A DNA stretch of 64,000 nt, taken from Escherichia coli phage AZ21. The stretch lies in the sequence record LC788708.1; one strand, written 5' to 3'. Within the stretch, counting starts at the first letter, position 1, and every line of letters begins with the position of its first letter. Below are positions 1 through 64,000 of the stretch, piece after piece. Made by a program: the position numbers and the translations under genes. The notes under the pieces are model-generated. The model had not been told where the DNA came from and made no database searches. It saw nothing but the letters and a program-made list of their open reading frames with translations.

Positions 1-15
1 ATTGGAGGTACACAT

Positions 16-273
16 ATGGGACTCTTTAGAAAGAAAGTTTATTTAACAGAAGAGCAAGAACACAAACTTCTTACTCTATCAGAATACTATCATTTACCAT
101 ATGATTATTTTGTAGATAGAGCAATAGAGGAATTCTTAGATAGAGAATTAGAGGCTATAAAACCTAAGCCTCCTGAGCCGTCTTTAGCATCAAAGGGTCA
201 CCAAAGAGAATCCCCAAGAGTTCCGCCAATGCCCCCAATTCCACCAAAAACTAGAGTTGTAACAGAGTTGTAA
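16..273 (+). CDS. hypothetical protein, Pro-rich C-terminus
   Basis: Complete ORF 85 aa directly upstream of RNase H gene; no recognisable motif. Confidence 0.4.
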   Translation: MGLFRKKVYLTEEQEHKLLTLSEYYHLPYDYFVDRAIEEFLDRELEAIKPKPPEPSLASKGHQRESPRVPPMPPIPPKTRVVTEL

Positions 274-289
274 TAGAAGGTAAAAAATA

Positions 290-769
290 ATGTCGGTTTT
301 CCACATTTACACAGATGGTGCTTGTAAGTCTAACCCAGGTCCAGGTGCTTGGGGTTTTATTGTCTATAATGATAACGACGATCGTTTAGGTTCTAAATCT
401 GGTTATAATCCTAAAACTACAAATAATGAGATGGAACTCACAGCTATTGTAGAAGCTCTACGTTGGTCTGTTAAAAAAGATAATAGACCAATTGCTATCT
501 ATACTGACTCTGCTTATTGCAAAAATGGCATGGAAAGCTGGATGTTTTCTTGGCAAAGGAAAGGCTGGAAGAAAGCAGATGGTGAAGTTCCTCTTAATCT
601 AGAACTTTGGCAGGAAGCATTTAAATTAACACAGCAGTATATCAACTTTCATAATACTAATCCTACCTTTATTAAGGTTAAAGGACATTCTGGTATTAGT
701 GGTAATGAAGCTGTAGACGCCTTATGTAATACAGTTATTACTGAAGCTGAAATGGCTGAGATGTTATAA
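290..769 (+). CDS. rnh: ribonuclease H (RNase HI-like)
   Basis: 159 aa; YTDGACKSNPGPGAWG, MELTAIVEAL, YTDSAY, KGHSGISGNEAVDAL match RNase HI catalytic DEDD/His layout; RBS AAGGT before ATG. Confidence 0.8.
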   Translation: MSVFHIYTDGACKSNPGPGAWGFIVYNDNDDRLGSKSGYNPKTTNNEMELTAIVEALRWSVKKDNRPIAIYTDSAYCKNGMESWMFSWQRKGWKKADGEVPLNLELWQEAFKLTQQYINFHNTNPTFIKVKGHSGISGNEAVDALCNTVITEAEMAEML

Positions 770-786
770 ATAAATTAAAAATTTTC

Positions 787-815
787 TTGCTTAAAGCCCT
801 CTAATTTAGTATAAT
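787..815 (+). promoter_or_regulatory. T5-type early sigma70 promoter
   Basis: TTGCTT-17 bp-TATAAT with AT-rich upstream tract. Confidence 0.6.
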
Positions 816-842
816 ATTCGTATTGAAAGTGAGGAGGGATTT

Positions 843-1121
843 ATGCGAATTTATAACTCAAATTCATTAGGATTTAAACCATTGAGAAAACGTGCACAAT
901 CACCTCGTCAAATAAGAAAGGCTAATATTGGTGAGCCAGAGACACGCCTTCCACCTCCTCCAGAACAACGTTTAGTTTATCTGGACGAAGAATTAGCTGA
1001 ACGCGAAAGAAAAGCTCAAGAAGAGATTGAGCGTAAGAAAATGTGTACTGCTCCAGCGTATAATAAAGGGGCGTATCAATACGTCTCAGATGCCGAACAA
1101 GCTAAGATGGTTGGTAGATAA
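843..1121 (+). CDS. hypothetical protein
   Basis: 92 aa ORF 8 nt after GAGGAGGG RBS and T5-type promoter. Confidence 0.45.
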   Translation: MRIYNSNSLGFKPLRKRAQSPRQIRKANIGEPETRLPPPPEQRLVYLDEELAERERKAQEEIERKKMCTAPAYNKGAYQYVSDAEQAKMVGR

Positions 1122-1137
1122 TTTTTAAAAAATTCAT

Positions 1138-1166
1138 TTGCTAAACGCTTCAAATTCTCGTATAAT
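1138..1166 (+). promoter_or_regulatory. T5-type early sigma70 promoter
   Basis: TTGCTA-17-TATAAT then conserved TTCATAAATTGA leader. Confidence 0.65.
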
Positions 1167-1204
1167 ATACTTCATAAATTGATAAACAAAAAGGAAAACA
1201 AATA

Positions 1205-1720
1205 ATGGCTAAGCAGAAAAACGCAAAAACTCAAGCAGCTCCGGCAGTTAAAACTTTCCCGAAGACTGAGGCTAATCGCAAAGCTCGGCTGGAACGTCAC
1301 CTGCGTAAGCATCCTACAGATGCTCAGGCTGCGCAAGCACTGAATAATCCGGCTCCGATTCGTCAGAAGCCTAAAGCTAAAAATGCCACCCGTAAATCCT
1401 ACAAAATGGTTATGTATGTAGAAAATTACGGCCACAAATCTGTCCCAGTTTCCCTGAGCTTTAACGCTGGGGCTGAATTGTTCTCTCGTAATGGTATGTC
1501 TATGAAAGACTATGAGAAGGCAGTTAACCAGAAGCGTAAACCAACAGCAGATGTATTGCGCGATACTCGTGGACAGTTTGGTTCTGTTAAGCCAAGTATC
1601 TTTGGCGTAGAGTATAGTAAAGATAATGTTCGTGCTCTGTGTTACGGTGTAGGTATTAAGTTCACGGGTGATTCTGCTCGTAAATCTGCTAAACCAGCTC
1701 GCAAGCGTAAAGCGAAGTAA
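1205..1720 (+). CDS. hypothetical basic protein
   Basis: 171 aa, Lys/Arg-rich termini; promoter and RBS AAAGGAAAACAAATAATG; followed by GGGGCGAAAGCCCC hairpin. Confidence 0.5.
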   Translation: MAKQKNAKTQAAPAVKTFPKTEANRKARLERHLRKHPTDAQAAQALNNPAPIRQKPKAKNATRKSYKMVMYVENYGHKSVPVSLSFNAGAELFSRNGMSMKDYEKAVNQKRKPTADVLRDTRGQFGSVKPSIFGVEYSKDNVRALCYGVGIKFTGDSARKSAKPARKRKAK

Positions 1721-1784
1721 TAGATAAATAGGGGCGAAAGCCCCTACAATCGACTAATTCTCTAACTAATCAAGGATATTTTTT

Positions 1785-2000
1785 ATGTTCTCTAAGAAAC
1801 CACGTTCTGTTACTGAAATCGTTGCTTCCTTTACCACTATCACTGATGAGCTTCAAGCTCGTATTGAGGCTGATCAAAAAATCGCTGCTGATATTCAGAA
1901 ACAGCAGGAAGAACTCGCTTTAAAGTTGGCTGAAACCAACAAGAGTGAAAAATCTGCCCAAACTATTATGGAAAATATCCTTAAACTGCTGGGCAAGTGA
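1785..2000 (+). CDS. hypothetical protein (coiled-coil)
   Basis: 71 aa ORF between two GGGGCGAAAGCCCC hairpins. Confidence 0.45.
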   Translation: MFSKKPRSVTEIVASFTTITDELQARIEADQKIAADIQKQQEELALKLAETNKSEKSAQTIMENILKLLGK

Positions 2001-2009
2001 TTTAAATCA

Positions 2010-2034
2010 GGGGGGGGCGAAAGCCCCTCTTATT
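2010..2034 (+). terminator. hairpin terminator
   Basis: GGGGGGGCGAAAGCCCCTC stem-loop then TTATTT; same GGGGCGAAAGCCCC hairpin at 1731-1744. Confidence 0.5.
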
Positions 2035-2044
2035 TGGAGAAACT

Positions 2045-2281
2045 ATGCGTAATTTTGTAGCAAAGAATGATTTTAACCGTGCTAGCACTCATAAGTCCGC
2101 TAGAGATTATACACGACTTTCTAGTCATGAGGTAATGGATACCTGTTATGAAGAGCTGGAAGGTAGCTGGAATGAGTGTCCCGACTTCTCTATGGAAGAG
2201 AACTGGGATGTCAGTGAGGATATGCTTCCTGGTTTTAAAGACCCCAAGAAGTGGGAGTCTATTAAAGAGACAGCTCTTTAA
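2045..2281 (+). CDS. hypothetical acidic protein
   Basis: 78 aa ORF, RBS GGAGAAACTATG. Confidence 0.4.
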   Translation: MRNFVAKNDFNRASTHKSARDYTRLSSHEVMDTCYEELEGSWNECPDFSMEENWDVSEDMLPGFKDPKKWESIKETAL

Positions 2282-2309
2282 TAGTTTTCTACACAATAAA
2301 GGATAAGTT

Positions 2310-3011
2310 ATGAAAGTAAAACCATTTGGTATGCTAGATATTGAATCTCTAGGAACTCCAGGAGATTGTGGTACTACCCATATCGCAATGCCTTCATTCG
2401 CTTTTGTGGCTATGCATGGAATTGATAAAGACCCTGATCTAGTATTTGTTACTTTAGATGTACAAGATCAACTTAATTCTGGTGCCAAAGTTACAGCATC
2501 TACTCTAGCATTCTGGATGGATCAGGCTAAACATAGCCCGTCTGCTATCCACATTATGGAAGCTATGAATGAGCGTAATCCAAAACTGGTTGCCTTCCAA
2601 AATGGTAAACATCATTGCACTAATAAACTTGGCTCTAACCATGCTGCCTTCTCTATGGCTCAAAATATTATGGAGTTGGCTCTAGGCGAAAATGCTTTGT
2701 ATTATGGCAATGGCCCAGAGTTTGATATGACTATCTACTCTGCAAACACTTTCCATGCTGGAACCAATGAAGAAATAGTTCCGTGGAAATTCTGGAACTT
2801 GGGTAATGTTAGATCTCTTCGTAATCTCTGGATGCAAACTGGCTATAGTTATAAAGCTCTAGAAACCGAAGGTATTAGCTGGGCAATAGCTAAAATGGAG
2901 AAGATGGACACCATTCGTTATGGGATCTATCCGGTTAAGCACGACCCAGCATTCGATGCCCTAGTTGAGAGCTATTGTGTTGCAGCTATGATCGAAAAAA
3001 TGAAAATTTGA
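2310..3011 (+). CDS. DEDDh-type 3'-5' exonuclease-like protein
   Basis: 233 aa; MLDIESLG (Exo I D-x-E), YGNGPEFDMTIY (Exo II), KHDPAFDALVESY (Exo III H-x4-D) by eye. Confidence 0.55.
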   Translation: MKVKPFGMLDIESLGTPGDCGTTHIAMPSFAFVAMHGIDKDPDLVFVTLDVQDQLNSGAKVTASTLAFWMDQAKHSPSAIHIMEAMNERNPKLVAFQNGKHHCTNKLGSNHAAFSMAQNIMELALGENALYYGNGPEFDMTIYSANTFHAGTNEEIVPWKFWNLGNVRSLRNLWMQTGYSYKALETEGISWAIAKMEKMDTIRYGIYPVKHDPAFDALVESYCVAAMIEKMKI

Positions 3012-3012
3012 T

Positions 3013-3041
3013 TTGCTTCCGGCTCCAAAATTCTGTATAAT
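3013..3041 (+). promoter_or_regulatory. T5-type early sigma70 promoter
   Basis: TTGCTT-17-TATAAT, leader ATATTCATAAATTTGAGA as in T5 PN25-class promoters. Confidence 0.65.
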
Positions 3042-3081
3042 ATATTCATAAATTTGAGAAAACAATAAAAGGAAAACAAAT

Positions 3082-3264
3082 ATGCCAGTATCTAAAAATG
3101 TTCGTAAAAATGGTAAGAAAGCTACTCGTAATCTGGGTATCCGTCGTATGGCTGAACGTCAATCAGGTATCCAGAAAATCTTTGATCTGCTAAATCGTGC
3201 TAATCCTAAAATTGATAACAGTAACGATACTGTTCTGCGCACCCTGCTGGCAATTGGTCTGTAA
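3082..3264 (+). CDS. hypothetical basic protein
   Basis: 60 aa ORF behind T5-type promoter and RBS AAAGGAAAACAAATATG. Confidence 0.4.
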   Translation: MPVSKNVRKNGKKATRNLGIRRMAERQSGIQKIFDLLNRANPKIDNSNDTVLRTLLAIGL

Positions 3265-3317
3265 TAGACCAAATTTAAACAAATTCAAATCTCAAACTTC
3301 ATATAAGGAAGCAAATA

Positions 3318-3956
3318 ATGACTACTCGTATCTCTAAAACTCGCGCTCTGGCAACTATCAAATCTCTGGAAGCTAAAATCCGTAAAGCTACTGAACAACA
3401 GCTTCTGATCGCTGTTGGTGAAGGTAAGGATAAAAACCAGGTTGTAGTTGGCGCTGCAATCGAAGTAGATGCCCTGTCTACTCGTATTAAAACTGATTTC
3501 CAATCTCTGCTGGATATGATGTCTCAGCGTGATCGTATTAAATCTGCTCTGATTAAGAGCAATGCAGAAACAATCGTTGAGATTGGTTCTCGTAAGATGA
3601 CTGTTGCGGAAGCAATTGAAGCTAAGCGTTCTATGGAGCTTAAAGCTCAGCTGCTGGCTAACATGCGTAAGCAGTTCCATGCCGCTACGATTAAGTTTAA
3701 TACGCAGAAAGCACAGTTTGATGCTAAATATGAGCGTTTGCAGGATAGCATGGCTACCCGCGATAAGAAAACTTCCGAAGATGAAGTTAAAATGCAGCTC
3801 AATCTGCTGGAACTCAAGAATACTCCATTCTTGATTGATCCGCTGGAACTGGAGAAGCTGATTAAGCAGCATGACGAGGAATACCAGGACTTTGCAACAA
3901 ATGTTGACTTTGTTCTATCCGAGTCTAACGCCTCTACCTTCATTGAAGTAGAGTAA
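3318..3956 (+). CDS. hypothetical protein (coiled-coil)
   Basis: 212 aa ORF, RBS AAGGAAGCAAATAATG. Confidence 0.5.
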   Translation: MTTRISKTRALATIKSLEAKIRKATEQQLLIAVGEGKDKNQVVVGAAIEVDALSTRIKTDFQSLLDMMSQRDRIKSALIKSNAETIVEIGSRKMTVAEAIEAKRSMELKAQLLANMRKQFHAATIKFNTQKAQFDAKYERLQDSMATRDKKTSEDEVKMQLNLLELKNTPFLIDPLELEKLIKQHDEEYQDFATNVDFVLSESNASTFIEVE

Positions 3957-4339
3957 TAATTTAAAAGCTAGTAAATCGGTAGACGAAAGCCCAAGCATCT
4001 TACCTCGCAGCAGCGGTTGAAATACGAGGTTAAATAAGACCGCTGACCATACTATAAAGTATAATCTATTGGAGATTATGTTTATTACACCAGCCTCTTA
4101 AGCTGACACGTAAGAACAAAGCGTCGTTGATATTACCGACACAACTTCAAAGATCAACATTTAAGTATGAAAGCTGAAAAGTTTAAAGAACTCAAACTTC
4201 TAAACTTCTAAAGCTAAAAGATGCAAAGTATTCGTTGATGATTCAAACCCTAGATCAAAGGTACATGGCTCATAAGATATGGCCTGTGGCGCCTCTAGGC
4301 TGTTTATCGGTTTACTAGTTTCACAATTTAAAAATGTAT

Positions 4340-4368
4340 TTGCTAATTTACTAAGTTATCTGTATAAT
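4340..4368 (+). promoter_or_regulatory. T5-type early sigma70 promoter
   Basis: TTGCTA-17-TATAAT. Confidence 0.65.
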
Positions 4369-4398
4369 ATATTTTTAAATTGATGAAACGAGGCTATT

Positions 4399-4716
4399 AT
4401 GACTTTTCATATTTTGATTGATGATGTGCGTAATCTTCACGGAATGGACATTATCATTCGAACCCCAGAAGCCGCTGTAGAGTTTCTGAATAAAACTGAT
4501 ACCACAGGCCACTTCGTTTATATGGATAATGACTTGGCTGTAGATGGTATGGAAGGTTATCAAATTCTTCGTTTACTCTTAGAATTTGGGCAGAGACCAA
4601 AGAAAGTGGTACTAGTAACCTCAAACCCAGTAGCTAAGCAAAATATGCGTAATGATTTGCTTGACTTAGGGTATAAAGAAAATCCCAATCGTGTTGAATA
4701 TGATTGGCAGGAGTAA
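4399..4716 (+). CDS. hypothetical protein, CheY-like receiver-domain pattern
   Basis: 105 aa; HILIDDV (acidic pair), FVYMDNDL (Asp), KVVLVTSN (Thr/Ser) spaced like receiver-domain strands; tentative. Confidence 0.4.
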   Translation: MTFHILIDDVRNLHGMDIIIRTPEAAVEFLNKTDTTGHFVYMDNDLAVDGMEGYQILRLLLEFGQRPKKVVLVTSNPVAKQNMRNDLLDLGYKENPNRVEYDWQE

Positions 4717-4721
4717 AAAGA

Positions 4722-5171
4722 ATGAAGGCAGCTTTGCTTTTAGTAGCTGCCCTTACCTTCAGCTTTAGTAGTCAGGCATCGCACGATGCAAAAGAAATAG
4801 ATTGCATTGCTAAAAATATCTATTTCGAGAGTCGCGGTGAGGGCATAAAGGGAATGACGGCGGTTGCACATGTTACTAAAAACCGTGTAAACTCCGGTAA
4901 ATTCCCAGATTCCTACTGTAAAGTAGTATATCAGTCTAACCAGTTCTCTTGGGTATCTAAGAGACCAAAAGTTGATAAAACTGATGAGGCTTGGCAAACC
5001 GCTAAGAATTTAGCTAGAGTGATATACTACGTTGATTTACCACAAGATCCTACGTATGGAGCACTATACTTCCATAGTGGTAAAGATAAACCTTACTGGA
5101 CAAAGAAGTTTAAGAAAACAACTAAGATTAAGGGACATACGTTTTATAAACCTGTTGTCACTAAAACTTAA
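4722..5171 (+). CDS. secreted SleB-like cell-wall hydrolase (Hydrolase_2-like)
   Basis: N-terminal signal peptide MKAALLLVAALTFSFSSQA; IAKNIYFESRGEG...AHVTKNRV...YCKVVYQSNQFSW motif; AGGAG RBS; start moved from TTG 4704 to ATG 4722. Confidence 0.6.
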   Translation: MKAALLLVAALTFSFSSQASHDAKEIDCIAKNIYFESRGEGIKGMTAVAHVTKNRVNSGKFPDSYCKVVYQSNQFSWVSKRPKVDKTDEAWQTAKNLARVIYYVDLPQDPTYGALYFHSGKDKPYWTKKFKKTTKIKGHTFYKPVVTKT

Positions 5172-5179
5172 AAATTTAC

Positions 5180-5208
5180 TTGCTTAGCTACTTAAATTTC
5201 TGTATAAT
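5180..5208 (+). promoter_or_regulatory. T5-type early sigma70 promoter
   Basis: TTGCTT-17-TATAAT, leader TTTCATAAATTAATGAGAGG. Confidence 0.65.
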
Positions 5209-5239
5209 ACTTTCATAAATTAATGAGAGGAAGCGAAAT

Positions 5240-5410
5240 ATGAAATCAGTTGTAATTATTGGTGTTAACACTCGCGGTATTCGTACTACGAAAACTGTTA
5301 AAACTTCTAACGTTGCTGAAATCACTACGAACCCTAAAAAGTTTGATTTCGCCAAAGTCTCAGCAGTTATGACAGAACAATCTTTTAACCAAGCATTGGG
5401 GATGAAATAA
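5240..5410 (+). CDS. small hypothetical protein (56 aa)
   Basis: Short ORF directly behind promoter and GAGAGGAAGCGAAATATG RBS; stop overlaps next start (TAATG). Confidence 0.3.
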   Translation: MKSVVIIGVNTRGIRTTKTVKTSNVAEITTNPKKFDFAKVSAVMTEQSFNQALGMK

Positions 5411-5844
5411 TGGGTGAAAATATTCTAATGACCCTTCGTGGACTGCTTAGTCTAGCACGTACCCACGGTGATAAGGAGAGGGCACTTAATCTTCAGACCA
5501 TGATTGGTGATCTGCAACGTATTGATAAAGACATTGTTACTCGAACCGAGTTCGTAGCCTATCTGAAAGCTCAGATTAAGGCTCTAGAAAATGCAAAACA
5601 ACGCGCTATTAAAGTTGGTACGGAAGTTCCTACTGATGTAGACTATGAGCAACTGCTTTATTCCATGCTGCAAGAGTATCAGCCAAGTCAACTGACTGAA
5701 GTTCAGATTCGTGAGTATTTTGCAGAACTGGTTAAATTAAACCCAGGTATTACCAAAGCTCTATTAATGAAAACTATTAAGGCAGAATTTCCTGGACGTT
5801 ATGACGGTAAAACAACTGCTTTGATTGCTAGTGAATTTTTCTAA
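5410..5844 (+). CDS. hypothetical protein
   Basis: 144 aa ORF translationally coupled to upstream small ORF. Confidence 0.5.
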   Translation: MGENILMTLRGLLSLARTHGDKERALNLQTMIGDLQRIDKDIVTRTEFVAYLKAQIKALENAKQRAIKVGTEVPTDVDYEQLLYSMLQEYQPSQLTEVQIREYFAELVKLNPGITKALLMKTIKAEFPGRYDGKTTALIASEFF

Positions 5845-5852
5845 AAATTCAC

Positions 5853-5881
5853 TTGCTAAATGCTTATAAATTCTATATAAT
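5853..5881 (+). promoter_or_regulatory. T5-type promoter driving tRNA island
   Basis: TTGCTA-17-TATAAT about 80 nt upstream of first tRNA-like element. Confidence 0.6.
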
Positions 5882-5958
5882 ATATTCATAAATTAGATGA
5901 TAATTAGGCATCTAATTTATAAATAGTGGGGTGTGGAAATCACTTATGTAGTAACACT

Positions 5959-6030
5959 GCCGTCCTAGTATAATTGGTATTATCAAGCCGTAACTGGTGG
6001 AAGATGTAGGTTCGAATCCTACGGTCGGTA
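5959..6030 (+). tRNA. tRNA-like element (anticodon arm not resolved)
   Basis: GTAGG-TTCGAAT-CCTAC T-arm and 7-bp acceptor pairing (one mismatch) 70 nt downstream of promoter; no clean anticodon stem found by eye. Confidence 0.35.
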
Positions 6031-6532
6031 AGAACTGGATAACTGATGCTTTTAACGTAAAAGCTTCCGAGGTTAGTTGCGCACTGCCTAAACCACGCGG
6101 TAGTTGGTTCCAGACTAACCAACCAGTCTGCTGAATAGTTTTATTACGATTTAACTATGTCCAGGCTAAAGAAGAACTTTAGAAGGTATTCTAGGATAGT
6201 GAAGTTCTTTCTCCACATCGGAGTAGTTTTTCAAGCTATCCACAAAGTGGGAAATGCTGACATGAGAGATGTCACTAATGGTGCACAATAGCACAGGTAA
6301 TTCGCGATAATTCCTGTTGAGTAGCAGCAAAAGGCGGGAAGTCATGACCCCAAGCCTAACCGAGTCCTCAATATACCGCAGGGCATAACCACTAAGTCAC
6401 CCTGACTTAAACTGGAAAATAATAGACGTTACTGTATTTTGTCTTGAAATACTTAATGAGTGAGACTTATGACTCTCCCGGTATCGTCTGTATTTTTAAG
6501 AGTTTTTACGAGAGTTCTTAAAAATACTTAAA

Positions 6533-6607
6533 CGGGGTGTAGTCTAAGGGAGAGGCAGGAGTCTTCTAAATTCCTTTATGCAGGTTCGAATCCTGTCACC
6601 TCGGCCA
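6533..6607 (+). tRNA. tRNA-Arg (anticodon UCU)
   Basis: Acceptor CGGGGTG/CACCTCG, D-stem GTCT/AGGC, anticodon stem GGAGT/ATTCC with loop CTTCTAA, T-arm GCAGG-TTCGAAT-CCTGT, encoded CCA. Confidence 0.75.
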
Positions 6608-6641
6608 ATTTTATTAACTGTAACTAAAACAAAGGAAACAT

Positions 6642-7589
6642 ATGTTTAATACTAAAAATATGAAAGAATTGACTTCTGAGCAGAAAGTAATTCGTACTAT
6701 TAAACGTTGGGGTATTGGTGCTGTAGTTGGTTTAGCAGGTTTAATCCTAGCTTTTAATTCGTATACCATTGTTTCTGATGGTACGGTTAAAACCCAAACA
6801 TTCCTGGGTAAAGTAGACCCTAATCCAGTATTACCTGGTTTCCATCTTGTAAACCCGTTTGCATCTTTCGATACTTTTAGTACGAAAGATATTTCTATGA
6901 AACTGGATAAACTTCAGGTTCCTAGCCAGGATAAGTTTAAGTCTACAGTTGACATTACCGTTATGTTGCAGTTTGATGGTGCTAAAGCTCCTATTAACCG
7001 TGTTAACGCAGGTACTCAGGATCAAGCTCTGAACAAGTACGTTGAAGAGAAGATGCTGTCTACGATTCGTGAGTTTGGTAAGTCTGTACCAAAAGCACAA
7101 GATCTGTTCGACGCTAAGATTCAGGCTCAACTGCAAACCGCTATTCAGCAAGAAGTAGAAGAGTATGCGCGTCCTTATGGCTACACCGTTAAGCAAGTAT
7201 TCCTTCAGGATATTACTCTGCCACCGGTAATCATGGAACAGGTACAAAACACCAAAGTTCGTGAAGAACAAGTTAACGCTGCAAAAGCTGAACTAGCTCG
7301 TGTTGAACAAGAAGCACAGCAGAAAGTTAAGCAAGCTGAGGCTGATCGTTCTGCTCGTGAAAATATGGCAGTAGCTAACGAACGTGACGCAGATGCTAAA
7401 CTGTATGCGGCTAAGAAAGAAGCTGAAGCTAACACCGCTCTGCAGCGTACCATCACTCCAGAGATGATTCGCTGGAAACAGCTGGAAGTTGATATGAAAC
7501 GCGCTGAAAAATATCAGGGTGGCGTTCCTCAGACTGTTGTAGGTACTGGTTATGATGGCCAGATGATTATGGATATGCGTAATAAGTAA
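6642..7589 (+). CDS. SPFH/band-7 (prohibitin/HflC-like) membrane protein
   Basis: 315 aa; N-terminal TM helix then TQTFLGKV...PGFHLVNPF...TVDITVM SPFH-like core and long Ala/Glu/Lys coiled coil; followed by strong terminator. Confidence 0.65.
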   Translation: MFNTKNMKELTSEQKVIRTIKRWGIGAVVGLAGLILAFNSYTIVSDGTVKTQTFLGKVDPNPVLPGFHLVNPFASFDTFSTKDISMKLDKLQVPSQDKFKSTVDITVMLQFDGAKAPINRVNAGTQDQALNKYVEEKMLSTIREFGKSVPKAQDLFDAKIQAQLQTAIQQEVEEYARPYGYTVKQVFLQDITLPPVIMEQVQNTKVREEQVNAAKAELARVEQEAQQKVKQAEADRSARENMAVANERDADAKLYAAKKEAEANTALQRTITPEMIRWKQLEVDMKRAEKYQGGVPQTVVGTGYDGQMIMDMRNK

Positions 7590-7612
7590 TAGTTACACGT
7601 AATCTTCGAAAC

Positions 7613-7647
7613 AAGCCCGCGTTTCCTCCGAGAGCGCGGGCTTTTCT
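7613..7647 (+). terminator. rho-independent terminator
   Basis: AAGCCCGCG-loop-CGCGGGCTT followed by TTTTCT. Confidence 0.75.
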
Positions 7648-7792
7648 GTATTTAAGGCAAAAGAAAAGCCCATAAGTTATTCAACTAAGGTCTTTAGTAC
7701 TTAATTCTTTAGAATCATATACTATTATTGCAGCAACAACGTGCTACCACTAAATGCCCTACGATTTTCCTCTAAAAAGTTAAAAAATTCGA

Positions 7793-7821
7793 TTGCTTGA
7801 ATGCTAAATTCTCTGTATAAT
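7793..7821 (+). promoter_or_regulatory. T5-type early sigma70 promoter
   Basis: TTGCTT-17-TATAAT, leader TTTATAAATTTGAGAGAGG. Confidence 0.65.
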
Positions 7822-7851
7822 ATATTTATAAATTTGAGAGAGGAATCAAAT

Positions 7852-8148
7852 ATGAAACGCATTGTACTTGCATTGACTCTAGTATCTACTTCTGTATTTG
7901 CTGCTCCACAACAGGAACTTTGTCAAGTTCAAGTTTGTAATAAGCTAGAACGATTTACTTTGGATATTTGGTCACACATTAAAGATAATATGGGTGAGCA
8001 ATGTTTTGATATTGTTCTGCCAAAAGAACAAGCTGTTCCTGGTGCTGTTCTCAGCTCAGAATCACGTTGGTGGCAAGGTTCTTCTATCAATCCAACTAAG
8101 AAGTCAGTGACACGTATCAAACAAGTGTATCAGTGCAGTGTTCAGTAA
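7852..8148 (+). CDS. small secreted protein
   Basis: Signal peptide MKRIVLALTLVSTSVFAAP; RBS GAGAGAGGAATCAAATATG; upstream in-frame extension overlaps promoter so start set at 7852. Confidence 0.5.
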   Translation: MKRIVLALTLVSTSVFAAPQQELCQVQVCNKLERFTLDIWSHIKDNMGEQCFDIVLPKEQAVPGAVLSSESRWWQGSSINPTKKSVTRIKQVYQCSVQ

Positions 8149-8156
8149 AATTTCAC

Positions 8157-8185
8157 TTGCTTAATGCCGAAATTTTCTATATAAT
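8157..8185 (+). promoter_or_regulatory. T5-type early sigma70 promoter
   Basis: TTGCTT-17-TATAAT. Confidence 0.65.
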
Positions 8186-8216
8186 ATATTCTATAAATTA
8201 TAGATAGGAGTCATAT

Positions 8217-8735
8217 ATGACTGTTGACGAGTTAAAACAACATCTTTTATCTAGGGGCTTTGATAGTGATAAGTATCACTGTTGGCTCTCTCCACATGGA
8301 TGGTTAACAGTTCCACTGTATGATTTCTCTGGCATGTTACGTGGATATCAAACATATAACCCTAGTGCAGCTAAAGGTCATGGAAAATGTCCTTCTGAAG
8401 CTAAATATTTTACGCATTCTTCTACTCAATGTCTATGGGGTTTAGAAACTCTTACAGGTAATGAAGACCTAGTATTAGTTGCAGAATCTGTATTTAAAGC
8501 TGTGGCACTACACAACGCGGGATATCCCGCACTAGCAATGCTAGGATCTTCCCCTAGCAAAGCACTGCTAAAGCAGCTAAAATTACAACCTTTTAAAGTA
8601 GTAGCCGTAGGCGATAATGATTCTGCTGGTGAGAAGTTTGCTAAAAAACTAAATGGGTTTACTTCCCTCATGGATTTAGATGAAATGAATACAGAAAACT
8701 TGAAAAATTTTCTTGCCATGAAGCTAAATTTCTAA
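8217..8735 (+). CDS. Toprim-domain (DnaG-like) protein
   Basis: 172 aa; VLVAESVFKAVALHNAGYPALAMLGS...VVAVGDNDSAGEKFAKKL resembles primase Toprim E...DxD motif; no zinc-ribbon or polymerase domain. Confidence 0.45.
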   Translation: MTVDELKQHLLSRGFDSDKYHCWLSPHGWLTVPLYDFSGMLRGYQTYNPSAAKGHGKCPSEAKYFTHSSTQCLWGLETLTGNEDLVLVAESVFKAVALHNAGYPALAMLGSSPSKALLKQLKLQPFKVVAVGDNDSAGEKFAKKLNGFTSLMDLDEMNTENLKNFLAMKLNF

Positions 8736-8741
8736 TATAAT
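8713..8741 (+). promoter_or_regulatory. promoter embedded in 3' end of Toprim gene, driving tRNA-Ser/Met
   Basis: TTGCCA-17-TATAAT then TTCATAAATTTGG immediately before tRNA-Ser. Confidence 0.55.
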
Positions 8742-8755
8742 ATATTCATAAATTT

Positions 8756-8849
8756 GGAAGATTAACCCTAAAGGTAAGGGAGCTGTTTGCTAAACAGCCA
8801 GTAGCTGTGGAGACACGGTGTGCCAGTTCGAATCTGGCATCTTCCTCCA
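8756..8849 (+). tRNA. tRNA-Ser (anticodon GCU), type II
   Basis: Acceptor GGAAGAT/ATCTTCC, anticodon stem GCTGT/ACAGC with loop TTGCTAA, long variable arm CTGTG-GAGA-CACGG, T-arm GCCAG-TTCGAAT-CTGGC, CCA. Confidence 0.75.
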
Positions 8850-8854
8850 AATTT

Positions 8855-8932
8855 GGTTCTCAAGCTCATTTGGTATGAGCCGTCGCCTCATAAGCGAAAG
8901 GTAGGCAGGTTCGAATCCTCCGGGAGCCACCA
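8855..8932 (+). tRNA. tRNA-Met/Ile-type (anticodon CAU)
   Basis: Acceptor GGTTCTC/GGGAGCC (G-U pairs), D-stem GCTC/GAGC, anticodon loop CTCATAA, T-loop TTCGAAT, CCA. Confidence 0.65.
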
Positions 8933-8951
8933 AATTAAATAAGGACAACTA

Positions 8952-9140
8952 ATGGAATTATTCATAGTTTCTATTAAATTTGCACAAGATAGAGAACATT
9001 CGGACGAGTTTAAACAAGGGTACAGACTAGTAAAGGCTACATCTGAACTACATGCTATGGACAAAGTAGTAGACTATATGTATAAAGTAGAAGACGTTTA
9101 CTACGTCAATGCTTTAGAAGCCTCAAAAGTAATTAACTAG
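8952..9140 (+). CDS. hypothetical protein
   Basis: 62 aa ORF immediately after tRNA pair, RBS AAGGACAACTAATG. Confidence 0.4.
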   Translation: MELFIVSIKFAQDREHSDEFKQGYRLVKATSELHAMDKVVDYMYKVEDVYYVNALEASKVIN

Positions 9141-9148
9141 GAGACTAT

Positions 9149-9334
9149 ATGTCCAAATTTCAAGAACTCAAGCAAGAGCTAGAAGAGTGTGCCTGCCCAA
9201 AATGCTTCGGAGTAGGTGAGTGGAACGATGCTGAACCCGGTGATACACGGTATAATACATACGTTTGTACATATTGTAATGGTTCTGGTATTAATCCTGA
9301 ATGTGGTATTTCTCTAGACATTGAGCGAGGTTAA
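9149..9334 (+). CDS. small zinc-finger protein (DnaJ-type CxxCxGxG repeats)
   Basis: 61 aa; CPKCFGVGE and CTYCNGSGI motifs; RBS AGGAGACTATATG. Confidence 0.45.
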   Translation: MSKFQELKQELEECACPKCFGVGEWNDAEPGDTRYNTYVCTYCNGSGINPECGISLDIERG

Positions 9335-9674
9335 GATGGATATTTTTACTACTCCGGCAATAAACCTTTTAGGTGTTGGCTTGTTCCAAGCTACGGTGTA
9401 TCGTACTGATGATTCTACTGATGTGGTAACGTTCATCGTACCTGAGTTCTTCCTAGAAAAGTTCTTTGAAGAGTTTGAGCAGTTCCGTGAAGAACACAAT
9501 GCTCATTCCGATATGGAAGATCTAGCAGCTATGTTCCCTGCGGTTTACGGCTATATCTTTGAAGGTAATGGCCTAGATCTTAATAAATCTGAACTCGTTG
9601 AACTTAACTGGGGCATCAATTTTGAAGTTGGCTCTCCATTCCCTCGATATTTCCAGGGTTTAGAGATTCGCTAA
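9321..9674 (+). CDS. hypothetical acidic protein
   Basis: 117 aa ORF overlapping stop of upstream gene. Confidence 0.45.
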   Translation: MSEVKMDIFTTPAINLLGVGLFQATVYRTDDSTDVVTFIVPEFFLEKFFEEFEQFREEHNAHSDMEDLAAMFPAVYGYIFEGNGLDLNKSELVELNWGINFEVGSPFPRYFQGLEIR

Positions 9675-9682
9675 GATTACAT

Positions 9683-9759
9683 GGGGGTGTAATCGAATTG
9701 GCATAGGTACTGGACTTAAAATTCAGGTTTTGTGGGTTCGAATCCCACCACCCCTACCA
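9683..9759 (+). tRNA. tRNA, anticodon read as UAA (Leu-type) on short-variable-arm scaffold
   Basis: Acceptor GGGGGTG/CACCCCT, anticodon stem CTGGA/TTCAG with loop CTTAAAA, T-arm GTGGG-TTCGAAT-CCCAC, CCA; isotype uncertain. Confidence 0.6.
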
Positions 9760-9774
9760 AATTAAGGAAATAAA

Positions 9775-9897
9775 ATGAAAGCTATTAAGAAAGCACTGCG
9801 TAAATTTATGTATTGTCGTTTTCATAGCATCAAGGCTTCAACTAATGGTACTACTTACGATCGCTATGATCCTAAGTTTGGCTTACATTCTAAATAA
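9775..9897 (+). CDS. small hypothetical protein (40 aa)
   Basis: Short ORF with RBS AAGGAAATAAAATG right after tRNA. Confidence 0.3.
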   Translation: MKAIKKALRKFMYCRFHSIKASTNGTTYDRYDPKFGLHSK

Positions 9898-9910
9898 CTG
9901 GAGAAAACAA

Positions 9911-10117
9911 ATGGCTAATCCTGAAATTACGGCACAACGCTTTATGCTGAAAGGAATTATTGCTGAAGCAGGCATGACAGAAGAAGTTGCAGATTTTCAA
10001 AAGCAATTCCTCAATATTCTCACTCAAGCCAAAGAGCTAGGAGAGAAAGAACATGGCGCGGCTATTATGGCAATCACATTGGTTGGGCTTGATCTGGCTG
10101 AAGAATCAGGAGTTTAA
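9911..10117 (+). CDS. hypothetical protein
   Basis: 68 aa from ATG with RBS GGAGAAAACAAATG; in-frame upstream extension lacks RBS. Confidence 0.4.
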   Translation: MANPEITAQRFMLKGIIAEAGMTEEVADFQKQFLNILTQAKELGEKEHGAAIMAITLVGLDLAEESGV

Positions 10118-10206
10118 CTCCTCCAAGCAGAAATTTTAAAAATGTACTTGCTTTTTGCTTAAGATTTCTGCTATAATAGTTATATAAGTTGATGAGAGGA
10201 ATCAGA

Positions 10207-10482
10207 ATGTTAAAACGTTTTGCAGCAACTGGTATTGAAAGCTCAGTATGTAAATCCTGGGGTGGTTGGGAAGGTGAGATCGAGTGGCTTCAGTTCTACA
10301 ATGTAGAACTTCTTCCAGAGATCAAAGCTCAATGTATTGAGGCTGGTATGGCTCCTGATGCTACGGCTGATGTTGAAATCAGCATGAATAAGCTAGAGGG
10401 TCGAGTAGTCACTGTTACTGATGAAGGTGAAGAGGTATTCGAACTTCCATTCACTTTGAAAGTCACTCCTTCATTTGATTAA
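10207..10482 (+). CDS. hypothetical protein
   Basis: 92 aa; promoter and RBS GAGAGGAATCAGAATG. Confidence 0.45.
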   Translation: MLKRFAATGIESSVCKSWGGWEGEIEWLQFYNVELLPEIKAQCIEAGMAPDATADVEISMNKLEGRVVTVTDEGEEVFELPFTLKVTPSFD

Positions 10483-10518
10483 CTGATACAGCACTGAGCA
10501 AGTTCTTTAAAATTTGAC

Positions 10519-10547
10519 TTGCTCAGTGCCTTAAAACTTGATATAAT
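10519..10547 (+). promoter_or_regulatory. promoter upstream of tRNA-Tyr
   Basis: TTGCTC-17-TATAAT. Confidence 0.55.
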
Positions 10548-10612
10548 ATTTATCTAATTTGGAAACATATTTAAAAGTGTTTAAATGAGAATTTTTGAAT
10601 ACTTCTAAATAT

Positions 10613-10700
10613 GGGCGTTTATTCCGTAAGTGGTAGCGGAGGGGATTGTAAATCCCTGGTCATTGCGACTCGAGTGGTTCGACTCCATTAACGCCCACCA
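10613..10700 (+). tRNA. tRNA-Tyr (anticodon GUA), type II
   Basis: Acceptor GGGCGTT/AACGCCC, anticodon stem GGGGA/TCCCT with loop TTGTAAA, long variable arm, T-loop TTCGACT, CCA. Confidence 0.7.
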
Positions 10701-10717
10701 AATTAAAGGTAAAGGAT

Positions 10718-10909
10718 ATGTATATTGATCGGATAATTCAAGAAGCTGCAAATAGGGGTATTATACAGTTGGGTTCACCCGCTGATATAAATAAAGATCT
10801 AATATTAGAAAGCCTCACATTTGGTACAGCTAACTTTGGTCGCGATAGTAATCGTCGATATAGCTTGAAGTTATCTGCACTATCTTTTATCAAGTATAAC
10901 AAATTATAG
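10718..10909 (+). CDS. hypothetical protein
   Basis: 63 aa ORF between two tRNAs, RBS AAAGGTAAAGGATATG. Confidence 0.3.
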   Translation: MYIDRIIQEAANRGIIQLGSPADINKDLILESLTFGTANFGRDSNRRYSLKLSALSFIKYNKL

Positions 10910-10983
10910 TTAGTTGGCAGAGTGGTTATGCACCTCCTTCATACGGAGCGACTACAGTGGTTCAACTCCACTACTAACTACCA
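10908..10983 (+). tRNA. tRNA-Met/Ile-type (anticodon CAU)
   Basis: Acceptor AGTTAGT/ACTAACT, anticodon stem CTCC/GGAG with loop TTCATAC, T-arm AGTGG-TTCAACT-CCACT, CCA. Confidence 0.65.
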
Positions 10984-11166
10984 AAGATAAGATCAGGCCT
11001 TTGTGCCAGATCTCTGTGTTTATTAAACTGAATGGGACTATCAATCCACAAGCCGGACTACGAGCGATTATCGGGTATTCACTTAATAAACAGCCTGCCT
11101 CCCAGTTTTTATCTTGCTTCTGGGTTAACAAAAAGCTGAGCCAAATTCTAACATCAGGGAGATCTA

Positions 11167-11535
11167 ATGAAAGCATATCAAAGTCTTAAGTCTGGCGTAA
11201 TTAACCTTGTTCATGATAACCAGATCATTCAGCTATATTCTAAAGATGGTGAACTTAAACAAAAGGTTCTAGTTGAAGATCTAGAGGGTATCACACCTCA
11301 TTTTGACCCTGAGGCCTTCCGCATTGTAGATGTAGAAGTGGTTCCTCAAGTCGAGGGTGGTCAGCACCTAAATGTCAATGTGTTAAGCCGTGATCAGCTT
11401 TTGGATGCACAGAAACATCCTGAAAAATATCCTCAGTTGACCATCCGTGTCTCTGGCTATGCTGTTCGATTTAACGCATTGACGCGTGAACAACAGAACG
11501 ACGTTATTAGTCGTACATTTACTCAGGCGATATAA
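11167..11535 (+). CDS. grcA: GrcA-like autonomous glycyl-radical cofactor protein
   Basis: 122 aa; C-terminus [12 protein letters not shown]...[36 protein letters not shown] closely matches the E. coli GrcA/PFL glycyl-radical domain incl. RVSGY glycine site. Confidence 0.8.
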
Positions 11536-11616
11536 TGGGGTTTGGATACGATTTCTCCCAACTACGCAAGGTAGTCGAGCAAACTCCATTTATCTCCCAA
11601 GTTTTAGGAGAAATGT

Positions 11617-11916
11617 GTGGATCGAGCATTAAGACGCCATCACCGGCAACGTGTGAAAAACAATCGCAAGAAGTATTGGACAGTCTTCCCACATGAAGAA
11701 AGCCCTAAGAGGTTAGGCATTATCACTACCACTCCTTGCATCTGTTCTTGTTGGATGTGTGGGAATCCTCGCAAATACTATAAGAATAGTAAAGCAGGCA
11801 TGAAAATTTCGGAGATTAAAAAGATGGATGCAATGATTATGGGCATCACCTTTACAGGTGGTATCTCTGATGAATTCGACGGTTTTGTAACTCAGGATAT
11901 TGTCGAAATTATCTAA
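11617..11916 (+). CDS. hypothetical Cys-rich basic protein
   Basis: 99 aa; TPCICSCWMCGNPRKYY cluster; followed by terminator. Confidence 0.45.
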   Translation: MDRALRRHHRQRVKNNRKKYWTVFPHEESPKRLGIITTTPCICSCWMCGNPRKYYKNSKAGMKISEIKKMDAMIMGITFTGGISDEFDGFVTQDIVEII

Positions 11917-11925
11917 TTAATAATA

Positions 11926-11962
11926 AACCCCAGCTATTGAATACGTAGTCTGGGGTTTTCTT
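11926..11962 (+). terminator. rho-independent terminator
   Basis: AACCCCAG-loop-CTGGGGTT followed by TTCTT. Confidence 0.65.
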
Positions 11963-11980
11963 GTATATAGGATTTTCGAA

Positions 11981-12166
11981 ATGAAAATTTTTAAAGTGAA
12001 CTATAGCGGCCTGTGGTTAGGTGGTACAGCTATTGTTGTTGCGGAAACTGCGGAAGAAGCAATCGAACTGGCTAGAAATCATAGAAGTTCTATAGAATTC
12101 GAGAATGTGACAGCAGAAGAACTCCCTAGCAGTGGGGTAGTATACAACGATAACGGAGACTACTAA
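11981..12166 (+). CDS. hypothetical protein
   Basis: 61 aa ORF after terminator. Confidence 0.4.
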   Translation: MKIFKVNYSGLWLGGTAIVVAETAEEAIELARNHRSSIEFENVTAEELPSSGVVYNDNGDY

Positions 12167-12225
12167 ATGTTATATTTTGAAGTTAGACCACATTAAGTTA
12201 CTTTAACAGACTTAATGGAGGTATT

Positions 12226-12579
12226 ATGAGCCGTACATATCGTAAACAATCGGGGAATCGTCACTGGCGTGATGCACATCGTTCTAAATTCAACTTTACT
12301 CTTGGGTACAATCGTCGTTTCTTTGCTTTGAAGGAGCCAGCAGTCCCGTATACTAGAGAAGAAGTTGAAAAGGAATTACAAGACGATATCATTAAATATG
12401 AGAAGAAGGATGGTTATAACTGGAATTCCATTAGTAAGAATGTTAAGTGGCACTCTAATAAAATGGTTCGTCAAGGGAATCGTCAAGAACTTCACCGCGT
12501 GATGAAAGATCCAGAAAATTACGACTATAATCGCGATCATGACATGCGTAAGCGTGGGTTATGGTGGTGCTATGACTAA
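12226..12579 (+). CDS. hypothetical protein
   Basis: 117 aa ORF, RBS GGAGGTATTATG. Confidence 0.5.
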   Translation: MSRTYRKQSGNRHWRDAHRSKFNFTLGYNRRFFALKEPAVPYTREEVEKELQDDIIKYEKKDGYNWNSISKNVKWHSNKMVRQGNRQELHRVMKDPENYDYNRDHDMRKRGLWWCYD

Positions 12580-12596
12580 ATTCTGAAATAATTCAT

Positions 12597-12625
12597 TTGC
12601 TAAACCTCTCTTTTCTTGCTATAAT
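12597..12625 (+). promoter_or_regulatory. T5-type early sigma70 promoter
   Basis: TTGCTA-17-TATAAT, leader TTTATAAATTGATGAGAGAGG. Confidence 0.65.
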
Positions 12626-12655
12626 ATGTTTATAAATTGATGAGAGAGGTTTGAA

Positions 12656-12937
12656 ATGAAAACTCGTCTAGACTGTGCTGTTCATGTTCTTGAGCATGAT
12701 GTTGCGGGAACCTGTATGTCCTACCATGAAGCAGGTCGTTTAATTAAAGAACGTGTGGCAGATGTGTGCGGATTGAAGATTACTGCTGAGGAAGCTGATG
12801 ATCTTTTAGGTCAAGCACTGGAGAAAACCGAAATGTTCCTCTGCGATTCTTGTTCTTGGTGGTGTGAAGCTCACGAACGTTCTTTCAACGATTATGATGT
12901 ATGTCGTGATTGTAGTGGGGAGGATGAAGATGAATAA
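12656..12937 (+). CDS. hypothetical Cys-rich protein
   Basis: 93 aa; CDSCSWWC and CRDCSGEDEDE C-terminus; promoter and RBS upstream. Confidence 0.5.
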   Translation: MKTRLDCAVHVLEHDVAGTCMSYHEAGRLIKERVADVCGLKITAEEADDLLGQALEKTEMFLCDSCSWWCEAHERSFNDYDVCRDCSGEDEDE

Positions 12938-13229
12938 GTTTATTATTGCACTGATGATCTCCGCAGTTAGTTTCGGTTCTCTGGCGTCTACCAAAGTTTC
13001 TATGAAAAATGGTAATGTTAAAGTCCAACAGAACGGTATTATTACCGAGTATGGTAAAGTTCGCGATGTTAAAGAACGTAATGGTAAAGTAGAAATCTAT
13101 ACTAATAAAAACTTCTCTACTCCAGCCGTTACTATTGGCAAACGTGGTGAAATAACCACTCAACGTACTAATAGTTCCAGCTCTTTTACTTGTCGTTATG
13201 ATTGCGACTTTGAAGGTGAAGATGAATAA
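12930..13229 (+). CDS. small secreted protein
   Basis: Signal peptide MNKFIIALMISAVSFGSLAS; start overlaps upstream stop; ends CDFEGEDE. Confidence 0.5.
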   Translation: MNKFIIALMISAVSFGSLASTKVSMKNGNVKVQQNGIITEYGKVRDVKERNGKVEIYTNKNFSTPAVTIGKRGEITTQRTNSSSSFTCRYDCDFEGEDE

Positions 13230-13617
13230 TTTAGACCCTAGAATTAAATTTGCAATTACAGAAATCCAAGATCAAATTGATGAGGACTTCACTGTTTGGT
13301 CAAGGTCTGGTAATGGGGAATATTGCCAGCTTTATAGCATGAAAATGGGTATCTCAATTGAGCTTAATATCAACTCTGAAGGCAGAGTAGAAGCCCAACC
13401 CATGTTCAGTGTTCCAGGCTTCTCTGGATTTGTTGCAGGTATAAAATTGTGTCTACCAAATAACCATCTTCATCGAATTATTTGTCAGCTAGAGACTATT
13501 AAGCATTTCTTGCCAGAAGATAACATTAATGACTACTACCACGAAGTTGTAGCAGCTCATATGATGAAAGAATCTAAACGTCGGAGAGAAGAACGTGAAA
13601 AGACTAAACATCAATAG
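13222..13617 (+). CDS. hypothetical protein
   Basis: 131 aa, start overlaps upstream stop in same GAAGATGAATAA junction. Confidence 0.45.
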   Translation: MNNLDPRIKFAITEIQDQIDEDFTVWSRSGNGEYCQLYSMKMGISIELNINSEGRVEAQPMFSVPGFSGFVAGIKLCLPNNHLHRIICQLETIKHFLPEDNINDYYHEVVAAHMMKESKRRREEREKTKHQ

Positions 13618-13891
13618 CACAGTGCAGATTCCAGCAACTAAGGATGTTTTAACATTCCTACGGAGTGAAAACGCTCAGTTTTGGCATGATCATGTTGTAA
13701 AGAACGGTAGTATTCCAGATGTAGTTGCCTTTGCCAAAAAACGTATTGAAGAATATAAAGATCCAGAGATTAAAGATGGGATGATCACTATACAATTGTG
13801 GGTAGCCATGAATACGTTTGGGCCTACTATGAGTCTAGGAGTTACTCCACTGTTTACTAATATTCTAATTAAGGAAAAGGATCTGAAATGA
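13595..13891 (+). CDS. hypothetical protein
   Basis: 98 aa ORF in overlapping operon arrangement. Confidence 0.45.
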   Translation: MKRLNINSTVQIPATKDVLTFLRSENAQFWHDHVVKNGSIPDVVAFAKKRIEEYKDPEIKDGMITIQLWVAMNTFGPTMSLGVTPLFTNILIKEKDLK

Positions 13892-14172
13892 TTATCTCTC
13901 CATTTGCTCTTTGGTTCGTCATTGGATCTATAGTAGCTATTTACAGCTTGGTTGATGATCTGTATATTTCTAAGAATAAAGATGTAATATTATACGTTAT
14001 ACATAAAACTCGACCGTTAGATCTGCCTCCTCTTGATGATAAAACATTACTCAGATGTGCTAGATCTATGATATTTGTTGTGGATATTCTTCTAGGCCCA
14101 ACATCTGTGTTTTTCTTTTATAGAAAGACTCGTAATATGAAAAAATTTAAAGCTGAAATGCAGAATACCTAA
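13888..14172 (+). CDS. hypothetical membrane protein
   Basis: 94 aa, two hydrophobic segments; ATGA overlap with upstream gene. Confidence 0.45.
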   Translation: MIISPFALWFVIGSIVAIYSLVDDLYISKNKDVILYVIHKTRPLDLPPLDDKTLLRCARSMIFVVDILLGPTSVFFFYRKTRNMKKFKAEMQNT

Positions 14173-14282
14173 AGAACTCGCGTAGGACCGAGTTGCGTCA
14201 CCTGCAACTGTTACGGATAAGGGAGTCGTGCCCCTTAGTGCGGTAAGTGGTGAGGTGGCTGCTAGCCATAACTGGAGATAAT

Positions 14283-14627
14283 ATGACTATATTACTAATT
14301 CTTGTTACAACTTGGTTTTTAATAGGTGCTGGATACGCAATAGCTATTATTAGACATTTGGACGAATACTCTGCTGAATGGTTTGTTAAATATCTACGTA
14401 TTGATGATCAAGAACAGAAGTTTAAAGATGAAAAGCAGAAAAAAGCAGTAAATAATATGACAGCCAAAGAATGCTTGTTCTACATGCGTATTGTAGGGTT
14501 CTTTGGACTATTAGTTGCTGGCCCAATTGGTTCTACCATTGCTCCCTATAAAGAAACAGTTGCTGACATCAAATTGTGGAGAAATGCAGGGGTACTACGC
14601 AAAGCTAGAGAAACTAATATTACATAA
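14283..14627 (+). CDS. hypothetical membrane protein
   Basis: MTILLILVTTWFLIGAGYAIAII TM helix; RBS GGAGATAATATG; start moved inward from track ORF. Confidence 0.45.
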   Translation: MTILLILVTTWFLIGAGYAIAIIRHLDEYSAEWFVKYLRIDDQEQKFKDEKQKKAVNNMTAKECLFYMRIVGFFGLLVAGPIGSTIAPYKETVADIKLWRNAGVLRKARETNIT

Positions 14628-14781
14628 GATTGATACTAAATCAACTTACTAGCAAAAGCAAATAATGACAAAGTCCAGCCTGCACTTTTGCGACTGGGCT
14701 ATTTTTATAATAAAATTTTAGTTGCTTAGATGCCCAAACTTTTGTATAATATGTTTATAGATTGAGGCAAGAGGATTAAAT

Positions 14782-15480
14782 ATGAGGATTATTTCTAAGT
14801 TCGCCGATGTGTATGATTTGCAGAACAGTTTGTTCGACCCAGATCGTGTTTGGGAACGTAAAACTGAAGAGTTGCTGGTTAAAGTAACCGATGATGCAGA
14901 AAAGAACATTGTGCATACTCGCCAGGTATTTCGTGATGGTTCGCTATCTTTCCGTGGTGATTTCGAATATTTTGTAAACCCACTATTTGTTGCAGGTGAA
15001 GTTTACTGGTTACACGAGCTGTACTGCTGGCATCCAGCATTTAGCTTCAAAACGTTTAATCTCGACACTATGTTCGATAAAATGGAAGAGATGGGATTAC
15101 ATGCTCGCTCTTACTTAATGGATAAGAGTCGTGGAGATGTTCGTGAAACAGTACGTGATTTGCTCTCTGAAGCAAAACCTAAAGCAGAACGTATCTTATC
15201 CGAACTGCGTGTACCGATTGCATATGTGAAAGGTATTAAGAAGAACGATAACGATGATGTTCGTAACTTCGTGATTCAGACTAACATTCGTTTCCATCAG
15301 TCAGGTATTCCGTGGCAGGAAATTGAAAGTAACTTATACCGTTTACACCAAGTTCTCGAACAGTATATCTTCGGTGTACTAGGAACTGGTGAGCCTGATA
15401 TGATTAAAGTATCAGATAAAGACAGGTTAGCAGCGCATGGATTTGATACAAAAACTTCTTTCAGGAATATGGCACGGTAA
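14782..15480 (+). CDS. hypothetical protein
   Basis: 232 aa ORF behind T5-type promoter, RBS AAGAGGATTAAATATG. Confidence 0.5.
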   Translation: MRIISKFADVYDLQNSLFDPDRVWERKTEELLVKVTDDAEKNIVHTRQVFRDGSLSFRGDFEYFVNPLFVAGEVYWLHELYCWHPAFSFKTFNLDTMFDKMEEMGLHARSYLMDKSRGDVRETVRDLLSEAKPKAERILSELRVPIAYVKGIKKNDNDDVRNFVIQTNIRFHQSGIPWQEIESNLYRLHQVLEQYIFGVLGTGEPDMIKVSDKDRLAAHGFDTKTSFRNMAR

Positions 15481-15886
15481 GTGGTATATCCTGGGAGCAG
15501 GTCTAGCGATAGGCATCGGGTTCGGTGCTTATCACTTAGTAGATAAAGTGGAGACTTTAGCAGGAGATCTTGCGGTAGCTACTAAAAAGATTTCTTCTCT
15601 AGAAACTTCCCTTAATAAGGTGAAAGCTGAAAGTGAACTTCGGGAGACTCGGATGAATCAGTATTTCACGATGAATAATACTTCTCAAGCAGATCTAGAC
15701 AAAAAGATTAAGCAGTTAGATAAAGCTCTTAGTCGACAAGATATTATAGCTGCAAAGCCTGGATTGGTAACATTAATTGCTAAAAAGCAGAGTAAAGAGT
15801 TCGAGGAAAGATTAGCGTGTTTAACTGGAAACTTGGAATACTGCTCGCAGCCGCAATCACAATCACAGGCTGTGCAGAAGAAATAA
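15437..15886 (+). CDS. membrane-anchored coiled-coil protein (i-spanin-like)
   Basis: 149 aa; N-terminal TM (YILGAGLAIGIGFGAY) then coiled coil; 3' end overlaps lipoprotein gene. Confidence 0.4.
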   Translation: MDLIQKLLSGIWHGKWYILGAGLAIGIGFGAYHLVDKVETLAGDLAVATKKISSLETSLNKVKAESELRETRMNQYFTMNNTSQADLDKKIKQLDKALSRQDIIAAKPGLVTLIAKKQSKEFEERLACLTGNLEYCSQPQSQSQAVQKK

Positions 15887-16170
15887 AACCAGAGCCATCT
15901 CATGAGTTAAAGCAAGCTCATGTAGACTGGCCTAAAGGACTTCAACCTTGTAGCTTTGACTTTAAGTTTGAAAAGAAATTAGCTACAAATGGAGAAGATG
16001 GCGTAGTAGTTGTTGTACCATACAAAGATTGGAATGCAAAAGCAAAATGTGAGGAAGCAGTTTACTCTTACATTTCACGACTGACTGGTATGGTTTGCTT
16101 CTATCGCCAAGATTTACAAGAAAAACGTTGCTTAGTTTACTATCCACCAATTAACAATAGGAAAGATTAA
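15817..16170 (+). CDS. lipoprotein (o-spanin-like)
   Basis: 117 aa; signal peptide with lipobox AITITGC; start embedded in upstream gene, Rz/Rz1-like layout. Confidence 0.4.
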   Translation: MFNWKLGILLAAAITITGCAEEIKPEPSHELKQAHVDWPKGLQPCSFDFKFEKKLATNGEDGVVVVVPYKDWNAKAKCEEAVYSYISRLTGMVCFYRQDLQEKRCLVYYPPINNRKD

Positions 16171-16922
16171 TGTCAGTATTAGTCGGTTTACATGGTGAAG
16201 CTGGTTCGGGAAAAGATACCGTTGCAAAATTAATTATCGATTGGTGTAATGACACGTATCCAACGTGTTTATCCCGTCGTTATAGTTTTGCTAAGCCCGT
16301 TTATGAACTTGCATCCGTAATCCTCGGTGTAACTCCGGAGTTTCTAGGAGAGCGCAGGGGAAAAGAGATTGACCAATGGTTTACTGTCACACAATCTCAA
16401 TTGGAGCGAGCCAGAGATGTGTGGTTTAAGTACGGTATCGATAAGTTTGAAGACTTCTCGTACATTTGGCCTATTTTTGAGGAAAAGTATCTTAATCCTC
16501 AACAACTTATCTCAGAGAATAAAGAAGACGGATTTTATAGTTTATTTATTTCTCCGAGAAAAATGTTACAGCTCGTAGGGACAGAGCTAGGAAGGCAGCT
16601 GGTGCATGAACGCATTTGGCTCATAATTCTGGAGCAATCCATCGCTAAAGACGACCCAGATGTCGCCGTAATAACAGATGTTAGATTCCCCAATGAAGGA
16701 GAGTTACTCAGAGAAACAAACCATTTAGATATGGATTCTTTGATAGTAAATGTAGTACCCGCTGAGCAGAAGTTCACTATTAAATCAGATCATCCATCTG
16801 AAAGTGGTATTCCTGCAAAATATATTACTCACGAATTAGTTAATAAATTCGATGGTATCAATAACCTTAAACTAGAAGTTTATAACTTCTGTGACTTAGA
16901 GCTAGAACCACTAGTTGGATAA
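16170..16922 (+). CDS. dnk: deoxynucleoside monophosphate kinase
   Basis: 250 aa; P-loop GLHGEAGSGKDT and VITDVRFPNEGE motif typical of phage dNMP kinases. Confidence 0.7.
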   Translation: MSVLVGLHGEAGSGKDTVAKLIIDWCNDTYPTCLSRRYSFAKPVYELASVILGVTPEFLGERRGKEIDQWFTVTQSQLERARDVWFKYGIDKFEDFSYIWPIFEEKYLNPQQLISENKEDGFYSLFISPRKMLQLVGTELGRQLVHERIWLIILEQSIAKDDPDVAVITDVRFPNEGELLRETNHLDMDSLIVNVVPAEQKFTIKSDHPSESGIPAKYITHELVNKFDGINNLKLEVYNFCDLELEPLVG

Positions 16923-16934
16923 TCAAGGATCGCT

Positions 16935-17534
16935 ATGACTAATAAAAAAGAAGAAAAGACTAACCTGTTTCACTCCATTCGCCAATCTAACGAGTATACC
17001 TTTTTCTTTGATGAAGAATTAGGCCCGCCTGATGAATACCGTGATTTATCAATGGTACTTATGCAGGCAAATGAGGACGACGAAATTAATCTGATGATTA
17101 ATGGCCCAGGTGGTTATGTTGATACTGCTGCACAGTTAGCTAACTTAATTGCTAATTGCCGTGGAACAGTTATAGGGCATCTGATTGGTCCTAGTGCTTC
17201 TGCTTACTGCACAATTTTCCTATCCTGTCATGGATGGGTAGTACATCCACATGCTACGTTAATGGGACACACGTTCTCTGGCGGATTCTGTGAGAAAGGT
17301 CAGGAAATCAAGAAAGCCTATGAATCTTACAACAAGTTTGTAGAAGATATGATGCTAGATGTCTACTATCCCTTTTTCTCAATAGATGAAATCGACGAGA
17401 TGGTAAAAGACAACAAAAATATCTATCTAGATAGCAAGGAAATCCATAAGCGTATTGAAATCTTGGCGAAATATCGATCTGAGCAATATAATAAAGCCCA
17501 GTTACCTCAATCCGAGGAGTACAACGAAGAGTAA
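16935..17534 (+). CDS. ClpP-like serine protease family protein
   Basis: 199 aa; INGPGGYVDTAAQLANLI...GPSASAYCTIF resembles ClpP nucleophile region; followed by strong terminator. Confidence 0.5.
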   Translation: MTNKKEEKTNLFHSIRQSNEYTFFFDEELGPPDEYRDLSMVLMQANEDDEINLMINGPGGYVDTAAQLANLIANCRGTVIGHLIGPSASAYCTIFLSCHGWVVHPHATLMGHTFSGGFCEKGQEIKKAYESYNKFVEDMMLDVYYPFFSIDEIDEMVKDNKNIYLDSKEIHKRIEILAKYRSEQYNKAQLPQSEEYNEE

Positions 17535-17544
17535 GTAATTTTAA

Positions 17545-17575
17545 GCCAGGGTTTAACGACCCTGGCTTTTCTTTT
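17545..17575 (+). terminator. rho-independent terminator
   Basis: AGCCAGGGT-loop-ACCCTGGCT followed by TTTTCTTTT. Confidence 0.75.
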
Positions 17576-17637
17576 ATCTAAAATTCTTCTTGACAACGAC
17601 AAAATTTTGTGCTCCAAAGAAAATCTTTAAAAACACA

Positions 17638-17666
17638 TTGTAATTTTCCTCCAAAATTAGTATAAT
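17638..17666 (+). promoter_or_regulatory. promoter for holin-endolysin operon
   Basis: TTGTAA-17-TATAAT followed by GAGGAGG RBS. Confidence 0.5.
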
Positions 17667-17690
17667 GGTACTGGTTAGAGGAGGTTACAA

Positions 17691-18347
17691 TTGGAAAAGT
17701 TCTTACAATTATTAACGGTACTGCTCCAAGAAGCGAAAGATCCAGCATCGCTTCTTAAACGTCTGCTAACTATCTTAGTTGCTGTCATTATTTTCTTATT
17801 TGTTAGTAATACTAGCGAGGTGATGTCATTCTTAAAGACTTTCTCCACGTCTGCGGTTCTACAGGATGTTCAAACTCAAAGGATAGATAACTTTCCTAAT
17901 GTAGCTAGAGAAAAGAGCATGGTACTCTTTTCTCAAACGGGTGCGGATGCTGTTTTTGTAGTCAAGTATAAACCCGATGCCATTAATGATTATTCTAACA
18001 TTATTGCATGGGAAAGCAATGCGCAATTAGATAGGGCTGACTTGGCCGATAAAGCAGTAAATAAAACGTCTGAGCTATACAGACGTCACTTAGAGGGCTT
18101 TAACTACGCATCGGATTTAAGTGTAAGAGTAAATAAATATACGGGGTTAAATATACCTGCGTTTAAGAACGTTACTTTTAATTACATATACACTTGTCCA
18201 TATTTCAATCTAAACAATATCTATGCTGGATATATTGGTATTGCTTGGAAAGATAATCCTGTAGATGCAGCCGATTCTGAGAGATTTAAGGAATATTTAA
18301 CAAAGCTCTGTTCTCCACAACAGAGATCTTTAGGTAGATCAATATGA
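17691..18347 (+). CDS. putative holin
   Basis: 218 aa, single N-terminal TM helix, immediately upstream of and overlapping endolysin; TTG start behind GAGGAGG RBS. Confidence 0.55.
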   Translation: MEKFLQLLTVLLQEAKDPASLLKRLLTILVAVIIFLFVSNTSEVMSFLKTFSTSAVLQDVQTQRIDNFPNVAREKSMVLFSQTGADAVFVVKYKPDAINDYSNIIAWESNAQLDRADLADKAVNKTSELYRRHLEGFNYASDLSVRVNKYTGLNIPAFKNVTFNYIYTCPYFNLNNIYAGYIGIAWKDNPVDAADSERFKEYLTKLCSPQQRSLGRSI

Positions 18348-18757
18348 GTTTTAAATTTGGTAAAAATAGCGAAAAACAATTAGCTACCGTTAAGCCAGAG
18401 CTACAAAAAGTAGCTCGTAGAGCGTTAGAATTATCCCCATATGATTTCACAATCGTACAGGGTATTCGTACAGTAGCACAAAGTGCCCAGAATATTGCTA
18501 ATGGTACTTCATTTTTAAAAGATCCTAGTAAAAGCAAGCATATTACTGGGGATGCGCTTGATTTTGCTCCATATATTAATGGCAAAATTGATTGGAATGA
18601 CTTAGAAGCATTTTGGGCGGTTAAAAAGGCTTTTGAACAAGCGGGTAAAGAACTAGGTATTAAACTTCGTTTTGGTGCTGATTGGAATAATTCTGGAGAC
18701 TATCACGATGAAATAAAACGTGGTACCTATGATGGCGGTCATGTCGAACTAGTTTAA
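18344..18757 (+). CDS. lys: endolysin, L-alanoyl-D-glutamate peptidase (T5 type)
   Basis: 137 aa; peptidase M15-like HITGDALDF...DGGHVE zinc-site pattern; length equals T5 endolysin; followed by terminator. Confidence 0.85.
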   Translation: MSFKFGKNSEKQLATVKPELQKVARRALELSPYDFTIVQGIRTVAQSAQNIANGTSFLKDPSKSKHITGDALDFAPYINGKIDWNDLEAFWAVKKAFEQAGKELGIKLRFGADWNNSGDYHDEIKRGTYDGGHVELV

Positions 18758-18768
18758 TTAATAATTGA

Positions 18769-18791
18769 GGCGGGAATATTCCCGCCTTTTT
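18769..18791 (+). terminator. rho-independent terminator
   Basis: GGCGGGA-ATATT-CCCGCC followed by TTTTT, after endolysin. Confidence 0.75.
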
Positions 18792-18834
18792 AGGCAAAGG
18801 GGGCTTTAATAATTTTTGAAGATAGGAGAAAGCC

Positions 18835-19251
18835 ATGTTTGCAGAACTATTCACTATGATGCTGCTAAGTATCTGGAAAATAAGTCTAGTAGTATTCGTT
18901 TTAATGATAGTCTTTACTATCCTTGCATTAACTACCCGAAATAGCTTATTAATAAAGGTTATTCACGGACTAGAGTATATAATTATGGGTTCATTCGGCG
19001 TTTGTAAATGCAATTGCCATAGAGATACGAAATATTGTTGGTTATGGATGGAACTAGAGAATCCTATATCCATAGCTTTGGCTGTTTCATTCGGCATGAT
19101 TCTTATGGCCCTTACTCTAGCATTAATACCTTTGATGTTAGCTGGGGGAGTTACAGCGTATTTCACCCTTTTCTCCCCGATACTTATGTACTCAATTTAC
19201 CCGATAACTATGTATCTAGTTAGGAAAAGATTTATCCATGCAGTAGATTAA
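18835..19251 (+). CDS. polytopic membrane protein
   Basis: 138 aa with about 4 hydrophobic helices; RBS AGGAGAAAGCCATG. Confidence 0.45.
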   Translation: MFAELFTMMLLSIWKISLVVFVLMIVFTILALTTRNSLLIKVIHGLEYIIMGSFGVCKCNCHRDTKYCWLWMELENPISIALAVSFGMILMALTLALIPLMLAGGVTAYFTLFSPILMYSIYPITMYLVRKRFIHAVD

Positions 19252-19264
19252 GATAAAAAAGTAG

Positions 19265-19293
19265 TTGACTTTTAGCCCTACTTATTATATAAT
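19265..19293 (+). promoter_or_regulatory. T5-type early sigma70 promoter
   Basis: TTGACT-17-TATAAT. Confidence 0.6.
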
Positions 19294-19328
19294 ATATACA
19301 TAAATTAGTTAAGAGAGGTATATATATT

Positions 19329-19757
19329 ATGTCTGATCGTTTCTATACTCAAATGGCGGAACATTTTCGTATACCACATTACGAGCTAAACATTGCACTC
19401 CGTGATCATGACTCTCCTGAGTACAAAAAGCTCGAAAAGAAAGCGGAAAAATCTATTGATACAAAGGTAGGTGCATCTATGTCTAAGGGCAAAAAGTTAA
19501 CTCGTCTTGATCTTAATAAAATTTTAACTGAACTTTTGGGTACTGATATTGAAGGTGCTAAATTACCGCTTCTTGTACTAGAGACTATGATTAAAAAGGT
19601 CAAAAATAAAGAATATAAGAAGGTAGAAGTCCCGGAAGGCAGATTAAAAGCTCCTTATCAGGAAGCATTAACCGAGTGTTTGGGTGTAAATCTTGATCTG
19701 AGCACCGCAACCGTAAAAACTATGAAAAACTTCTTAGAGGCCATTAATAAATTGTGA
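19329..19757 (+). CDS. hypothetical protein
   Basis: 142 aa ORF behind promoter, RBS AGAGAGG. Confidence 0.45.
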   Translation: MSDRFYTQMAEHFRIPHYELNIALRDHDSPEYKKLEKKAEKSIDTKVGASMSKGKKLTRLDLNKILTELLGTDIEGAKLPLLVLETMIKKVKNKEYKKVEVPEGRLKAPYQEALTECLGVNLDLSTATVKTMKNFLEAINKL

Positions 19758-20260
19758 TTACTAGGGAAAGATTATTAGAGGTACTAGAGTATCACGAAGA
19801 TGGTACTCTAACCTGGAAACCTAGACCAGAAGGTACAAGAGGTTGGAATACCAGCCTTAACAATATGCCTGCTGGGTCTATTAATGCTGATGGCTATCTA
19901 ATGCTCTCTATTGATAGAGAACGAATACTTGCGCATAGGGCAATCTTCTTTATGCACAAAGGCTATTTACCTGATATAGTAGATCATGATGATACCAATA
20001 CTCTAGATAATCGTATTGGTAACTTAAGAGAAGCTACAAAAGCTCAAAATGCTTTTAATAGGAAATCGGCTAATAAAAATAACCTATTGGGATTAAAAAA
20101 TATATCTCAAAGAGGGAAGTCTTTTAGAGTAAAAATCTCTAGGGCAGGAATCAATTATATGAAAACGTGCAGTTCTTTGGAAGAAGCAATTGCATGGAGA
20201 GATGAAAAACTAGAAGAACTCCACGGTGAGTTTGCCAGCAAAGGAAATAAAAATGTCTAA
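19754..20260 (+). CDS. HNH homing endonuclease with AP2-like DNA-binding domain
   Basis: 168 aa; LAHRAIFFMHKGYLPDIVDHDDTNTLDNRIGNLREAT HNH core plus LKNISQRGKSFRVKISRAGINYMKTCSSLEEAIAWRDEK AP2-type tail. Confidence 0.7.
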   Translation: MITRERLLEVLEYHEDGTLTWKPRPEGTRGWNTSLNNMPAGSINADGYLMLSIDRERILAHRAIFFMHKGYLPDIVDHDDTNTLDNRIGNLREATKAQNAFNRKSANKNNLLGLKNISQRGKSFRVKISRAGINYMKTCSSLEEAIAWRDEKLEELHGEFASKGNKNV

Positions 20261-20543
20261 ATTAGTCTATCTATTAAAAGGTTCCACCTGTAACCCGTGT
20301 AAACTTTTCGAGCCAGTATTTGATAAAGTAGTCAGTGACTATAATTTGGAAATCCATAAAGAGACTGATAATACAGAATTAATGCAGAAATTTGGTGTGC
20401 GCCAAGTTCCTGTAGTAGTTCTGGCGGATCGCTTACCTAATGGTCGAGTAGAAGCTAATCATATTCTGATTGGACGTCAGCTTCGTAAAGAAACTATGCA
20501 CGAAGCTATTAAAAATTTCCTGGATGATAATCCAGAGGACTAA
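20253..20543 (+). CDS. thioredoxin/glutaredoxin-like protein
   Basis: CNPC redox motif near N-terminus (GSTCNPCK); RBS AAAGGAAATAAAAATG; terminator downstream. Confidence 0.55.
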   Translation: MSKLVYLLKGSTCNPCKLFEPVFDKVVSDYNLEIHKETDNTELMQKFGVRQVPVVVLADRLPNGRVEANHILIGRQLRKETMHEAIKNFLDDNPED

Positions 20544-20549
20544 TAAACA

Positions 20550-20582
20550 AAGCCTGATTTTAGCTGATCAGGCTTTTATTTT
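20550..20582 (+). terminator. rho-independent terminator
   Basis: AAGCCTGAT-loop-ATCAGGCTT followed by TTATTTT. Confidence 0.7.
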
Positions 20583-20584
20583 AC

Positions 20585-20613
20585 TTGCTTTTTGCTAAAA
20601 ATTTTGGTATAAT
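20585..20613 (+). promoter_or_regulatory. T5-type early sigma70 promoter
   Basis: TTGCTT-17-TATAAT. Confidence 0.6.
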
Positions 20614-20640
20614 ACTTATATAAATTGATTGGAGGATTAA

Positions 20641-20886
20641 ATGTTAGCGGAACAAGCAAAACGTTTAGCTAGAATAAATAGAGCTGCACTCCTTAAGAGC
20701 AAGAAGAAAACGTATAAGTATGTTAAAAAGAGAATAGTTTCTTCTGTAGGGATTGGAAGTTCTTTTGTACAGTTTAATCGTGATGAAATTAGTTATGAAG
20801 TTATAAAAGCCCTCTATAAAGAGGGTTATACTCTCCAACTATCTAATGATTATGGCACAACTATTTTAACTGTTATTTGGGAATAA
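20641..20886 (+). CDS. hypothetical basic protein
   Basis: 81 aa ORF behind promoter, RBS GGAGGATTAAATG. Confidence 0.4.
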   Translation: MLAEQAKRLARINRAALLKSKKKTYKYVKKRIVSSVGIGSSFVQFNRDEISYEVIKALYKEGYTLQLSNDYGTTILTVIWE

Positions 20887-20888
20887 TT

Positions 20889-21752
20889 ATGAAAAAAGAA
20901 TTTAATGTACATAAAACTCTAGTAGTGCCTGATGATGCCAACTTGTTTTTCGTTGGTGATATTCATGGATGCAATGATTTGCTAGAAGATGCGTTGAAGT
21001 TAGCTGGGTATAATAGCAAAAAAGATTGCGTAGTATGTGTCGGAGACTTAATAGACCGAGGCACACAAAACCTACAAGTTTTAGCCAAATTCCTGTATAA
21101 TCCACGTTTTATCAGTGTACGTGGTAATCATGACCAATTTATGATTGTAGGAGATTGGGCTAATTGGATGTATAATGGTGGTATGTGGGCTATGAATGAA
21201 CTAGATGCAGACACCATTAAAAATATTGCCGAAGATATGGCTGAAAAAATGCCAGTATTCCTAACTGTTAGACATCGTGGTAAGAAGTTTGGTGTTGTTC
21301 ATGGTGGTGTACCTTTTACGTACAAAGAATGTGGTAATGAAGTAGAAACCCCAGTATGGGATAATCTTATTGCACAAATAGAAGCAGCTAAGGAAAACCC
21401 ACATGACCATCCTGAATACCATATTGAACCATATTTATGGGATCGAGATGTAATCCAAGAAATAGGCTTCTACTTGTCCAAAAATGGTGAGGAACACCCG
21501 TATTTCCAGCGTTATGCAGGATTTAAAGAAAAATACATGGTAGAAGTGCCAGAAGTTAAAGGTGTAGATTTCGTGTTTCACGGACATACTGGAGTTCCTT
21601 ACCCACTTCTTTATAAGAACCGTGTTTATCTTGATACTGGCGGTGTTTTCAACGGGCAGTTGACGGTTGCGCAAGTTAACGATGAAACTGGCAAAATCAC
21701 CACATTTACCACAGATAAAAATAATAGCTGCGGTGTACAGAGGATTCTTTAA
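20889..21752 (+). CDS. Ser/Thr protein phosphatase (calcineurin-like, lambda PPase type)
   Basis: FFVGDIHGC, VCVGDLIDRG, VRGNHD metallophosphatase motifs in canonical order. Confidence 0.8.
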   Translation: MKKEFNVHKTLVVPDDANLFFVGDIHGCNDLLEDALKLAGYNSKKDCVVCVGDLIDRGTQNLQVLAKFLYNPRFISVRGNHDQFMIVGDWANWMYNGGMWAMNELDADTIKNIAEDMAEKMPVFLTVRHRGKKFGVVHGGVPFTYKECGNEVETPVWDNLIAQIEAAKENPHDHPEYHIEPYLWDRDVIQEIGFYLSKNGEEHPYFQRYAGFKEKYMVEVPEVKGVDFVFHGHTGVPYPLLYKNRVYLDTGGVFNGQLTVAQVNDETGKITTFTTDKNNSCGVQRIL

Positions 21753-22273
21753 TGAAAGTTCGCTTTTGGAGTGATCTCCACTTGGGGCATGCAAATATTA
21801 CTAAATTCAGACCAATCTTCTCTACTATGGAAGAGCATGATGAATTTATTATGGATACTATTACATCTATGAAAGATAAGCGTACAGTATTCTATATTTT
21901 AGGAGACGCATTTGTATCTAGAAATGGTTTGGAGAAGTTCGAAAAACTCTTTGGCAATGTTAGAACTACGTTAGTTTTGGGAAACCACGACTTAGAACGA
22001 GAAGGATTATCTTTCAAAGACTTAATAGGGGTTGTAGATAATGTACAATCACTAGTTAAATATAAAAACTTCTGGCTTTCCCATGCTCCAGTGCACCCTG
22101 GGGAGCTGAGGGGTAAAAAGAACCTACATGGACATACTCACTTTGAGTTAATGGGAGACCCTCGTTATATTAACGTTTGTATCGAGTATGCAAAATCTCC
22201 AGTACGCCTGGAAGACATCATGAGTGGTAAGTACACTTCACATGATAAAACTAGCTGGATGTTAAATGTCTGA
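21752..22273 (+). CDS. calcineurin-like metallophosphoesterase
   Basis: 173 aa; WSDLHLGH, ILGDAF, LGNHD motifs; ATGA overlap with upstream phosphatase. Confidence 0.65.
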   Translation: MKVRFWSDLHLGHANITKFRPIFSTMEEHDEFIMDTITSMKDKRTVFYILGDAFVSRNGLEKFEKLFGNVRTTLVLGNHDLEREGLSFKDLIGVVDNVQSLVKYKNFWLSHAPVHPGELRGKKNLHGHTHFELMGDPRYINVCIEYAKSPVRLEDIMSGKYTSHDKTSWMLNV

Positions 22274-22381
22274 GTATATAGCTGAGGGTATTATTAAACG
22301 AATCATACAAGCGATAGCAATACTTATAATCATTTGTATTGCTATTGGTGCGGGATTAGGCATTTTAATTAAAAGTTTTAT

Positions 22382-22410
22382 TTGCTAAAATGCTTAAGTT
22401 TCTGTATAAT
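22382..22410 (+). promoter_or_regulatory. T5-type early sigma70 promoter
   Basis: TTGCTA-17-TATAAT. Confidence 0.65.
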
Positions 22411-22440
22411 TACTTTATAAATTGATGAGAAGGAATCAAA

Positions 22441-22869
22441 ATGAACAAAGTTGATAAAGCTCTAGTTTTCGCAGCAGCAGATAAGTTTGAACAAGTTAAG
22501 GCAACTTTCCGAACCTTGTTCCAGTCTTACGTTCAAGATAAGTCTAATCCTATCTCTGAACGTTTGATGGTCTGGGAATGCTACGCAACTGATGCCCTAT
22601 TAATGGCATATTACAGGGGTGAGGCAGACGAAGAGATCGAAGAACTTTTTACTGAAGATACTCCACGTTATCAGGCAGTTTATTTCCAAGACCTAGCTGA
22701 GCGCATCATTCCTGATGATCTTTGGAATAAATACTACGGTGATCCTGAAGATGAAGGAATGACTCCAGAAGCCTGTATTGAGCTGATCTGCAAAGATCAT
22801 CCTGAAATTGCAGAGAAATTTGAAAAAGTTTTTGCTTCTGAGTTCTCCGGCGTTGTTAACGATTGGTAA
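22441..22869 (+). CDS. hypothetical acidic protein
   Basis: 142 aa behind promoter, RBS GAGAAGGAATCAAAATG. Confidence 0.5.
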   Translation: MNKVDKALVFAAADKFEQVKATFRTLFQSYVQDKSNPISERLMVWECYATDALLMAYYRGEADEEIEELFTEDTPRYQAVYFQDLAERIIPDDLWNKYYGDPEDEGMTPEACIELICKDHPEIAEKFEKVFASEFSGVVNDW

Positions 22870-22886
22870 GTAATTAAAAAATTCAG

Positions 22887-22915
22887 TTGCTTTAAGCCTT
22901 AAAATTCTGTATAAT
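22887..22915 (+). promoter_or_regulatory. T5-type early sigma70 promoter
   Basis: TTGCTT-17-TATAAT, leader TTCATAAATTAATGAGAGAGG. Confidence 0.65.
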
Positions 22916-22947
22916 AAGTTCATAAATTAATGAGAGAGGAAATTCTA

Positions 22948-23226
22948 ATGAAAAACATGACTAAAGACTTCGACGCCTCTAACCTTACCAAGACTGAAAT
23001 GGCCAATGTATTAGCAATTCTCCTCGACATGCAAGGATTTGAGGGGCAACTGATGAAAATGTCTATTCCAGCGATGAAGAAGATGTACGATTCCCTTAAC
23101 AAGAACGCTATGGCCTTTAACTTAGCAAAACAAGAGGCGCGCTTTGCTAAGGAGCATCAAGCAGTGGCAGAACGCCGAGCAGCTAGCTTTGAGCGTGAAG
23201 TTAAGCAACTGAAAGGTAAGAAATAA
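22948..23226 (+). CDS. hypothetical protein
   Basis: 92 aa; promoter and RBS GAGAGAGGAAATTCTAATG. Confidence 0.45.
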   Translation: MKNMTKDFDASNLTKTEMANVLAILLDMQGFEGQLMKMSIPAMKKMYDSLNKNAMAFNLAKQEARFAKEHQAVAERRAASFEREVKQLKGKK

Positions 23227-23248
23227 GGACTAAGGGAGTATATAATTA

Positions 23249-23530
23249 ATGTTAATTGAAATTCTCATTGGATTGCTAGTGCTTATGACACTAGCAGCGA
23301 TTGGTGGGGTTATTGGTATTGTAAGCATACGAAAAAACATGGAGAGTATGCTTATTACTAATAGTGGACTTCACTGCCGCTTAATAGAACAAGAACAAGA
23401 TATTGAACTAGCACAAAGACGCTCGGATATTCTAAAAGAAAAATTAAACAATATTGAAGCAATAGCTGGGAATACAAAACTACCTAATAAAGTAATGCGT
23501 GCTCAGATAATTACGGAGATTAAAAAATGA
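23249..23530 (+). CDS. membrane protein
   Basis: 93 aa, N-terminal TM helix; RBS AAGGGAGTATATAATTAATG. Confidence 0.4.
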   Translation: MLIEILIGLLVLMTLAAIGGVIGIVSIRKNMESMLITNSGLHCRLIEQEQDIELAQRRSDILKEKLNNIEAIAGNTKLPNKVMRAQIITEIKK

Positions 23531-23772
23531 TGATGTTTATTCTAGCGTTTTATCTAATTGTGGTTGGTGTACTGGTTACTAAATATCACACATGGACGCC
23601 AAAGAATGTTGTTAAGGTAGCCTTATTTGTTATTCCAGTTCCACTTATTATCTTTTCTATGTTACTAGTGATGTTAGTTGGTAAAGTAACAAAAACCGAT
23701 ATTAAACGAATTGCGGATGAATTGCAACAGTCTTGTGATATGGTAGAGGATATTCTTAAAGATGAAGCTTAA
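23527..23772 (+). CDS. membrane protein
   Basis: 81 aa with two TM helices; ATGA overlap. Confidence 0.4.
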   Translation: MMMFILAFYLIVVGVLVTKYHTWTPKNVVKVALFVIPVPLIIFSMLLVMLVGKVTKTDIKRIADELQQSCDMVEDILKDEA

Positions 23773-24088
23773 TTTTAATGAATTAAATACCTTACATGAG
23801 ATATTACAGTTTGTGAATAACAATATTAGTATTCCGGACGATACACTAGAAGTTCTCAGGATAATTGAGAAAAAGGTAGGAATTGAAATTGAGGACTCTT
23901 GGAAACCACTTTCTGTATTAACACCACTTAATATGAAAGTGATAGTTAAAAATATCAATACTGGTGAAGAGTGTGAAATGATTCGTAAAGAACTAGCTGA
24001 TAGCTATTCACCAAAGTCTGTAGTAATGTACCATGATGATACTGCTAAGACTCTACAGACAGCTAATTACGTATGGCGTCTCCCATGA
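23762..24088 (+). CDS. hypothetical protein
   Basis: 108 aa ORF in overlapping array. Confidence 0.4.
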   Translation: MKLNFNELNTLHEILQFVNNNISIPDDTLEVLRIIEKKVGIEIEDSWKPLSVLTPLNMKVIVKNINTGEECEMIRKELADSYSPKSVVMYHDDTAKTLQTANYVWRLP

Positions 24089-24187
24089 TTGATTTAGTAC
24101 CAATTACTGCTGGGCTAATAGCACTATTAGTGCTTGCAGTTTTTATTATTGTGGAGCAGGCCAAAGTAATAAGGAGACTTAAAAACA

Positions 24188-24388
24188 ATGATAAAACGTC
24201 TTGTTTATCAGGCACCAAAGATTGTAACTGAGTATTTTGTATTACTGCCTCAGATTGTATTTCTAACAGCATTATTTAATATACTTTTTCGGCATCTAGG
24301 AATAACGGAAAATATCTTCTACACTTCTGAACTACTTCCTTTTATGTACGAAGGCATCATCGTGGCAATTAACGGAGTTCGTAAATGA
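24188..24388 (+). CDS. hypothetical small protein
   Basis: 66 aa ORF, RBS AAGGAGACTTAAAAACAATG. Confidence 0.3.
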   Translation: MIKRLVYQAPKIVTEYFVLLPQIVFLTALFNILFRHLGITENIFYTSELLPFMYEGIIVAINGVRK

Positions 24389-24846
24389 CAGCACTACAAC
24401 AACTACAGAATTACTGGTTTGATAACCAATTTAACGATCTCTTCATCCAGTTGTTTGTCGAAACGAACGGACGCTTCAACTACCGATTCTTTAATAAGTT
24501 TCACGAAACAAAATTCTCGCATACAGAAATTAATGCAGCGATCCAAGACCTAACTGGTTCTAAAGTAATTCAGTATCGTGAAGTAGACTTTACACCAGAT
24601 TGTTTTGGGTTTGAATTGTTTAAGAAAGCATATAAATTTGGTAAGTTTGAGGATGCTCGTCAATGGGTTCATGATTTCTGGTACAACACTGATATTGTTC
24701 CTAGTCGTGTGCTGATTCTTAACTGGATTGCTAAACAACATCCACCTAAAGCTCAATCGTCCTTCTTACCAACTGACACAGGAAACCTTTACCATGACAG
24801 AAAAGAAAAATCCATTGCTGGAGCAGATGAAGGAATGGGAGAGTAA
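24385..24846 (+). CDS. hypothetical protein
   Basis: 153 aa ORF, ATGA overlap with upstream ORF. Confidence 0.45.
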   Translation: MTALQQLQNYWFDNQFNDLFIQLFVETNGRFNYRFFNKFHETKFSHTEINAAIQDLTGSKVIQYREVDFTPDCFGFELFKKAYKFGKFEDARQWVHDFWYNTDIVPSRVLILNWIAKQHPPKAQSSFLPTDTGNLYHDRKEKSIAGADEGMGE

Positions 24847-25165
24847 TATTGAATCTGGTCTGGTAGACGGAGAAGATATTGTTAACTCTATGCTAGAAGT
24901 AACAATAGATAATATAAATCCTATTTTGGCCAGTGAAACCTCAGATCTTATAGGACTTTCTAGTACTTTCGATTCTTTGGCTAAATTAGCCTTAGATGAC
25001 AAAGAGATAACCAAAGAAGATCTCGCCTCAGCTATGAATATGGCTATTAACGCTTACATTGGCAAACGTACCGATGAACTCGACAAACAAATCAAAAAGC
25101 GTGATACAACACTAAATCTTATGGAAACGGCCACTATTTTAAGAAGTGGTAAACAACTTCATTAA
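24794..25165 (+). CDS. hypothetical acidic protein
   Basis: ORF overlapping upstream gene end; start uncertain (24794 or 24827); hairpin terminator downstream. Confidence 0.4.
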   Translation: MTEKKNPLLEQMKEWESNIESGLVDGEDIVNSMLEVTIDNINPILASETSDLIGLSSTFDSLAKLALDDKEITKEDLASAMNMAINAYIGKRTDELDKQIKKRDTTLNLMETATILRSGKQLH

Positions 25166-25171
25166 TTCTAG

Positions 25172-25201
25172 AGGCCGGGACTTGATTGTTCTGGCCTTTT
25201 G
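25172..25201 (+). terminator. hairpin terminator
   Basis: AGGCCGG-loop-CTGGCCT followed by TTTT. Confidence 0.5.
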
Positions 25202-25219
25202 TGTTTCAAGGAATATAAT

Positions 25220-25417
25220 ATGAAAGCACTAGATAATTACTTAAAGGCTAAATATAGTCCTATAGAAGATCAATCTGCTGTAACTTGTGAAATAAGTCGA
25301 AATAATACAGTACGATTAGCTCAAAAAGGCGGAGGAACATCTGCTAATATTATTTGGCTATCCGAAGAACAAGCAAAAGACTTGTACCATAAACTAGACA
25401 AGTTATTTAATAAGTAG
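25220..25417 (+). CDS. hypothetical protein
   Basis: 65 aa, RBS AAGGAATATAATATG. Confidence 0.4.
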   Translation: MKALDNYLKAKYSPIEDQSAVTCEISRNNTVRLAQKGGGTSANIIWLSEEQAKDLYHKLDKLFNK

Positions 25418-25418
25418 T

Positions 25419-25859
25419 ATGAGAGAAAAAGTAAATGAATTACTAATCGAGGAAGCTAACAACTTTCCAATAAATAGGTTTGTCAAATCTGATGGATCTA
25501 TTAATAGAACTAAGATTAAGCAGCTACATCCCGACTTTCAACAAGAAGCACTAAACCTTATATTTATCAAGAAAGCTGTTGCAGTTCATGGGGCTTTCTT
25601 TGGGTATGAGCGTGTAAATTACAAAACAATGCAACAGCAAGTCGAGATCTACTGTCCAGATCATGAAGGGTATTATTGGCAAACTGCTAGATCTCATTTA
25701 GAAGGGCATGGTTGTCGACTGTGTGCACACAAGGTTGTGCAGCGTGTCACGGATTATGGAACTTATACCGTACCAGCATGTTATCATAAATTTGTAGTTG
25801 ACGATAATCATATAGTTTGGTATAATAAGTTTTCAAAGTTAAGAATGGAGATAAAATAA
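25419..25859 (+). CDS. hypothetical protein, possible zinc-binding
   Basis: 146 aa; CPDHEGYYW...HGCRLCAHK Cys/His cluster. Confidence 0.45.
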   Translation: MREKVNELLIEEANNFPINRFVKSDGSINRTKIKQLHPDFQQEALNLIFIKKAVAVHGAFFGYERVNYKTMQQQVEIYCPDHEGYYWQTARSHLEGHGCRLCAHKVVQRVTDYGTYTVPACYHKFVVDDNHIVWYNKFSKLRMEIK

Positions 25860-26044
25860 TGGAAACTCTTTTTCTTTTAATGCTCGTAGGTTCTCTGTTA
25901 CTAATACTAGCACTTCTACTAATCTGCAATATTCTTAACAACAAGAATCTAGAGCTAAAGTGTGAGAACCAAATCCTTAATCGTGAACTTAAACAATATA
26001 ACATCGCAGCCCATAAACTGTTAGACAAACTGGAGAATAAATAA
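25859..26044 (+). CDS. small membrane protein
   Basis: 61 aa; TM helix LMLVGSLLLILALLLI; ATGG overlap. Confidence 0.4.
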   Translation: METLFLLMLVGSLLLILALLLICNILNNKNLELKCENQILNRELKQYNIAAHKLLDKLENK

Positions 26045-26649
26045 TGACTTTTAATACACAACAATCTATTCAAGTAGTGCCAGATCATGAACTGAACACA
26101 TGGGATTATAGCTTTAAAGATTTAACTGCTACTATACAATTTAAATCTATGAAGCTAACATTTGCACACACTGATCTTAGAGCCTGTAAAGATCTTGAGG
26201 ATAAGCTCGAAGATGCTCGTAAGATTTTTGGCAAGGCTCGCATCCCGGCTGATAATCTAATTAACGCATTAATCGATGTAGGATACAAACTCGTGAAGAC
26301 TGAGGTGAACCGCCCTAGTACTCCAGTGACTGTTAGAGATCCGTGGCAGCCAGGGACAATCTCAATGCTAAATAAATCATCGGATATACACAATGTTCCA
26401 TGCGGTGGTGTGGTAAGTAGTACGCAGTCATACAAGTTTGGTGAAGATTACGGCCCTTCTGTGCAGTTGAAACATACTCAAGAAGCTTTTGAATCTGATA
26501 TGCGAAGCGTAGCACCTGTGGATGCTGGAGTTTCTAGGAGTTCTGTTTGTACTATTCATTTTAATAATCCTAGTAAACATGGAAGTTTAGAGGATGCTAT
26601 CCTTGAAGCGTTGGGAGCTGCTATTAATGAAGATAAAAGAGGTAGTTAA
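26044..26649 (+). CDS. hypothetical protein
   Basis: 201 aa ORF in overlapping array. Confidence 0.5.
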   Translation: MTFNTQQSIQVVPDHELNTWDYSFKDLTATIQFKSMKLTFAHTDLRACKDLEDKLEDARKIFGKARIPADNLINALIDVGYKLVKTEVNRPSTPVTVRDPWQPGTISMLNKSSDIHNVPCGGVVSSTQSYKFGEDYGPSVQLKHTQEAFESDMRSVAPVDAGVSRSSVCTIHFNNPSKHGSLEDAILEALGAAINEDKRGS

Positions 26650-27539
26650 TGGGATTTTATAGTAATAGAAAACCAAAAGGTGTAACTGGTAAATTCGCAG
26701 TTGAAGAAAGACCTTTTCCACCGGTCGATGTAGAGAAACTACGTGAACTTCTAGAAATGCTAGAAGGTTGCCATGAACGTTGTTATTCTGAACTCTCTTT
26801 AAATGAGAAACGTGTTGTTGAGATGTTCTGTATTCGTTCAGCTAGAACAGCTAAAGGTACTTCTCCAAAAGATGAAGTAAAAGAGTACAGAGTTCTAGTG
26901 ATGCATGCTTGGGCACAACGTTTTGCAGTTCATTCGCTTCAGGAATGGTTTAATCTTCCAGCCTATAAAGATTTTCATGTTTACGAAGATGAGGTTATGA
27001 ATTATAATGAGTTGTATGGTTTGTCCTTCAAAAAGACAGGCTCACCGATGCATGATGCACTCAATTCATTCCCTGATCATTACCTTCCAGTTCGTGAATA
27101 TAGAGATCGTGAAGGAAATAAACCCTGCTTCACTATTTGGAATAAGTCTAAGACGATATCTGATCTAGATAATTATTGGTTTCGCACAAAAGAAGGATTC
27201 CTAGGAACAGAACCTTTACCTAAGGATCTCAAACCTATCCTTCCGCCTGCGAAACCTAAACATGAAGTAACGATTGCTATTAATAGAATAATTCTAGGAG
27301 CAGATGATCTTACTAAACAAATCGCCGCAGTTATCGCAGTTCTGTTTGACGGTACAAATTCTTCTGCACGTTATGAGAAGCTAACGGATAACAAATTGCA
27401 GATACCTAACGAGTTGTATGAGAGTTCGTGCAAGATCTATGATAACTTTAGTAAAGTAGATTACCCCGTGAGATCCATTAAAGAACTCATGGAGTATGCG
27501 GAGATGGGGATGAAAGGAAATCTCATGTTCGATGAATAA
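26649..27539 (+). CDS. hypothetical protein
   Basis: 296 aa ORF, last gene before the repeat-rich gap. Confidence 0.5.
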   Translation: MGFYSNRKPKGVTGKFAVEERPFPPVDVEKLRELLEMLEGCHERCYSELSLNEKRVVEMFCIRSARTAKGTSPKDEVKEYRVLVMHAWAQRFAVHSLQEWFNLPAYKDFHVYEDEVMNYNELYGLSFKKTGSPMHDALNSFPDHYLPVREYRDREGNKPCFTIWNKSKTISDLDNYWFRTKEGFLGTEPLPKDLKPILPPAKPKHEVTIAINRIILGADDLTKQIAAVIAVLFDGTNSSARYEKLTDNKLQIPNELYESSCKIYDNFSKVDYPVRSIKELMEYAEMGMKGNLMFDE

Positions 27540-27546
27540 ACTCTAC

Positions 27547-27575
27547 TTGACGTTATGATTTCTGCATGTTATAAT
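27547..27575 (+). promoter_or_regulatory. sigma70 promoter firing into the non-coding repeat region
   Basis: TTGACG-17-TATAAT with no ORF downstream for about 1.8 kb. Confidence 0.55.
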
Positions 27576-27903
27576 AACTCTATGAAATAACATAGAATAA
27601 AGAGATCCACCCGGATACGGATGGTGGATGGGAAACTTCTATTTCCCCCGTAGCTTGTCGGAGGGCTAGGGAAATCTTAAGAAGTTTTGTACCATCTCAC
27701 GCAATTCGTATCCCAGGGGTGGAGCATCTCTTCCAATCTTTGGGGATCTTATACTTAAATTAAAGGTAAAACTTTTGGTCACATAATTTACATTCAAGAT
27801 GATACACTGGTTGCCGCCATTCTTCCTAGGATGGCACAACACTTTCTTCTAGACTCCTAAGTTTCTAGGAATACTAACTCTAGAGTTTACACTAAACTTT
27901 GAA

Positions 27904-28641
27904 TCGGATTCGCACATGCTCTAGGGCAGTTTTTCATCTACTATAAATATCCTAGGCCGGTTTTCCTATACAGGGCGGTTATGGGGAGGGCGGTTATTTC
28001 TAGACAATAAAATTTACTCTTGTCAGTCCAGAAATTACTGTCGGATTTGCACATTGTGTTTCTAGAAATTTATGGTCGGATTTGCACAATTGCCTAAGTT
28101 TTTAGGAACATATAATCTCCTGAAAATGGCAGCATTATTTCGGGCCGAAGGCCCATGATTGCCTGAGTTTTTTTAGAGACACAGAAATTTTCACTTGTCA
28201 AGCTATTTTGCCCCATTTTGCTAATAAAATTTTACTTTATCTCCCCTAATCTCAAATTAACCCAAATCTTCTCAACTCTTCTCCAAAATCCCCGCAAATC
28301 AGGTGCTCCGCACCAAACATGCGCCCCTCCCGTAGTTCCCCCAAGTTTCTCTCGATCTCTCAACTTCTCCCCAAACTCATACAATCACACACCCTCCAAT
28401 CGAAGTCACAAAAATCTTGTCGGATTCGCACAAATAAACCCATGTCGGATTTGCACATATTCTAGTTAATTCCACAGGATTGATGCGCAGCATCGGATTG
28501 CTGGAGTTTTTGGGAGAATTCATTGTCGGATTCGCACACTATAAAAATTTTTCGGGTCGGATTTGCACACTACCAAAAATTGTCGGATTCGCACATACAC
28601 GCCCACGCGTAATCCATGGGGGCAAATGTCGGATTTGCACA
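27904..28641 (+). repeat. array of 9 direct copies of GTCGGAT(T/C)(T/C)GCACA
   Basis: Copies at about 27904, 28040, 28075, 28419, 28444, 28525, 28557, 28582, 28628, same orientation, irregular spacing, non-coding. Confidence 0.8.
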
Positions 28642-28647
28642 AAAGCG

Positions 28648-28663
28648 CAGGGCAATTGCCCTG
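28648..28663. repeat. perfect 16-bp palindrome CAGGGCAATTGCCCTG
   Basis: Exact reverse-complement symmetry. Confidence 0.8.
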
Positions 28664-28705
28664 CTTGCCTGAATGCGAATGATAATGAGAATCATTTGCA
28701 TTTAA

Positions 28706-28858
28706 AAAGCGGAATGAGAATGATAATAATTCGCATTTAAGAATGGAAGTGAGAATTATTCAGGAAGTGAAACGATTCTCATTTAAAAAGTGAAACGATT
28801 CTCATTTAGAAAGTGAAACGCGAATGATAATGATTCGTATTTAAGAATGGAAGTGAGA
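28706..28858 (+). repeat. two about 42-bp direct repeats flanking a 23-bp tandem repeat
   Basis: ATGATAAT.ATTCG.ATTTAAGAATGGAAGTGAGAA at about 28706 and 28817; GTGAAACGATTCTCATTTA(A/G)AAA x2.5 at 28767-28822. Confidence 0.75.
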
Positions 28859-28874
28859 AACACTATTATTTAAG

Positions 28875-28964
28875 TTATCCACAGACTTATCAACAGCACG
28901 ATTTGACTTGACAGAATCCTAGCCATTTTGAGGCGTTATCAACAGACTTATCAACAGCTTATCC
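28875..28964. promoter_or_regulatory. DnaA-box cluster
   Basis: TTATCCACA at 28875-28883 plus three TTATCAACA variants within 90 bp. Confidence 0.55.
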
Positions 28965-28984
28965 TACTGTATAAATATACAGTA
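28965..28984. promoter_or_regulatory. LexA (SOS) box, near-consensus
   Basis: TACTGTATAAATATACAGTA, i.e. CTGT-N8(AT-rich)-ACAG, one spacer difference from the E. coli consensus. Confidence 0.6.
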
Positions 28985-29177
28985 TTCCTATGCAGTGAAT
29001 AATTCTAATATACAGCTAAAACGCTCTCAAACGCATTCTAACGCGTTTAATTTTGGTGGGGATACTAAAACAAGGGCAAAATTGGAGGAGGCTTGAAAAT
29101 TAGTTAGCTCGCTAATGATCACACACGGCGACACGTAACACCCTAACCATTAGCAGGCTAACCATCGCGGGCGTGGT

Positions 29178-29200
29178 CAAATGAGAATGATTCTCATTTG
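29178..29200. repeat. perfect inverted repeat CAAATGAGAAT-G-ATTCTCATTTG
   Basis: 11-bp arms around a single central base. Confidence 0.8.
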
Positions 29201-29350
29201 TGGATTGGGGGCGCTTCCTGATAGTTGCGCCCCGTGATTATTATAGTAGGGGGCAACCGTTACGCTTTGCCCACTCCCGCCACTCATCTTGGTGCCTAGA
29301 CTTGCGACGGCGTACTAAAAACCGCTTGTACCAGTGATTAAACCATCGTT

Positions 29351-29554
29351 TCATAAATCCTCCTCCGGTAGTCGATGCGTGATCTTTTCCTCCTCCCCAT
29401 AGGAATCCACCAAATACTGATAATAACCATCGTGATCATAAATCACTTTATCATATTCCCCACGCTCGACCGCTTGCCGATTTTCCAACGTATCAGGCAC
29501 AAAGAAAGTATCAACGGTAACAGTAGTTTTAGTTACAACAATTTTATCACTCAT
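29351..29554 (-). CDS. hypothetical small acidic protein
   Basis: 67 aa; last gene of tightly packed minus-strand operon; start overlaps upstream tiny ORF. Confidence 0.45.
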   Translation of the reverse strand: MSDKIVVTKTTVTVDTFFVPDTLENRQAVERGEYDKVIYDHDGYYQYLVDSYGEEEKITHRLPEEDL

Positions 29555-29680
29555 AATGCCATCGCCCCTAGAATGAGAATGATTATCAATATCATTGTGA
29601 AGCCATTACCAAATCGTAAACGCTGGGAATGTTTCCCAGCGGTATTATTAGACTTATGGCTTTGTGTTTTTCGCCACCAG

Positions 29681-29881
29681 CTATTCACGGTAGACGCTCC
29701 ATCCGTCTAGCTTCCATTCTTCCCCCTTGCGAATATTGAAAAACCAATCATTAAAATTGTAACCATCTTCTGACATGATCACGCCGTTTTCTTTCATGTA
29801 CAAAAATTCATCACTAGTAAAATATTGATTACTAACTTTAAAACCTTGTTTCATTTTTTCTAGTGCTTCATCTTTAGTCAT
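29681..29881 (-). CDS. hypothetical small acidic protein
   Basis: 66 aa; ATGA-type overlap with upstream gene. Confidence 0.45.
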   Translation of the reverse strand: MTKDEALEKMKQGFKVSNQYFTSDEFLYMKENGVIMSEDGYNFNDWFFNIRKGEEWKLDGWSVYRE

Positions 29882-30222
29882 TGCGCCACCTTTCGAAACG
29901 CTGTTTCAATACTATCCGCAGTGGATTGAATATATGCGCCTTTGAGTATCAGCCGCTCGGTGCATATCTTGCGAAAAATATTAATAAAATCGTCCTCATT
30001 TTCTGCGATTAATGCCTCACCCATAACCTGAACGTCGCAAGATGCAAAGGTCAAAAATTGAAACGCTAGTTCACGGGCAACGACCGCATTGATTTTATAA
30101 TGCGCCTTGCCTTCATAGATATTAATAACGCCCTTATAAGCTGGCGAAAGCTGATTTAAGTAGTTTGCTAATAATGCCGGACGGCAATTAGCAACAAAAC
30201 GATTGCCCTCATAAATAACCAT
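29878..30222 (-). CDS. hypothetical protein
   Basis: 114 aa, minus-strand operon member. Confidence 0.5.
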   Translation of the reverse strand: MVIYEGNRFVANCRPALLANYLNQLSPAYKGVINIYEGKAHYKINAVVARELAFQFLTFASCDVQVMGEALIAENEDDFINIFRKICTERLILKGAYIQSTADSIETAFRKVAQ

Positions 30223-30349
30223 TTGATAGTCTCCCGATTAGATAGCCAGATAATAACATAAAGATCCCCAATAAAAGAGGATCATTCTTAAATAAGGTGG
30301 CGGTAAAACCGCCAACCATTGCAAGGAGAATAACAATAATGCTTTTCAT
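30209..30349 (-). CDS. small membrane protein (46 aa)
   Basis: MKSIIVILLAMVGGFTATLF hydrophobic ORF; ATG overlaps stop of upstream gene (ATGA) and its stop overlaps next start. Confidence 0.3.
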   Translation of the reverse strand: MKSIIVILLAMVGGFTATLFKNDPLLLGIFMLLSGYLIGRLSNGYL

Positions 30350-30558
30350 AGTACCCCACGAAACGCAGCGTAAAAGGTGGCAAAGTGTTTAACTGTTTCA
30401 GCAATCACGTTGCCGCGCTTATCAAATTTCTTTTCTGTAACACGAAAGGCATTTTTATTACGTGCTACATATTCGATTTTACAATCTTCCCGCTCGAACG
30501 TGTTAACATCCACCAGCTTAAAGCCTTTCGAACGTGCAAGAGAAACGTTGCGGATCAT
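30346..30558 (-). CDS. hypothetical basic protein
   Basis: 70 aa ORF in minus operon. Confidence 0.45.
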   Translation of the reverse strand: MIRNVSLARSKGFKLVDVNTFEREDCKIEYVARNKNAFRVTEKKFDKRGNVIAETVKHFATFYAAFRGVL

Positions 30559-30560
30559 TT

Positions 30561-30743
30561 TTATTCCCCTTTACTAGTCATGCAGCCCAGCAGATAAGAA
30601 AATACAGCGATGCCAGCACCAATAGTAACCATTGGTTTTATATTTACTAAACCGCAATAGGAATCCTGAATACCATAAGCGGTGGCGAAAAGAGTCAAAA
30701 TAGCGCCCAAGATACCCGCTAAAATAGCTCGAAAAATAACCAT
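30561..30743 (-). CDS. small membrane protein
   Basis: 60 aa with two hydrophobic helices; preceded by GGGGCG-loop-CGCCCC hairpin. Confidence 0.45.
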   Translation of the reverse strand: MVIFRAILAGILGAILTLFATAYGIQDSYCGLVNIKPMVTIGAGIAVFSYLLGCMTSKGE

Positions 30744-30792
30744 TTGTAATACTCCTCTAGTTAGTGGGGCGAAAGTAACGCCCCGTTATTAA

Positions 30793-31023
30793 TTACATTA
30801 AAATAATTTTTGCCGCTTGTTTTTTGGTACAGTGTTCCGCTTTCAGGGTGTCCAGCAAAAAGCCCGCCGTTTGCTGATCGATTTTATCGGCATTATATAG
30901 TTCTTGGATGGTGTTATAAGTTTTAGCAATGCCGTATTCTTGTACCATTTCTTGAATAATCCAGCGATTTGATACCCAGCCTTTACCAGTGAAAAGAGCG
31001 TCAGAAGAAGAGTAAGCAACCAT
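30793..31023 (-). CDS. hypothetical protein
   Basis: 76 aa from ATG with RBS GGAGGCTTAAAATG (minus strand); longer track ORF lacks RBS. Confidence 0.45.
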   Translation of the reverse strand: MVAYSSSDALFTGKGWVSNRWIIQEMVQEYGIAKTYNTIQELYNADKIDQQTAGFLLDTLKAEHCTKKQAAKIILM

Positions 31024-31086
31024 TTTAAGCCTCCAAATTTTTGGGAAAATTTTCAACCGTCCTCAAACGGTGTAAAGGCATTATAA

Positions 31087-31115
31087 CAAAAAAGGCCGCC
31101 ATAAAAGGCGACCTT
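31087..31115 (-). terminator. rho-independent terminator (minus strand)
   Basis: AGGTCGCC-loop-GGCGGCCT hairpin followed by TTTTTT on minus strand, right after the stop of 31130-31624. Confidence 0.5.
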
Positions 31116-31129
31116 TACAAAACTTTACA

Positions 31130-31624
31130 TTAAACTACTTGTAAGGATTCAATATTGAAACATCGTTTCAGTTCGTCATGCAAAACGGCATATTCATCCC
31201 ATCGGGTACTATCAGGAATATAAACAAGCTGTTTTAATCGGTTTGCATATATTACCGCTTTGTTATCAATTATCTCGACGCCACCATATTTAATAATTAA
31301 TTTCATGACGGAATTAATAGGATCGCCGCCGTTTACATATGCGCCGGATTTACTTAATTGATAATGATAAAGGCTTGCATATACGTTTTCATTTTCATAC
31401 CATTCGCCAGTCTCTTCGTCTTCATAGCCATCGCTACCAAAACGAGAAGCATTATCAACAGCCATTTCATGAGCAAAAGCGTCCAGATCCGTACCAGCAG
31501 GAACAAAATATTCCTCGGTATTCCCTTCCCCGCAATAGCCAGTATGACAATCGACTAAAATGATCATATCATGTTTAGCCTTGCTCACTTCCCCTAGCGA
31601 GAAGCCGTATTTTTCTTCTAACAT
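31130..31624 (-). CDS. hypothetical acidic protein
   Basis: 164 aa from ATG with RBS GGAGAC; acidic run DGYEDEETGEWYENENVY. Confidence 0.5.
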   Translation of the reverse strand: MLEEKYGFSLGEVSKAKHDMIILVDCHTGYCGEGNTEEYFVPAGTDLDAFAHEMAVDNASRFGSDGYEDEETGEWYENENVYASLYHYQLSKSGAYVNGGDPINSVMKLIIKYGGVEIIDNKAVIYANRLKQLVYIPDSTRWDEYAVLHDELKRCFNIESLQVV

Positions 31625-31688
31625 AATTAGTCTCCTATTAATTAACAAGGAAATAGTAAAGCGGGGAAATAATCCCCGCTAGATATTA

Positions 31689-31922
31689 TTACTCGTTTTC
31701 GGTGTTAGTGGTAAAAGTAGAGATATCGATACCTTTTACCATTTCATCGATCATCTCAGCGATGTTAAAACTTTGCACCATTTCTAACATTGCCGCTTCC
31801 ATAGCCGCCCCTGCTACCGCTTTCGCTTTCTGATTAGTCGGGGCGTACTGGTCAACCGCTACACTCAGCAGGTTAGCGATCACTACACGACCAATCGGCG
31901 TATCAATATAGCCTTTGATCAT
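31689..31922 (-). CDS. hypothetical protein, possibly C-terminal part of a frameshifted gene
   Basis: 77 aa ORF overlapping end of 31903-32694 by 20 nt; reachable by +1 shift at an A7 run. Confidence 0.4.
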   Translation of the reverse strand: MIKGYIDTPIGRVVIANLLSVAVDQYAPTNQKAKAVAGAAMEAAMLEMVQSFNIAEMIDEMVKGIDISTFTTNTENE

Positions 31923-32694
31923 AAACGGTGCTTTTTTTAGCCGCTACTTTCGTGATTTGAGTTAGTGCAATTTTACCAGCTTCCAGTTTTGCAGCGTTTA
32001 CAACAGCGGATTTATTAGCGGCAACGATATTAGCGATCTTGGTCATGGTATTTTTTCCTTTGTTTTCAGTAGTTTGAGTATTAACGCTTTGAGTGTTAGA
32101 GCTTACAACCTGTTTTTCAATATTGTCAACTGGTTTTAGTGTAAATCCAGCATTTGCAACGTTTGATTCATTCCCATACTCTAAATAATCACTAGGGATC
32201 AACATGTTGCCACTAGCGCGTTCAAAACATAACACGCCAGTTGTAGAAATTACATTACTATCAGCACTTTTGTAATTAGCTGATAGTTCACGCCAAATGC
32301 TAGTTAATAACGATCCGACACTATCAGTCCTGATATTACTTACTTTTGTTGCTGTTACTTGCTCTTTTTCTTGCACGTTATATAATCGCGCAATGTAACC
32401 ACTATTAGATTCACTATAACCAACAATGATAAAATCAATATCTCTTCCACGTTGATTGCGGAAAATGTGATAATCACGGTTGAAAATTACTAGCGCCCTT
32501 TTCTGGTCTAGTAATTGTGTGAAATCTTCAACTGAATAATGAGTACCCTCATCGTCTAAAATTCTATCATGAATCTTTTCGATAATAGTAGCGGTATGCT
32601 GTACGCTTGCCGCGCTACTACCCTCTAACAGATTGCGCAAACTGCCTTTAATAATAGTGGCGTTTGCTGGTACTGCAATTCTTACAGTAGACAT
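31903..32694 (-). CDS. hypothetical protein (first gene of minus-strand operon)
   Basis: 263 aa ORF, Ser/Thr/Asn-rich middle, Ala/Lys-rich C-terminus; ends just after A7 homopolymer. Confidence 0.5.
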   Translation of the reverse strand: MSTVRIAVPANATIIKGSLRNLLEGSSAASVQHTATIIEKIHDRILDDEGTHYSVEDFTQLLDQKRALVIFNRDYHIFRNQRGRDIDFIIVGYSESNSGYIARLYNVQEKEQVTATKVSNIRTDSVGSLLTSIWRELSANYKSADSNVISTTGVLCFERASGNMLIPSDYLEYGNESNVANAGFTLKPVDNIEKQVVSSNTQSVNTQTTENKGKNTMTKIANIVAANKSAVVNAAKLEAGKIALTQITKVAAKKSTVYDQRLY

Positions 32695-32960
32695 TTTATT
32701 TTGTCTCCCTCGTTAATCGGTGAGTGAATGATAAGGGTAATTTTCTAGCATAGGCAAATATTATTTTACTTTTTTATTTTCCTTGCCTAGCGTCTAATTT
32801 TATGCTAACCGCGCAGCGGTGCAATAAAGAGCAAACCACGGCGAAGCCACCAGCCCGACGCATTGAGGCTTTACTTTAATATTACCTTACAGCGTTTAGC
32901 TCGTTAGAATGCGTTTTGGGCCACTTAAAATTGATTGCAGTTGTTAACACTACCTTTCTA

Positions 32961-32980
32961 CCCTGTATATTTATACAGTG
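32961..32980. promoter_or_regulatory. LexA (SOS) box
   Basis: CCCTGTATATTTATACAGTG with perfect CTGT-N8-ACAG core, about 270 bp upstream of the first minus-strand gene. Confidence 0.55.
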
Positions 32981-32988
32981 GAATAACC

Positions 32989-33397
32989 TGTGGATAAGTC
33001 TGTGCAAAAGTCCTTATATCACCGCCTATCGTGTCAAGTTATTTTGTGCTGTGGAAAACATTGTGGATAACTTAAATGATAGTGCTTCTCACTTAGGCTA
33101 ATGATTTCTTATAGTTATTATTTCTCATTAATTTATAAGTATATTATATATTATCAAATAGTTAGTTGGCTAATGAGATTTTCCGTGATTAATAGTCTGC
33201 TAATAATTCAGGTCGTTACAATCCACCAGCATGATTATCATTCTAGCAATTATTAGTCTGCTATCTTTCCGATACATACTAACAAATAAAAGTCAATTAA
33301 TTTATTTCATAAAATAAGTAGTTATCCACTGGAAAATAAAAGTCAAGTGGATAACTAGGAAAATTTCATTTTTGCTTTTGGGGATAAGTTATCAACA
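32989..33397. promoter_or_regulatory. DnaA-box cluster
   Basis: TGTGGATAA at 32989 and 33062, TTATCCAC at 33322, GTGGATAA at 33347, TTATCAACA at 33389. Confidence 0.55.
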
Positions 33398-33799
33398 AGG
33401 CTAGAATGCGCCTAAAACGCTCCAGAACGCGATGAAGTTTTTAGCCACCCCATCATAAGGGGATAGGCCGTTTATCGCTGCCACGAGCTTTTTAGATTTT
33501 GTCAAGTAGGGGAAAGCAAATATAAATGAAAAAATTACTTGCCTATTTGCTTTATTTTGTGGTATTCGCGCCCGTTTCTTTTAATTTTAGGCCGTCGCCG
33601 GACGTGGTGCGGTGAATTTTGTCTTTACGTTTCTTTACAAAAATAAGGTTGCGCCATTTTCGGGAATCCCCTATTATTTATCACGTAGGGCGGCAATGAC
33701 GAACTACACGGCGGGAAGTTTACCGCCACGCTCTTTAAAAATTGGGTACATCTTAAAGCCTATCGGCGGTAAACTTATTTATTATAAGGAATCGACGAT

Positions 33800-34012
33800 A
33801 TGAAACAAACTTTATTGATCACTGGCAAGCCTATTAAGGCACTAGATAGCAAAACAAAAAATTTGTTGACAGTAGCGCAAAGATCGGTAAAATACCGATT
33901 CACGCAGTACAAGAAAGACCGCCAGCAAGGTTTAGAAATGATCTGGCGAAACATTATGATTGACTTGAAAGAAAATCATAAAAAACTGCAAAAAAATTAT
34001 TTGACAACCTAG
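33800..34012 (+). CDS. hypothetical ORF (doubtful)
   Basis: 70 aa ORF but contains internal TTGACA-17-TAAAAT promoter-like sites; may be non-coding. Confidence 0.2.
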   Translation: MKQTLLITGKPIKALDSKTKNLLTVAQRSVKYRFTQYKKDRQQGLEMIWRNIMIDLKENHKKLQKNYLTT

Positions 34013-34233
34013 CCGATAGGTTTTAAGATGTACCCAGTTCGATAAGAGCGATAACTTGATAAAATTTGACGGTCGGTGCTTACCATAATGCGCCCCGCCC
34101 CCTAACGGGATATAGCGGCCTACGTGGAGTTCTTTAAATTGATTATAGCGGCGAGAGGATTGTTACTTATTACCTGCTAGTATTTTCTAGTAGGTAATAA
34201 GTAACAATCCATCAAATAACTGGAGTTTATATT

Positions 34234-34485
34234 ATGCAAAACGTTATTACCGCGCCTAAAATTGGTCAATCCGTCTTTATTCCTTTCGTTACTAAAACGG
34301 ATGAATTAACCGGAAAGGCCGAACGTATTAAAGGTGCGGCGCTTATGCCGTTCGATACAATCGACGCGGTATATGCTGAAAATGAACGCAGTAACAACGG
34401 CAAGCCCGTTTTTAGCGTTCGCGTTAAATCCGGCGATGTTGTAAAGGTTGTTCAACGCAACGAAAAATGGGAAGCTGTGTTGTAA
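34234..34485 (+). CDS. pre-early hypothetical protein
   Basis: 83 aa, RBS AACTGGAGTTTATATTATG; followed by perfect 9-bp hairpin. Confidence 0.5.
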   Translation: MQNVITAPKIGQSVFIPFVTKTDELTGKAERIKGAALMPFDTIDAVYAENERSNNGKPVFSVRVKSGDVVKVVQRNEKWEAVL

Positions 34486-34583
34486 TTTAGTGTTAACTTT
34501 ATATCCCCCTTATTTCAGGGGGATATAACGATTAACATTAAGTTAATCTAATCCCTTAAATTAAACTAATAGGAGTTTTTACC

Positions 34584-34991
34584 ATGACTAACGCAAAAAC
34601 CGCAAAATTCGCATGGAATGAAGAAAACACTCAGAAAGCTGTTACCATGTACCAGCAGTTAATCAACGAAAACGGTTTAGATTTTGCAAATAGCGACGGC
34701 CTGAAAGAGATTGCAAAAGCAGTAGGCGCGGCCTCCCCCGTATCCGTTCGGTCAAAATTGACCAGTGCAAAAGCCTATCAAAAAAGCGATAAGCCGCGTA
34801 AAGTTGGCGGCGGTAGCTCTGTGCGTAAAGCTCACTATGTGCGAGTAATTGCAAAACACGCTATCGATTCCGGTATTATCAAAGACGCCGATGATCTGGC
34901 AAGCCTTGAAAGTGCTAAACTGGAAACGCTGGACGCGGTGGCGCAACTGTTAGGCGTTGCCGATGAAGTAAAACAAGCCGTAGGTGAATAA
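34584..34991 (+). CDS. pre-early hypothetical protein
   Basis: 135 aa, RBS AGGAG; followed by GCCCCCT-loop-AGGGGGC hairpin. Confidence 0.5.
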   Translation: MTNAKTAKFAWNEENTQKAVTMYQQLINENGLDFANSDGLKEIAKAVGAASPVSVRSKLTSAKAYQKSDKPRKVGGGSSVRKAHYVRVIAKHAIDSGIIKDADDLASLESAKLETLDAVAQLLGVADEVKQAVGE

Positions 34992-35081
34992 TAGTTATAC
35001 CTTGCCCCCTTCTAGTGAGGGGGCACTAATATAACTGTTTAGCGATAGTTATTTTCTTCCCTTAAATCAGGAGTTTTAAAA

Positions 35082-35279
35082 ATGGTTTTCTTCCCTACTG
35101 AATCTTTGATTCTAGGCTTGTTTATTATGGCGGCCTCATTATTGTTCGCTTATTTTCAGAATGATTTAGATTCGTATTATTTTAAACGTAAATCTAAATT
35201 AGCAAAACGTTTGGGCTTGCTTTGTTTTATCGCTGCCGTTGCCTGTGGTGTTAGTTCGAGTCTAGTACCATTAAATTAA
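35082..35279 (+). CDS. small membrane protein
   Basis: 65 aa with two hydrophobic helices; RBS AGGAG. Confidence 0.4.
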   Translation: MVFFPTESLILGLFIMAASLLFAYFQNDLDSYYFKRKSKLAKRLGLLCFIAAVACGVSSSLVPLN

Positions 35280-35366
35280 TGTTGCAAATTATAACGCCTA
35301 TTATTCGAGGCGTTATATTTGGCAATATTGCCATTATTAACCTAATCCCTTTAATGGAGTTTTATT

Positions 35367-37037
35367 ATGATTATTTCCGCAGAAAAACAAACCGTTATCC
35401 TGAAAATGGCCGCTGATTTCAATTTCTACGGTAAACGCCTGCGCGCCACTAAACTGGAGGTCTGCGACGATATTTCAAAAGCGGTCTACGATACAACGAA
35501 ACACTCCACCGCTATCTGCGACTGGCTGGAAGCAAATAAACCAGCGAAACCAAAAGCGGCAAAAGTAGCAAAAGCCATTAAAAACGGTGAGCGCCCCGAA
35601 GCGGCTGGGATTGTTTCTAGTACCGTGGAGCAGTGGGAAGTAAAACAAGGTAAACGCTTTATTATTACATCGATTCAGAATAATACTTTCCCGCATAAAA
35701 ACTTTTTAGCCTCACTGGAGCAATTTGCTAAATATATCGGGGCTGATTTGCTCGTTTCTAAGTATATTTATAATAAAAACGGTTTTCAAAATGGGGAAGG
35801 TGCTGACGGAATCAAATATGATTCCGCGTTTGATAAATATATTTGCAGCAAAAACGTGTTTTTGAATAACCGCCGCTTTGCTTTCATGGCTGAAATTAAT
35901 GTTTTGCCTACCGCAGATTATCCGCTTTCTGGATTCGCAGAAACTGCAACGGCTTTAAATATTGAAGGTCTGGCAATTGGTCACGCTAAAATTACCGCTG
36001 AAAGCGTACCAGCTTTAAAAGGTGAAGTAGTGCGCCGTATGTACTCAACCGGAACGGCAACGCTCAAAAACTACATTCAGCAGAAAGCAGGACAAAAGGC
36101 CGAGGCGCTGCATAACTTCGGTGCGCTTATTGTTGAGTTCGACGAGGACGGGGAATTTTTTGTACGCCAGCTTGAAACGATGGACGAAAGCGGGGTATTT
36201 TATGATCTGAATGTGTGTGCTACTCCTGCCGGATGCTATGAAACATCGGGGCATGTTTTAGGCTTGCAGTATGGCGATATTCACGCCGAAAAATTAGATG
36301 AGGAGTGCGCCGCCGCGTCATGGGGGCATGGTGATACTTATGGGCTAGTAGATATTCTTAAACCAAAATATCAGTTTGTGCATGACGTGCATGATTTTAC
36401 ATCGCGCAATCATCATAACCGCGCATCGGGTGTATTCCTAGCAAAACAGTACGCCGCCGGACGTGATAAGGTTATTGATGATCTTATCGATACGGGGCGC
36501 GTGCTGGAATCAATGGAGCGTGATTTTTCTCAAACAATCATTGTTGAATCGAATCACGATTTGGCGTTATCCCGTTGGCTTGATGATCGTAATGCTAACA
36601 TCAAAGACGATCCAGCAAACGCAGAACTGTATCACCGCCTGAATGCTGCAATTTACGAGGCAATCGGTGAACATGACGAAACGTTCAACGTGCTAGATTA
36701 TGCGCTGCGCAAGGTTGCAGGTTGTGAGTTTAACGCCATTTTCCTGACCACTGACCAATCTTTCAAGATTGCAGGCATTGAATGCGGCGTACACGGTCAC
36801 AACGGCATTAATGGCAGTCGTGGCAATCCCAAACAATTTAAGAAATTGGGCAAGTTAAACACTGGTCATACTCATACGGCAAGCATTTACGGCGGGGTAT
36901 ATACCGCTGGCGTAGCTGGTAGTCTGGATATGGGTTACAACGTTGGCGCGTCAAGCTGGACGCAAACTCATTTAATTACCTATGCAAACGGTCAGCGCAC
37001 TTTGATTGACTTTAAGAACGGTAAATTTTTTGCGTAA
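35367..37037 (+). CDS. A1: A1-like pre-early protein, calcineurin-like metallophosphatase (Mre11/SbcD-type nuclease fold)
   Basis: 556 aa (size of the T5 A1 product as I recall it); GDIH, ESNHD, HGHNG, GHTHT metallophosphatase motifs in order; sits with dmp-like gene. Confidence 0.7.
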   Translation: MIISAEKQTVILKMAADFNFYGKRLRATKLEVCDDISKAVYDTTKHSTAICDWLEANKPAKPKAAKVAKAIKNGERPEAAGIVSSTVEQWEVKQGKRFIITSIQNNTFPHKNFLASLEQFAKYIGADLLVSKYIYNKNGFQNGEGADGIKYDSAFDKYICSKNVFLNNRRFAFMAEINVLPTADYPLSGFAETATALNIEGLAIGHAKITAESVPALKGEVVRRMYSTGTATLKNYIQQKAGQKAEALHNFGALIVEFDEDGEFFVRQLETMDESGVFYDLNVCATPAGCYETSGHVLGLQYGDIHAEKLDEECAAASWGHGDTYGLVDILKPKYQFVHDVHDFTSRNHHNRASGVFLAKQYAAGRDKVIDDLIDTGRVLESMERDFSQTIIVESNHDLALSRWLDDRNANIKDDPANAELYHRLNAAIYEAIGEHDETFNVLDYALRKVAGCEFNAIFLTTDQSFKIAGIECGVHGHNGINGSRGNPKQFKKLGKLNTGHTHTASIYGGVYTAGVAGSLDMGYNVGASSWTQTHLITYANGQRTLIDFKNGKFFA

Positions 37038-37093
37038 TTAAATTATTTCCCTAGCGGCTTGAAATACAGCCGCTATTACAGGAGCTAAATTAA

Positions 37094-37372
37094 ATGGCTA
37101 TTAAAATTAATCTTCCCAATATTAAAAACACCGCTGATATATGGTCGATTGATACTATATTGCGTGGCACTGTATACCGTAATTTAAAAGATAATAATTG
37201 TTATATTTATCAAAATGAATTAAACGGCCATATTTACATAATCGAGTCCGATGGTTTTTGTTCTTTTGAGACTGATTATGAAGCGCAAGATCATATACAG
37301 GCAAATGATATTCCTGACGTATGGAAAGAAACAAACCTTGCTTTTGTTGTAAGTCTTGAAGCTAACAAATAA
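37094..37372 (+). CDS. pre-early hypothetical protein
   Basis: 92 aa ORF downstream of A1-like gene, RBS AGGAGCTAAATTAAATG. Confidence 0.45.
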   Translation: MAIKINLPNIKNTADIWSIDTILRGTVYRNLKDNNCYIYQNELNGHIYIIESDGFCSFETDYEAQDHIQANDIPDVWKETNLAFVVSLEANK

Positions 37373-37410
37373 ATTAAATATCTTATTAAATTAATTGGAG
37401 TTTTACAAAT

Positions 37411-37803
37411 ATGAAAAAGCAAAATATTCCATTCGATCGCGCTCAGTCTTCTATTGTTCTGGTTTATTCTAATGGTGAGCGTTACCACGTCGAGGCGGGG
37501 CACGTTATTGATGAATTATTAGATTTCAATGACGCTTTACAGGTTACTACCTTTGCCTACACGCAAGGCCGCGCAAGTAGTTACATTAAGGCCGCAGGCG
37601 TTTATGTTGACACGGTGAAACAAGAAACGATTATCATCGACGCAGTAAAATCCGGTCTAGCCTTTGCAGTTGTCGCGCCTTGCCCCTCTTGTCTTGATGA
37701 TCAGCTAACGAGTGCGAAAGTATACACCTGCGCGGGCATTCGTTCCCATGTATCAGGAGAGGATATTAGTTTTATCGCTGATGCGTTGGCTTATGGTCTT
37801 TAA
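37411..37803 (+). CDS. pre-early hypothetical protein (possible A2 equivalent)
   Basis: 130 aa ORF downstream of A1-like gene; assignment by position only. Confidence 0.4.
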   Translation: MKKQNIPFDRAQSSIVLVYSNGERYHVEAGHVIDELLDFNDALQVTTFAYTQGRASSYIKAAGVYVDTVKQETIIIDAVKSGLAFAVVAPCPSCLDDQLTSAKVYTCAGIRSHVSGEDISFIADALAYGL

Positions 37804-37883
37804 TAGTTGATTTATTATTGCCCGCTGATAGATAGCGGGCAATGCTGGATAAACTACATCCCTTTAATGGAGAACGTAACAAA

Positions 37884-38618
37884 ATGAATCAAGTTAAAAC
37901 GAATATTTCCCGTAACTTCCCGCATATTTCCCGCGTCATGATCTGGGATCTTGATGGCACTATCGTTAATTCATTCCATCGTGTAGCGCCTTGCTTTGAT
38001 AGTGAGGGTAATCTAGATTTAAATAAGTATAAGAATGAGGCTTGCAAACATGATTTAATAATGCAGGATACTTTATTGCCTTTGGTGGAATATATGCGCC
38101 AATGCATGAATGACGCAAATACTTTAAACATTATTTGTACCGCTCGATTAATGAGCAAATCGGATTATTATTATTTGCGCAAACAAGGCTTGCGAGGGCG
38201 TGGGGATAGCAATATCCGCGTGTTTTCCCGCGACACGCTGCATAAATATTTTGAAGCTGATAAGGTTAGCGAGATATACCACAGTAAAGACGCAGTTTAT
38301 AAATCGTATTACTTTGAATTATTTAAACAGCTATATCCGAACGCTGATTTCACAATGATTGATGATCATAAAGGTGTATTATCAGCGGCGGCGTCATACG
38401 GATTTAAAACGCTAGACGCGCAAGCCGTTAACGATATTCTATCAATCGGCGTGGCATTGATAGGCGGAACCTTTATTGATGAATCTCTCGATGATGATAA
38501 TGATTATCAGTTCCTAGCCGATCGATTGAAATTATGTTGGGAAAGTATGACCGAAGAAGAACGCGCAGAATATAGTTGCAGCCCGCAACAATATATTGAG
38601 AAATTAAAAGTTGCGTAA
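37884..38618 (+). CDS. dmp: HAD-family 5'-deoxyribonucleotidase (dmp-like)
   Basis: VMIWDLDGTIVNS (HAD motif I DxDGT); RBS GGAGAACGTAACAAAATG; pre-early context. Confidence 0.65.
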   Translation: MNQVKTNISRNFPHISRVMIWDLDGTIVNSFHRVAPCFDSEGNLDLNKYKNEACKHDLIMQDTLLPLVEYMRQCMNDANTLNIICTARLMSKSDYYYLRKQGLRGRGDSNIRVFSRDTLHKYFEADKVSEIYHSKDAVYKSYYFELFKQLYPNADFTMIDDHKGVLSAAASYGFKTLDAQAVNDILSIGVALIGGTFIDESLDDDNDYQFLADRLKLCWESMTEEERAEYSCSPQQYIEKLKVA

Positions 38619-38782
38619 TAATTAAAGTTGAAATAGTTTCATCCTGCAATTAAAATGGTTGCGGGATGAAACAATTACCCTGCTAATAGTAACGGGGGTG
38701 GCGGTTAGCAGACTAAGTATTCTCCCCCAACCCACTGGACACACCTCCATGTGTAATCCTATGAAATTTGGCAAAAGTCAAA

Positions 38783-39028
38783 TTAGCGCATAGAAGGGTC
38801 ATCAAACCTGTGCTCTGGTCTGAACTCACGGAATCTCTTCCACGACGCCCGAGATCCATCAGACCACTCCCGCTCAAACTCCGCACGTTTCTCGTCAAAC
38901 TTCCGCTCCCTTTCCGCAATCTCTCGCGTCACCCCCGCGATATATTCCCGATGCTTGTTAATTGCCGCAGTTGTCCCGAAAACTCCCGCGAGTATCCCGA
39001 TAATAAAAGCAATTACAATACTAAACAT
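38783..39028 (-). CDS. small membrane protein
   Basis: 81 aa, N-terminal TM helix then charged tail. Confidence 0.4.
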   Translation of the reverse strand: MFSIVIAFIIGILAGVFGTTAAINKHREYIAGVTREIAERERKFDEKRAEFEREWSDGSRASWKRFREFRPEHRFDDPSMR

Positions 39029-39215
39029 CTAATTCCCTCTCAATTTGCAGAATACGGGTACTATCACAACGTTGCAGTAGTGCTAGCTTTTCTAGAGTAA
39101 CTTGTTGTTGTTTTACCTGAGCTTCTAGAGTTTTTAGGCGGAGATACACGATACGAGAGACAATGAGGATTACCCAGACTAATATTACCATTAGTGTAAT
39201 TGCCGCTTCCATCAT
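39021..39215 (-). CDS. small membrane protein
   Basis: 64 aa, TM helix then coiled coil. Confidence 0.4.
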   Translation of the reverse strand: MMEAAITLMVILVWVILIVSRIVYLRLKTLEAQVKQQQVTLEKLALLQRCDSTRILQIERELDV

Positions 39216-39318
39216 TTACGTTTCTCCAATAATAAGGTTTCAATTCTAGCTAAATGATTATCTAAAATACATTGTCCAATAATCACAATCCCTAGTAGTG
39301 CAATAATTACCCATTCCA

Positions 39319-39510
39319 TTAAATCCACCCCGCCATAGCTGCTAACCAAAAACCTACGAAGATTAGGAATAATACAAAACCAAATCCGTAAATATTAATC
39401 CACGCTTCATATACTTCTCCGCGTCTGTTCTTTCTTTTATTTGACATATCTTTCATGCTCCAATAAATGTGGTATCTGGAATATTTTACAGTTTGTGCAC
39501 AACCAACCAT
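39319..39510 (-). CDS. small membrane protein
   Basis: 63 aa, C-terminal TM helix. Confidence 0.4.
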   Translation of the reverse strand: MVGCAQTVKYSRYHIYWSMKDMSNKRKNRRGEVYEAWINIYGFGFVLFLIFVGFWLAAMAGWI

Positions 39511-39623
39511 GCTTGTGACTTCCTAGAAGGACTTCTCATTTTCTTGCATAGTGGTTTCTGCCAATATACCATCCAAAAAATAAAAAATTTAGTTTACTTG
39601 GATGTCGTTTTGCTTTATACTAA

Positions 39624-39890
39624 TTACAGGTAGTTAGATTGCTCTAGTTTAAATTTACAATCACCGTATTTAAGATCAAACTGACTGAGATCCCACCACC
39701 CAAACTTAGTACGGAGCTGTACTACTGGGAAGCGATCTCCCTTAATACGAACTTTTTGAACTTTGAGGCCATAATGTTCTTCTCCTGCACCTCCAAAAGA
39801 TTTTACAAATCCCGTACAAAATGGTTTGGGAGCAGGTGCACAACCAGATAACATAACTGCGGCAACTAGTGCAATCACAAACTTTTTCAT
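39624..39890 (-). CDS. llp: lipoprotein, Llp-like superinfection-exclusion (receptor-blocking) candidate
   Basis: 88 aa; signal peptide with lipobox LSGC; divergently placed immediately upstream of receptor-binding protein gene as in T5. Confidence 0.6.
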   Translation of the reverse strand: MKKFVIALVAAVMLSGCAPAPKPFCTGFVKSFGGAGEEHYGLKVQKVRIKGDRFPVVQLRTKFGWWDLSQFDLKYGDCKFKLEQSNYL

Positions 39891-39975
39891 ATTTATCTCT
39901 CCATTTCTAATTTATGAATCTATTATAGCAAAATAGAGGGATGAAAGCAAATACATTTTTATAATAGGAGATTAT

Positions 39976-41733
39976 ATGGGTTTTTTCGCTGGTAAGTATA
40001 GCGATGGTAAGACCGTACTATCTTTAAATACTGAATCTGGTGGTGACATTAATCGTCACTATAGTCCAAATGCCAATAGTATTTTTCATAGTGATATGCC
40101 ATTTGTCCTAGTTGATGGTACTTATGAGTCTGGGTTAGGTGATGCCGGTAATGGGTTTTTTGTATGTCAGATGCCCTCTGACATAATAAATATTAAATCT
40201 AACGATCCTGGTAGAGTTATACTAACTGCTATTGAAATTAATGGTACTCACAGAGCTTTTCTTAACGGTACTCAGAGTAAAGTAGGTCAAACTATAGCTG
40301 CCACTCAAGCAGATCCTTTTAGATCTTTTGCTAGTGTTTCCCAGACTAGTGGATTTGCATTTGGTAATAGCCTGGCATCTGGTACATATAACTATAATCC
40401 ATCTATAGGGCATGAAGAATCTATTTCTAGAAATGGTACTGGTGGAACCACCCTACATAGTACGTATCATGGTATAGTTAGGCCAGGTGCAGGAGCTCCA
40501 GTAGGGGTTACTGTTGCAGAAGCTTTTGCACAGTTGGGTTTTCCTACTAATAGTAGTACAGTACCTATAGATGGTAATAATCAATATTACTGGGACCCAG
40601 GATGGATGTCTCCTTTAGGATCAGCACACAGAGGGCACGATTGGTTTTATGTTTGTAACTCTAACATACGTGGGTATGGTGGGGTAAGACAAGGTCTTCC
40701 TGGTAGTGTAAATACTATGTATCATGATGGTGGCAACAGATTTGTTTGTAGGGGTTCTACAACTAATTTAGCTAATCAATCTAGTGATTCTACAATACTA
40801 CAAGATTGGTATAACATAACTCCTACTAAGGTTATTTGGTACGTCTTGAATTTAAGATATTCTGGCGGCAATATGAGTATCTCTGGTAATCCTTTTACTG
40901 GTTCAGATATTCTTATATCTCCTTCTAATTTCATAATTAAAGGGGTTAGTCTTCCCAATACTGGATACAAGTTTATTAACCAGAACGCTTTCGGTAACTT
41001 AGGTTATAGACCAGATATGGAATATATTGGAAATAATGCAGCGTACACTGGGGCCTTCGGAGATACTACTGCAAGGTGTGAACTTGTAGGTTCTAGTAAT
41101 GGGGGTTTATGGTCTCCTGTGGACTATGGAGGGGCTAAGTCTCAAATTAGTATTTACAAATTCGGAGCTGGTAAGCAATGGTACGTAAACTCTAATGATA
41201 ATACTATCGGTAATGAACACGGGGTTGTTTGGGGGCCTTCAGCAGTTCCACTACGACTTTTTAGCGGAAATGTTGGTAGTTCTTACATGGGGGATGATAT
41301 TACTCCCAGCTATCCAGGAACTGGAGATAGATACGTTGGTTTATCAACTATTGGGCTAGGTATACCGGGTGGCAATGCTACCGTAATTCTTACCACTGAA
41401 GTTATATCAGGTAATCTTAACTGCGCGGGTGTTCCCGCTAATACATGGAATAACGGTGTATTTCAGGTTCAAGGAAGAAGAGCATATAGTTATAGTAATG
41501 GGGATGCAATATTTCATCAGATTTTAACATTACCAGTAGGGTATTTAGTACCTTTTCATACTACATCTGCTTTTAGATACACACCTAACAATGCCCTAAG
41601 TAGAAATAGTTTTATATACACTGCTAAAAATCTGGGGAATGGAAATGTAGAGCTAGGGGTAGTTATGCACGTAAGTTTAGGTAGTGCAGTTTTCCTACCT
41701 AGATTAAGAGTAACAGTTCAACGCCTAACCTAA
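39976..41733 (+). CDS. oad: receptor-binding tail protein (pb5-like)
   Basis: 585 aa; position next to llp-like gene; N-terminus (MGFFAGK...IFHSDM) and C-terminus (VQRLT) resemble what I recall of T5 pb5, with a diverged central region. Confidence 0.6.
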
Positions 41734-41743
41734 AGGAGGATAT

Positions 41744-42226
41744 ATGGCAAATGATGTATTAGTTCCCGATCTCATGTCTCCCGAAGGCATGGATGTTATT
41801 GAAGCCTATTTACAGTGCGGTAGTGATGTTCCTGCCGCCGCTCGTAGTCTTGGAATGTCCGAGATTGCATTTCGTGATATAATGAATCGTGGGGAAGTTA
41901 AAAACTATCTCAACGATATCTTTATGGAAAGCGGCTTCCGTAATCGTGACCGCTTATTCGGAGTTCTTGATGAAGTTATCAAACGCAAGTTGGAAGAACT
42001 CGAAGAAACTGGCATGGGTTCTGACCAGGATATCATGGATATTCTCTGGAAGGCGCACAAGATGAAGATGGAAGAAATGAAAATGATGGTAGAACTGGAG
42101 AAAGTGAAGGCAGCAGCCCGTACTCCGGCTAACCAGACTAATATTCAGAATAATATTATTGCTGGAAGTGGTGACGAAAACTATATGAATCTTATTACCG
42201 CTCTAGCAGGAGGAGGTAAGAGATAA
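41744..42226 (+). CDS. terminase small subunit (putative)
   Basis: 160 aa, HTH-like [15 protein letters not shown], immediately upstream of and overlapping terminase large subunit. Confidence 0.5.
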
Positions 42227-43542
42227 TGAAAGTCTCTAGAGATTATATTAACACCACAGATGTTATTGACTTTGGTATTGACAAACGATTTTTTCGTCTG
42301 CCAGTCTCTAGCATTCTAGCTCAAGAGGGGATTACACCTAACGCCCCTCAGGTTGCAATTATTAATGCGTTAGAAGATCCTAGACACCGTTTCGTAACTG
42401 CGTGTGTATCACGTCGTGTAGGTAAGTCATTCATCGCATATACACTTGGGTTCCTAAAACTTCTGGAACCCAATGTGAAGGTGCTGGTAGTTGCACCTAA
42501 CTACTCACTGGCTAACATAGGTTGGTCACAGATTCGTGGTCTTATTAAGAAGTATGGATTACAGACTGAACGTGAGAACGCAAAAGATAAAGAGATTGAA
42601 CTAGCGAATGGTTCTCTCTTTAAGCTGGCTTCTGCGGCGCAGGCTGACTCCGCGGTTGGTCGTTCATATGACTTCATCATTTTTGACGAAGCAGCGATTT
42701 CCGACGTTGGTGGTGCAGCTTTCGATATTCAGTTACGTCCTACTCTAGATAAGCCAAACTCTAAAGCTCTGTTTATTTCCACACCTCGTGGTGGTAACTG
42801 GTTTAAAGAGTTCTATGAGAAAGGATTTAACGAAACTCTACCTAACTGGGTATCTATTCATGGTACATATCGTGATAACCCACGTGCTGATCTGAACGAT
42901 ATCGAAGAAGCGCGTCGTACTGTTAGTAAAAACTACTTCCGTCAAGAATATGAGGCTGACTTCTCTGTATTCGAAGGTCAGATCTTTGACACCTTCAATG
43001 CTATCGAACATGTTAAAGACCTCAAAGGTATGCGCCACTTCTTTAAAGATGATGAGGCTTTCGAAACATTACTTGGTATCGACGTTGGTTATCGTGACCC
43101 TACAGCAGTTCTTACTATCAAGTATCACTATGATACTGATGTTTATTACGTACTGGAAGAATATCAGCAAGCTGAAAAGACTACAGCTCAACACGCTGCT
43201 TATATCCAACACTGCATAGATCGTTATAATGTTGATCGTATATTTGTAGACTCCGCCGCTGCTCAGTTCCGTCAGGACTTAGCATATGAACATGAAATCG
43301 CTTCTGCTCCTGCTAAGAAATCTGTCCTAGATGGTCTGGCATGCCTACAAGCACTGTTCCAGCAAGGTAAGATCATCGTAGATGCTTCATGTACCTCATT
43401 GATCCACGCCCTAGCGAACTACAGGTGGGACTTCCAGGAGGGCGAAGAGAAATTATCACGTGAAAAACCACGTCATGATGCGAACTCTCACCTTTGTGAC
43501 GCACTGCGTTATGGAATTTACTCAATTTCCCGTGGGAAATAA
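42226..43542 (+). CDS. terL: terminase large subunit
   Basis: 438 aa; Walker A CVSRRVGKSF, Walker B YDFIIFDEAA, C-terminal nuclease-like acidic motifs. Confidence 0.85.
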   Translation: MKVSRDYINTTDVIDFGIDKRFFRLPVSSILAQEGITPNAPQVAIINALEDPRHRFVTACVSRRVGKSFIAYTLGFLKLLEPNVKVLVVAPNYSLANIGWSQIRGLIKKYGLQTERENAKDKEIELANGSLFKLASAAQADSAVGRSYDFIIFDEAAISDVGGAAFDIQLRPTLDKPNSKALFISTPRGGNWFKEFYEKGFNETLPNWVSIHGTYRDNPRADLNDIEEARRTVSKNYFRQEYEADFSVFEGQIFDTFNAIEHVKDLKGMRHFFKDDEAFETLLGIDVGYRDPTAVLTIKYHYDTDVYYVLEEYQQAEKTTAQHAAYIQHCIDRYNVDRIFVDSAAAQFRQDLAYEHEIASAPAKKSVLDGLACLQALFQQGKIIVDASCTSLIHALANYRWDFQEGEEKLSREKPRHDANSHLCDALRYGIYSISRGK

Positions 43543-43713
43543 ATAAGTATAGGATGGGATACTACTCAGTTGGTATCCCATTCCTGCATTTTAAAATCCC
43601 CTTTACAAATTCGACATGATTATGTATACTATATTCATTGATCGGGAGAACTTCTCCCCTAATAGAACGTAAACAAGAAAAATTAGTGCTCTATACGGAG
43701 TGTAGGAGATTCT

Positions 43714-44388
43714 ATGGGTCGACAAAAGCTAACAATAAAAGATATAAATACTAGATTAGCTGATCGTGGAATCCAAATTGTCGGTGAATATGTAAACCAA
43801 CGTACAAAAACAGTATTTAAGTGCCAAAGAGCACACGTTTGGGAAGCAACGCCACATTCTATACTCCATATTAAGAGGGGTTGCCCACACTGCGCACCTA
43901 ATACTATATTGCTAGATGAAGTTAATAACAGGATATCCAGTATAGGGTATACACTGTTAAATAACTATACTAATGCAAAAACAAAACTACATCTACGCTG
44001 TAATAATGGTCATGAATGCGATATTACCTTAGATGGGTTGACGCAAGGTAGAAGATGTCCTTATTGCTCCCTTAAATGGGATAATGGTGGATTTCTCTAT
44101 ATCATGTCCTCTTCTAGGGGTACTAAAGTAGGTATAGGTTTATACCCCGAGAAGCGATTGAACGAGGTTAAAAGAGAGTCTGGATTTTCAGATCTATACT
44201 TATTTACCACGTATCACTTACCTGATAGAGAAACTGCTCTAGATTTAGAAAAAGAAGTCCATAGAGAATATTATAATAAAAACTGTGGGTTTTCAAAATT
44301 TACAGGAAGCACAGAATTTTTTAATGTTGCTCCAGAGGATATAGTAGTCTTTCTAAGTAACTTTGGATTGGAGGAATATGGCCACTAA
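43714..44388 (+). CDS. GIY-YIG-like (T5orf172-type) nuclease with N-terminal zinc ribbons
   Basis: 224 aa; CPHC/CPYC zinc-ribbon pairs then GFLYIMSSSRGTKVGIG...R...E pattern resembling GIY-YIG. Confidence 0.5.
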   Translation: MGRQKLTIKDINTRLADRGIQIVGEYVNQRTKTVFKCQRAHVWEATPHSILHIKRGCPHCAPNTILLDEVNNRISSIGYTLLNNYTNAKTKLHLRCNNGHECDITLDGLTQGRRCPYCSLKWDNGGFLYIMSSSRGTKVGIGLYPEKRLNEVKRESGFSDLYLFTTYHLPDRETALDLEKEVHREYYNKNCGFSKFTGSTEFFNVAPEDIVVFLSNFGLEEYGH

Positions 44389-44815
44389 TACTAAGTACAA
44401 ACGTGATGCCATTTCCATAATGAGGGATGGTATAAAATCTAGGTATAGTAAGGATGGTTGCTGTGCTATATGCGGTAGTGATGAAGCCCTAGAACTTCAT
44501 CACTATCATACTATATCTCAACTAATTAAAAATTTTGCTAAAGAACTCCAGCTGGATTTCACTGATGAGAATATCGTCCTTTCAAATAGGGAAGCATTCT
44601 ATAAGAAATATGAGCATGAATTAGTTAGAGACGTAGTAACATTATGCCAGCATCATCACCAATTATTACATAAGGTTTACACAAAAGAACCTCCTTTATT
44701 TTCTGCTAATAAGCAAAAAGTGTGGGTTCAAAAGCAGAAAGACAAATTACAGAATCCTCAAGAAAAGACACAAGTCAAGACTGAAACAAAATCAGGATTC
44801 GCAAGGTTCTTATAA
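44378..44815 (+). CDS. HNH endonuclease
   Basis: CAICGSDEALELHHYH...N...LCQHHHQLLH HNH motif; RBS GGAGGAATATG. Confidence 0.7.
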   Translation: MATNTKYKRDAISIMRDGIKSRYSKDGCCAICGSDEALELHHYHTISQLIKNFAKELQLDFTDENIVLSNREAFYKKYEHELVRDVVTLCQHHHQLLHKVYTKEPPLFSANKQKVWVQKQKDKLQNPQEKTQVKTETKSGFARFL

Positions 44816-46032
44816 TGGGTTTTAAAAGCTGGATTACTGAAAAGCTAAATCCGGGTCAACGTATTATAAGAGACATGGAACCAGTTAGTCATCGCACTAA
44901 CCGTAAGCCTTTTACCACTGGACAAGCCTACAGTAAAATTGAGATTCTCAATAGAACTGCTAATATGGTTATAGATAGTGCGGCGGAGTGTTCTTATACT
45001 GTCGGAGATAAATATAATATTGTCACGTATGCCAATGGCATCAAGGCAAAGACTCTAGACACTCTCTTAAATGTACGACCTAATCCATTCATGGATATAA
45101 GCACATTCCGTAGACTTGTAGTCACTGACCTACTTTTTGAAGGTTGTGCATACATCTATTGGGATGGCACAGCACTTTACCATGTCCCTGCTGCACTAAT
45201 GCAAGTAGAGGCAGATGCCAATAAGTTTATCAAAAAATTTATATTTAATAACCAGATAGACTATCGCGTAGATGAGATTATCTTTATAAAGGATAACAGT
45301 TACGTGTGTGGCACAAATTCTCAAATTTCTGGACAATCTCGTGTTGCTACTGTTATTGATTCTCTTGAGAAGCGTTCTAAGATGCTTAACTTTAAAGAGA
45401 AGTTCCTAGATAACGGAACCGTGATTGGTCTTATTCTTGAGACGGATGAAATCCTGAACAAGAAATTGCGTGAGCGTAAACAAGAAGAATTACAACTAGA
45501 TTATAATCCTAGTACTGGTCAGTCCTCTGTCCTGATTCTAGATGGTGGTATGAAAGCTAAACCGTACTCCCAAATATCCTCTTTTAAAGATCTAGACTTT
45601 AAGGAAGACATTGAAGGATTTAATAAATCTATCTGTCTAGCCTTTGGTGTTCCGCAAGTGCTACTTGATGGTGGTAATAATGCGAACATTAGACCAAATA
45701 TCGAACTGTTCTATTATATGACTATCATCCCTATGCTGAACAAGCTGACTAGTTCTCTTACTTTCTTTTTTGGTTATAAGATTACTCCTAATACTAAGGA
45801 AGTAGCTGCATTAACACCAGATAAAGAATCTGAGGCTAAACATTTAACCTCATTGGTTAATAATGGTATTATAACTGGTAATGAAGCTCGCTTAGAGCTG
45901 AACCTTGAACCTTTAGATGATGAGCAGATGAATAAGATTCGTATTCCTGCTAACGTTGCTGGTTCTGCAACAGGTGTATCCGGTCAAGAAGGTGGTAGAC
46001 CTCAAGGTTCCACCGAGGGAGATAAAGAATGA
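44815..46032 (+). CDS. portal protein
   Basis: 405 aa, located between terminase/HNH and prohead protease; ATGG overlap with upstream gene. Confidence 0.65.
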   Translation: MGFKSWITEKLNPGQRIIRDMEPVSHRTNRKPFTTGQAYSKIEILNRTANMVIDSAAECSYTVGDKYNIVTYANGIKAKTLDTLLNVRPNPFMDISTFRRLVVTDLLFEGCAYIYWDGTALYHVPAALMQVEADANKFIKKFIFNNQIDYRVDEIIFIKDNSYVCGTNSQISGQSRVATVIDSLEKRSKMLNFKEKFLDNGTVIGLILETDEILNKKLRERKQEELQLDYNPSTGQSSVLILDGGMKAKPYSQISSFKDLDFKEDIEGFNKSICLAFGVPQVLLDGGNNANIRPNIELFYYMTIIPMLNKLTSSLTFFFGYKITPNTKEVAALTPDKESEAKHLTSLVNNGIITGNEARLELNLEPLDDEQMNKIRIPANVAGSATGVSGQEGGRPQGSTEGDKE

Positions 46033-46517
46033 TTGATTATAGTGGTCTAAAGACCATTTTTGGAGAAAAACTGCCAGAATCTCATATCTTCTTTGCTACG
46101 GTTGCTGCGCATAAATATGTTCCTAGCTATGCTTTTCTGCGTAGAGAACTAGGACTTTCATCTGCGCATACTAACCGTAAAGTATGGAAGAAATTTGTAG
46201 AGGCTTATGGTAAGGCTGGTCCAGTAGACGTTGTCCCTGGAGCCCCTACGTTGCAGGTAACTCCGGGTGAAAATTCAGTAACTTATATAATTACTGAGGG
46301 TACTAATACCGACTCACCAATCACCCAGTATAAAGTATACTATACTGATGGGGTTACTGCGAAAACCTATAACTCTGGATCTTCTAAAACAGGTACTATT
46401 CCTACCTTAGAAGCAAAAGAGTATACTTTCCAGGCAGTAGCTGTTAATGGGGCGGGAGAATCTCCTAAGTCTACAGCAGTAAAAGCTACCCCAACTGCAC
46501 CTGGTGTTGGAGGCTAA
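46029..46517 (+). CDS. capsid decoration protein with C-terminal Ig/FN3-like domain (pb10-like)
   Basis: 162 aa; C-terminal TPGENSVTYII...YKVYYTDG...YTFQAVAVNGAGES beta-sandwich pattern. Confidence 0.5.
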   Translation: MIDYSGLKTIFGEKLPESHIFFATVAAHKYVPSYAFLRRELGLSSAHTNRKVWKKFVEAYGKAGPVDVVPGAPTLQVTPGENSVTYIITEGTNTDSPITQYKVYYTDGVTAKTYNSGSSKTGTIPTLEAKEYTFQAVAVNGAGESPKSTAVKATPTAPGVGG

Positions 46518-46520
46518 TAA

Positions 46521-47153
46521 ATGACACAAGCTGCTATTGACTATAACAAGTTAAAATCAGCACCGGTTCATTTAGATGCTTATATTAAATCTATTGATAG
46601 CGAATCCAAAGAGGGTGTTGTAAAAATCCGTGGATTCGCTAATACAATTAGTAAAGATCGCGCTGGTGATGTAATTCCTGCTTCGGCATGGAAAACATCT
46701 AATGCACTTGCTAACTACATGAAAAACCCGATTATTCTTTTCGGACATGACCATCGTCGTCCAATCGGCAAGTGTATTGATCTTAACCCTACTGAAATGG
46801 GTCTCGAAATCGAATGCGAGATCTATGAAAGTTCTGATCCGGCTATCTTTTCACTAATTAAAAACGGTGTACTGAAAACTTTTAGTATCGGATTCCGCTG
46901 CCTAGATGCAGAGTGGGATGAAGCTACTGATATATTTATTATTAAAGATTTAGAACTATACGAAGTTTCGGTAGTTTCTGTACCTTGTAATCAGGACTCA
47001 ACATTCAACCTCGCTAAGAGTATGAATGGTCATGATTATACTGAATGGCGTAAATCTTTTACTGCAATAAGTTCTAAAGCTGTCCCAGCTCAAGAACGTA
47101 ATCTTTCTGAACTAGAAAAACTTGCGATAGCTTTAGGCTACGTTAAAGAATAA
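46521..47153 (+). CDS. prohead protease (HK97 family)
   Basis: 210 aa; ILFGHD His motif; directly upstream of major capsid gene. Confidence 0.7.
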   Translation: MTQAAIDYNKLKSAPVHLDAYIKSIDSESKEGVVKIRGFANTISKDRAGDVIPASAWKTSNALANYMKNPIILFGHDHRRPIGKCIDLNPTEMGLEIECEIYESSDPAIFSLIKNGVLKTFSIGFRCLDAEWDEATDIFIIKDLELYEVSVVSVPCNQDSTFNLAKSMNGHDYTEWRKSFTAISSKAVPAQERNLSELEKLAIALGYVKE

Positions 47154-47170
47154 CGGAGAATTATTTAAAA

Positions 47171-48547
47171 ATGACTATTGATATTAATAAGCTGAAAGAA
47201 GAACTTGGTCTGGGTGATCTGGCTAAATCTCTGGAAGGTCTGACCGCTGCTCAGAAAGCTGCTGAAGCTGAACGTATGCGTAAAGAGCAGGAAGAAAAAG
47301 AACTGGCTCGTATGAATGATCTGGTTTCTAAAGCAGTTGGCGAAGATCGTCAGAAGCTAGAAGAAGCTCTGGAACTGGTTAAATCCCTGGATGAAAAATC
47401 TAAGAAGAGCGCAGAACTGTTTGCACAGACTGTAGAAAAACAGCAGGAAACTATTGTTGGTCTTCAGGACGAAATCAAATCTCTGCTAGCAGCTCGTGAA
47501 GGTCGTTCCTTCGTCGGTGATAGCGTAGCTAAAGCACTGTATGGTACTCAAGAAAACTTTGAAGACGAAGTGGAGAAACTGGTTCTTCTGTCCTACGTGA
47601 TGGAAAAAGGTGTATTTGATACCGAACATGGCCAGAGACACCTGAAAGCTGTAAACCAGTCCTCTTTAGTAGAAGTTTCTAGTGAAAGCTATGAAACTAT
47701 TTTCTCCCAGCGTATTATTCGTGATCTGCAGAAAGAACTGGTAGTTGGTGCACTGTTCGAAGAATTGCCGATGTCCAGCAAATTGCTGACTATGCTGGTT
47801 GAACCAGAAGCTGGTAAAGCTACTTGGGTAGATGCTAGTGCATATGGTACTGATGCTACTACTGGTGACGAAGTTAAAGGTGCTCTGACTGAAATTCAGT
47901 TCAAAACCTATAAACTGGCTGCTAAGTCCTTCATTACTGATGAAACTGAAGAAGATGCAATCTTCTCCCTGCTACCGTTGCTGCGTAAGCGTCTGATTGA
48001 AGCACACGCTGTTTCTATCGAAGAAGCATTTATGACTGGTGACGGTACTGGTAAGCCTAAGGGTCTGCTGAAACTGGCTGAAGGCGATAAGGCTAAAGTT
48101 ATTACTGAAGCTAAAGCTGATGGTTCTGTTCTGGTAACTGCTAAAACTATCTCTAAACTGCGTCGTAAACTGGGCCGTCATGGTCTGAAACTGAGCAAAC
48201 TGGTACTGATCGTATCTATGGATGCTTATTACGATCTGCTGGAAGATGAAGAATGGCAGGATGTTGCCCAGGTTGGTAACGATGCTGTTAAACTGCAAGG
48301 TCAGGTTGGTCGTATTTACGGTCTGCCGGTTGTAGTTTCTGAGTTCTTCCCGGCTAAAGCTAACTCTGCAGAGTTCGCAGTTATTGTTTATAAAGATAAC
48401 TTCGTAATGCCGCGTCAGCGTGCTGTTACTGTTGAACGTGAGCGCCAAGCTGGTAAACAACGTGATGCGTACTACGTTACTCAGCGTGTTAACCTGCAAC
48501 GTTACTTCGAAAACGGCGTTGTATCCGGTACTTACGCTGCATCTTAA
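47171..48547 (+). CDS. major capsid protein precursor with N-terminal scaffolding domain
   Basis: 458 aa; about 150-aa N-terminal coiled-coil domain; synteny after protease; strong terminator downstream. Confidence 0.8.
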   Translation: MTIDINKLKEELGLGDLAKSLEGLTAAQKAAEAERMRKEQEEKELARMNDLVSKAVGEDRQKLEEALELVKSLDEKSKKSAELFAQTVEKQQETIVGLQDEIKSLLAAREGRSFVGDSVAKALYGTQENFEDEVEKLVLLSYVMEKGVFDTEHGQRHLKAVNQSSLVEVSSESYETIFSQRIIRDLQKELVVGALFEELPMSSKLLTMLVEPEAGKATWVDASAYGTDATTGDEVKGALTEIQFKTYKLAAKSFITDETEEDAIFSLLPLLRKRLIEAHAVSIEEAFMTGDGTGKPKGLLKLAEGDKAKVITEAKADGSVLVTAKTISKLRRKLGRHGLKLSKLVLIVSMDAYYDLLEDEEWQDVAQVGNDAVKLQGQVGRIYGLPVVVSEFFPAKANSAEFAVIVYKDNFVMPRQRAVTVERERQAGKQRDAYYVTQRVNLQRYFENGVVSGTYAAS

Positions 48548-48567
48548 TACAGGCTTTTCAGCCGATA

Positions 48568-48594
48568 AGGAGAGCTTCGGCTCTCCTTTTTTAT
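48568..48594 (+). terminator. rho-independent terminator after major capsid gene
   Basis: AAGGAGAGC-TTCG-GCTCTCCTT followed by TTTTTT. Confidence 0.75.
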
Positions 48595-48606
48595 TGGGAA
48601 AAATAA

Positions 48607-49119
48607 ATGCAAATCATCACAGCCGAAGATTATAGATTATATGGTGGTTTAAAACGACCTGAATTAGAATCTGGTGTAGAAATGATGATTACTGCTGCCA
48701 ATGCGCTGATTACGAGCCTTCTAGGCATGGATGATGCTGATGCGGTAGACCAGTTAATCAATACAAAACCTACACGTAGGAAATATTTTCTGAGCTCACC
48801 ATCTGCTACCTCCGTAACTAAAGTGACGATTAACGATAATGAGATTGACCCAGAGCAGTATAAGCTATACTCTGATGGTATTATCCTTCTCAAATTTAAT
48901 CCTCCAGAAGGTTATATGGATGTAGCATATACACAAGGTGGATTCAATCCAATACCTGAAGATCTCAAACTTGCAGCATGTATGTTAGTAGATCATTGGC
49001 ACAAACAAGATTACCGCCAAGCTAAAACAATTGGTGGTGAAACAGTAACCTTCAATAGCACTAAGTCTGGTATCCCAGAGCATATTCGTACTATTATTGA
49101 AGTGTATAGGAGAGTATAA
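48607..49119 (+). CDS. head-tail connector/head completion protein (putative)
   Basis: 170 aa ORF right after capsid gene terminator. Confidence 0.45.
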   Translation: MQIITAEDYRLYGGLKRPELESGVEMMITAANALITSLLGMDDADAVDQLINTKPTRRKYFLSSPSATSVTKVTINDNEIDPEQYKLYSDGIILLKFNPPEGYMDVAYTQGGFNPIPEDLKLAACMLVDHWHKQDYRQAKTIGGETVTFNSTKSGIPEHIRTIIEVYRRV

Positions 49120-49886
49120 TGTCTCTTTCCGATCTAGCTAAACAAATTATTAAAGAGCAGCTAGATACTGCAGGACGATCTGAAAATAATAAGAATACTG
49201 TTGTGTATTCTGTTGAGACAGGGTTAAAAGATCCTACCAGAGATGGTACTGTTGCTCAAGTATCTTTTAAGTTTTCAAAACCCGTATCACAAGATCTTCT
49301 TGATGTTAGAACAGCCTCTATACTAAAAGCAGTATCCTCTAGTTTAGATCTTTCGGGGGATTTAGGTGCTCTAGAGAACTTAATACAAGCAACCGCGGGT
49401 AAAAAATCCTCTGTAGGTAAAAAACGTTCTACAGGCAGAGTACAGGTAAACTTTGGGGATCCTAGAGACGTAGAGGATGGATACTCAGGTGCAATAACAG
49501 GTGCTTCCGGACGTTTTGTATCAAATAGCAATATGAAGGTTATATTAGAGATAGTTGCTAAAGAGTACTTAATAAAGGATATGAAAAAGACAGGAGCGCC
49601 ATTAAAATTTAGAACTGGCAGGTTTGCAAATTCTCTGAAAATTAAGGATGTTATGCTTAGAGATGCAGAGACTAGTAAAGGTGCTCCTGAATTAAACGTG
49701 ACGTATAATTATATGGTACGTCCATATTCTGTATTTAATCCAGCAGTATCTACATATCGAAGATTATCTCTACGACCTTACCCAGGCGCTAGAAACCCCC
49801 AAAAACTTATTGGTGAGGCTATAGCAAAAGCTGCAAGAGACCTGATTCACTCTAGATATAAAATCAAGGTTAATCAAGGAACCTAA
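49119..49886 (+). CDS. head-tail joining protein (putative)
   Basis: 255 aa, ATGA overlap, structural module synteny. Confidence 0.45.
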   Translation: MSLSDLAKQIIKEQLDTAGRSENNKNTVVYSVETGLKDPTRDGTVAQVSFKFSKPVSQDLLDVRTASILKAVSSSLDLSGDLGALENLIQATAGKKSSVGKKRSTGRVQVNFGDPRDVEDGYSGAITGASGRFVSNSNMKVILEIVAKEYLIKDMKKTGAPLKFRTGRFANSLKIKDVMLRDAETSKGAPELNVTYNYMVRPYSVFNPAVSTYRRLSLRPYPGARNPQKLIGEAIAKAARDLIHSRYKIKVNQGT

Positions 49887-49889
49887 TAA

Positions 49890-50375
49890 ATGGATTATAG
49901 AACAAGTATTGCACAAGCTCTGGTTGACCGTATATCTAAACAGTTGGATGGTTCTCAACCTGACGAATATTTTAATAACCTATATGGAAACGTTTCTCGT
50001 CAAACTTATAAATTTGAGGAAATACGAGAGTTTCCTTATGTGGCAGTTCATATCGGAACTGAAACTGGGCAGTATCTTCCTTCGGGCCAACAGTGGATGT
50101 TTTTAGAACTTCCAATCCTGGTGTACGATAAAGAGAAAACAGACATTCAAGAGCAACTTGAAAAACTCGTAGCGGATATAAAAACCGTTATTGACACAGG
50201 TGGAAATTTAGAATATACTGTTAGTAAACCTAATGGATCGACCTTCCCATGTGAGGCAACTGATATGATCATTACATCAGTTAATACAGATGAGGGTCTA
50301 CTGGCCCCATATGGTTTAGCAGAAATAAATGTAACAGTGAGGTATCAGCCTCCACGTAGGTCACTTCGCAGATAA
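49890..50375 (+). CDS. tail terminator/completion protein (putative)
   Basis: 161 aa, immediately upstream of tail tube gene. Confidence 0.45.
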   Translation: MDYRTSIAQALVDRISKQLDGSQPDEYFNNLYGNVSRQTYKFEEIREFPYVAVHIGTETGQYLPSGQQWMFLELPILVYDKEKTDIQEQLEKLVADIKTVIDTGGNLEYTVSKPNGSTFPCEATDMIITSVNTDEGLLAPYGLAEINVTVRYQPPRRSLRR

Positions 50376-50401
50376 GTTACAGATTAGGAGAAAATAATTA
50401 A

Positions 50402-51796
50402 ATGTCTTTACAACTATTACGTAATACTCGAATCTTCGTGTCTACGGTTAAGACTGGTCATAATAAGACCAACACGCAAGAGATTCTAGTTCAGGATGAT
50501 ATTTCTTGGGGTCAGGACAGTAACTCAACAGATATTACTGTTAATGAAGCTGGTCCGCGTCCAACTCGTGGTTCTAAACGTTTTAACGACTCTTTAAACG
50601 CGGCTGAGTGGAGTTTCTCTACTTACATCCTGCCCTATATCAATAAAGATGATCAGAAGCAAATCGTTCCTGACTATATGTTATGGCATGCACTTTCTAG
50701 TGGTAAAGCTATTAACTTAGAAGGTAATACAGGGGCACACAATAACGAGGCTAACTTCATGGTTAACTTCAAAGATAACTCCTATCATGAGTTAGCAATG
50801 TTACATATTTATATTCTGACTGATAAAGCATGGAGTTATATCGATTCCTGTCAGATTAATCAGGCAGAAGTTAACGTTGATATCGAAGATATTGGCCGTG
50901 TAACTTGGTCCGGTAATGGTAATCAGCTTATTCCTCTGGATGAGCAACCATTTGACCCAGATGAGTTAGGTATTGATGATGAAACTTATATGACTATCCA
51001 GGGTTCTTATATTAAGAACAAACTAACGATCTTGAAGATCAAGGATATGGATACCAATAAGTCTTATGACATACCTATTACTGGTGGTACTTTCACCATT
51101 AATAATAACATCACGTATCTAACCCCGAATATTATGTCCCGTGTAAATATTCCGATCGGTTCATTTACTGGCGCATTTGAACTAACTGGTTCATTAACTG
51201 CTTATCTGAATGATAAATCTCTTGGTTCTATGGAGCTGTATAAAGATCTTATCAAAACTCTGAAGGTAGTTAACCGCTTCGAAATTGCTCTAGTACTTGG
51301 TGGTGAATACGATGAAGAACGTCCTGCGGCTATTTTGGTAGCTAAACAAGCACACGTTAATATTCCTACTATTGAAACTGATGATGTACTTGGTACTTCA
51401 GTAGAGTTTAAAGCTATTCCATCTGATCTGGATGCTGGTGATGAAGGTTACTTAGGCTTCTCTAGTAAATATACCAAAACAACTATTAATAACTTGATTG
51501 TTAATGGTGATGGTGCTACTAATGCTGTAACCGCAATTACTGTTAAATCTGCTGGTGATGTTACTACAGTAAATAACTCGGCTACTCTTCAAATGAGTGT
51601 TGAAATTACTCCTTCTTCCGCAAAGAATAAAGAAGTTACTTGGGCTATCACTGCTGGTGATGCAGCTACTATCAATGCAGCAGGACTATTAACAGCCCAT
51701 GCTAGTAAAACAGGTGCGGTAACTGTTGAAGCTACAGCTAAGGATGGTTCTGGAGTTAAAGGTACTAAACAGATTACTGTAACAGCAGGTGGTTAA
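50402..51796 (+). CDS. major tail tube protein with C-terminal Ig-like (Big_2) domain (pb6-like)
   Basis: 464 aa; C-terminal ITVKSAGDVTTV...VTVEATAKDGSGVKGTKQITVTAGG Ig-like pattern. Confidence 0.75.
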   Translation: MSLQLLRNTRIFVSTVKTGHNKTNTQEILVQDDISWGQDSNSTDITVNEAGPRPTRGSKRFNDSLNAAEWSFSTYILPYINKDDQKQIVPDYMLWHALSSGKAINLEGNTGAHNNEANFMVNFKDNSYHELAMLHIYILTDKAWSYIDSCQINQAEVNVDIEDIGRVTWSGNGNQLIPLDEQPFDPDELGIDDETYMTIQGSYIKNKLTILKIKDMDTNKSYDIPITGGTFTINNNITYLTPNIMSRVNIPIGSFTGAFELTGSLTAYLNDKSLGSMELYKDLIKTLKVVNRFEIALVLGGEYDEERPAAILVAKQAHVNIPTIETDDVLGTSVEFKAIPSDLDAGDEGYLGFSSKYTKTTINNLIVNGDGATNAVTAITVKSAGDVTTVNNSATLQMSVEITPSSAKNKEVTWAITAGDAATINAAGLLTAHASKTGAVTVEATAKDGSGVKGTKQITVTAGG

Positions 51797-51800
51797 TTAA

Positions 51801-52700
51801 ATGTACTACTCTCTAATGAGAGAGTCAAAAGTTATAGTTGAGTATGATGGTAGGGCATTTCATTTTGATGCCCTATCAAACTATGATATACAGACTTCCT
51901 ACGAGGAATTCAAGACTCTTCGTAGGACTGTTCATCGTAGAACTAACTATGCAGACTCTATTATAAATGCTCAAACTCCCTCTTCTATCTCTCTAGCCGT
52001 AAATTTCAGTAATACTCTTACGGAGGCTAACTTCTTTGAATGGTTAGGTTTTGATAGAAAAGGTAATACTTTCTTACTCCCACTATATAGTAGTAATATT
52101 GAACCTATTATGTTCAATATCTATATAGTAAACAAAGATAGTAACTGTGTATATTTTGAAAACTGTTATGTATCTACGGTAGATTTTTCTTTAGATAAGA
52201 ACATACCAATTCTTAATGTTGGTATTGAGTCTGGGAAATTCTCAGAAGTATCTACCTATAGAGAAGCAGCTTCTATTATACAGGGTGAAGTAATGTCTTA
52301 CAGCCCAGTAATAGCTTCTACTAATGGCAGCATCTTACCAGGTCTTATTTCTGCCTCTTTATCTTTCCAACAGCAGTGTTCCTGGAGAGAGGATAAGAGT
52401 GTTTTTGATATAAATAAAATTTATAATAATAAAAGAGCCTATGTAACTGAAATGAATGCTTCGGCAACCATTTCTCTATACTACTTAAAACGTTTTGCAG
52501 GAGATATGGTTTATAATATAGAACCGGAGATAGATATACCTTTAACAATAAGAAATAATAATATTTCTATAGATTTTCCTTCAGCACGTATTACAAAACG
52601 CCTAGATTTCTCAGATGTGTATAGAGTTGAGTGGGATATTATACCTACTGCTTCTTCAGACCCAGTGAGAATAGATTTCTTTGGAGAAATTAAAAAATGA
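51801..52700 (+). CDS. tail protein (p140-like)
   Basis: 299 aa, between tube gene and chaperone genes. Confidence 0.45.
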   Translation: MYYSLMRESKVIVEYDGRAFHFDALSNYDIQTSYEEFKTLRRTVHRRTNYADSIINAQTPSSISLAVNFSNTLTEANFFEWLGFDRKGNTFLLPLYSSNIEPIMFNIYIVNKDSNCVYFENCYVSTVDFSLDKNIPILNVGIESGKFSEVSTYREAASIIQGEVMSYSPVIASTNGSILPGLISASLSFQQQCSWREDKSVFDINKIYNNKRAYVTEMNASATISLYYLKRFAGDMVYNIEPEIDIPLTIRNNNISIDFPSARITKRLDFSDVYRVEWDIIPTASSDPVRIDFFGEIKK

Positions 52701-53101
52701 TTAATTTAAAAGATATTACTCTTGATACTCGTACTATTACTCTTTCCTACCCAGGTATGCCGAACTTTAAACTAGAACTTAACTATATGTCTCGTGCTAC
52801 CTCTAAACGTGTTATTTCTTCTGCTAAACGCGATGAATGGGTTAACGGTACTTTGGTTCAGGTACAGGATGATGATAAGTTCATTGAAGCCTTTGTTGAC
52901 GCAGCTATTAAAGGTTGGACTGGTTTGACTGTAGGTGACGTTGAAAAACTAATGCTGATTGAAACAGATGCTGATCCTGCTACTGAAGTTCCTTTTAGCC
53001 GCGATAATGCTGTAATGCTTATGCAGAACTCTGCTGCGTTTGATTCTTGGATCAACCAGACAGTGTTCCACTTAGACACTTTTCGTAGCCCAAAAGCGTA
53101 A
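52697..53101 (+). CDS. tail assembly chaperone (putative)
   Basis: 134 aa upstream of tape measure, ATGA overlap. Confidence 0.4.
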   Translation: MINLKDITLDTRTITLSYPGMPNFKLELNYMSRATSKRVISSAKRDEWVNGTLVQVQDDDKFIEAFVDAAIKGWTGLTVGDVEKLMLIETDADPATEVPFSRDNAVMLMQNSAAFDSWINQTVFHLDTFRSPKA

Positions 53102-53162
53102 AGAACTTCTGGATGCTGTTGCTGATTTTGCAGATAAATGTATTAAGAGCTCAGCATCTAAA

Positions 53163-53531
53163 ATGACCAAACAACAATATTTAATACTTTGCGAGTCAAT
53201 GGGTATAGAGCCTGATCCTAAGGCTATGCCCGTTGAACTTGAGGATTTTCCACCTATTGTATCTATTAGTATGAATATTTATAACAGTCTGATTGACTGT
53301 TTCATACCGGGTGACTTTCCTATTTTTATAGGTAAGGATAAAGCTGCATTAGGTGTTTTATTTGATATTTATGGGATTACTGATCCTATAGAAAAAGAAT
53401 TTGTTCTACACATTATCAATATATTTGATGCTAAAGCTGTAGACGCTGCACGTAAACATGCTGAGAAGCATAAACCGCAAAACGGGAGGATCCCTAACGT
53501 TAAGCCACATGCTAGATCTCGTGCACGGTAA
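53163..53531 (+). CDS. tail assembly chaperone (putative)
   Basis: 122 aa directly upstream of tape measure gene. Confidence 0.4.
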   Translation: MTKQQYLILCESMGIEPDPKAMPVELEDFPPIVSISMNIYNSLIDCFIPGDFPIFIGKDKAALGVLFDIYGITDPIEKEFVLHIINIFDAKAVDAARKHAEKHKPQNGRIPNVKPHARSRAR

Positions 53532-53565
53532 AAGTTTCCTCCAATGGGCGTTCCACGATGAGGCT

Positions 53566-53597
53566 TGGCTCTGGGTGATTTGCCCAGAGCCTTTTTT
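53566..53597 (+). terminator. rho-independent terminator before tape measure gene
   Basis: GGCTCTGGG-loop-CCCAGAGCC followed by TTTTTT. Confidence 0.75.
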
Positions 53598-53614
53598 ATT
53601 GGGAAAAATAAAAC

Positions 53615-56600
53615 ATGACTGATAAGCTAATACGAGAATTACTAATAGACGTTAAACAGAAGGGGGCAACTCGTACTGCAAAGTCTATTGAAAACGTATC
53701 TGATGCGTTGGAAAATGCTGCTGCTGCTTCCGAACTGACAAATGAGCAGTTAGGTAAAATGCCCAGAACTCTTTATTCCATTGAGAGGGCAGCAGACAGA
53801 GCAGCGAAAAGTCTTACTAAAATGCAAGCTAGTAGGGGTATGGCTGGTATCACTAAATCCATTGATGGTATTGGTGATAAGCTAGATTACCTGGCTATCC
53901 AACTTATTGAAGTAACAGATAAACTAGAAATTGGATTTGATGGAGTTTCTAGATCTGTTAAAACAATGGGTAATGATGTTGCAGCTGCAACAGAAAAAGT
54001 CCAGGATAGATTATATGATACTAATAGAGCATTAGGTGGTACAGCTAGAGGTTTTAACGACACTGCTGGTGCCGCTGGTAGAGCTTCTAGAGCTATTGGT
54101 AATACTTCTGGTTCAGCACGTGGTGCAACTCGTGATTTTGCGGCAATGGCTAAGATCGGTGGTAGTCTACCTATTATGTACGCAGCTCTTGCTTCCAACA
54201 TCTTCGTTTTGCAATCAGCATTTGAACAACTTAAACTAGGTGATCAGCTAAATCGTCTAGAAAAATTTGGTGTTATAGTAGGTACTCAGACAGGTACTCC
54301 TGTTCAGACCCTTGCTAGATCACTACAAGAAGCTGCTGGATATGCTATTTCTTTTGAGGAAGCAATGAGACAGGCATCTTCAGCATCTGCTTATGGATTT
54401 GATGCTGAACAGCTTAATAAATTTGGTTTAGTAGCTCGTCGTGCGGCTGCTGTTCTTGGCGTTGATATGACTGATGCACTTAACCGTGTAATTAAGGGCG
54501 TATCTAAACAAGAAATCGAACTTCTGGATGAACTTGGTGTCACCATCCGTCTTAATGACGCATACGCTGATTATGTTAAACAGTTAAATGCTGCAAACAC
54601 AGGTATAACATATAATGTTAATAGTCTTACCACTTTCCAGAAGCAACAAGCATACGCTAATGCGGTAATTGCTGAATCTACTAAGCGTTTCGGCTACCTA
54701 GATGAAGTACTACGTGCAACTCCATGGGAGCAGTTTGCTGCTAATGCAGATGCTGCACTAAGAAAAATACAACAAGCTGCTGCTAAGTATTTAGGGCCAG
54801 TAATTGATGCTATCAACACAGTATTTTATACGTCTCAGGCTTCTATATCTGCTGAGGCAGCTAGGGCTCAAGAAAAAACTAATAGACAGATAGACCCTAC
54901 CAACGTTGGTGCTGTTGCTTTAAGTTTAGCTGCTTCTGAAGAAGGCTATAATAAAGCTCTAGATATGTATAAGGAATCTCTTGATAAGCGTAATAAGCTA
55001 AAATCTGAGTTTGATAAACGAATGGAACAAGCAGATTTCTATACAAAATTAGCTATACGTCAAGTTGGTGAAGGTATTCCTATTGGTATTGCAGCAGCAG
55101 GTGCTTCGGAGGCCAATAAGCAATTTGTAGCAGAAACTGCAGCTATGGGTCTACAAGTAACTAGACTTGGTAAGGAAGTAGAGGATTCTACAGAGAATCT
55201 CAATGCTTGGAAATCAGCGTATCAAGCTGCTGGGGCTGCTGCTGCAAATGCTAGTCCAGAGTTTCAGAAGCAAATTAATCTCCAGAGAGATACTACTGAT
55301 CCTGATGCTGTATACGATTTTAACTCTACTGTATTAAAAGGACTAACTGAGCAGCAGAAAGCGTACAATCAGACTAAGAAAACTGCTAGTGACTTAGCTA
55401 ATGACTTTCAAAATATAGCTAGTAGCACAGATACTGCTGCTAAAACCAGTGCAACTTTTGAAGAGGTAATTAAAAACATATCGTCTCTATCCGCAGGAAC
55501 TGGTAAGAGTGCTGATGATTATGTTAAAAGCCTCAACTTAGGGTTTAACACTCTGTCTGAAATGAAAACTGCGTCTCAGGCCTTATCTGAGTACGTTAAA
55601 CTAACGGGTAATGAGACTAAGAACCAGTTAGCAGTTCAACAGAAGATAGCGGATGTATATAACCAAACTAAGGATAAAGAAAAAGCACAGGAAGCTGGTA
55701 GACGTTTAGAGTTGCAACAGTTAGAAGAGCAAGAAACTGCTTTACACCGTGTTCTTCAAACAAACCAGGGAAATAAAGCTGTTGAAAAAGAAATTGAAAA
55801 AATTCAGCTGGAGAAACTTAAACTTACTAATCAGGGTATGGAGGCTCAGAAGAAGGTTAAGGATTACACAGATAAAATTCTGGGTGTAGATCGTGAGATA
55901 GCCCTCTTAAATAACCGTACTATGACAGATACTCAGTATCGTCTAGCACAGTTAAATCTTGAATTGACCGTTGAAAAAGAGAAGTACGAATGGTACACAA
56001 AACAAGCTGATAAACAGAAAGAGGCAGAACAGTCTAGACGTGCTCAAGCTCAAATTGAACGTGAAATCTGGAAATTCCGCCAAGATCAGATTGCTTCAAT
56101 GGCTGCTGGTAGAGAGGAAGAACAGCAAAGACAATTTACTGCTAAACCATTAATGGGAAATGCGGAGCGCCTACAGGAACAGCTAAAATTATATGAAGAC
56201 TTAAAGCAGAAAACATTAGGTAATGCTGCGGCACAAGCGGAATATAATAAAAAGATAGCTGAAACTAGGGCACAACTAGCAGGTTTAAGGGCACAGAGAA
56301 ATGCGGAGATGCAAGCTTCTGTTGGATCTTCTTTAGGTGCTGTGTACACCCCTACAACTGGACTATCTGGAGAAGATAAAGATTTTGCTGATATGGGAAA
56401 TAGGATGGCTTCTTATGACCAGGCAATATCTAAACTATCCGAGCTAAACTCTGAAGCAACCGCTGTAGCTCAAAGCATGGGTAACCTAACCAATGCTATG
56501 ATTCAGTTCTCTATGGGGTCTTTAGACACGACTTCCACGATCGCAGTAGGTATGCAAGCTGTATCCTCTATGATTCAATATAGTACTAGTCAACAGGTTA

Positions 56601-57295
56601 GTGCAATTGATCAGGCTATCGCAGCAGAGCAGAAACGTGATGGTAAATCAGAAGCATCTAAAGCTAAGTTGAAGAAGTTGGAAGCTGAAAAGCTGAAGAT
56701 TCAACAAGACGCAGCTAAGAAGCAGATTATCATCCAAACTGCGGTAGCAGTAATGCAAGCGGCAACAGCTGTACCGTACCCGTTCTCTATTCCTTTGATG
56801 GTGGCGGCAGGTTTGGCAGGTGCCTTAGCTCTTGCTCAAGCATCTTCTGCATCTGGCATGTCTTCTATTGCAGATTCTGGGGCGGATACAACTAGTTATT
56901 TAACCTTAGGAGAACGTCAGAAGAATATAGATGTGTCCATGTCTGCTAATGCTGGTGAATTATCTTATATTCGTGGCGATAAAGGCATAGGTGGTGCTAA
57001 CTCTTTCGTTCCCCGTGCTGAGGGTGGTAATATGTACCCTGGGGTTAGCTATCAAATGGGTGAGCATGGTACAGAAGTAGTTACCCCTATGGTTCCTATG
57101 AAAGCTACACCTAATGATGAGCTAAAAATCTCATCTAACTCAACTTCAGGAAGACCTATCATCTTGAATATTAGTGCTATGGATGCTGCAAGTTTTAGAG
57201 AGTTTGCTTCTAGTAATAGTAGTGCTCTAAGAGACGCAGTAGAATTAGCTCTGAATGAGAACGGTGCTAGTCTGAAAACATTAGGAAATTCTTAA
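53615..57295 (+). CDS. tail tape measure protein (pb2-like)
   Basis: 1226 aa; Ala/Gln/Lys-rich coiled coils, hydrophobic segment IIIQTAVAVMQAATAVPYPFSIPLMVAAGLAGALALA near C-terminus. Confidence 0.85.
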   Translation: MTDKLIRELLIDVKQKGATRTAKSIENVSDALENAAAASELTNEQLGKMPRTLYSIERAADRAAKSLTKMQASRGMAGITKSIDGIGDKLDYLAIQLIEVTDKLEIGFDGVSRSVKTMGNDVAAATEKVQDRLYDTNRALGGTARGFNDTAGAAGRASRAIGNTSGSARGATRDFAAMAKIGGSLPIMYAALASNIFVLQSAFEQLKLGDQLNRLEKFGVIVGTQTGTPVQTLARSLQEAAGYAISFEEAMRQASSASAYGFDAEQLNKFGLVARRAAAVLGVDMTDALNRVIKGVSKQEIELLDELGVTIRLNDAYADYVKQLNAANTGITYNVNSLTTFQKQQAYANAVIAESTKRFGYLDEVLRATPWEQFAANADAALRKIQQAAAKYLGPVIDAINTVFYTSQASISAEAARAQEKTNRQIDPTNVGAVALSLAASEEGYNKALDMYKESLDKRNKLKSEFDKRMEQADFYTKLAIRQVGEGIPIGIAAAGASEANKQFVAETAAMGLQVTRLGKEVEDSTENLNAWKSAYQAAGAAAANASPEFQKQINLQRDTTDPDAVYDFNSTVLKGLTEQQKAYNQTKKTASDLANDFQNIASSTDTAAKTSATFEEVIKNISSLSAGTGKSADDYVKSLNLGFNTLSEMKTASQALSEYVKLTGNETKNQLAVQQKIADVYNQTKDKEKAQEAGRRLELQQLEEQETALHRVLQTNQGNKAVEKEIEKIQLEKLKLTNQGMEAQKKVKDYTDKILGVDREIALLNNRTMTDTQYRLAQLNLELTVEKEKYEWYTKQADKQKEAEQSRRAQAQIEREIWKFRQDQIASMAAGREEEQQRQFTAKPLMGNAERLQEQLKLYEDLKQKTLGNAAAQAEYNKKIAETRAQLAGLRAQRNAEMQASVGSSLGAVYTPTTGLSGEDKDFADMGNRMASYDQAISKLSELNSEATAVAQSMGNLTNAMIQFSMGSLDTTSTIAVGMQAVSSMIQYSTSQQVSAIDQAIAAEQKRDGKSEASKAKLKKLEAEKLKIQQDAAKKQIIIQTAVAVMQAATAVPYPFSIPLMVAAGLAGALALAQASSASGMSSIADSGADTTSYLTLGERQKNIDVSMSANAGELSYIRGDKGIGGANSFVPRAEGGNMYPGVSYQMGEHGTEVVTPMVPMKATPNDELKISSNSTSGRPIILNISAMDAASFREFASSNSSALRDAVELALNENGASLKTLGNS

Positions 57296-57302
57296 AACTG
57301 GA

Positions 57303-57326
57303 GGAGGACTTTGAGTCCTCCTTTTC
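57303..57326 (+). terminator. rho-independent terminator after tape measure gene
   Basis: GGAGGACT-TTG-AGTCCTCC followed by TTTTC. Confidence 0.7.
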
Positions 57327-57348
57327 TTTATGGAAAAATAAAAATTTC

Positions 57349-57377
57349 TTGATAAAATTTTCTAATACTATTATAAT
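57349..57377 (+). promoter_or_regulatory. sigma70-like promoter between tape measure and distal tail protein genes
   Basis: TTGATA-17-TATAAT right after a hairpin terminator. Confidence 0.45.
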
Positions 57378-57404
57378 ATTGTTATTAAAGAGGAGAAATT
57401 AACT

Positions 57405-58019
57405 ATGAGATTACCAGACCCATACACGAATCCAGAACTTTCAGGCTTAGGATTCGAAAGTGTTAACCTGATTGATAATGACCCAGTAATTCGTGATGAG
57501 TTACCAAATGGTAAAGTTAACGAAGTTAAGGTATCTGCTCAATACTGGGGTATAAATATTTCTTATCCAGAATTATTTCCAGATGAATATAGTGTTCTAG
57601 ATGCTTTTATTCTAGAATACAAAAGGACTGGTGGTTATATAGATGTTATATTACCCCAATACGAAGCTTTCAGAGTTAGAGGTAATACTAGTCTAGTAAA
57701 TATACCTGCTGGACAGAAGGGTTCTAATATAACTATGGATACAAAAGGACTTCTTACAGGTACTCCAAAACCTGGGGATCTATTTAAGCTGTCTAGCCAC
57801 CCAAAAGTATATAAAATAACATCATTTAACAAATCAGGTAATACATGGTCTATAAACTTATACCCTGATTTATTTATAACTACTACTGGAGCGGATAAGC
57901 CAGTATTCAATGGAATACTATTTAGAACAAAACTCATGAATGGTGATGCTTTCGGATCTACATTAAATAATAACGGAACATATTCCGGCATCTCATTAAA
58001 TTTACGGGAAAGTTTATGA
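57405..58019 (+). CDS. distal tail protein (pb9-like)
   Basis: 204 aa, first gene after tape measure. Confidence 0.65.
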   Translation: MRLPDPYTNPELSGLGFESVNLIDNDPVIRDELPNGKVNEVKVSAQYWGINISYPELFPDEYSVLDAFILEYKRTGGYIDVILPQYEAFRVRGNTSLVNIPAGQKGSNITMDTKGLLTGTPKPGDLFKLSSHPKVYKITSFNKSGNTWSINLYPDLFITTTGADKPVFNGILFRTKLMNGDAFGSTLNNNGTYSGISLNLRESL

Positions 58020-60865
58020 AGAAAATACTAGATAGTGCTAGAAACTACTTAAAAAATAATAGCAGAATAAAAACTGCTAGTCTAATTTCCCTAGAATTAC
58101 CCGGCTCTACTGGTACTAGTACTGCTTTTATTTACTTAACTGACTATTTTAGAGATGTACTATATAATGGTATTTTGTACCAGGCCGGTAAAGTTAAGTC
58201 TATTAGCACACATAAACAAAATAGAGATTTATCTATTGGCAGCCTATCTTTTACTATTACAGGTACAGCACAGGATGAAGTACTGAAATTAGTGCAGAAT
58301 GGTGTATCCTTTTTAGATAGACTAGTATCAATCCACCAAGCAATTATTACAGAGGATGGTTCTATTTTACCTGTAGACCCAGACACAAATGGGCCTTTAT
58401 TATACTTTAGAGGGAGAATTACTGGTGGAGGTATTAAGGACAATATTAGTACTTCTGGGGTTGGAACCTCTACAATTACTTGGAATTGTTCTAACCAATT
58501 CTATGATTTTGATAGGGTTAACGGTAGATTTACTGATGATGCTTCTCATAGAGGGCTTGAGGTTGTAGCAGGACAATTAGTTCCATCTAACGGGGCTAAA
58601 AGACTTGAGTACCAGGAAGATTATGGGTTCTTTCATGCCAATAAAAGTATCTCTATTCTAGCAAAATATCAGGTACAGGAAGAAAGATACAAGCTAAAGT
58701 CTAAGAAAAAACTATTTGGCCTATCTAGAAGCTATAGTCTTAAAAAGTACTATGAGACTGTTACTAAAGAAGTAGATATAGATTTTAACCTTGCTGCTAA
58801 GTATATACCAGTAGTTTATGGTGTACAGAAAATACCGGGAATACCTATTTTTGCGGATACGGAATTACACAATCCTAATATAGTTTATGTAGTATATGCT
58901 TTTGCTGAAGGAGAGATAGACGGTTTTCTTGACTTTTCCTTTGGTGATAATCCCATGATTTGTATGGATTCTAATGATAGCTCTGCTAGAACCTGCTTCG
59001 GTGTTAAAAAAGTAGCAGGAGACACCATGCAAAGAATAGCATCAGGAATATCTTCTAGTAGTCCTTCTGTGCACGGTCAGGAATACAAGTATAATGATGG
59101 TAATGGTGATATAAGGATTTGGACCTATCATGGAAAAGCTGATCAAACGGCTTCTGAAGTATTAGTAAATATAGCGAAGGAACGTGGGTTCTATCTCCAA
59201 AATATGAACGGTAATGGGCCTGAATACTGGGATGCTAGATATAAACTATTAGATACTGCATACGCGATAGTACGCTTTACTATTAATGAAAATAGAACTG
59301 AGATTCCAGAAGTTAGTGCTGAGATTCAGGGTAAGAAGATAAAAATCTATCATTCTGATGGTAGAGTAACTGCTAATAGCACTAGTTTAAATGGTATCTG
59401 GCAAACACTTGACTACTTAACTTCAGATAGGTATGGTGCAAACATTGGTATTGATCAGTTCCCTCTCCAACAATTGGTACAAGAAGCTGCTATCTTAGAT
59501 ATTATAGATGAATCTTACCAAGTATCCTGGCAGCCATACTGGAGATATGTTGGGTGGACTGATCCATTAGCAGAAAATAGACAAATAGTACAAATGAATA
59601 CTATTCTAGATACATCTGAATCAGTATTTAAAAATGTGCAAGGTTTACTAGAATCCTACGGCGGGGCTATTAACAACTTATCTGGTCAATATAGGATTAC
59701 TGTAGAAAAATATTCTAATACTCCATTAGAAATTAATTTTCTGGATACTTATGGTGATTTAGAGCTATCAGATACTACTGGTAGAAATAAATTCAACTCA
59801 GTTCAAGCATCCATCGTAGACCCAGCTCTTAGCTGGAAAACTAACTCTATTACCTTTTACAACTCTAAATATAAAGAGCAAGATAAAAATTTAGACAAAA
59901 AATTACAATTATCTTTTGCAAATATAACTAACTACTATACTGCCAGAAGTTTTGCAGACAGAGAACTTAAGAAATCTAGGTATTCTAGAACCCTCTCATT
60001 TTCTTTACCATATCAATTCATTGGTATTGAGCCTAACGATGCTATTACATTTACATACGACCGTTACGGATGGGATAAGAAGTACTTTTTAGTAGATGAA
60101 GTCGAAAACTCTAGGGAAGGAAAGATAAATGTTACTCTGCAGGAATATGGGGAAGATGTATTTATCAACTCTGATCAGGTAGATAATAGTGGTAATGATA
60201 TACCAGATATTAGTAACAACGTTCTCTCTCCTAGAGATTTTAAATATACTCCTACACCCGGTGGTTTAGTTGGTTCTATAGGAAAAAATGGTGAGTTATC
60301 TTGGCTTCCAAGCTTAACTAATAACGTAGTTTATTACTCTATCGTGCATTCCGGTCATGCTGAGCCTTATATTGTGCAGCAACTAGAAACAAATCCTAAT
60401 GAACGCATGATCCAAGAGATAATTGGAGAGCCAGCAGGTTTAGCAATATTTGAAATAAGGGCTGTGGATATAAACGGTAGAAGAAGTTCTCCAGTAACAT
60501 TATCTATAGAACTTAACTCTGCTAAAAACCTAAGCGTAGTATCTAATTTTAGGGTAACTAATACGGCTTCTGGGGATATAACTGAGTTTGTAGGCCCAGA
60601 TGTAAAACTAGCTTGGGATAGGATACCAGAAGAAGATATAATAGAAAGTATATTCTATACTCTAGAGATCTATGATTCTCAGAATAGAATGCTAAGAAGT
60701 GTACATATTGAAAATCAGTATACTTATGACTATTTATTAATATATAATAAGGCAGATTTTGCTCTCCATAACAGTGGTGCTCTAGGGATCAATAGAAAAC
60801 TATATTTTCGTATTAGAGCAGAAGGAGATGATGGAGAACAGTCTGTGGAGTGGGCATCCATTTAA
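58016..60865 (+). CDS. baseplate hub protein (pb3-like)
   Basis: 949 aa, second gene after tape measure, ATGA overlap. Confidence 0.7.
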   Translation: MKKILDSARNYLKNNSRIKTASLISLELPGSTGTSTAFIYLTDYFRDVLYNGILYQAGKVKSISTHKQNRDLSIGSLSFTITGTAQDEVLKLVQNGVSFLDRLVSIHQAIITEDGSILPVDPDTNGPLLYFRGRITGGGIKDNISTSGVGTSTITWNCSNQFYDFDRVNGRFTDDASHRGLEVVAGQLVPSNGAKRLEYQEDYGFFHANKSISILAKYQVQEERYKLKSKKKLFGLSRSYSLKKYYETVTKEVDIDFNLAAKYIPVVYGVQKIPGIPIFADTELHNPNIVYVVYAFAEGEIDGFLDFSFGDNPMICMDSNDSSARTCFGVKKVAGDTMQRIASGISSSSPSVHGQEYKYNDGNGDIRIWTYHGKADQTASEVLVNIAKERGFYLQNMNGNGPEYWDARYKLLDTAYAIVRFTINENRTEIPEVSAEIQGKKIKIYHSDGRVTANSTSLNGIWQTLDYLTSDRYGANIGIDQFPLQQLVQEAAILDIIDESYQVSWQPYWRYVGWTDPLAENRQIVQMNTILDTSESVFKNVQGLLESYGGAINNLSGQYRITVEKYSNTPLEINFLDTYGDLELSDTTGRNKFNSVQASIVDPALSWKTNSITFYNSKYKEQDKNLDKKLQLSFANITNYYTARSFADRELKKSRYSRTLSFSLPYQFIGIEPNDAITFTYDRYGWDKKYFLVDEVENSREGKINVTLQEYGEDVFINSDQVDNSGNDIPDISNNVLSPRDFKYTPTPGGLVGSIGKNGELSWLPSLTNNVVYYSIVHSGHAEPYIVQQLETNPNERMIQEIIGEPAGLAIFEIRAVDINGRRSSPVTLSIELNSAKNLSVVSNFRVTNTASGDITEFVGPDVKLAWDRIPEEDIIESIFYTLEIYDSQNRMLRSVHIENQYTYDYLLIYNKADFALHNSGALGINRKLYFRIRAEGDDGEQSVEWASI

Positions 60866-62922
60866 TGATTTCGAATAATGCACCAGCCAAAATGGTCTTA
60901 AATAGTATAATGACTGGATATACAATGGCGTATGTCCAGCACTCTATATATACTGACTATGATGTTATTGGTAGATCTTTTTGGTTAAAGATAGGAGAAA
61001 GTATAGATAGACGTGATTATACTGGTATAGATACTTTCTTTGTAATGATTAATAACCTGACCCCTTCAACCTCTTACGAGATTCAAGGGGCTTTCTACGA
61101 CTCTATTATTGATTCAGAGCTACTAGAGGCTAAAATTGGTATAAACTTATCCAATAAAACTACCTTTAATACTAAGAGAAAACCTACTATTACTGCCGCT
61201 AGATCAGAAGCTGATCCAGTAGATGTGGGTATAGGTGCCCCTATAGTAGTTATAGAGACTACAGGAGAAGCTAGTTATTGTACTATTGAGTTAAAAAGTA
61301 CTCAACCTTCAAATAGCCCGTGGGTAAAGTATTATATAGGCCCACTATCTCCGACTATTAGATTTGGTGGTGTTCCTATTGGGGATTATAAAGTACGTAT
61401 ATCAGGGCAAGTTACTATGCCTGATGGTGTAACTGTAGACTCCTCTGGATACTTTGAGTTTTCTAAAGTTCTTACTGTAGAGTATAACTTTGTACCTCCC
61501 ACTGCTCCTAGCAATATTACCTTCAAGGCTGCAAGAATTGCAGATGGTAAAGAACGTTATGATTTACGTGTGCAATGGGATTGGAATAGGGGGTCTGGAG
61601 CCAATGTTCGTGAATTTGTTGTTTCTTATATAGACTCCGCAGAATTTGCAAGAACTGGATGGACTAAGGCCCAAAAAATTAACGTAGGTGCTGCACAAGC
61701 GGCAACTATTATATCGTTTCCGTGGAAAATTGAGCATAAATTTAAAGTCTCCTCTATAGCGTGGGGGCCAGATGCTAAAGATGTAACAGATTCTGCAGTA
61801 CAGACTTTTATACTAAATGAGGATACTCCTCTTGATAATAGTTTTGTTAATGAAACTGGTATCGAAGTAAACTATGCGTATATTAAAGGTAAGATTAAAG
61901 ATGGCTCTACGTGGAAGCAAACATTTTTAATTGATGCCTCTACTGGTGCTATTAATATAGGTCTTCTGGATGCAGAAGGAAAAGCACCAATATCTTTCGA
62001 TCCTATTAAAAAGATAGTTAACGTTGATGGTAGTGTTATAACCAAAACTATCAATGCTGCTAATTTTGTAATGACTAATCTAACTGGCCAAGATAATCCG
62101 GCAATCTATACTCAAGGTAAAACTTGGGGAGATACAAAATCTGGTATCTGGATGGGAATGGATAACACTTCTGCTAAACCAAAGTTAGATATAGGTAATG
62201 CTACTCAATGGATACGTTATGATGGTGATACTCTTCGTATTTCTAGCGGGGTTGTTATTGGGACTCCTAATGGTGACGTAGATATTGGTACTGGGATGCA
62301 GGGTAAACAAACAGTATTTGTTTATAAACTTGGTAAAAGCTTGCCAGCAAAACCATTGGAGCAAGATTACCCACCTCCTGGTTGGTCTAAAACCCCACCT
62401 AATCGCACAGATATGACTCAAAATATCTATGCGACTACAGGTACACTTGATCCAGTAACTAATAAGCTACTTGCAGGTACTAGCTGGTCTGATGTAGTTC
62501 AATGGAGTGGTACTGAAGGTACTATCGGTGCAGATGGGCAAAGAGGTCCTGGCATGTATTCCTTGGGTATTCCAGGTCTTGGTGGTTGGGATGATGGGCA
62601 AGCTAACACCTTCTTCCAGAATAACTTTGGCTCTCCACCAGTTAGATATGATATATTGACTGAGTTTAATAGTAATGCTCCTCAATCTGCGTTTACTCGT
62701 CAATGGAATGGTTCCAGTTGGGTTAGCCCAGCAATGGTATTGCACGGCGATATGATAGTTAATGGCACAGTAACCGCTAGTAAGATTGTAGCAAATAATG
62801 CTTTCTTATCTCAGATCGGTGTTAACGTTATTTATGATAGTAACGCCGCATTATCTGATAATCCGGAAGCCTATTACAGAATGAAGATAGACCTGCAAAA
62901 CGGGTACATCCATATAAGGTAA
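60850..62922 (+). CDS. central tail fibre protein (pb4-like)
   Basis: About 690 aa; start may be ATG 60865 (TAATG overlap with pb3 stop). Confidence 0.65.
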   Translation: MGIHLMISNNAPAKMVLNSIMTGYTMAYVQHSIYTDYDVIGRSFWLKIGESIDRRDYTGIDTFFVMINNLTPSTSYEIQGAFYDSIIDSELLEAKIGINLSNKTTFNTKRKPTITAARSEADPVDVGIGAPIVVIETTGEASYCTIELKSTQPSNSPWVKYYIGPLSPTIRFGGVPIGDYKVRISGQVTMPDGVTVDSSGYFEFSKVLTVEYNFVPPTAPSNITFKAARIADGKERYDLRVQWDWNRGSGANVREFVVSYIDSAEFARTGWTKAQKINVGAAQAATIISFPWKIEHKFKVSSIAWGPDAKDVTDSAVQTFILNEDTPLDNSFVNETGIEVNYAYIKGKIKDGSTWKQTFLIDASTGAINIGLLDAEGKAPISFDPIKKIVNVDGSVITKTINAANFVMTNLTGQDNPAIYTQGKTWGDTKSGIWMGMDNTSAKPKLDIGNATQWIRYDGDTLRISSGVVIGTPNGDVDIGTGMQGKQTVFVYKLGKSLPAKPLEQDYPPPGWSKTPPNRTDMTQNIYATTGTLDPVTNKLLAGTSWSDVVQWSGTEGTIGADGQRGPGMYSLGIPGLGGWDDGQANTFFQNNFGSPPVRYDILTEFNSNAPQSAFTRQWNGSSWVSPAMVLHGDMIVNGTVTASKIVANNAFLSQIGVNVIYDSNAALSDNPEAYYRMKIDLQNGYIHIR

Positions 62923-62925
62923 ATA

Positions 62926-63348
62926 ATGAGTACTGAAAATAGAGTTATAGATTTAGTAATAGACGAAAATGTACCATATGGTTTAATGATGCAGTTCTTA
63001 GACGTTGATGATAGTACTTATCCACCTACAAATACCCCAGTTAACTTAACTGGATACTCTCTGAGAGGTACTGTAAAAAATAGTCTAGATGAGAATGCAG
63101 AGATATTAGCATCCTTTACTACTAAAATTATTGATGCTGCTCAAGGGGCTATAGCTATAAGTTTGCCAGTAGAATCTGTGGAAAATATAGGAGCTAAAGC
63201 ATCTAAAGATAGAGATAAATATAACCCCCGACAGCGATTCGCAGGATACTATGATATAATTATGACTAGAGATGTTATAGGATCTGCAATTAGCTCCTTT
63301 CGTATAATGGAGGGTAAAGTATTTATCAGTGATGGGGTAACTAAATAA
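62926..63348 (+). CDS. tail collar protein (p132-like)
   Basis: 140 aa, between pb4-like and L-shaped fibre genes. Confidence 0.5.
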
Positions 63349-64000
63349 TGGCAGTAACTACTAAAATTATTGTACAACAAATATTAAATATTGATGATAC
63401 TAAAGCTACTGCTAGTAAGTTTCCTAGATATACAGTAACTCTAGGTAATTCTATTAGCTCTATTACTGCAAGTGAATTAGTATCTTCTATTGAGGCAGCA
63501 GCTAAGTCTGCTGCAGCTGCAAAAGATTCTGAGATAGCTGCTAAGACTTCAGAACTTAATGCTAAGAACTCTGAACAGGAAGCTGCTATTTCTGCTGGAG
63601 CTTCTGAAGCCTCTGCCGCTCAGTCCGCTACATCTGCTACTCAATCTGCTGCATCAGCGGATAGATCTGCAAAATCAGCCGCAGCAGCTAAAGTATCTGA
63701 GACTAATGCAAAAGCTAGTGAAACTAAGGCTAAAACCTCAGAGACTAATGCAAAAGTATCAGAAACCAAGGCAAAGTCTAGTGAAACCAAAGCTAAAGCC
63801 TCCGAAACTAATGTTAAGACTAGCGAAACTAATGCATTAGCAAGTAAAAATGCTGCAGCAGCTTCACAAATAGCAGCAAAAACTTCTGAGACTAATGCTA
63901 AGACTTCTGAAACTAATGCTAAAGCTTCCAAATTAGCGGCAGCTACTTCGGCTACGAATGCTGCTACTAGCGAAACTAATGCATTAGCAAGTAAAAATGC
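63348..64000 (+). CDS. ltf: L-shaped tail fibre protein, N-terminal part (partial at window edge)
   Basis: Open frame from ATG (TAATG overlap) to window end; Ala/Ser-rich with SETNAK/SETKAK repeats. Confidence 0.65.
   Translation, partial: MAVTTKIIVQQILNIDDTKATASKFPRYTVTLGNSISSITASELVSSIEAAAKSAAAAKDSEIAAKTSELNAKNSEQEAAISAGASEASAAQSATSATQSAASADRSAKSAAAAKVSETNAKASETKAKTSETNAKVSETKAKSSETKAKASETNVKTSETNALASKNAAAASQIAAKTSETNAKTSETNAKASKLAAATSATNAATSETNALASKN

What the first reader, a model, noticed from the sequence alone, without database searches (positions are those of the whole stretch)
787..22930. Family of 15 or more early promoters sharing an invariant transcribed leader
Almost every early gene is preceded by AAAAATT..TTGCT(T/A)-17 bp-TATAAT followed by (A)TATTCATAAATT(G/A)A(T/G)GAGAGG and the start codon. 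This matches the architecture of the classic strong T5 promoters. The conserved downstream block spans initial transcribed sequence plus RBS, implying selection on the leader as well as the -35/-10.
Basis: partly seen in the sequence, partly recalled or inferred. Interest (0 to 1): 0.4.

Follow-up and report, generated by a model that had tools for sequence, protein, structure and literature searches.

The report
Known T5-type early promoter family
The window is the early region of a T5-like coliphage, and the repeated block is its well-known family of strong host-polymerase promoters, whose conserved first transcribed bases have been studied since the 1980s; it is real but not new.

Summary
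Between 787 and 22930 there are 17 plus-strand copies of AAAAATT-n3-TTGCTW-17 bp-TATAAT-6/7 nt-ATAAATT(GA). One more copy lies on the minus strand at 39950. Of 110 exact TATAAT sites in the window, 19 carry ATAAATT (one mismatch allowed) 6-7 nt downstream, against 0.9 expected.

The window is a Tequintavirus, about 100% identical to E. coli phage AZ23. The copies sit at the positions of promoters already annotated in phage T5 (P-H207, P-D/E33, P16-17, P15a-c, P14a and others). GenBank AY587007 also annotates the -10 plus leader block as 'repeat c'.

The downstream block has two parts:
- A promoter-fixed discriminator and initial transcribed sequence. It is kept at promoters that drive tRNA or stable RNA, in a distant Serratia phage, and at 98% identity between orthologues.
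- A Shine-Dalgarno zone richer in information than ordinary ones.

'Invariant' and 'almost every gene' are overstated. ATAAATT is exact in 12 of 17 copies, GAGAGG occurs in 6 of 17, and only 14 of 52 genes are promoter-led.

One side result: three gene-cassette indels between related phages have both ends inside promoter copies. Breakpoints are nevertheless no commoner in promoters than in other intergenic DNA.

Verdict: already known, low interest.

The parts
762..842 (+). Early promoter with variant leader. -35 at 787-792, -10 at 810-815, inferred +1 at 822, leader ATTGAAAGTGAGGAGGG, ATG at 843. Orthologue of the T5 promoter at 46337-46411.
   Evidence: The same ATTGAAAGT leader subtype occurs in Serratia phage Slocum.
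1113..1204 (+). Early promoter, equivalent to T5 P-H207. -35 at 1138, -10 at 1161, +1 at 1174, ATG at 1205 (31-nt leader).
2988..3081 (+). Early promoter (T5 44393-44467; 'repeat c copy 4' in AY587007). -35 at 3013, -10 at 3036, +1 at 3048, ATG at 3082.
4315..4398 (+). Early promoter. -35 at 4340, -10 at 4363, +1 at 4375 (TTAAATT variant), ATG at 4399.
5155..5239 (+). Early promoter, equivalent to T5 P-D/E33. -35 at 5180, -10 at 5203, +1 at 5215, ATG at 5240.
5828..5912 (+). Early promoter, equivalent to T5 P16-17. It drives the stable-RNA ('RNAX') and tRNA-Arg unit. -35 at 5853, -10 at 5876, +1 at 5888. It keeps ATAAATT but has no Shine-Dalgarno or ORF.
7768..7851 (+). Early promoter, equivalent to T5 P15a. 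-35 at 7793, -10 at 7816, +1 at 7828, ATG at 7852. It is the junction of the nadR-pnuC indel relative to AZ23, GRNsp8 and TrudiRoth.
8132..8216 (+). Early promoter in front of the TOPRIM gene. -35 at 8157, -10 at 8180, +1 at 8193 (7-nt discriminator), ATG at 8217.
8688..8755 (+). Early promoter, equivalent to T5 P15b. It drives tRNA-Ser and tRNA-Met. -35 at 8713 (TTGCCA), -10 at 8736, +1 at 8748. The 8-nt ATAAATTT block is the whole 5' leader before tRNA-Ser (8756).
10123..10206 (+). Early promoter, equivalent to T5 P15c. -35 at 10148, 18-bp spacer, -10 at 10172, +1 at 10184 (ATAAGTT), ATG at 10207.
10494..10578 (+). Early promoter, equivalent to T5 P14a, upstream of tRNA-Tyr. -35 at 10519 (TTGCTC), -10 at 10542, +1 at 10554 (CTAATTT variant).
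12572..12655 (+). Early promoter. -35 at 12597, -10 at 12620, +1 at 12632, ATG at 12656.
14697..14781 (+). Early promoter directly after a hairpin. -35 at 14722, -10 at 14745, +1 at 14757 (ATAGATT), ATG at 14782.
19240..19328 (+). Early promoter. -35 at 19265 (TTGACT), -10 at 19288, +1 at 19300, ATG at 19329.
20560..20640 (+). Early promoter abutting a terminator hairpin. -35 at 20585, -10 at 20608, +1 at 20620, ATG at 20641.
22357..22440 (+). Early promoter, equivalent to T5 P-F30. -35 at 22382, -10 at 22405, +1 at 22417, ATG at 22441.
22862..22947 (+). Early promoter. -35 at 22887, -10 at 22910, +1 at 22922, ATG at 22948.
39891..39975 (-). It drives an 88-aa lipoprotein ORF.
17613..17690 (+). 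Contrast case. A sigma-70 promoter in the same region (TTGTAA-17-TATAAT) that lacks the ATAAATT block. It drives the holin and endolysin genes.
24385..24846 (+). Homologue of gpT5.026 (98% identical). This is the phage RNA-polymerase-binding protein reported to weaken polymerase contact with the -5/+2 segment of N25.
   Evidence: PMC7472727

Best explanation
These are the sigma-70-dependent early promoters of a T5-like phage (Tequintavirus). They are read by unmodified host RNA polymerase, occur about once per 1.3 kb, and each heads a short operon of one to roughly nine annotated genes or a tRNA/stable-RNA unit.

Each cassette runs from about -55 to +25 and contains:
- an UP-like A-tract at -45..-39
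- a -35 hexamer TTGCTT
- a 17-bp spacer whose 3' half is A/T-rich
- a perfect TATAAT
- an A/T-rich discriminator beginning with a near-invariant A at -6
- an inferred start at the A of ATAAATT

The conserved downstream block is two elements. The first is the discriminator plus the first 7-9 transcribed bases, ATAAATT(GA). It belongs to the promoter and acts at the DNA/polymerase level, in open-complex properties, start-site choice and fast promoter escape. It may also mark the early class for phage-directed shut-off. The second is a purine-rich Shine-Dalgarno (GAGAGG/AGGA) placed for translation. The two look like one block only because leaders are 21-34 nt long.

Shown here: the family, its non-randomness, its orthology to annotated T5 promoters, purifying selection on +1..+7, and its independence from translation. 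Taken from the literature: recognition by sigma-70 polymerase and the roughly tenfold effect of the native N25 transcribed sequence on productive transcription. Inferred: the +1 positions, the UP-element function and any role in early-to-late switching.
For: Family and statistics.

Identity of the phage and orthology to annotated T5 promoters. AY587007 annotates 'putative early promoter T5Pnn' and 'repeat c' over the -10 plus leader.

N25 shares the layout.

The ITS core is independent of translation. All three promoters in front of RNA genes keep it or a close variant (5853, 8713, 10519). At 8713 it is the entire 8-nt tRNA leader.

Selection. Identity between orthologues:
- -10: 100%
- +1..+7: 98.4%
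- -35: 97.3%
- A-tract: 94.3%
- +8..+17: 93.2%
- spacer: about 89%
- third codon positions: 78%

Serratia phage Slocum shares detectable nucleotide similarity with the window in only one 300-bp stretch. It nevertheless carries about 20 promoters of the form TTGCnn-17-TATAAT-6 nt-ATAAATTGA. A scan of IMG/VR with the composite motif hit mostly contigs of 91-128 kb, the T5-like size range, plus five shorter ones of 11-73 kb.

Literature. Replacing N25 +3..+20 lowers productive RNA about tenfold, and the native sequence favours fast escape (Kammerer 1986 as described in PMC12464699). All known T5 early promoters share ATATT in the discriminator, and gpT5.026 lowers polymerase affinity for -5/+2 (PMC7472727).
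Against: No transcription start, strength or timing was measured for this phage. The +1 positions rest on analogy with N25.

The exact ATATT discriminator that Klimuk et al. emphasise occurs in only 6 of 17 copies here, so the class signature may lie elsewhere in the block.

Part of the similarity between copies could reflect common descent or gene conversion rather than selection on every position. The spacer is also more similar between copies than chance would give.

Orthologue identities come from BLAST chains, which favour matching columns.
Confidence: 0.93

Rival explanations
1. The conserved downstream block acts mainly in the mRNA. It would be a 5' leader that enhances translation (an A/U-rich S1-binding stretch plus a strong Shine-Dalgarno) or sets mRNA stability, rather than a promoter element.
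For: The Shine-Dalgarno zone of promoter-led genes is more uniform than that of other genes: 5.80 against 2.34 bits, and AGAGG in 7 of 14 against 4 of 37. The leaders are A/U-rich and weakly folded.
Against: The ATAAATT core keeps a fixed distance from the -10, not from the ATG; leaders range from 21 to 34 nt. It is retained at three promoters that drive tRNA or stable RNA and have no ORF. Predicted leader folding does not differ from other translation start regions (p = 0.74). No Rfam family matches. In Slocum the core is conserved while the Shine-Dalgarno varies.
Confidence: 0.15
2. The repeated promoter cassettes act chiefly as portable homology for recombination, so that single-gene modules are gained, lost or swapped. 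This would be the T5-group counterpart of the PeSL cassettes of T4-type phages, and their uniformity would be maintained by that process.
For: Three distinct indels among eight phages have both ends inside promoter copies, with 28-73 bp of overlap. They are nadR-pnuC (1.8 kb), a 98-aa ORF and the TOPRIM gene. TrudiRoth carries a hybrid promoter made of the upstream half of 8157 and the downstream half of 8713. These three account for 3 of 6 indels flanked by 20 bp or more of repeat.
Against: Breakpoints are not enriched in promoters relative to other non-genic DNA: 11 of 36 observed against 12.0 expected, P = 0.70. All three events lie in one 1-kb zone. About 35 other indels have 16 bp or less of overlap or are homing-endonuclease inserts. 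Only a few promoters have the adjacent stem-loop that defines PeSLs. Strong orthologue conservation and conservation in Slocum are explained by promoter function alone.
Confidence: 0.3
3. The TAAATT at +2..+7 is a -10-like element (TAnnnT) that makes sigma-70 re-engage and pause the polymerase close to the promoter. That would create a regulatory checkpoint common to all early transcripts.
For: Read directly from the sequence: TAAATT matches the two key positions of the -10 hexamer (A at position 2, T at position 6) and is 92-100% conserved between orthologues. Established knowledge: -10-like elements in early transcribed regions cause sigma-dependent pauses at lambda PR' and at lac.
Against: No pause is reported for N25 in the papers read here. 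N25 is described as limited at escape, with escape near +11/12, and this is explained without a sigma-dependent pause. A/T-rich sequence yields TAnnnT matches easily.
Confidence: 0.08

Closest known systems
Bacteriophage T5 early promoters (PN25, P-H207, P-D/E33, P15a-c, P14a and others; Gentz & Bujard 1985; annotated in NC_005859 and AY587007)
   Same: Same phage genus and the same genomic positions. Window 1138 is identical to P-H207 over the stretch compared and window 5180 is near-identical to P-D/E33; the others are less close. The architecture matches: A-tract, TTGCTT, 17 bp, TATAAT, A/T discriminator, ATAAATT(T)GAGAGAGG.
   Different: Nothing of kind. This phage has one extra copy (8157) in front of the TOPRIM gene, because a small ORF is inserted after the P15a equivalent. 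It also lacks most of T5's tRNA-region copies, because that region is shorter here.
N25 initial transcribed sequence / downstream sequence region (Kammerer et al. 1986; Hsu and co-workers)
   Same: The conserved +1..+9 ATAAATT(T)GA is the start of the N25 transcribed sequence, whose replacement lowers productive transcription about tenfold (PMC12464699).
   Different: That work concerns a single promoter in vitro. Here the same core is seen across 18 copies in the window, about 20 of 29 annotated promoters in the T5 stretch examined (9-58 kb), and a Serratia phage.
PeSL cassettes of T4-type phages (Arbiol et al. 2010, PMC2839356; Comeau et al. 2014, PMC4122927)
   Same: Repeated early-promoter cassettes flank small accessory genes in a variable region, and some indels have their junctions inside the repeats.
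   Different: There is no regular stem-loop partner. No breakpoint enrichment over other intergenic DNA was found. The phage family and the promoter sequence are both different.
E. coli UP element and A/T-rich discriminators of strong sigma-70 promoters
   Same: The A-tract at -45..-39 has the position and composition of the proximal UP subsite. The A/T discriminator is as in other strong phage promoters.
   Different: The resemblance is recalled from general knowledge. Alpha-CTD dependence was not tested.

Membership tests
T5-type early sigma-70 promoters | -35 and -10 hexamers for sigma-70 with a 17 +/- 1 bp spacer | tested here: met
   All 17 have TATAAT, 16 have a 17-bp spacer and 14 have TTGCT(T/A).
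T5-type early sigma-70 promoters | A/T-rich block around -43 | tested here: met
   A at -45..-42 in 16-17 of 18 copies, 1.1-1.3 bits per column. Orthologue identity is 94.3%.
T5-type early sigma-70 promoters | Conserved sequence in the early transcribed region (ATAAATT, TTGA near +7) | tested here: met
   19 of 110 TATAAT sites against 0.89 expected. 1.0-1.6 bits per column at +1..+7. The same block occurs in annotated T5 promoters and in N25.
T5-type early sigma-70 promoters | Position in the early region of a T5-like genome, orthologous to mapped T5 promoters | tested here: met
   Collinear alignment to T5 with promoters at matching sites. The phage is a Tequintavirus.
T5-type early sigma-70 promoters | Transcription by host sigma-70 polymerase with early kinetics, and a mapped +1 | not testable with these tools
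   Needs RNA 5'-end mapping or in vitro transcription. Literature covers T5 itself only (PMC7472727, PMC12464699).
PeSL-like mobile regulatory cassettes | Composite of a stem-loop terminator immediately followed by an early promoter | tested here: not met
   Only a few copies (14722, 20585) abut a hairpin; most have none.
PeSL-like mobile regulatory cassettes | Insertion, deletion or replacement junctions fall in the repeated cassette | tested here: inconclusive
   Three clear promoter-flanked indels and one hybrid promoter. There is no enrichment against a non-genic null: 11 of 36 observed, 12.0 expected, P = 0.70.
PeSL-like mobile regulatory cassettes | Excised circles or deletions between tandem cassettes detectable in infected cells | not testable with these tools
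   Requires PCR on lysates.
Sigma-70-dependent promoter-proximal pause elements | A -10-like hexamer in the first transcribed bases | tested here: met
   TAAATT at +2..+7 fits TAnnnT in 15 of 18 copies. This is a weak criterion in A/T-rich DNA.
Sigma-70-dependent promoter-proximal pause elements | A sigma-dependent pause 10-20 nt downstream | not testable with these tools
   Needs in vitro transcription or footprinting.
Structured cis-regulatory leader RNA (riboswitch, attenuator) | Conserved secondary structure or a match to a known RNA family | tested here: not met
   Rfam finds only tRNAs. Leader folding energies equal those of other start regions.

The most novel reading that the evidence does not exclude
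The near-invariant A(-6) plus ATAAATT(GA) start is not just an escape-friendly sequence. On this reading it is the cis-acting tag of the early temporal class across Demerecviridae, read by a phage factor in the open or initial transcribing complex to switch early transcription off. One candidate is the gpT5.026 homologue encoded at 24385-24846.

In favour: the tag, rather than the ATATT discriminator proposed in the literature, is the best-conserved class-specific part. The one promoter in the early region without it drives the lysis genes, and the PG25-type late promoter at 57349 also lacks it.

A second new element: the same cassettes serve as homology for plugging accessory genes in and out. 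Examples are nadR-pnuC and the TOPRIM gene reported as an anti-retron factor.
Probability: 0.2. Interest if true: 0.45.

Novelty: already known. Interest (0 to 1): 0.13.

Why it matters
It matters little as a discovery. The promoters, their conserved transcribed start and even their repeat character are in the literature and in GenBank annotation of T5, and one member (N25) is a standard model for promoter escape and the basis of widely used expression vectors.

The check does add three modest points:
- The conserved core is promoter-fixed and independent of translation.
- Between related phages it is conserved as strongly as the -35, and it persists in a distant Serratia phage.
- A few accessory-gene cassettes have been gained or lost by recombination between promoter copies.

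These points could guide work on how T5-like phages switch off early genes while using only the host polymerase, which is still unresolved.

Tried and rejected
Generic sigma-70 consensus scan: no excess over shuffles (49 against 58.7). TTGCTT scores poorly against TTGACA, so this scan is not informative for the family.

A loose search for TTCATAAATT with two mismatches: no excess (191 against 178), so the test had to be tied to the -10 register.

RNA-level explanations: leader folding does not differ from other start regions, and Rfam finds only tRNAs.

Promoters as recombination hot spots: enriched against all positions (12 against 3.7, P = 0.0003) but not against non-genic positions (P = 0.70). 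The hypothesis was demoted to a minor, local role.

A search for N25 itself in the window and in T5 9-58 kb found nothing. N25 lies at about 63 kb in T5, outside the part matched here.

The original papers of Gentz & Bujard 1985 and Kammerer et al. 1986 could not be read. Their content is cited only through later papers or marked as memory.

Literature searches for promoter-mediated rearrangements in T5-like phages found nothing relevant.

Full report
What the window is. A megablast of window 1-20000 against phage genomes gives about 100% identity to Escherichia coli phage AZ23 (Tequintavirus, Demerecviridae). It gives 84-95% identity to several hundred T5-like phages of Escherichia and Salmonella. 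The region 1-25 kb is collinear with the T5 early region from rnh down to T5.023, on the opposite strand of the T5 record.

The observation. I scanned both strands for TTGnnn, 16-18 bp, and a near-perfect TATAAT, then listed the hits in register. This shows 17 plus-strand copies of one cassette between 787 and 22930. Their -35 starts are 787, 1138, 3013, 4340, 5180, 5853, 7793, 8157, 8713, 10148, 10519, 12597, 14722, 19265, 20585, 22382 and 22887. One further copy lies on the minus strand at 39950.

Picking copies by eye is circular, so I ran an unbiased test. Of all 110 exact TATAAT sites in the 64 kb (both strands), 19 have ATAAATT (one mismatch allowed) starting 6 or 7 nt downstream. The expectation from the window's own frequency of that word is 0.89. 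Sixteen of the 19 also have the -35.

Information content per column is 1.1-1.3 bits for the A-tract at -45..-42 and 1.1-2.3 bits for TTGCT. It is 1.3 bits for A at -6, 1.0-1.6 bits for +1..+7, and only 0.2-0.8 bits for +8..+17.

Counts among the 17 are: TATAAT 17, 17-bp spacer 16, TTGCT(T/A) 14, ATAAATT exact 12 (15 within one mismatch), GAGAGG 6, and ATATT discriminator 6.

So the family and its downstream block are real and far beyond chance. 'Invariant' holds only for a 7-nt core. 'Almost every early gene' is wrong: 14 of 52 annotated genes are directly promoter-led, and three copies precede RNA genes.

Is the downstream block more than an A/T-rich ribosome-binding context? I anchored sequences on the start codon and compared the 14 promoter-led genes with size-matched subsamples of 37 other genes from the same region. 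The promoter-led genes carry 3.76 against 0.12 bits at -30..-18, and 5.80 against 2.34 bits in the Shine-Dalgarno zone. No subsample out of 2000 reaches either observed value.

The block resolves into two elements. The ATAAATT core keeps its distance from the -10 (6 nt, or 7 in two copies), while its distance to the ATG varies from 21 to 34 nt. It is kept at all three promoters that drive RNA genes. At 8713 the predicted transcript has only the 8-nt ATAAATTT before tRNA-Ser begins. The purine-rich GAGAGG/AGGA follows the start codon instead. Leader RNAs are weakly folded, but no more so than other start regions (p = 0.74). Rfam finds nothing except tRNAs.

Selection. I chained BLAST alignments of the window to six related phages (T5, DT571/2, Spc35, PH204, GRNsp8, TrudiRoth). 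I then pooled match or mismatch by position relative to +1 over all 17 promoters. Identity is:
- 100% for the -10
- 98.4% for +1..+7
- 97.3% for the -35
- 94.3% for the A-tract
- 93.2% for +8..+17
- 90.4% for the discriminator, with A(-6) at 100%
- 88.5-89.6% for the spacer
- 92.7%, 96.2% and 78.1% for codon positions 1, 2 and 3

The first seven transcribed bases are therefore held as tightly as the -35.

Serratia phage Slocum shares detectable nucleotide similarity with the window in only one 300-bp stretch. It still has about 20 promoters of the form AAAATT-n3-TTGCnn-17-TATAAT-6 nt-ATAAATTGA, while their Shine-Dalgarno sequences vary.

Comparison with what is known. The T5 RefSeq record annotates 75-bp promoter features at the orthologous sites. 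Many carry the classical names: P-H207, P-D/E33, P16-17, P15a, P15b, P15c, P14a, P-F30. Aligned, they give the same consensus, TTTAAAAATTTAnTTGCTT ... TATAATATnTnTATAAATTnATGA. Window 1138 is identical to P-H207 over the stretch compared, and window 5180 is near-identical to P-D/E33.

I recalled the N25 sequence from memory and confirmed it at 100% in T5 (AY587007 63118-63188). There it is annotated 'putative early promoter T5P33', and a 29-bp 'repeat c copy 6' covers exactly the -10 plus leader. Copies 2-4 of repeat c lie on the equivalents of window 7793, 5853 and 3013. So both the promoters and the repeat character of the downstream block are already on record.

From papers I could read: Klimuk et al. 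2020 state that all known T5 early promoters share ATATT in the discriminator. They also report that gpT5.026 lowers polymerase affinity for the -5/+2 segment of N25, and that its loss raises early and lowers late transcripts (PMC7472727). Hsu and Han 2025 summarise that replacing N25 +3..+20 cuts productive RNA about tenfold, and that the native sequence favours fast escape (PMC12464699). I could not read Gentz & Bujard 1985 or Kammerer et al. 1986.

Mechanism. The best-supported reading is ordinary. These are strong sigma-70 early promoters whose discriminator and initial transcribed sequence are part of the promoter, followed by short leaders with a good Shine-Dalgarno.

Two observations hint at a class-marking role for the core. 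The one sigma-70 promoter inside the early region that lacks it (17638) drives the holin and endolysin genes. The PG25-type promoter at 57349, which is late in T5, also lacks it. The window also encodes a 98% identical gpT5.026 homologue at 24385-24846. This remains inference.

A side result on recombination. AZ23 differs from the window by a 1.8-kb nadR-pnuC module. In AZ23 the module is flanked by two promoter-plus-leader copies, of which the window has one. The alignments overlap by 50 bp running from the spacer to the ATG.

Across eight phages, all-against-all comparison finds three such promoter-flanked indels: nadR-pnuC, a 98-aa ORF, and the TOPRIM gene. The TOPRIM gene corresponds to T5.076, reported elsewhere as the anti-retron factor Rad (PMC10644984; Pfam Toprim). 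TrudiRoth carries a hybrid promoter made of the upstream half of 8157 and the downstream half of 8713. All three events lie in window 7.8-8.75 kb.

Tested more broadly, 12 of 54 breakpoint clusters fall in promoter cassettes, against 3.7 expected for random positions (P = 0.0003). Against non-genic positions only, 11 of 36 fall there, with 12.0 expected (P = 0.70). Most other indels have 16 bp or less of overlap.

So promoter copies sometimes serve as recombination homology, much like the PeSL cassettes of T4-type phages (PMC2839356, PMC4122927). They are not a general hot spot, and they lack the PeSL stem-loop.

Verdict. The feature is already known and annotated in the type phage. Interest is low, and the residual novelty is confined to the class-tag idea and the local cassette exchange.

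Noticed in passing
window 57349-57430 (+): A sigma-70 promoter (TTGATA-17-TATAAT) is followed by ATTAAAGAGGAGAAATTAACTATGAGA. From memory, this is letter for letter the 'RBSII' ribosome-binding site of the pDS/pQE expression vectors, said to derive from T5 late promoter PG25. It lacks the ATAAATT block.
   Followed up: no
window 7600-8760; L001 11790-13700; L008 11250-11740: The zone between the SPFH-domain gene and tRNA-Ser has five different gene arrangements in eight phages. The units involved are nadR-pnuC, a 98-aa ORF, the TOPRIM gene, and an inverted T5.077-079 module. Each unit has its own early promoter, and three of the indels have both ends inside promoter copies.
   Followed up: yes
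window 1728-1747 and 2011-2030: Two copies of a GGGGCGAAAGCCCC hairpin flank the 71-aa gene at 1785-2000. The gene is absent from T5 and DT571/2, with 15-36 bp of overlap at the junction. This is a second kind of repeat at an indel.
   Followed up: partly
window 19754-20260: A 168-aa ORF is present here and replaced or absent in the six other phages compared. In T5, DT571/2, GRNsp8 and Spc35 the flanks join with about 5 bp of overlap. Its position matches homing-endonuclease inserts annotated in relatives.
   Followed up: partly
window 5959-6030 (+): Rfam's tRNA model scores 35.5 bits on a stretch that ARAGORN does not call. It lies in the stable-RNA ('RNAX') region downstream of promoter 5853, and T5 record AY587007 marks a pseudo-tRNA in its corresponding RNAX region.
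   Followed up: no
window 24385-24846 (+): A homologue of gpT5.026 (150 of 153 residues identical), the phage protein that binds host RNA polymerase and weakens its contact with the promoter discriminator.
   Followed up: partly
window 33100-33160 (-): A copy of the -10 plus leader (TATAAT-atactt-ATAAATTAATGAGAAAT) with no convincing -35 and no ORF directly downstream. It may be a decayed or orphan family member.
   Followed up: no
window 787-842; L009 20001 and 29778: A second leader subtype, ATTGAAAGT(G/T)(A/T)(A/G)GGAG, replaces ATAAATT at promoter 787. It recurs at two promoters of Serratia phage Slocum, so it is an old variant rather than decay.
   Followed up: partly
window 28000-32000: GC skew changes sign near 28 kb and the plus-strand promoter family stops. 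This marks the end of the leftward early block.
   Followed up: no

What the first reader, a model, noticed from the sequence alone, without database searches (positions are those of the whole stretch)
3960..4330. 370-bp ORF-free interval with mutually exclusive hairpins
Between two promoter-driven genes lies a stretch with no ORF but alternative stem-loops (ACCTCG...CGAGGT versus CAGCGGT...ACCGCTG share bases) and short direct repeats (AACTTCTAAACTTCTAAAGCTAAAAG). This suggests a structured RNA or attenuator-like element.
Basis: seen in the sequence. Interest (0 to 1): 0.4.

Follow-up and report, generated by a model that had tools for sequence, protein, structure and literature searches.

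The report
New phage RNA gene, not attenuator
The "empty" 370-bp gap in this T5-like phage encodes a ~357-nt folded non-coding RNA with two pseudoknots and about eleven 7-nt repeats. It always follows one protein gene of unknown function in very different large phages, and it matches no catalogued RNA family.

Summary
The window is E. coli phage AZ23, a T5-like phage. The ORF-free gap, both hairpins and the direct repeats are real. The hairpins do not share bases, though. They interleave into an H-type pseudoknot whose second stem differs in sequence in nearly every lineage yet stays complementary.

The gap holds a discrete ~357-nt RNA on the + strand (3965-4321). It has:
- a 21-bp closing stem (P1);
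- a pseudoknotted core (P2 crossing P-a);
- about 11 tandem heptads (U-N-A-A-R-G-N).

On 46 non-redundant relatives the core helices are 86% paired, against 55% in shuffles (0/500).

The RNA begins a median 16.5 nt after the stop codon of a ~210-aa helical protein (T5.085, PHROG 1491, widely mislabelled "tail fiber"). I found it in 88 of 90 loci that carry that gene, from Gram-negative and Gram-positive phages. In 11 of 11 assessable loci found through the RNA, the protein gene was there too.

In relatives the RNA ends at an intrinsic terminator or directly at a tRNA. Rfam 15 has no match.

The attenuator reading is rejected. The function is unknown; a protein-RNA particle linked to phage tRNA and RNA-repair genes is my best inference.

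The parts
3013..3041 (+). Sigma-70-type promoter (TTGCTT, 17 nt, TATAAT) upstream of the 60-aa ORF. It is the likely start of the transcript that runs through 3082-3264, 3318-3956 and the RNA.
   Evidence: Sequence read. The homologous T5 position is annotated as a promoter. That it drives the RNA is inferred.
3318..3956 (+). Partner gene: 212-aa protein, T5.085 homologue, PHROG 1491. It is labelled 'tail fiber protein' in many records but has no Pfam domain. The model shows long helical hairpins plus a small beta-sheet.
3965..4321 (+). The non-coding RNA as a whole (357 nt), bounded by the two strands of closing stem P1.
   Evidence: It is the only match to the element profile in the 64-kb window, on the + strand only.
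3965..3985 (+). P1, 5' strand (21 bp with 4301-4321). It ends in the conserved ...CG before AAA.
   Evidence: (inverted repeat I1).
3989..3991 (+). P2, 5' strand (GCC, pairs with GGC 4288-4290). It is only 3 bp in T5-like phages and 6-10 bp in most other lineages. It crosses P-a, so it forms a pseudoknot.
4002..4030 (+). 5' pseudoknot, stem S1: ACCUCG 4002-4007 with CGAGGU 4025-4030.
4011..4045 (+). 5' pseudoknot, stem S2: CAGCGGUU 4011-4018 (inside the S1 loop) with GACCGCUG 4038-4045.
   Evidence: The S2 sequence differs in nearly every lineage but stays complementary.
4057..4083 (+). Hairpin H3 (4057-4067 with 4073-4083, loop AUUGG). It contains the chance TATAAT and GGAG-ATG look-alikes.
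   Evidence: the stem covaries among T5-like, Seunavirus, Slocum and Pseudomonas-phage versions.
4091..4105 (+). Hairpin with a 7-nt anticodon-loop-like loop (CAGC-CUCUUAA-GCUG). It lies in the variable region, which in some other lineages carries T-arm-like hairpins or a whole tRNA.
4144..4232 (+). Tandem heptad array, about 11 units with consensus U-N-A-A-R-G-N. Matches to U-N-A-A/G start at 4147, 4154, 4161, 4168 and 4175 (7 nt apart), then at 4183/4184, 4192, 4201, 4209 and 4215 (units of 6-9 nt).
4249..4299 (+). 3' core. P-a is CCUAG 4249-4253 with CUAGG 4295-4299. A possible 3-bp extension is 4259-4261 with 4292-4294. Hairpin P-b spans 4263-4287 (conserved loop CAUAAGAUAUG). The 3' strand of P2 is 4288-4290.
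4301..4321 (+). P1, 3' strand. It follows the near-invariant GGC-UG.
   Evidence: The homing-endonuclease cassette in phage bobsandoy is inserted between positions equivalent to 4320 and 4324.

Best explanation
The interval is a gene for a discrete, highly structured non-coding RNA of about 357 nt (3965-4321, + strand). It forms a conserved two-part module with the protein gene immediately upstream (T5.085 / PHROG 1491).

**Shown**
- The RNA is closed by a 21-bp stem between its ends (P1).
- It carries a register-conserved array of about 11 heptads (U-N-A-A-R-G-N) for which I found no conserved pairing partner.
- It is present wherever the protein gene is, in T5-like phages, Vequintavirinae, Erwinia jumbo phages, Pseudomonas Otagovirus, Vibrio, Bacillus and Clostridium phages, many metagenomic phages and one bacterial chromosome.

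**Inferred**
- In AZ23 the RNA is co-transcribed with the upstream gene from the promoter at about 3013-3041 and trimmed back to the P1 stem.
- The folded core gives stability and shape. The heptad array acts as a multivalent single-stranded platform that binds several copies of one protein. The most likely partner is the co-encoded, probably oligomeric, coiled-coil protein, so the two would form a ribonucleoprotein particle.
- The particle acts in the phage's tRNA and RNA-repair programme. It could be a scaffold or a decoy for enzymes that cut or mend A-rich or anticodon-like RNA.

**My confidence by step**
- Real structured RNA gene on the + strand: about 0.93.
- Functional unit with the upstream protein: about 0.7.
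- Direct binding of that protein to the heptads: about 0.35.
For: **Structure**
- I used a fixed-register alignment of the real strands from 46 non-redundant relatives.
- P1, P2 and P-a are 85.8% paired, against 54.7 +/- 1.2% in shuffles (0/500).
- The covariation score is 0.795 against 0.215 (0/500), and slid controls give 32-42% paired.
- 21 of 24 pairs show compensatory changes.
- An unfitted MAFFT alignment independently recovers P-a, P2 and part of P1.
- The 5' pseudoknot sits at a fixed position in 45/52 relatives against 129/520 shuffles, and its S2 sequences differ between lineages.

**Strand and RNA nature**
- There are 162 G.U cells against 25 A.C cells, and the closing pair of P1 is G.U in 44 of 46.
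- Fold z-score is -5.1 on the + strand and -2.6 on the - strand.

**Discrete ends**
- 10/51 relatives have an intrinsic terminator just after P1.
- 10/51 have a tRNA starting 1-10 nt after P1.
- One has a tRNA inside the variable region.

**Heptads**
- Spacing of exactly 7 makes up 31% of motif spacings, against 5.6% in shuffles.
- Invariant A's lie 7 nt apart in all 52 sequences.

**Linkage to the protein**
- 88/90 loci found through the protein carry the RNA, starting a median 16.5 nt after the stop codon.
- 11/11 assessable loci found through an RNA pattern carry the protein upstream on the same strand.
- A solitary gene-RNA-terminator unit sits among ordinary cellular genes in Tepidibacter hydrothermalis.

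**Purifying selection**
- The element is more conserved than the upstream CDS in all 27 T5-like loci.

**Context**
- tRNA islands are frequent nearby.
- T4-type RNA ligases and a kinase-like gene lie near two metagenomic copies.
- A cyclic-phosphate-processing receiver-domain gene is next door in AZ23.
Against: - No expression data were available, so the transcript, its ends and its abundance in T5-like infection are inferred.
- AZ23 has no terminator or tRNA at the RNA's 3' end, and no promoter of its own.
- P2 is only 3 bp in T5-like phages.
- Thermodynamic prediction shows the heptad array only slightly less paired than the rest of the RNA (0.44 against 0.37 unpaired probability).
- The RNA-repair context rests on a few loci.
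Confidence: 0.6

Rival explanations
1. RNA-only machine. The RNA works without the neighbouring protein, for example as a self-assembling multimer like ROOL or GOLLD. The link to the upstream gene would reflect only shared transcription within tRNA islands.
For: It occupies the same genomic niche as ROOL and GOLLD: phages, near tRNA islands, with tRNAs sometimes embedded. It is pseudoknot-rich. The protein shows no RNA-binding signature.
Against: The gene-RNA adjacency survives across Gram-negative and Gram-positive phages and in a solitary chromosomal copy, where nothing else is conserved. ROOL and GOLLD have no such fixed protein neighbour. There is no Rfam match to either.
Confidence: 0.15
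2. Decoy or sponge. The heptad array (AAAG-type units, anticodon-loop-like in length) soaks up a host factor. Candidates are a ribonuclease, a defence nuclease that cuts A-rich RNA or tRNA anticodon loops, or an A-rich-RNA-binding protein such as Hfq or S1. This would protect phage tRNAs and mRNAs.
For: The array is multivalent and register-conserved. tRNA islands and RNA-ligase, kinase-like and cREC neighbours are nearby. tRNA-like modules occur in some versions: a partial YrlA match in Ea35-70, an embedded tRNA in L057 and T-arm-like hairpins.
Against: No specific target can be named from sequence. There is no PADLOC hit nearby. This reading does not explain the obligatory co-encoded protein. 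It overlaps with, rather than excludes, the best explanation.
Confidence: 0.12
3. A purely cis-acting 3' UTR of the upstream gene. It would be an mRNA stabiliser or an autoregulatory binding site with no function in trans.
For: It starts a median 16.5 nt after the stop codon, and most versions have no promoter of their own.
Against: 260-440 nt with two pseudoknots and a closing stem that pairs the element's own two ends is far more than a stabiliser needs. The element is more conserved than the coding sequence it would serve. In many phages its 3' end abuts a tRNA, where RNase P cleavage would release it.
Confidence: 0.08
4. One reading: an attenuator or riboswitch-like leader. Alternative hairpins would control read-through into the downstream gene (4399-4716).
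For: It lies upstream of a gene, and nested folding programs can draw only one of the two stems at a time.
Against: The stems do not overlap and both are conserved together. No terminator-like site was found. The downstream gene's promoter lies after the element. A homing-endonuclease cassette separates the two in bobsandoy. The downstream neighbour is not conserved.
Confidence: 0.02
5. A DNA-level element (replication origin, nick or packaging site), or a degenerate copy of a known RNA (tRNA, tmRNA, RNase P RNA).
For: It is AT-rich and repetitive. I noticed a superficial resemblance between the AZ23 3' end (GGCUGUUUAUCGG...AGUUUCAC) and the 3' end of E. coli RNase P RNA.
Against: The strand-asymmetric G.U excess (162 against 25) and compensatory changes indicate a folded single strand. 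The 7-nt period does not match DNA helical phasing. Rfam, ARAGORN and a profile search against the rnpB locus all found nothing. The resemblance to RNase P is not shared by other lineages.
Confidence: 0.03

Closest known systems
ROOL and GOLLD RNAs (large 'ornate' phage and prophage RNAs; Rfam families)
   Same: They are encoded by phages and prophages, often beside tRNA islands. tRNAs are sometimes embedded in GOLLD's linker (paper 10.1101/2024.12.08.627333, read). They have many pseudoknots and no known function. The present RNA is likewise in or next to tRNA islands, sometimes abuts or contains a tRNA, and is pseudoknotted.
   Different: There is no covariance-model match. It is much smaller (255-443 nt, against roughly 580 and over 800). 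It carries a heptad repeat array. It has a fixed protein-coding partner directly upstream. It is found in virulent phages of enterobacteria, including T5.
Bacterial Y RNAs (YrlA) with Ro/Rsr
   Same: The 5' and 3' ends pair into a long closing stem. A tRNA-like module occurs in some versions: Ea35-70 matches the tRNA-like part of the YrlA model at 44.5 bits, E = 7e-7. RNA-repair genes lie in the neighbourhood.
   Different: The AZ23 RNA does not match YrlA. It is three times longer. Neither adjacent protein has a Pfam match that would mark it as Ro. The tRNA-like module is sporadic (5 of 52).
tmRNA
   Same: Similar size. A closing stem is made by the two ends. It has pseudoknots, including one just upstream of an A-rich, probably single-stranded stretch. 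It is linked to tRNA biology.
   Different: It has no acceptor/T-arm or CCA end. ARAGORN and Rfam tmRNA detection found nothing. The A-rich stretch is a 7-nt repeat full of stop codons, not a tag reading frame.
Multi-site protein-titrating RNAs (CsrB/RsmZ GGA repeats; the TRAP-binding (G/U)AG repeats of the trp leader) - from my own knowledge
   Same: They show the logic I propose for the heptads: many evenly spaced copies of a short single-stranded motif that load several subunits of one protein.
   Different: The motif (UNAARG), the period (7 nt) and the embedding in a closed pseudoknotted scaffold all differ. The binding partner here is unknown.
Guide-RNA modules encoded at the 3' end of their protein gene (TnpB/IscB omega-RNA) - from my own knowledge
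   Same: The gene order is the same: a protein ORF followed within a few nucleotides by a structured RNA of a few hundred nt that works with it.
   Different: There is no nuclease domain, no transposon ends and no guide segment. The protein is a 210-aa coiled-coil protein.

Membership tests
Transcription attenuator / riboswitch leader | Two alternative structures that compete for the same bases | tested here: not met
   S1 (4002-4007/4025-4030) and S2 (4011-4018/4038-4045) use disjoint bases. They co-occur as a pseudoknot in 45/52 relatives.
Transcription attenuator / riboswitch leader | An intrinsic terminator (or a sequestered RBS) between the promoter and the regulated gene | tested here: not met
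   No terminator-like site in 3000-5500. The downstream gene's promoter (4340-4368) lies 3' of the element.
ROOL / GOLLD | Match to the Rfam covariance model | tested here: not met
   No hit at E <= 10 on the 386-nt query. No hit in 29 related loci at E <= 1 or E <= 0.01.
ROOL / GOLLD | Phage or prophage location near tRNA islands | tested here: met
   25/51 relatives have tRNAs within about 3 kb, 10 have one abutting and 1 has one embedded. The AZ23 window has six tRNA genes at 6.5-11 kb.
ROOL / GOLLD | Homo-oligomeric RNA-only cage | not testable with these tools
   This needs cryo-EM or native gels.
Y RNA (YrlA) | Match to the YrlA model / tRNA-like domain | tested here: not met
   AZ23 has no hit. 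Only Ea35-70 has a partial hit, below the gathering score (44.5 against 69 bits).
Y RNA (YrlA) | An adjacent Ro/Rsr protein | tested here: not met
   The flanking proteins have no Pfam match or are cREC_REC. The rest of the genome was not screened.
tmRNA | tRNA-like domain with CCA end and a tag reading frame | tested here: not met
   ARAGORN finds no tmRNA in the window and Rfam finds none.
RNase P RNA | Match to the RNase P covariance models, or sequence similarity to rnpB | tested here: not met
   No Rfam hit. The element profile finds nothing in the E. coli rnpB locus at E <= 10.
Type III toxin-antitoxin (ToxIN-like) RNA repeats | Tandem repeats of about 34-36 nt upstream of an endoribonuclease toxin gene | tested here: not met
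   The repeats are 7 nt and lie downstream of the protein gene. The protein has no PADLOC match.
The new RNA family itself (working definition) | P1 closing stem flanked by ...CG|AAA and GGC|UG, the P2/P-a pseudoknot, a heptad array ending in AAAUCC, and a PHROG-1491 gene upstream | tested here: met
   AZ23 meets every feature, although P2 is only 3 bp.

The most novel reading that the evidence does not exclude
The RNA and the T5.085-family protein form a previously unrecognised ribonucleoprotein particle that is widespread in large tRNA-rich phages. An oligomeric coiled-coil protein would load, one subunit per 7-nt unit, onto the heptad array of a pseudoknotted scaffold RNA. The particle would protect or service phage and host tRNAs against RNA-targeting host defences. 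That would be a new class of phage counter-defence or RNA-maintenance machine, present in the model phage T5.
Probability: 0.3. Interest if true: 0.9.

Novelty: categorically new. Interest (0 to 1): 0.78.

Why it matters
- **A blind spot in a classic model.** T5 is one of the oldest model phages, yet this gap is unannotated or filled with spurious mini-ORFs in hundreds of deposited genomes. Its partner gene is propagated as 'tail fiber protein'.
- **Rare kind of find.** A conserved, pseudoknotted RNA of about 300-350 nt tied to one protein family across phages of Proteobacteria and Firmicutes would add a third family to the very short list of large phage RNAs found beside tRNA islands (ROOL, GOLLD). 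It would be the first with an obvious protein partner and a genetically tractable host system (E. coli with T5).
- **Unusual feature.** I know of no described RNA with a comparable register-conserved heptad array. It offers a direct handle for binding and structural studies.
- **Practical gains.** Correcting the annotation and adding a covariance model would help phage genome annotation. Knowing whether the module counters RNA-targeting defences matters for choosing therapeutic T5-like and Vequintavirinae phages.

Tried and rejected
1. **Rfam.** Four E-value-mode scans found nothing in the element except a partial YrlA hit in one relative.
2. **RNase P idea.** I noticed GGCUGUUUAUCGG...AGUUUCAC at the AZ23 3' end, which resembles the E. 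coli M1 RNA 3' end. I fetched rnpB. Neither Rfam nor the profile supports it, other lineages lack the resemblance, and the 'AUCGG' belongs to a continuous 21-bp stem. Rejected as coincidence.
3. **Internal promoter, SD and 7-codon ORF.** TATAAT at 4060-4065 and GGAG-ATG at 4071-4080 lie inside hairpin H3, which covaries. The promoter scan did not call them. Rejected.
4. **Small peptide in the heptads.** MKAEKFKELKLLNF at 4167-4211 is not conserved as a reading frame. The region aligns by 7-nt units. Rejected.
5. **Whole-alignment RNAalifold.** It recovered only P-a, because MAFFT put P1 and the pseudoknot out of register. I replaced it with anchor-based fixed-register constructs.
6. **Unconstrained pseudoknot search.** The null was too permissive (native score 29.8 against 27.5). 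I replaced it with a position-constrained search.
7. **Pairing inside the heptad array.** A column-pair scan found no conserved stacks there.
8. **Protein identification.** These gave nothing interpretable beyond 3kdq (unknown function):
   - Pfam, on the AZ23 protein alone and on all 39 homologues
   - PADLOC
   - PDB sequence search
   - Foldseek-PDB
   - PHROGs gave only PHROG 1491, the family that carries the 'tail fiber protein' label.
   - The afdb50 library was unavailable.
9. **Literature.** Five searches found no description of this RNA or of T5.085. A 2026 preprint on language-model mining of non-coding elements surfaced in a search but is not held in the library, so prior description there cannot be excluded.
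Full report
**Identity of the window.** Positions 3300-5200 are 100% identical to Escherichia coli phage AZ23 (LC788707.1; Tequintavirus, T5-like). More than 430 deposited T5-like genomes match over at least 80% of that stretch. The finding lies between two genes:
- the homologue of T5.085 (3318-3956, 212 aa), which falls in PHROG 1491 'tail fiber protein' but has no Pfam domain;
- the homologue of T5.084 (4399-4716), which carries the Pfam cREC_REC cyclic-phosphate-processing receiver domain.

Depositors leave the gap empty or call a 34-aa ORF in it.

**Checking the observation.**
- The interval has no ORF above 34 aa on either strand.
ACCUCG (4002-4007) / CGAGGU (4025-4030) and CAGCGGUU (4011-4018) / GACCGCUG (4038-4045) share no bases. 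The second stem's 5' arm sits in the loop of the first, which is the topology of an H-type pseudoknot. Nested-folding programs can draw only one stem at a time, and the MFE structure picks S2. That is why the two look 'mutually exclusive'.
- The exact element folds far better than shuffles on the + strand (z = -5.1, 0/100) and less so on the - strand (z = -2.6).

**The gap is under stronger selection than its flanking genes.**
- Across 27 T5-like loci the element is more conserved than the upstream CDS in every case.
- Against Epseptimaviruses it is 94.6-95.2% identical. The upstream gene is 84-90% identical and the downstream gene 86-89% (the same trend shows).
- A blastn search also found a 71-74% match to part of the gap in Seunavirus phages (Vequintavirinae). 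Their T5.085 homologue is only about 38% identical at the protein level.

**The gap follows the same gene in very different phages.**
- A tblastn search with the 212-aa protein found 743 phage records. They include Salmonella, Escherichia, Pseudomonas, Vibrio, Bacillus, Klebsiella, Erwinia, Lactococcus and Clostridium phages.
- In all ten phages I inspected outside the T5/Epseptimavirus group, the gene is followed by 340-640 nt with no credible annotated gene. These were Slocum, PVP-SE1, FENT2, Ea35-70, phiPsa300, Ceto, Thurquoise, SeKF_80, phiCD211 and AZ23.
- Eighty more loci came from IMG/VR through a protein alignment.
- A sequence profile built from just six gaps recognised the region downstream of the gene in 68 of 89 loci. 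With anchored stem detection, 88 of 90 loci have the element. It is 255-443 nt long (median 317) and starts a median 16.5 nt after the stop codon.
- In the reverse direction I scanned IMG/VR with an RNA-only pattern. Thirteen hits matched the RNA profile. All eleven with enough upstream sequence have the protein gene on the same strand.
- Three further loci reached by exact-protein look-up also carry the RNA. One is a solitary gene-RNA-terminator unit among ordinary cellular genes in the Tepidibacter hydrothermalis chromosome.

**Architecture (AZ23 coordinates).**
- **P1** pairs the two ends: 3965-3985 with 4301-4321, 21 bp. It is bracketed by the near-invariant ...CG|AAA and GGC|UG.
- **P2** starts one or two bases after P1 on the 5' side. 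It pairs with a segment about 10 nt upstream of GGCUG. In T5-likes it is only GCC 3989-3991 with GGC 4288-4290. In most other lineages it is 6-10 bp.
- **P-a** (CCUAG 4249-4253 with CUAGG 4295-4299) encloses the 3' strand of P2, so P2 and P-a form a pseudoknot. A 3-bp extension is possible (4259-4261 with 4292-4294), as is a hairpin P-b (4263-4287).
- **The 5' pseudoknot** (S1 and S2, above) starts 12-26 nt after P1 (15-20 nt in most lineages).
- **Hairpin H3** (4057-4083) follows. Next is a variable region containing a hairpin with a 7-nt anticodon-loop-like loop (4091-4105). Then comes the heptad array (4144-4232), ending in the conserved UUCAAAYCC that leads into P-a.

**Covariation tests.**
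- MAFFT cannot keep long-range stems of such divergent sequences in register. I therefore cut out the real strands at fixed offsets from the two sequence anchors, joined them with constant spacers, and counted pairs on 46 non-redundant relatives.
- The result was 85.8% of cells paired, against 54.7 +/- 1.2% when 3' partners are shuffled among sequences (0/500).
- The covariation score was 0.795 against 0.215 (0/500).
- Sliding partners by 1-3 columns gave 32-42% paired.
- 21 of 24 pairs showed double changes. P-a alone was 98.7% paired, with up to six pair types per position.
- The register was fixed, not optimised per sequence, so P2 (71% paired) is if anything undercounted. A fair cross-sequence null for P2 gives 5.2 native pairs out of 6 against 3.8.
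- The unfitted MAFFT alignment of 52 full elements independently recovers P-a, and also P2 and part of P1.
- The 5' pseudoknot was found under tight positional and loop-length constraints in 45/52 relatives, against 129/520 shuffled controls. Its S2 arms differ between lineages (CGAGGC, AGGGCAC, UUGGCCGG, UUAGCCAC, UUCUCGC, GGAGAGC, UGCUGGCA and others) and are always matched by their complement.

**Which strand, and RNA or DNA?**
- G.U pairs outnumber A.C mismatches by 162 to 25 in the three core helices.
- The pair that closes P1 is G.U in 44 of 46 sequences. On the other strand these would be mismatches.
- The folded molecule is therefore the + strand, the same strand as the genes.
- The element profile hits the 64-kb window once, on the + strand only.

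**Ends of the RNA.**
- In ten of 51 relatives an intrinsic terminator follows P1 within about 40 nt. These include Pseudomonas-phage versions, Vibrio phage Ceto and Bacillus phage Thurquoise. The Tepidibacter copy, outside that set, also ends in a terminator.
- In ten more relatives a tRNA gene begins 1-10 nt after P1. RNase P cleavage at the tRNA 5' end, a known activity, would release the RNA exactly at its closing stem.
- In one relative (L057) a tRNA-Thr sits inside the variable region.
- AZ23 and T5 have neither a terminator nor a tRNA there. The sequence after 4321 is an AT-only inverted repeat that carries the next promoter.
- I infer that here the RNA is made by read-through from the promoter at 3013-3041 and trimmed to P1. 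This step is not shown.
- In phage bobsandoy a 540-bp homing-endonuclease cassette is inserted between positions equivalent to 4320 and 4324. The RNA stays intact but is separated from the downstream promoter and gene. A NUMOD3 endonuclease gene likewise follows the RNA in a metagenomic phage.

**The heptad array.**
- Starts of A-runs are spaced 7 nt apart far more often than any other distance (212 at 7, 59 at 6, 80 at 8).
- Matches to U-N-A-A/G are exactly 7 apart in 31% of cases, against 5.6% after shuffling.
- In the 52-sequence alignment the register is conserved throughout. Invariant A's fall at element positions 199, 206 and 213, and near-invariant U's at 190, 197, 211 and 218.
- The unit is roughly U-N-A-A(0.84)-A(0.54)-G(0.44)-U(0.49).
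- No conserved pairing partner for the array was found.
- Lineage-specific GC-rich hairpins are inserted between units without disturbing them.
- Prediction makes the array only modestly less paired than the rest.
- I read it as an exposed, multivalent single-stranded platform. This is an inference.

**The protein.**
- Homologues are 199-238 aa, mostly 204-215, with conserved R9, K15, R71, K75 and K103 and two SNAxT motifs.
- The AlphaFold model (pLDDT 88.5) shows two long helical hairpins joined by short strands.
- There is no Pfam, PADLOC or PDB-sequence match.
- The protein is near neutral, with a basic N-terminal half.
- Nothing supports the 'tail fiber' label. The gene sits in the early and tRNA region, among an RNase H, an Rv2179c-like exoribonuclease and the cREC gene.

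**Comparison with known RNAs.**
- Rfam 15 gives no match to the AZ23 element even at E <= 10 on a 386-nt query. It gives none in 29 related loci apart from genuine tRNAs and one partial, sub-threshold match to the tRNA-like part of YrlA inside the Ea35-70 version.
- ARAGORN sees no tmRNA.
- An RNase P resemblance that I noticed by eye did not survive testing.
- The closest known things by niche are ROOL and GOLLD. The cryo-EM preprint describes them as phage and prophage RNAs 'often near tRNA islands', with tRNAs sometimes inside GOLLD's linker.
- The present RNA shares that niche but is unrelated by model, much smaller, repeat-bearing and tied to a protein gene.
- Five literature searches found no description of it. 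One 2026 preprint on mining non-coding elements could not be read.

**Mechanism.**
- What is shown: a conserved, closed, doubly pseudoknotted + strand RNA with a heptad array, genetically locked to one protein family, and often embedded in tRNA islands.
- What I infer: the pair forms a ribonucleoprotein in which the array binds several copies of a protein, most simply the co-encoded one. The module would serve the phage's tRNA and RNA-repair programme.
- Neighbouring genes point the same way. T4-type RNA ligases 1 and 2 and a kinase-like gene lie near two metagenomic copies, and a cREC gene is next door in T5-likes.
- RNA-only assembly, a decoy for a host RNA-binding or RNA-cutting factor, and a purely cis-acting 3' UTR remain live alternatives.
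- The attenuator model and DNA-element models are contradicted.

**Verdict.** The interval is a new structured RNA gene rather than a regulatory leader. It belongs to a widespread, uncatalogued RNA family with a dedicated protein partner. I rate it of high interest. The main uncertainties are the absence of expression data and an unknown function.

Noticed in passing
window 3318-3956, and homologues in hundreds of records: The partner gene is annotated 'tail fiber protein' in many GenBank and RefSeq phage records and in PHROG 1491. It lies in the early/tRNA region, has no tail-fibre-like fold and always precedes the RNA. The label looks like a propagated misannotation.
   Followed up: partly
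window 4279-4383 (+): Some relatives annotate a 34-aa ORF here as a hypothetical protein (for example PS3-1 and FGS017). It overlaps the RNA's 3' core, P1 and the downstream promoter, and the homing-endonuclease insertion in bobsandoy splits it. It is probably not a gene.
   Followed up: partly
L005 1891-2403 (phage bobsandoy); also PMBT31; L216 6991-7677: Homing-endonuclease genes are inserted immediately 3' of the RNA's closing stem, in two Epseptimaviruses and (a NUMOD3 type) in an unrelated metagenomic phage. This suggests a recurrent insertion hotspot at the RNA's 3' boundary.
   Followed up: partly
window 4324-4340 / 4366-4382: A 17-nt, 94%-complementary, AT-only inverted repeat encloses the whole promoter of the downstream gene (TTGCTA 4340-4345, TATAAT 4363-4368). 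Its purpose is unknown. It could be an operator, a processing site or a weak terminator.
   Followed up: no
L009 2253-2316 (Erwinia phage Ea35-70); L057 1929-2002: Variable regions of the RNA can host tRNA-like modules. Ea35-70 has an insertion matching the tRNA-like domain of YrlA (44.5 bits, below threshold). One IMG/VR phage has a complete tRNA-Thr inside the RNA. Five of 52 versions have T-arm-like hairpins.
   Followed up: partly
window 4091-4105: The hairpin CAGC-CUCUUAA-GCUG has a 7-nt loop that reads like an anticodon loop (U33, CUU = Lys, A37). Aligned hairpins in other lineages keep the C-U-N-N-N-A-N loop shape but with different 'anticodons'.
   Followed up: partly
window approx. 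5815-6532, upstream of tRNA-Arg 6533-6607: The T5 reference annotates the homologous 719 nt as 'RNAX, stable RNA with unknown functions'. AZ23 leaves it unannotated. This is a second large non-coding stretch in the same region that deserves the same comparative treatment.
   Followed up: no
L218 6001-7060 (Tepidibacter hydrothermalis chromosome CP120733.1): A solitary copy of the protein gene plus RNA plus a strong terminator sits between a chemotaxis receptor gene and molybdenum-cofactor genes. No phage genes lie within 6 kb. It could be a domesticated or mobile two-part module.
   Followed up: partly
L216 517-1897; L217 3640-4575; window 4399-4716 and 2310-3011: RNA-repair-type genes recur near the module. 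These are T4 RNA ligase 1 with an AAA_33 kinase-like gene, T4 RNA ligase 2, a cREC_REC receiver-domain gene and an Rv2179c-like 3'-5' exoribonuclease.
   Followed up: partly
one search hit H34 (OR848534.1); P0010: A 5.3-kb record named 'Listeria phage LM 4-14-1' is 99.8% identical to this T5-like region, and a partial 'Enterococcus faecalis' protein is 97% identical to the partner protein. The organism tally also lists two Campylobacter-named records, which I did not inspect. These look like contamination or mislabelled hosts.
   Followed up: no

What the first reader, a model, noticed from the sequence alone, without database searches (positions are those of the whole stretch)
4399..4716. Stand-alone receiver-domain-like protein
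The 105-aa product shows the acidic pair, phospho-acceptor Asp and Thr/Ser spacing of a CheY-like receiver domain, without any output domain. A phage-encoded orphan receiver could act as a phosphate sink or decoy for host two-component signalling. The call rests on pattern only.
Basis: inference. Interest (0 to 1): 0.45.

Follow-up and report, generated by a model that had tools for sequence, protein, structure and literature searches.

The report
Phage T5 cREC receiver-like small protein
The gene is real and its protein has a trimmed CheY-like receiver fold, but it belongs to the already described, untested phage "cREC" family, which is predicted to act on phosphate esters of RNA ends or nucleotides rather than on host two-component signalling.

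Summary
The ORF at 4399-4716 (+) is a real early gene of a T5-like phage. The window is 100% identical to E. coli phage AZ23, and the gene is the ortholog of T5.084. It has its own sigma-70-type promoter and a ribosome-binding site, and it is under purifying selection.

The protein is not a canonical receiver:
- It scores 12.5 bits on PF00072 (cut-off 30.2).
- It lacks helices alpha1 and alpha5.
- It lacks the conserved Lys.

It is a clear member of Pfam PF20274 cREC_REC (56.8 bits, cut-off 27). Aravind's group defined this family in 2021-22 as a divergent receiver never linked to histidine kinases and predicted to resolve cyclic phosphates. No experiments exist. The family adds invariant D45 (a DxD motif), N76, R11, D17 and R21.

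The two-component decoy idea is unsupported. The most likely function is a small Asp-based phosphoesterase for RNA/tRNA ends or nucleotide signals. The family is already known and already annotated as such in some records, so interest is low to moderate.

The parts
4340..4368 (+). Sigma-70-type promoter-like site (TTGCTA, 17 nt, TATAAT; 10 of 12) in front of the gene
   Evidence: It lies at the same position as the promoter annotated upstream of T5.084 in AY543070.1 (43067-43141). It is a consensus match only; function was not tested here.
4390..4393 (+). Shine-Dalgarno-like GAGG, 5 nt before the ATG
   Evidence: Read directly from the sequence.
4399..4716 (+). CDS of 105 aa: stand-alone cREC (cyclic-phosphate processing receiver) domain protein, ortholog of phage T5 T5.084 (AAS77130.1)
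4420..4425 (+). Codons for D8-D9, the acidic pair at the end of beta1 (equivalent to CheY D12/D13; metal-binding in receivers)
   Evidence: Invariant in 107 of 107 relatives. Mapping by hhalign.
4525..4533 (+). Codons for D43-N44-D45, the DxD motif at the end of beta3. D43 equals CheY D57 (phospho-acceptor or nucleophile position). D45 equals CheY N59 (position D+2).
   Evidence: Both Asp are invariant; the middle residue is H in 68 and N in 33 of 107. Mapping.
4618..4629 (+). Codons for T74-S75-N76-P77 at the end of beta4. T74 equals CheY T87. N76 equals position T+2.
   Evidence: T/S in 107/107, N in 106/107, P in 96/107. Mapping.

Best explanation
This is the T5.084 ortholog of a T5-like phage. 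It is an early gene with its own strong promoter and encodes a 105-aa, single-domain member of the cREC family (PF20274).

Shown:
- The fold is a cut-down receiver (flavodoxin-like). It has five parallel strands plus a C-terminal hairpin and three helices; receiver helices alpha1 and alpha5 are missing.
- At the C-terminal ends of the strands lies an invariant acidic cluster: D8 and D9 (metal-binding positions in receivers), D43 (phospho-Asp position), D45 two residues later, T74 and N76.
- R11, D17 and R21 are conserved family-specifically, and no Lys is conserved.

Inferred:
- The protein is an enzyme, not a switch. D43 probably attacks a phosphate ester with Mg2+ held by D8/D9, forming an aspartyl-phosphate intermediate. 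D45 would serve as general acid/base, as in DxDxT (HAD) acylphosphatases. The phosphatase domain of T4 Pnkp is such an enzyme and heals RNA 2',3'-cyclic phosphate ends this way.
- The most likely substrates are 2',3'-cyclic phosphate ends of cleaved RNA/tRNA, or cyclic-phosphate ADP-ribose or nucleotide derivatives. This is what the family's describers proposed.
- In the infected cell it would help the phage keep its tRNA and RNA pool usable, or remove a nucleotide product or signal made during host defence.
- It is unlikely to take part in host two-component signalling.
For: - Family membership: (56.8 bits against a cut-off of 27), and (all relatives carry PF20274; UniRef and NCBI names read 'cyclic-phosphate processing receiver domain-containing protein').
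- Active-site residues.
- Real, expressed, constrained gene.
- Published prediction for the family, and its absence from kinase systems: PMC7824862, PMC9503650.
- Precedent for Asp-x-Asp chemistry on RNA>p: PMC3592404.
- Context consistent with an RNA/tRNA theme:
  - In the window, an Rv2179c-like 3'-5' exoribonuclease gene lies 1.4 kb upstream, a weak YqeY-like gene lies downstream, and the tRNA region starts 1.2 kb downstream.
  - cREC genes lie inside or within 6 kb of tRNA clusters in 7 of about 27 independent lineages, and within 600 nt in three of them.
  - An RNA ligase gene lies 2.4 kb from one homolog.
  - Two bacterial assemblies carry a cREC-DUF2779-WYL operon, matching the published WYL link.
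  - T5-like phages also carry Sir2-like genes elsewhere in the genome.
Against: - No member of the family has been tested experimentally (PMC9503650 says so; two searches found nothing newer, and nothing on T5.084).
- In this phage the gene is not next to any RNA ligase, polynucleotide kinase, Nudix, Macro or sirtuin gene. None was found among the 40 window ORFs scanned, and the Sir2-like genes are 14-16 kb away in another transcription direction. T5-like phages have no known RNA ligase, so a heal-and-seal pathway would need host RtcB.
- Most sampled neighbourhoods hold only small unknown phage genes.
- The tRNA proximity is modest (about 26%). tRNA clusters sit in accessory-gene regions anyway, and I could not compute a proper null.
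- The family lacks the Lys that both receivers and HAD enzymes use to stabilise the phosphoryl group. That an Arg replaces it is only a guess.
- I could not inspect the model's coordinates.
- The query has Ala where 103 of 107 relatives have Gly (position 47).
Confidence: 0.5

Rival explanations
1. The protein is an orphan CheY-like receiver that takes phosphoryl groups from host histidine kinases or Hpt proteins (or from acetyl phosphate). It would act as a phosphate sink or decoy that rewires host two-component signalling during infection.
For: The receiver fold and four of the five receiver active-site residues (DD, D, T) are present and invariant. An aromatic residue (Y92) sits where the receiver 'Y-T coupling' residue would be by eye (inference). 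Single-domain receivers acting as sinks are known in bacteria (general knowledge).
Against: - It fails PF00072 (12.5 against 30.2 bits).
- It has no alpha1, the main kinase-docking element, and no alpha5.
- It has no conserved Lys.
- The family is spread over phages of very different hosts and some archaeal and bacterial genomes, always without kinases (PMC7824862, PMC9503650). A decoy for a specific host kinase would be expected to track that host's receivers.
- The extra invariant residues D45, N76, R11, D17 and R21 have no role in receiver signalling.
Confidence: 0.05
2. The protein is a non-catalytic binder. The conserved acidic and Arg pocket would bind a phosphorylated small molecule (an immune signalling nucleotide such as cyclic ADPR isomers or cyclic oligonucleotides) or a host protein. 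It would work as a sponge or inhibitor, like other roughly 100-aa phage anti-defence proteins.
For: It is small, stand-alone and early-expressed, and it sits among accessory genes in many unrelated phages. It lacks the catalytic Lys. It is linked to WYL ligand-sensor genes in bacteria (PMC7824862).
Against: Absolute invariance of four Asp plus Thr in the exact geometry used for phosphoryl chemistry in receivers is more typical of catalysis than of binding. No oligomer or sponge-like features were examined. There is no experimental support.
Confidence: 0.2
3. The protein is an Asp-based phosphomonoesterase or phosphotransferase acting on free nucleotides or metabolites (nucleotide-pool or NAD/ADPr metabolism) rather than on RNA ends. 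It would fit the nucleotide-metabolism block of the T5 early region.
For: The gene lies in the early block that holds rnh, thy, frd and nrdAB upstream and dnk downstream. In phage My1 it sits right after rnh. It has a DxD motif like HAD phosphatases (PMC3592404). Nudix fusions are reported for the family (PMC9503650). A 5'-nucleotidase gene lies in the bacterial locus L036.
Against: There is no conserved partner of nucleotide metabolism across the sampled loci. T5 already has dedicated dmp and dnk enzymes. A 105-aa domain without a cap would have little small-molecule specificity (inference).
Confidence: 0.15
4. The protein is a functional partner of the downstream, translationally close-coupled SleB-like cell-wall hydrolase (4722-5171), for example as its regulator or chaperone.
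For: There is a 5-nt gap between the stop at 4716 and the next ATG at 4722. The two genes share the same promoter unit, and the pair is kept in hundreds of Tequintavirus genomes.
Against: - In the more distant demerecvirus My1 the cREC gene is separated from the hydrolase gene by five genes.
- No Hydrolase_2 neighbour appears in any other lineage sampled.
- The hydrolase has a signal peptide and is exported, while cREC has none (translation; inference).
Confidence: 0.03

Closest known systems
cREC / cRec domain, Pfam PF20274 'Cyclic-phosphate processing Receiver domain' (Iyer, Anantharaman, Krishnan, Burroughs, Aravind; Viruses 2021, PMC7824862; Viruses 2022, PMC9503650)
   Same: It is a full-length match well above threshold. 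It carries the same invariant DD, DxD and T-x-N-P residues. It has the same stand-alone, roughly 100-aa architecture and the same mostly phage distribution. No histidine kinase is nearby.
   Different: The T5-like copy is not next to the NAD/ADPr or RNA-ligase genes that were used to infer the family's function. It has N instead of H between the two Asp, and Ala instead of the near-invariant Gly47.
CheY-like response-regulator receiver domains, Pfam PF00072
   Same: It shares the flavodoxin-like parallel sheet, and these domains are the best structural matches. The acidic pair, central Asp, Thr and the Gly after beta3 align.
   Different: It is below the Pfam threshold. It has no alpha1 or alpha5 and ends in a beta-hairpin. 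It has no conserved Lys. It has invariant Asp at D+2 and Asn at T+2. It is never paired with kinases or output domains.
DxDxT (HAD-type) acylphosphatases, e.g. the 3'-phosphatase domain of T4 polynucleotide kinase-phosphatase (PMC3592404)
   Same: This is a 'works like' comparison only. Both have Asp-x-Asp at the end of a central strand, an acidic metal-binding pair, and a Ser/Thr. The T4 enzyme removes RNA 2',3'-cyclic phosphates through an Asp-phosphate intermediate, which is the activity predicted for cREC. It is also a phage enzyme that counters tRNA cleavage.
   Different: No sequence or fold-search hit to HAD proteins was obtained here. The motif is on beta3, not beta1. There is no cap and no motif III Lys. 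The resemblance is an inference, not a test.
2H phosphoesterases (E. coli ThpR/LigT, PMC4201822; phage 2H proteins)
   Same: It is a proposed functional analogue. Both would resolve cyclic phosphates on RNA ends or ADPr>p, and both are frequent in tRNA-bearing phages (PMC9503650).
   Different: The fold and catalytic residues are unrelated (two His-x-Thr motifs against an Asp cluster).

Membership tests
cREC (PF20274) | Match to the family profile above the curated threshold over the whole domain | tested here: met
   56.8 bits against a cut-off of 27, E = 3.8e-15, profile positions 2-86 of 88. All close and distant relatives carry PF20274.
cREC (PF20274) | Conserved catalytic aspartates shared with receivers (acidic pair plus central Asp) on a receiver-like topology | tested here: met
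   D8, D9, D43 and D45 are invariant and T/S74 is at 100%. Receiver fold.
cREC (PF20274) | Never associated with histidine kinases | tested here: met
   No HisKA or HATPase_c was found in 13 Pfam-annotated neighbourhoods or in 40 window ORFs.
cREC (PF20274) | Gene-neighbourhood or fusion link to NAD/ADPr-processing, RNA-ligase/RNA-repair or WYL genes | tested here: inconclusive
   There is no such link next to the gene in this window. Sir2-like genes are 14-16 kb away in T5-like genomes. Links were seen in other members: RNA ligase in L013, and WYL in L036/L037. The window context is an exoribonuclease gene, a YqeY-like gene and tRNAs.
cREC (PF20274) | Cyclic-phosphate phosphoesterase activity | not testable with these tools
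   This is a prediction only, for the whole family (PMC9503650: 'remain experimentally uncharacterized').
Response-regulator receiver (PF00072, CheY-like) | Match to PF00072 above the gathering score | tested here: not met
   12.5 bits against 30.2. CheY chains reach only E 0.3-1.
Response-regulator receiver (PF00072, CheY-like) | (beta-alpha)5 structure with five helices | tested here: not met
Response-regulator receiver (PF00072, CheY-like) | Five conserved active-site residues DD, D, T/S, K (PMC12632262) | tested here: not met
   DD, D and T are present. No conserved Lys exists: position 93 is K in 22 of 107, and position 95 (aligned by eye to K109) is K in 15 of 107.
Response-regulator receiver (PF00072, CheY-like) | Phosphotransfer from a cognate histidine kinase or Hpt | not testable with these tools
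   This needs biochemistry. No kinase gene lies in the window or in sampled neighbourhoods.
HAD / DxDxT acylphosphatase superfamily | Sequence or fold membership (motifs I-IV on a Rossmannoid core with squiggle and flap) | tested here: not met

The most novel reading that the evidence does not exclude
cREC proteins would be an unrecognised class of phage counter-defence enzyme. They would be a receiver scaffold converted into a minimal aspartyl-phosphate phosphoesterase. It would be kept near phage tRNA clusters to heal 2',3'-cyclic phosphate ends left by host anticodon nucleases, handing the ends to host RtcB, or to destroy cyclic-phosphate or ADPr-derived immune signals. T5.084 would be a tractable model for this in a classic phage.
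Probability: 0.25. Interest if true: 0.6.

Novelty: already known. Interest (0 to 1): 0.25.

Why it matters
The gene belongs to one of the classic model phages and is conserved in more than 450 sequenced T5-like genomes. Most records still call it a 'hypothetical protein', and its family has never been assayed. If the predicted chemistry holds, it would show that the receiver fold, known almost only as a phosphorylation switch, was turned into an enzyme in phages. It would also add a piece to the phage toolkit against tRNA- or nucleotide-based host defences. As a scan finding, though, it adds little. The fold, the family name and the functional prediction are already published and already appear in UniProt and NCBI annotation.

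Tried and rejected
- NCBIfam gave no match.
- A single-sequence PDB search gave only chance hits (designed beta-trefoils, CheY at E about 0.3-1).
- A profile search of PDB sequences put TAL effector Hax3 first. No single stretch passed; it is a repeat-summing artefact of 'SNxGGK'-like repeats and was rejected. No cREC structure is solved.
- The search for related loci with the 107-sequence alignment failed because no stretch was conserved enough. A 14-sequence subset worked but returned only 19 loci.
- The afdb50 fold library was unavailable.
- Longer relatives were scanned for informative fusions. Only an HNH homing-endonuclease fusion (P0033) and unannotated extensions turned up. P0098 is not a cREC protein.
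- I looked for RNA ligase, Nudix, Macro, sirtuin and kinase genes among 40 window ORFs and found none.
- Functional coupling to the adjacent SleB-like hydrolase was considered and rejected, because the adjacency is lost in phage My1.
- tRNA proximity as proof of a tRNA-repair role was considered and kept only as a weak hint: 7 of about 27 lineages, with no proper null.
- Literature searches for T5.084 and for newer cREC work found nothing beyond the two Aravind-group papers.
- The model's coordinates could not be read, so the positions of R11, R21 and R80 relative to D43 remain unverified.

Full report
**What is there**

The window comes from a T5-like phage (Tequintavirus). Bases 3300-5900 are 100% identical to E. 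coli phage AZ23 and about 98% identical to many Escherichia and Salmonella T5-like phages.

The flagged ORF, 4399-4716 on the + strand, is real. It has these features:
- It starts at an ATG preceded by GAGG.
- A TTGCTA-17-TATAAT promoter-like site lies at 4340-4368. The T5 reference genome annotates a promoter at the same place.
- It is the ortholog of T5.084 (AAS77130.1, 96% identical).
- tblastn finds it in 493 phage records. 452 of them cover at least 80% of the protein, and nearly all label it 'hypothetical protein'.
- Against the T5 copy pN/pS is 0.09, so the reading frame is under purifying selection.

The acidic pair (D8-D9), the central Asp (D43) and the Thr/Ser (T74-S75) are present.
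- In an alignment of 107 diverse relatives taken from an exhaustive HMMER search (232 hits at E <= 1e-3), D8, D9 and D43 are invariant and position 74 is always T or S.
- An AlphaFold2 model built on the alignment is very confident (pLDDT 95.6, pTM 0.88).

**Why it is not a canonical receiver**

- It scores 12.5 bits on PF00072 against a cut-off of 30.2.
- The model goes from beta1 through a loop straight to beta2. Helix alpha1, which receivers use to dock on histidine kinases, is missing, and hhalign shows the corresponding 8-residue gap.
- Alpha5 is replaced by a short beta-hairpin.
- No Lys is conserved at the end of beta5. A recent review of receiver domains defines them by a (beta-alpha)5 fold and the five residues DD, D, T, K, and calls anything lacking one of these a pseudo-receiver (PMC12632262).

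**What family it is**

The protein matches Pfam PF20274, cREC_REC ('Cyclic-phosphate processing Receiver domain'), over the whole domain at E = 3.8e-15 and 56.8 bits, against a cut-off of 27. It also matches PHROG 1479, of unknown function.
- The family was defined by Iyer, Anantharaman, Krishnan, Burroughs and Aravind.
- They predict that it resolves 2',3'-cyclic phosphates on RNA or cyclic ADPr phosphates. They state explicitly that it is experimentally uncharacterised (PMC7824862, PMC9503650).
- UniRef, NCBI and at least one deposited T5-like genome already give the 94-99% identical orthologs that name.
- No solved structure of the family turned up by sequence.
- The nearest predicted viral structures are other cREC proteins from T4-like, jumbo and uncultured phages.

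**Family-specific residues**

Beyond the receiver residues, the family has these conserved positions:

| Position | Conservation (of 107) | Note |
|---|---|---|
| D45 | invariant | two residues after D43; CheY N59, position D+2 |
| N76 | 106 | CheY E89, position T+2 |
| P77 | 96 | |
| R11 | 98 | |
| D17 | 98 | |
| R21 | 106 | |
| R/K80 | 84 | |
| Y/F/W92 | all 107 aromatic (Y 97, F 8, W 2) | |

- In receivers, D+2 and T+2 contact the attacking and leaving groups of the phosphoryl reactions (PMC12632262).
- An Asp-x-Asp pair, an acidic metal-binding pair and a Ser/Thr make up the residue set of DxDxT (HAD) acylphosphatases.
- The HAD phosphatase domain of T4 Pnkp removes RNA 2',3'-cyclic phosphates through an Asp165-phosphate intermediate, with Asp167 as acid/base (PMC3592404).
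- That is my basis for the proposed mechanism. It is an analogy, not a demonstrated relationship. No HAD protein appeared in any search, and I could not inspect the model's coordinates.

**Context in the window**

Gene order on the + strand:
1. RNase H (290-769).
2. DUF7022 (1205-1720).
3. An Rv2179c-like 3'-5' exoribonuclease (2310-3011).
4. Two unknown genes (3082-3264 and 3318-3956).
5. The promoter-like site (4340-4368).
6. cREC (4399-4716).
7. A SleB-type cell-wall hydrolase with a signal peptide (4722-5171), 5 nt after the cREC stop codon.
8. DUF7616 (5240-5410).
9. A weak YqeY-like protein (5410-5844).
10. A second promoter-like site (5853-5881).
11. A tRNA-like element (5959-6030) and tRNA-Arg (6533), followed by the rest of a reduced tRNA region.

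Other points:
- None of the 40 ORFs I scanned in the non-structural part of the window is a histidine kinase, RNA ligase, Nudix, Macro or sirtuin.
- T5-like genomes do carry Sir2-like genes, which the Aravind group ties to RNA repair. They lie 14-16 kb away, are transcribed the other way, and are outside this window.
- The adjacency to the hydrolase is only local synteny. In the more distant demerecvirus My1 the cREC gene follows rnh and is five genes away from the hydrolase gene.

**Context elsewhere**

I read about 27 independent neighbourhoods.
- Most are stretches of small unknown phage genes.
- Seven lineages have tRNA genes within 6 kb of the cREC gene:
  - the window (T5-like);
  - KVP40-like Vibrio phages;
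  - L006;
  - L007;
  - the L018 group;
  - L020;
  - L029.
- In three of them a tRNA lies within 600 nt:
  - L007: tRNA-Lys about 200 nt upstream and tRNA-Leu 58 nt downstream.
  - L018 group: the gene is embedded in an 11-tRNA cluster.
  - L029: tRNA-Leu 35 nt upstream.
- One locus has an RNA ligase gene 2.4 kb away (L013).
- Two bacterial assemblies share a cREC-DUF2779-WYL operon. This independently reproduces the published WYL link.
- These observations fit an RNA/tRNA or nucleotide-signal theme, but they are not strong. tRNA clusters lie in accessory-gene regions anyway, and I had no proper null.

**Verdict**

The fold and the stand-alone architecture hold. The proposed role as a sink or decoy for host two-component signalling is not supported (my estimate is about 5%).
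- The best explanation is membership of the cREC family (near certain) with a probable Asp-based phosphoesterase function on cyclic-phosphate RNA ends or nucleotide derivatives. I give the enzyme reading moderate confidence and the exact substrate low confidence.
- Rivals are a non-catalytic nucleotide or protein binder, and a small-molecule phosphatase of nucleotide or NAD metabolism.
- The family, its name and its predicted role are already published and already appear in database annotation, so as a discovery this is already known.
- Its residual value is that T5.084 offers an easy experimental entry to an untested, widespread phage protein family.

Noticed in passing
window 5959-6030, 6533-6607 and 8756-10983; loci L006, L007, L009, L010, L018-L022, L020, L029: cREC genes lie in or next to phage tRNA clusters in 7 of about 27 independent lineages, and within 600 nt in three of them (L007, the L018 group, L029). 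tRNA-Leu(UAA) is the immediate neighbour in L007 and L029. This may reflect a tRNA-related role, or only the accessory-gene nature of tRNA regions.
   Followed up: partly
window 5853-6610: A second strong promoter-like site (5853-5881) precedes a tRNA-like element at 5959-6030. Rfam scores it as tRNA (35.5 bits), ARAGORN does not call it, and one related record labels it 'tRNA-OTHER'. In T5 this stretch is annotated as the stable 'RNAX' of unknown function.
   Followed up: no
window 6500-11000, compared with AY543070.1 28000-41000 (L003): The window has only 6 ARAGORN tRNAs (plus one tRNA-like element), where T5 has about 24 tRNAs and several stable RNAs. The tRNA region of this phage is much shorter than in T5.
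   Followed up: no
L036 4091-6869 and L037 1455-4233: Two bacterial assemblies share an apparent operon: cREC, then a 500-aa DUF2779 protein, then a WYL-domain protein, with DUF1643 downstream in both and a 5'-nucleotidase gene further downstream in L036. It is a cellular context for the family that may say more about function than the phage loci do.
   Followed up: no
window 2310-3011: The T5.087 ortholog is annotated 'putative metallopeptidase' or 'exonuclease' in public records. It matches the Rv2179c-like 3'-5' exoribonuclease domain (PF16473, E = 3.2e-8), so the peptidase label is probably wrong.
   Followed up: partly
window 3318-3956: The T5.085 ortholog (212 aa, coiled-coil-like, no Pfam hit) is labelled 'tail fiber protein' in several records although it sits in the early region. 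This is probably an annotation error that has been propagated.
   Followed up: no
P0033 (273 aa); phage records MZ501103.1 and OQ291035.1 (hits H49, H50): In some T5-like phages the cREC reading frame is fused to, or directly preceded by, an HNH_3 homing-endonuclease domain. One record calls it 'intein-containing'. It looks like a mobile-element insertion at this gene.
   Followed up: no
window 28000-40000: The GC skew flips at about 28-34 kb. The pre-early genes (the A1-sized ORF at 35367-37037) are followed directly by late structural genes on the + strand from about 39.9 kb. The deposited genome is therefore a permutation of the T5 map joined across the terminal repeat.
   Followed up: no
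PV577657.1 54547-56045 (L033 7548-9046), outside the window: T5-like phages encode two adjacent Sir2-like ORFs, 14-16 kb from the cREC gene. The Aravind group links this sirtuin clade to RNA repair. Co-occurrence in the same genome without linkage may still be functionally relevant.
   Followed up: no
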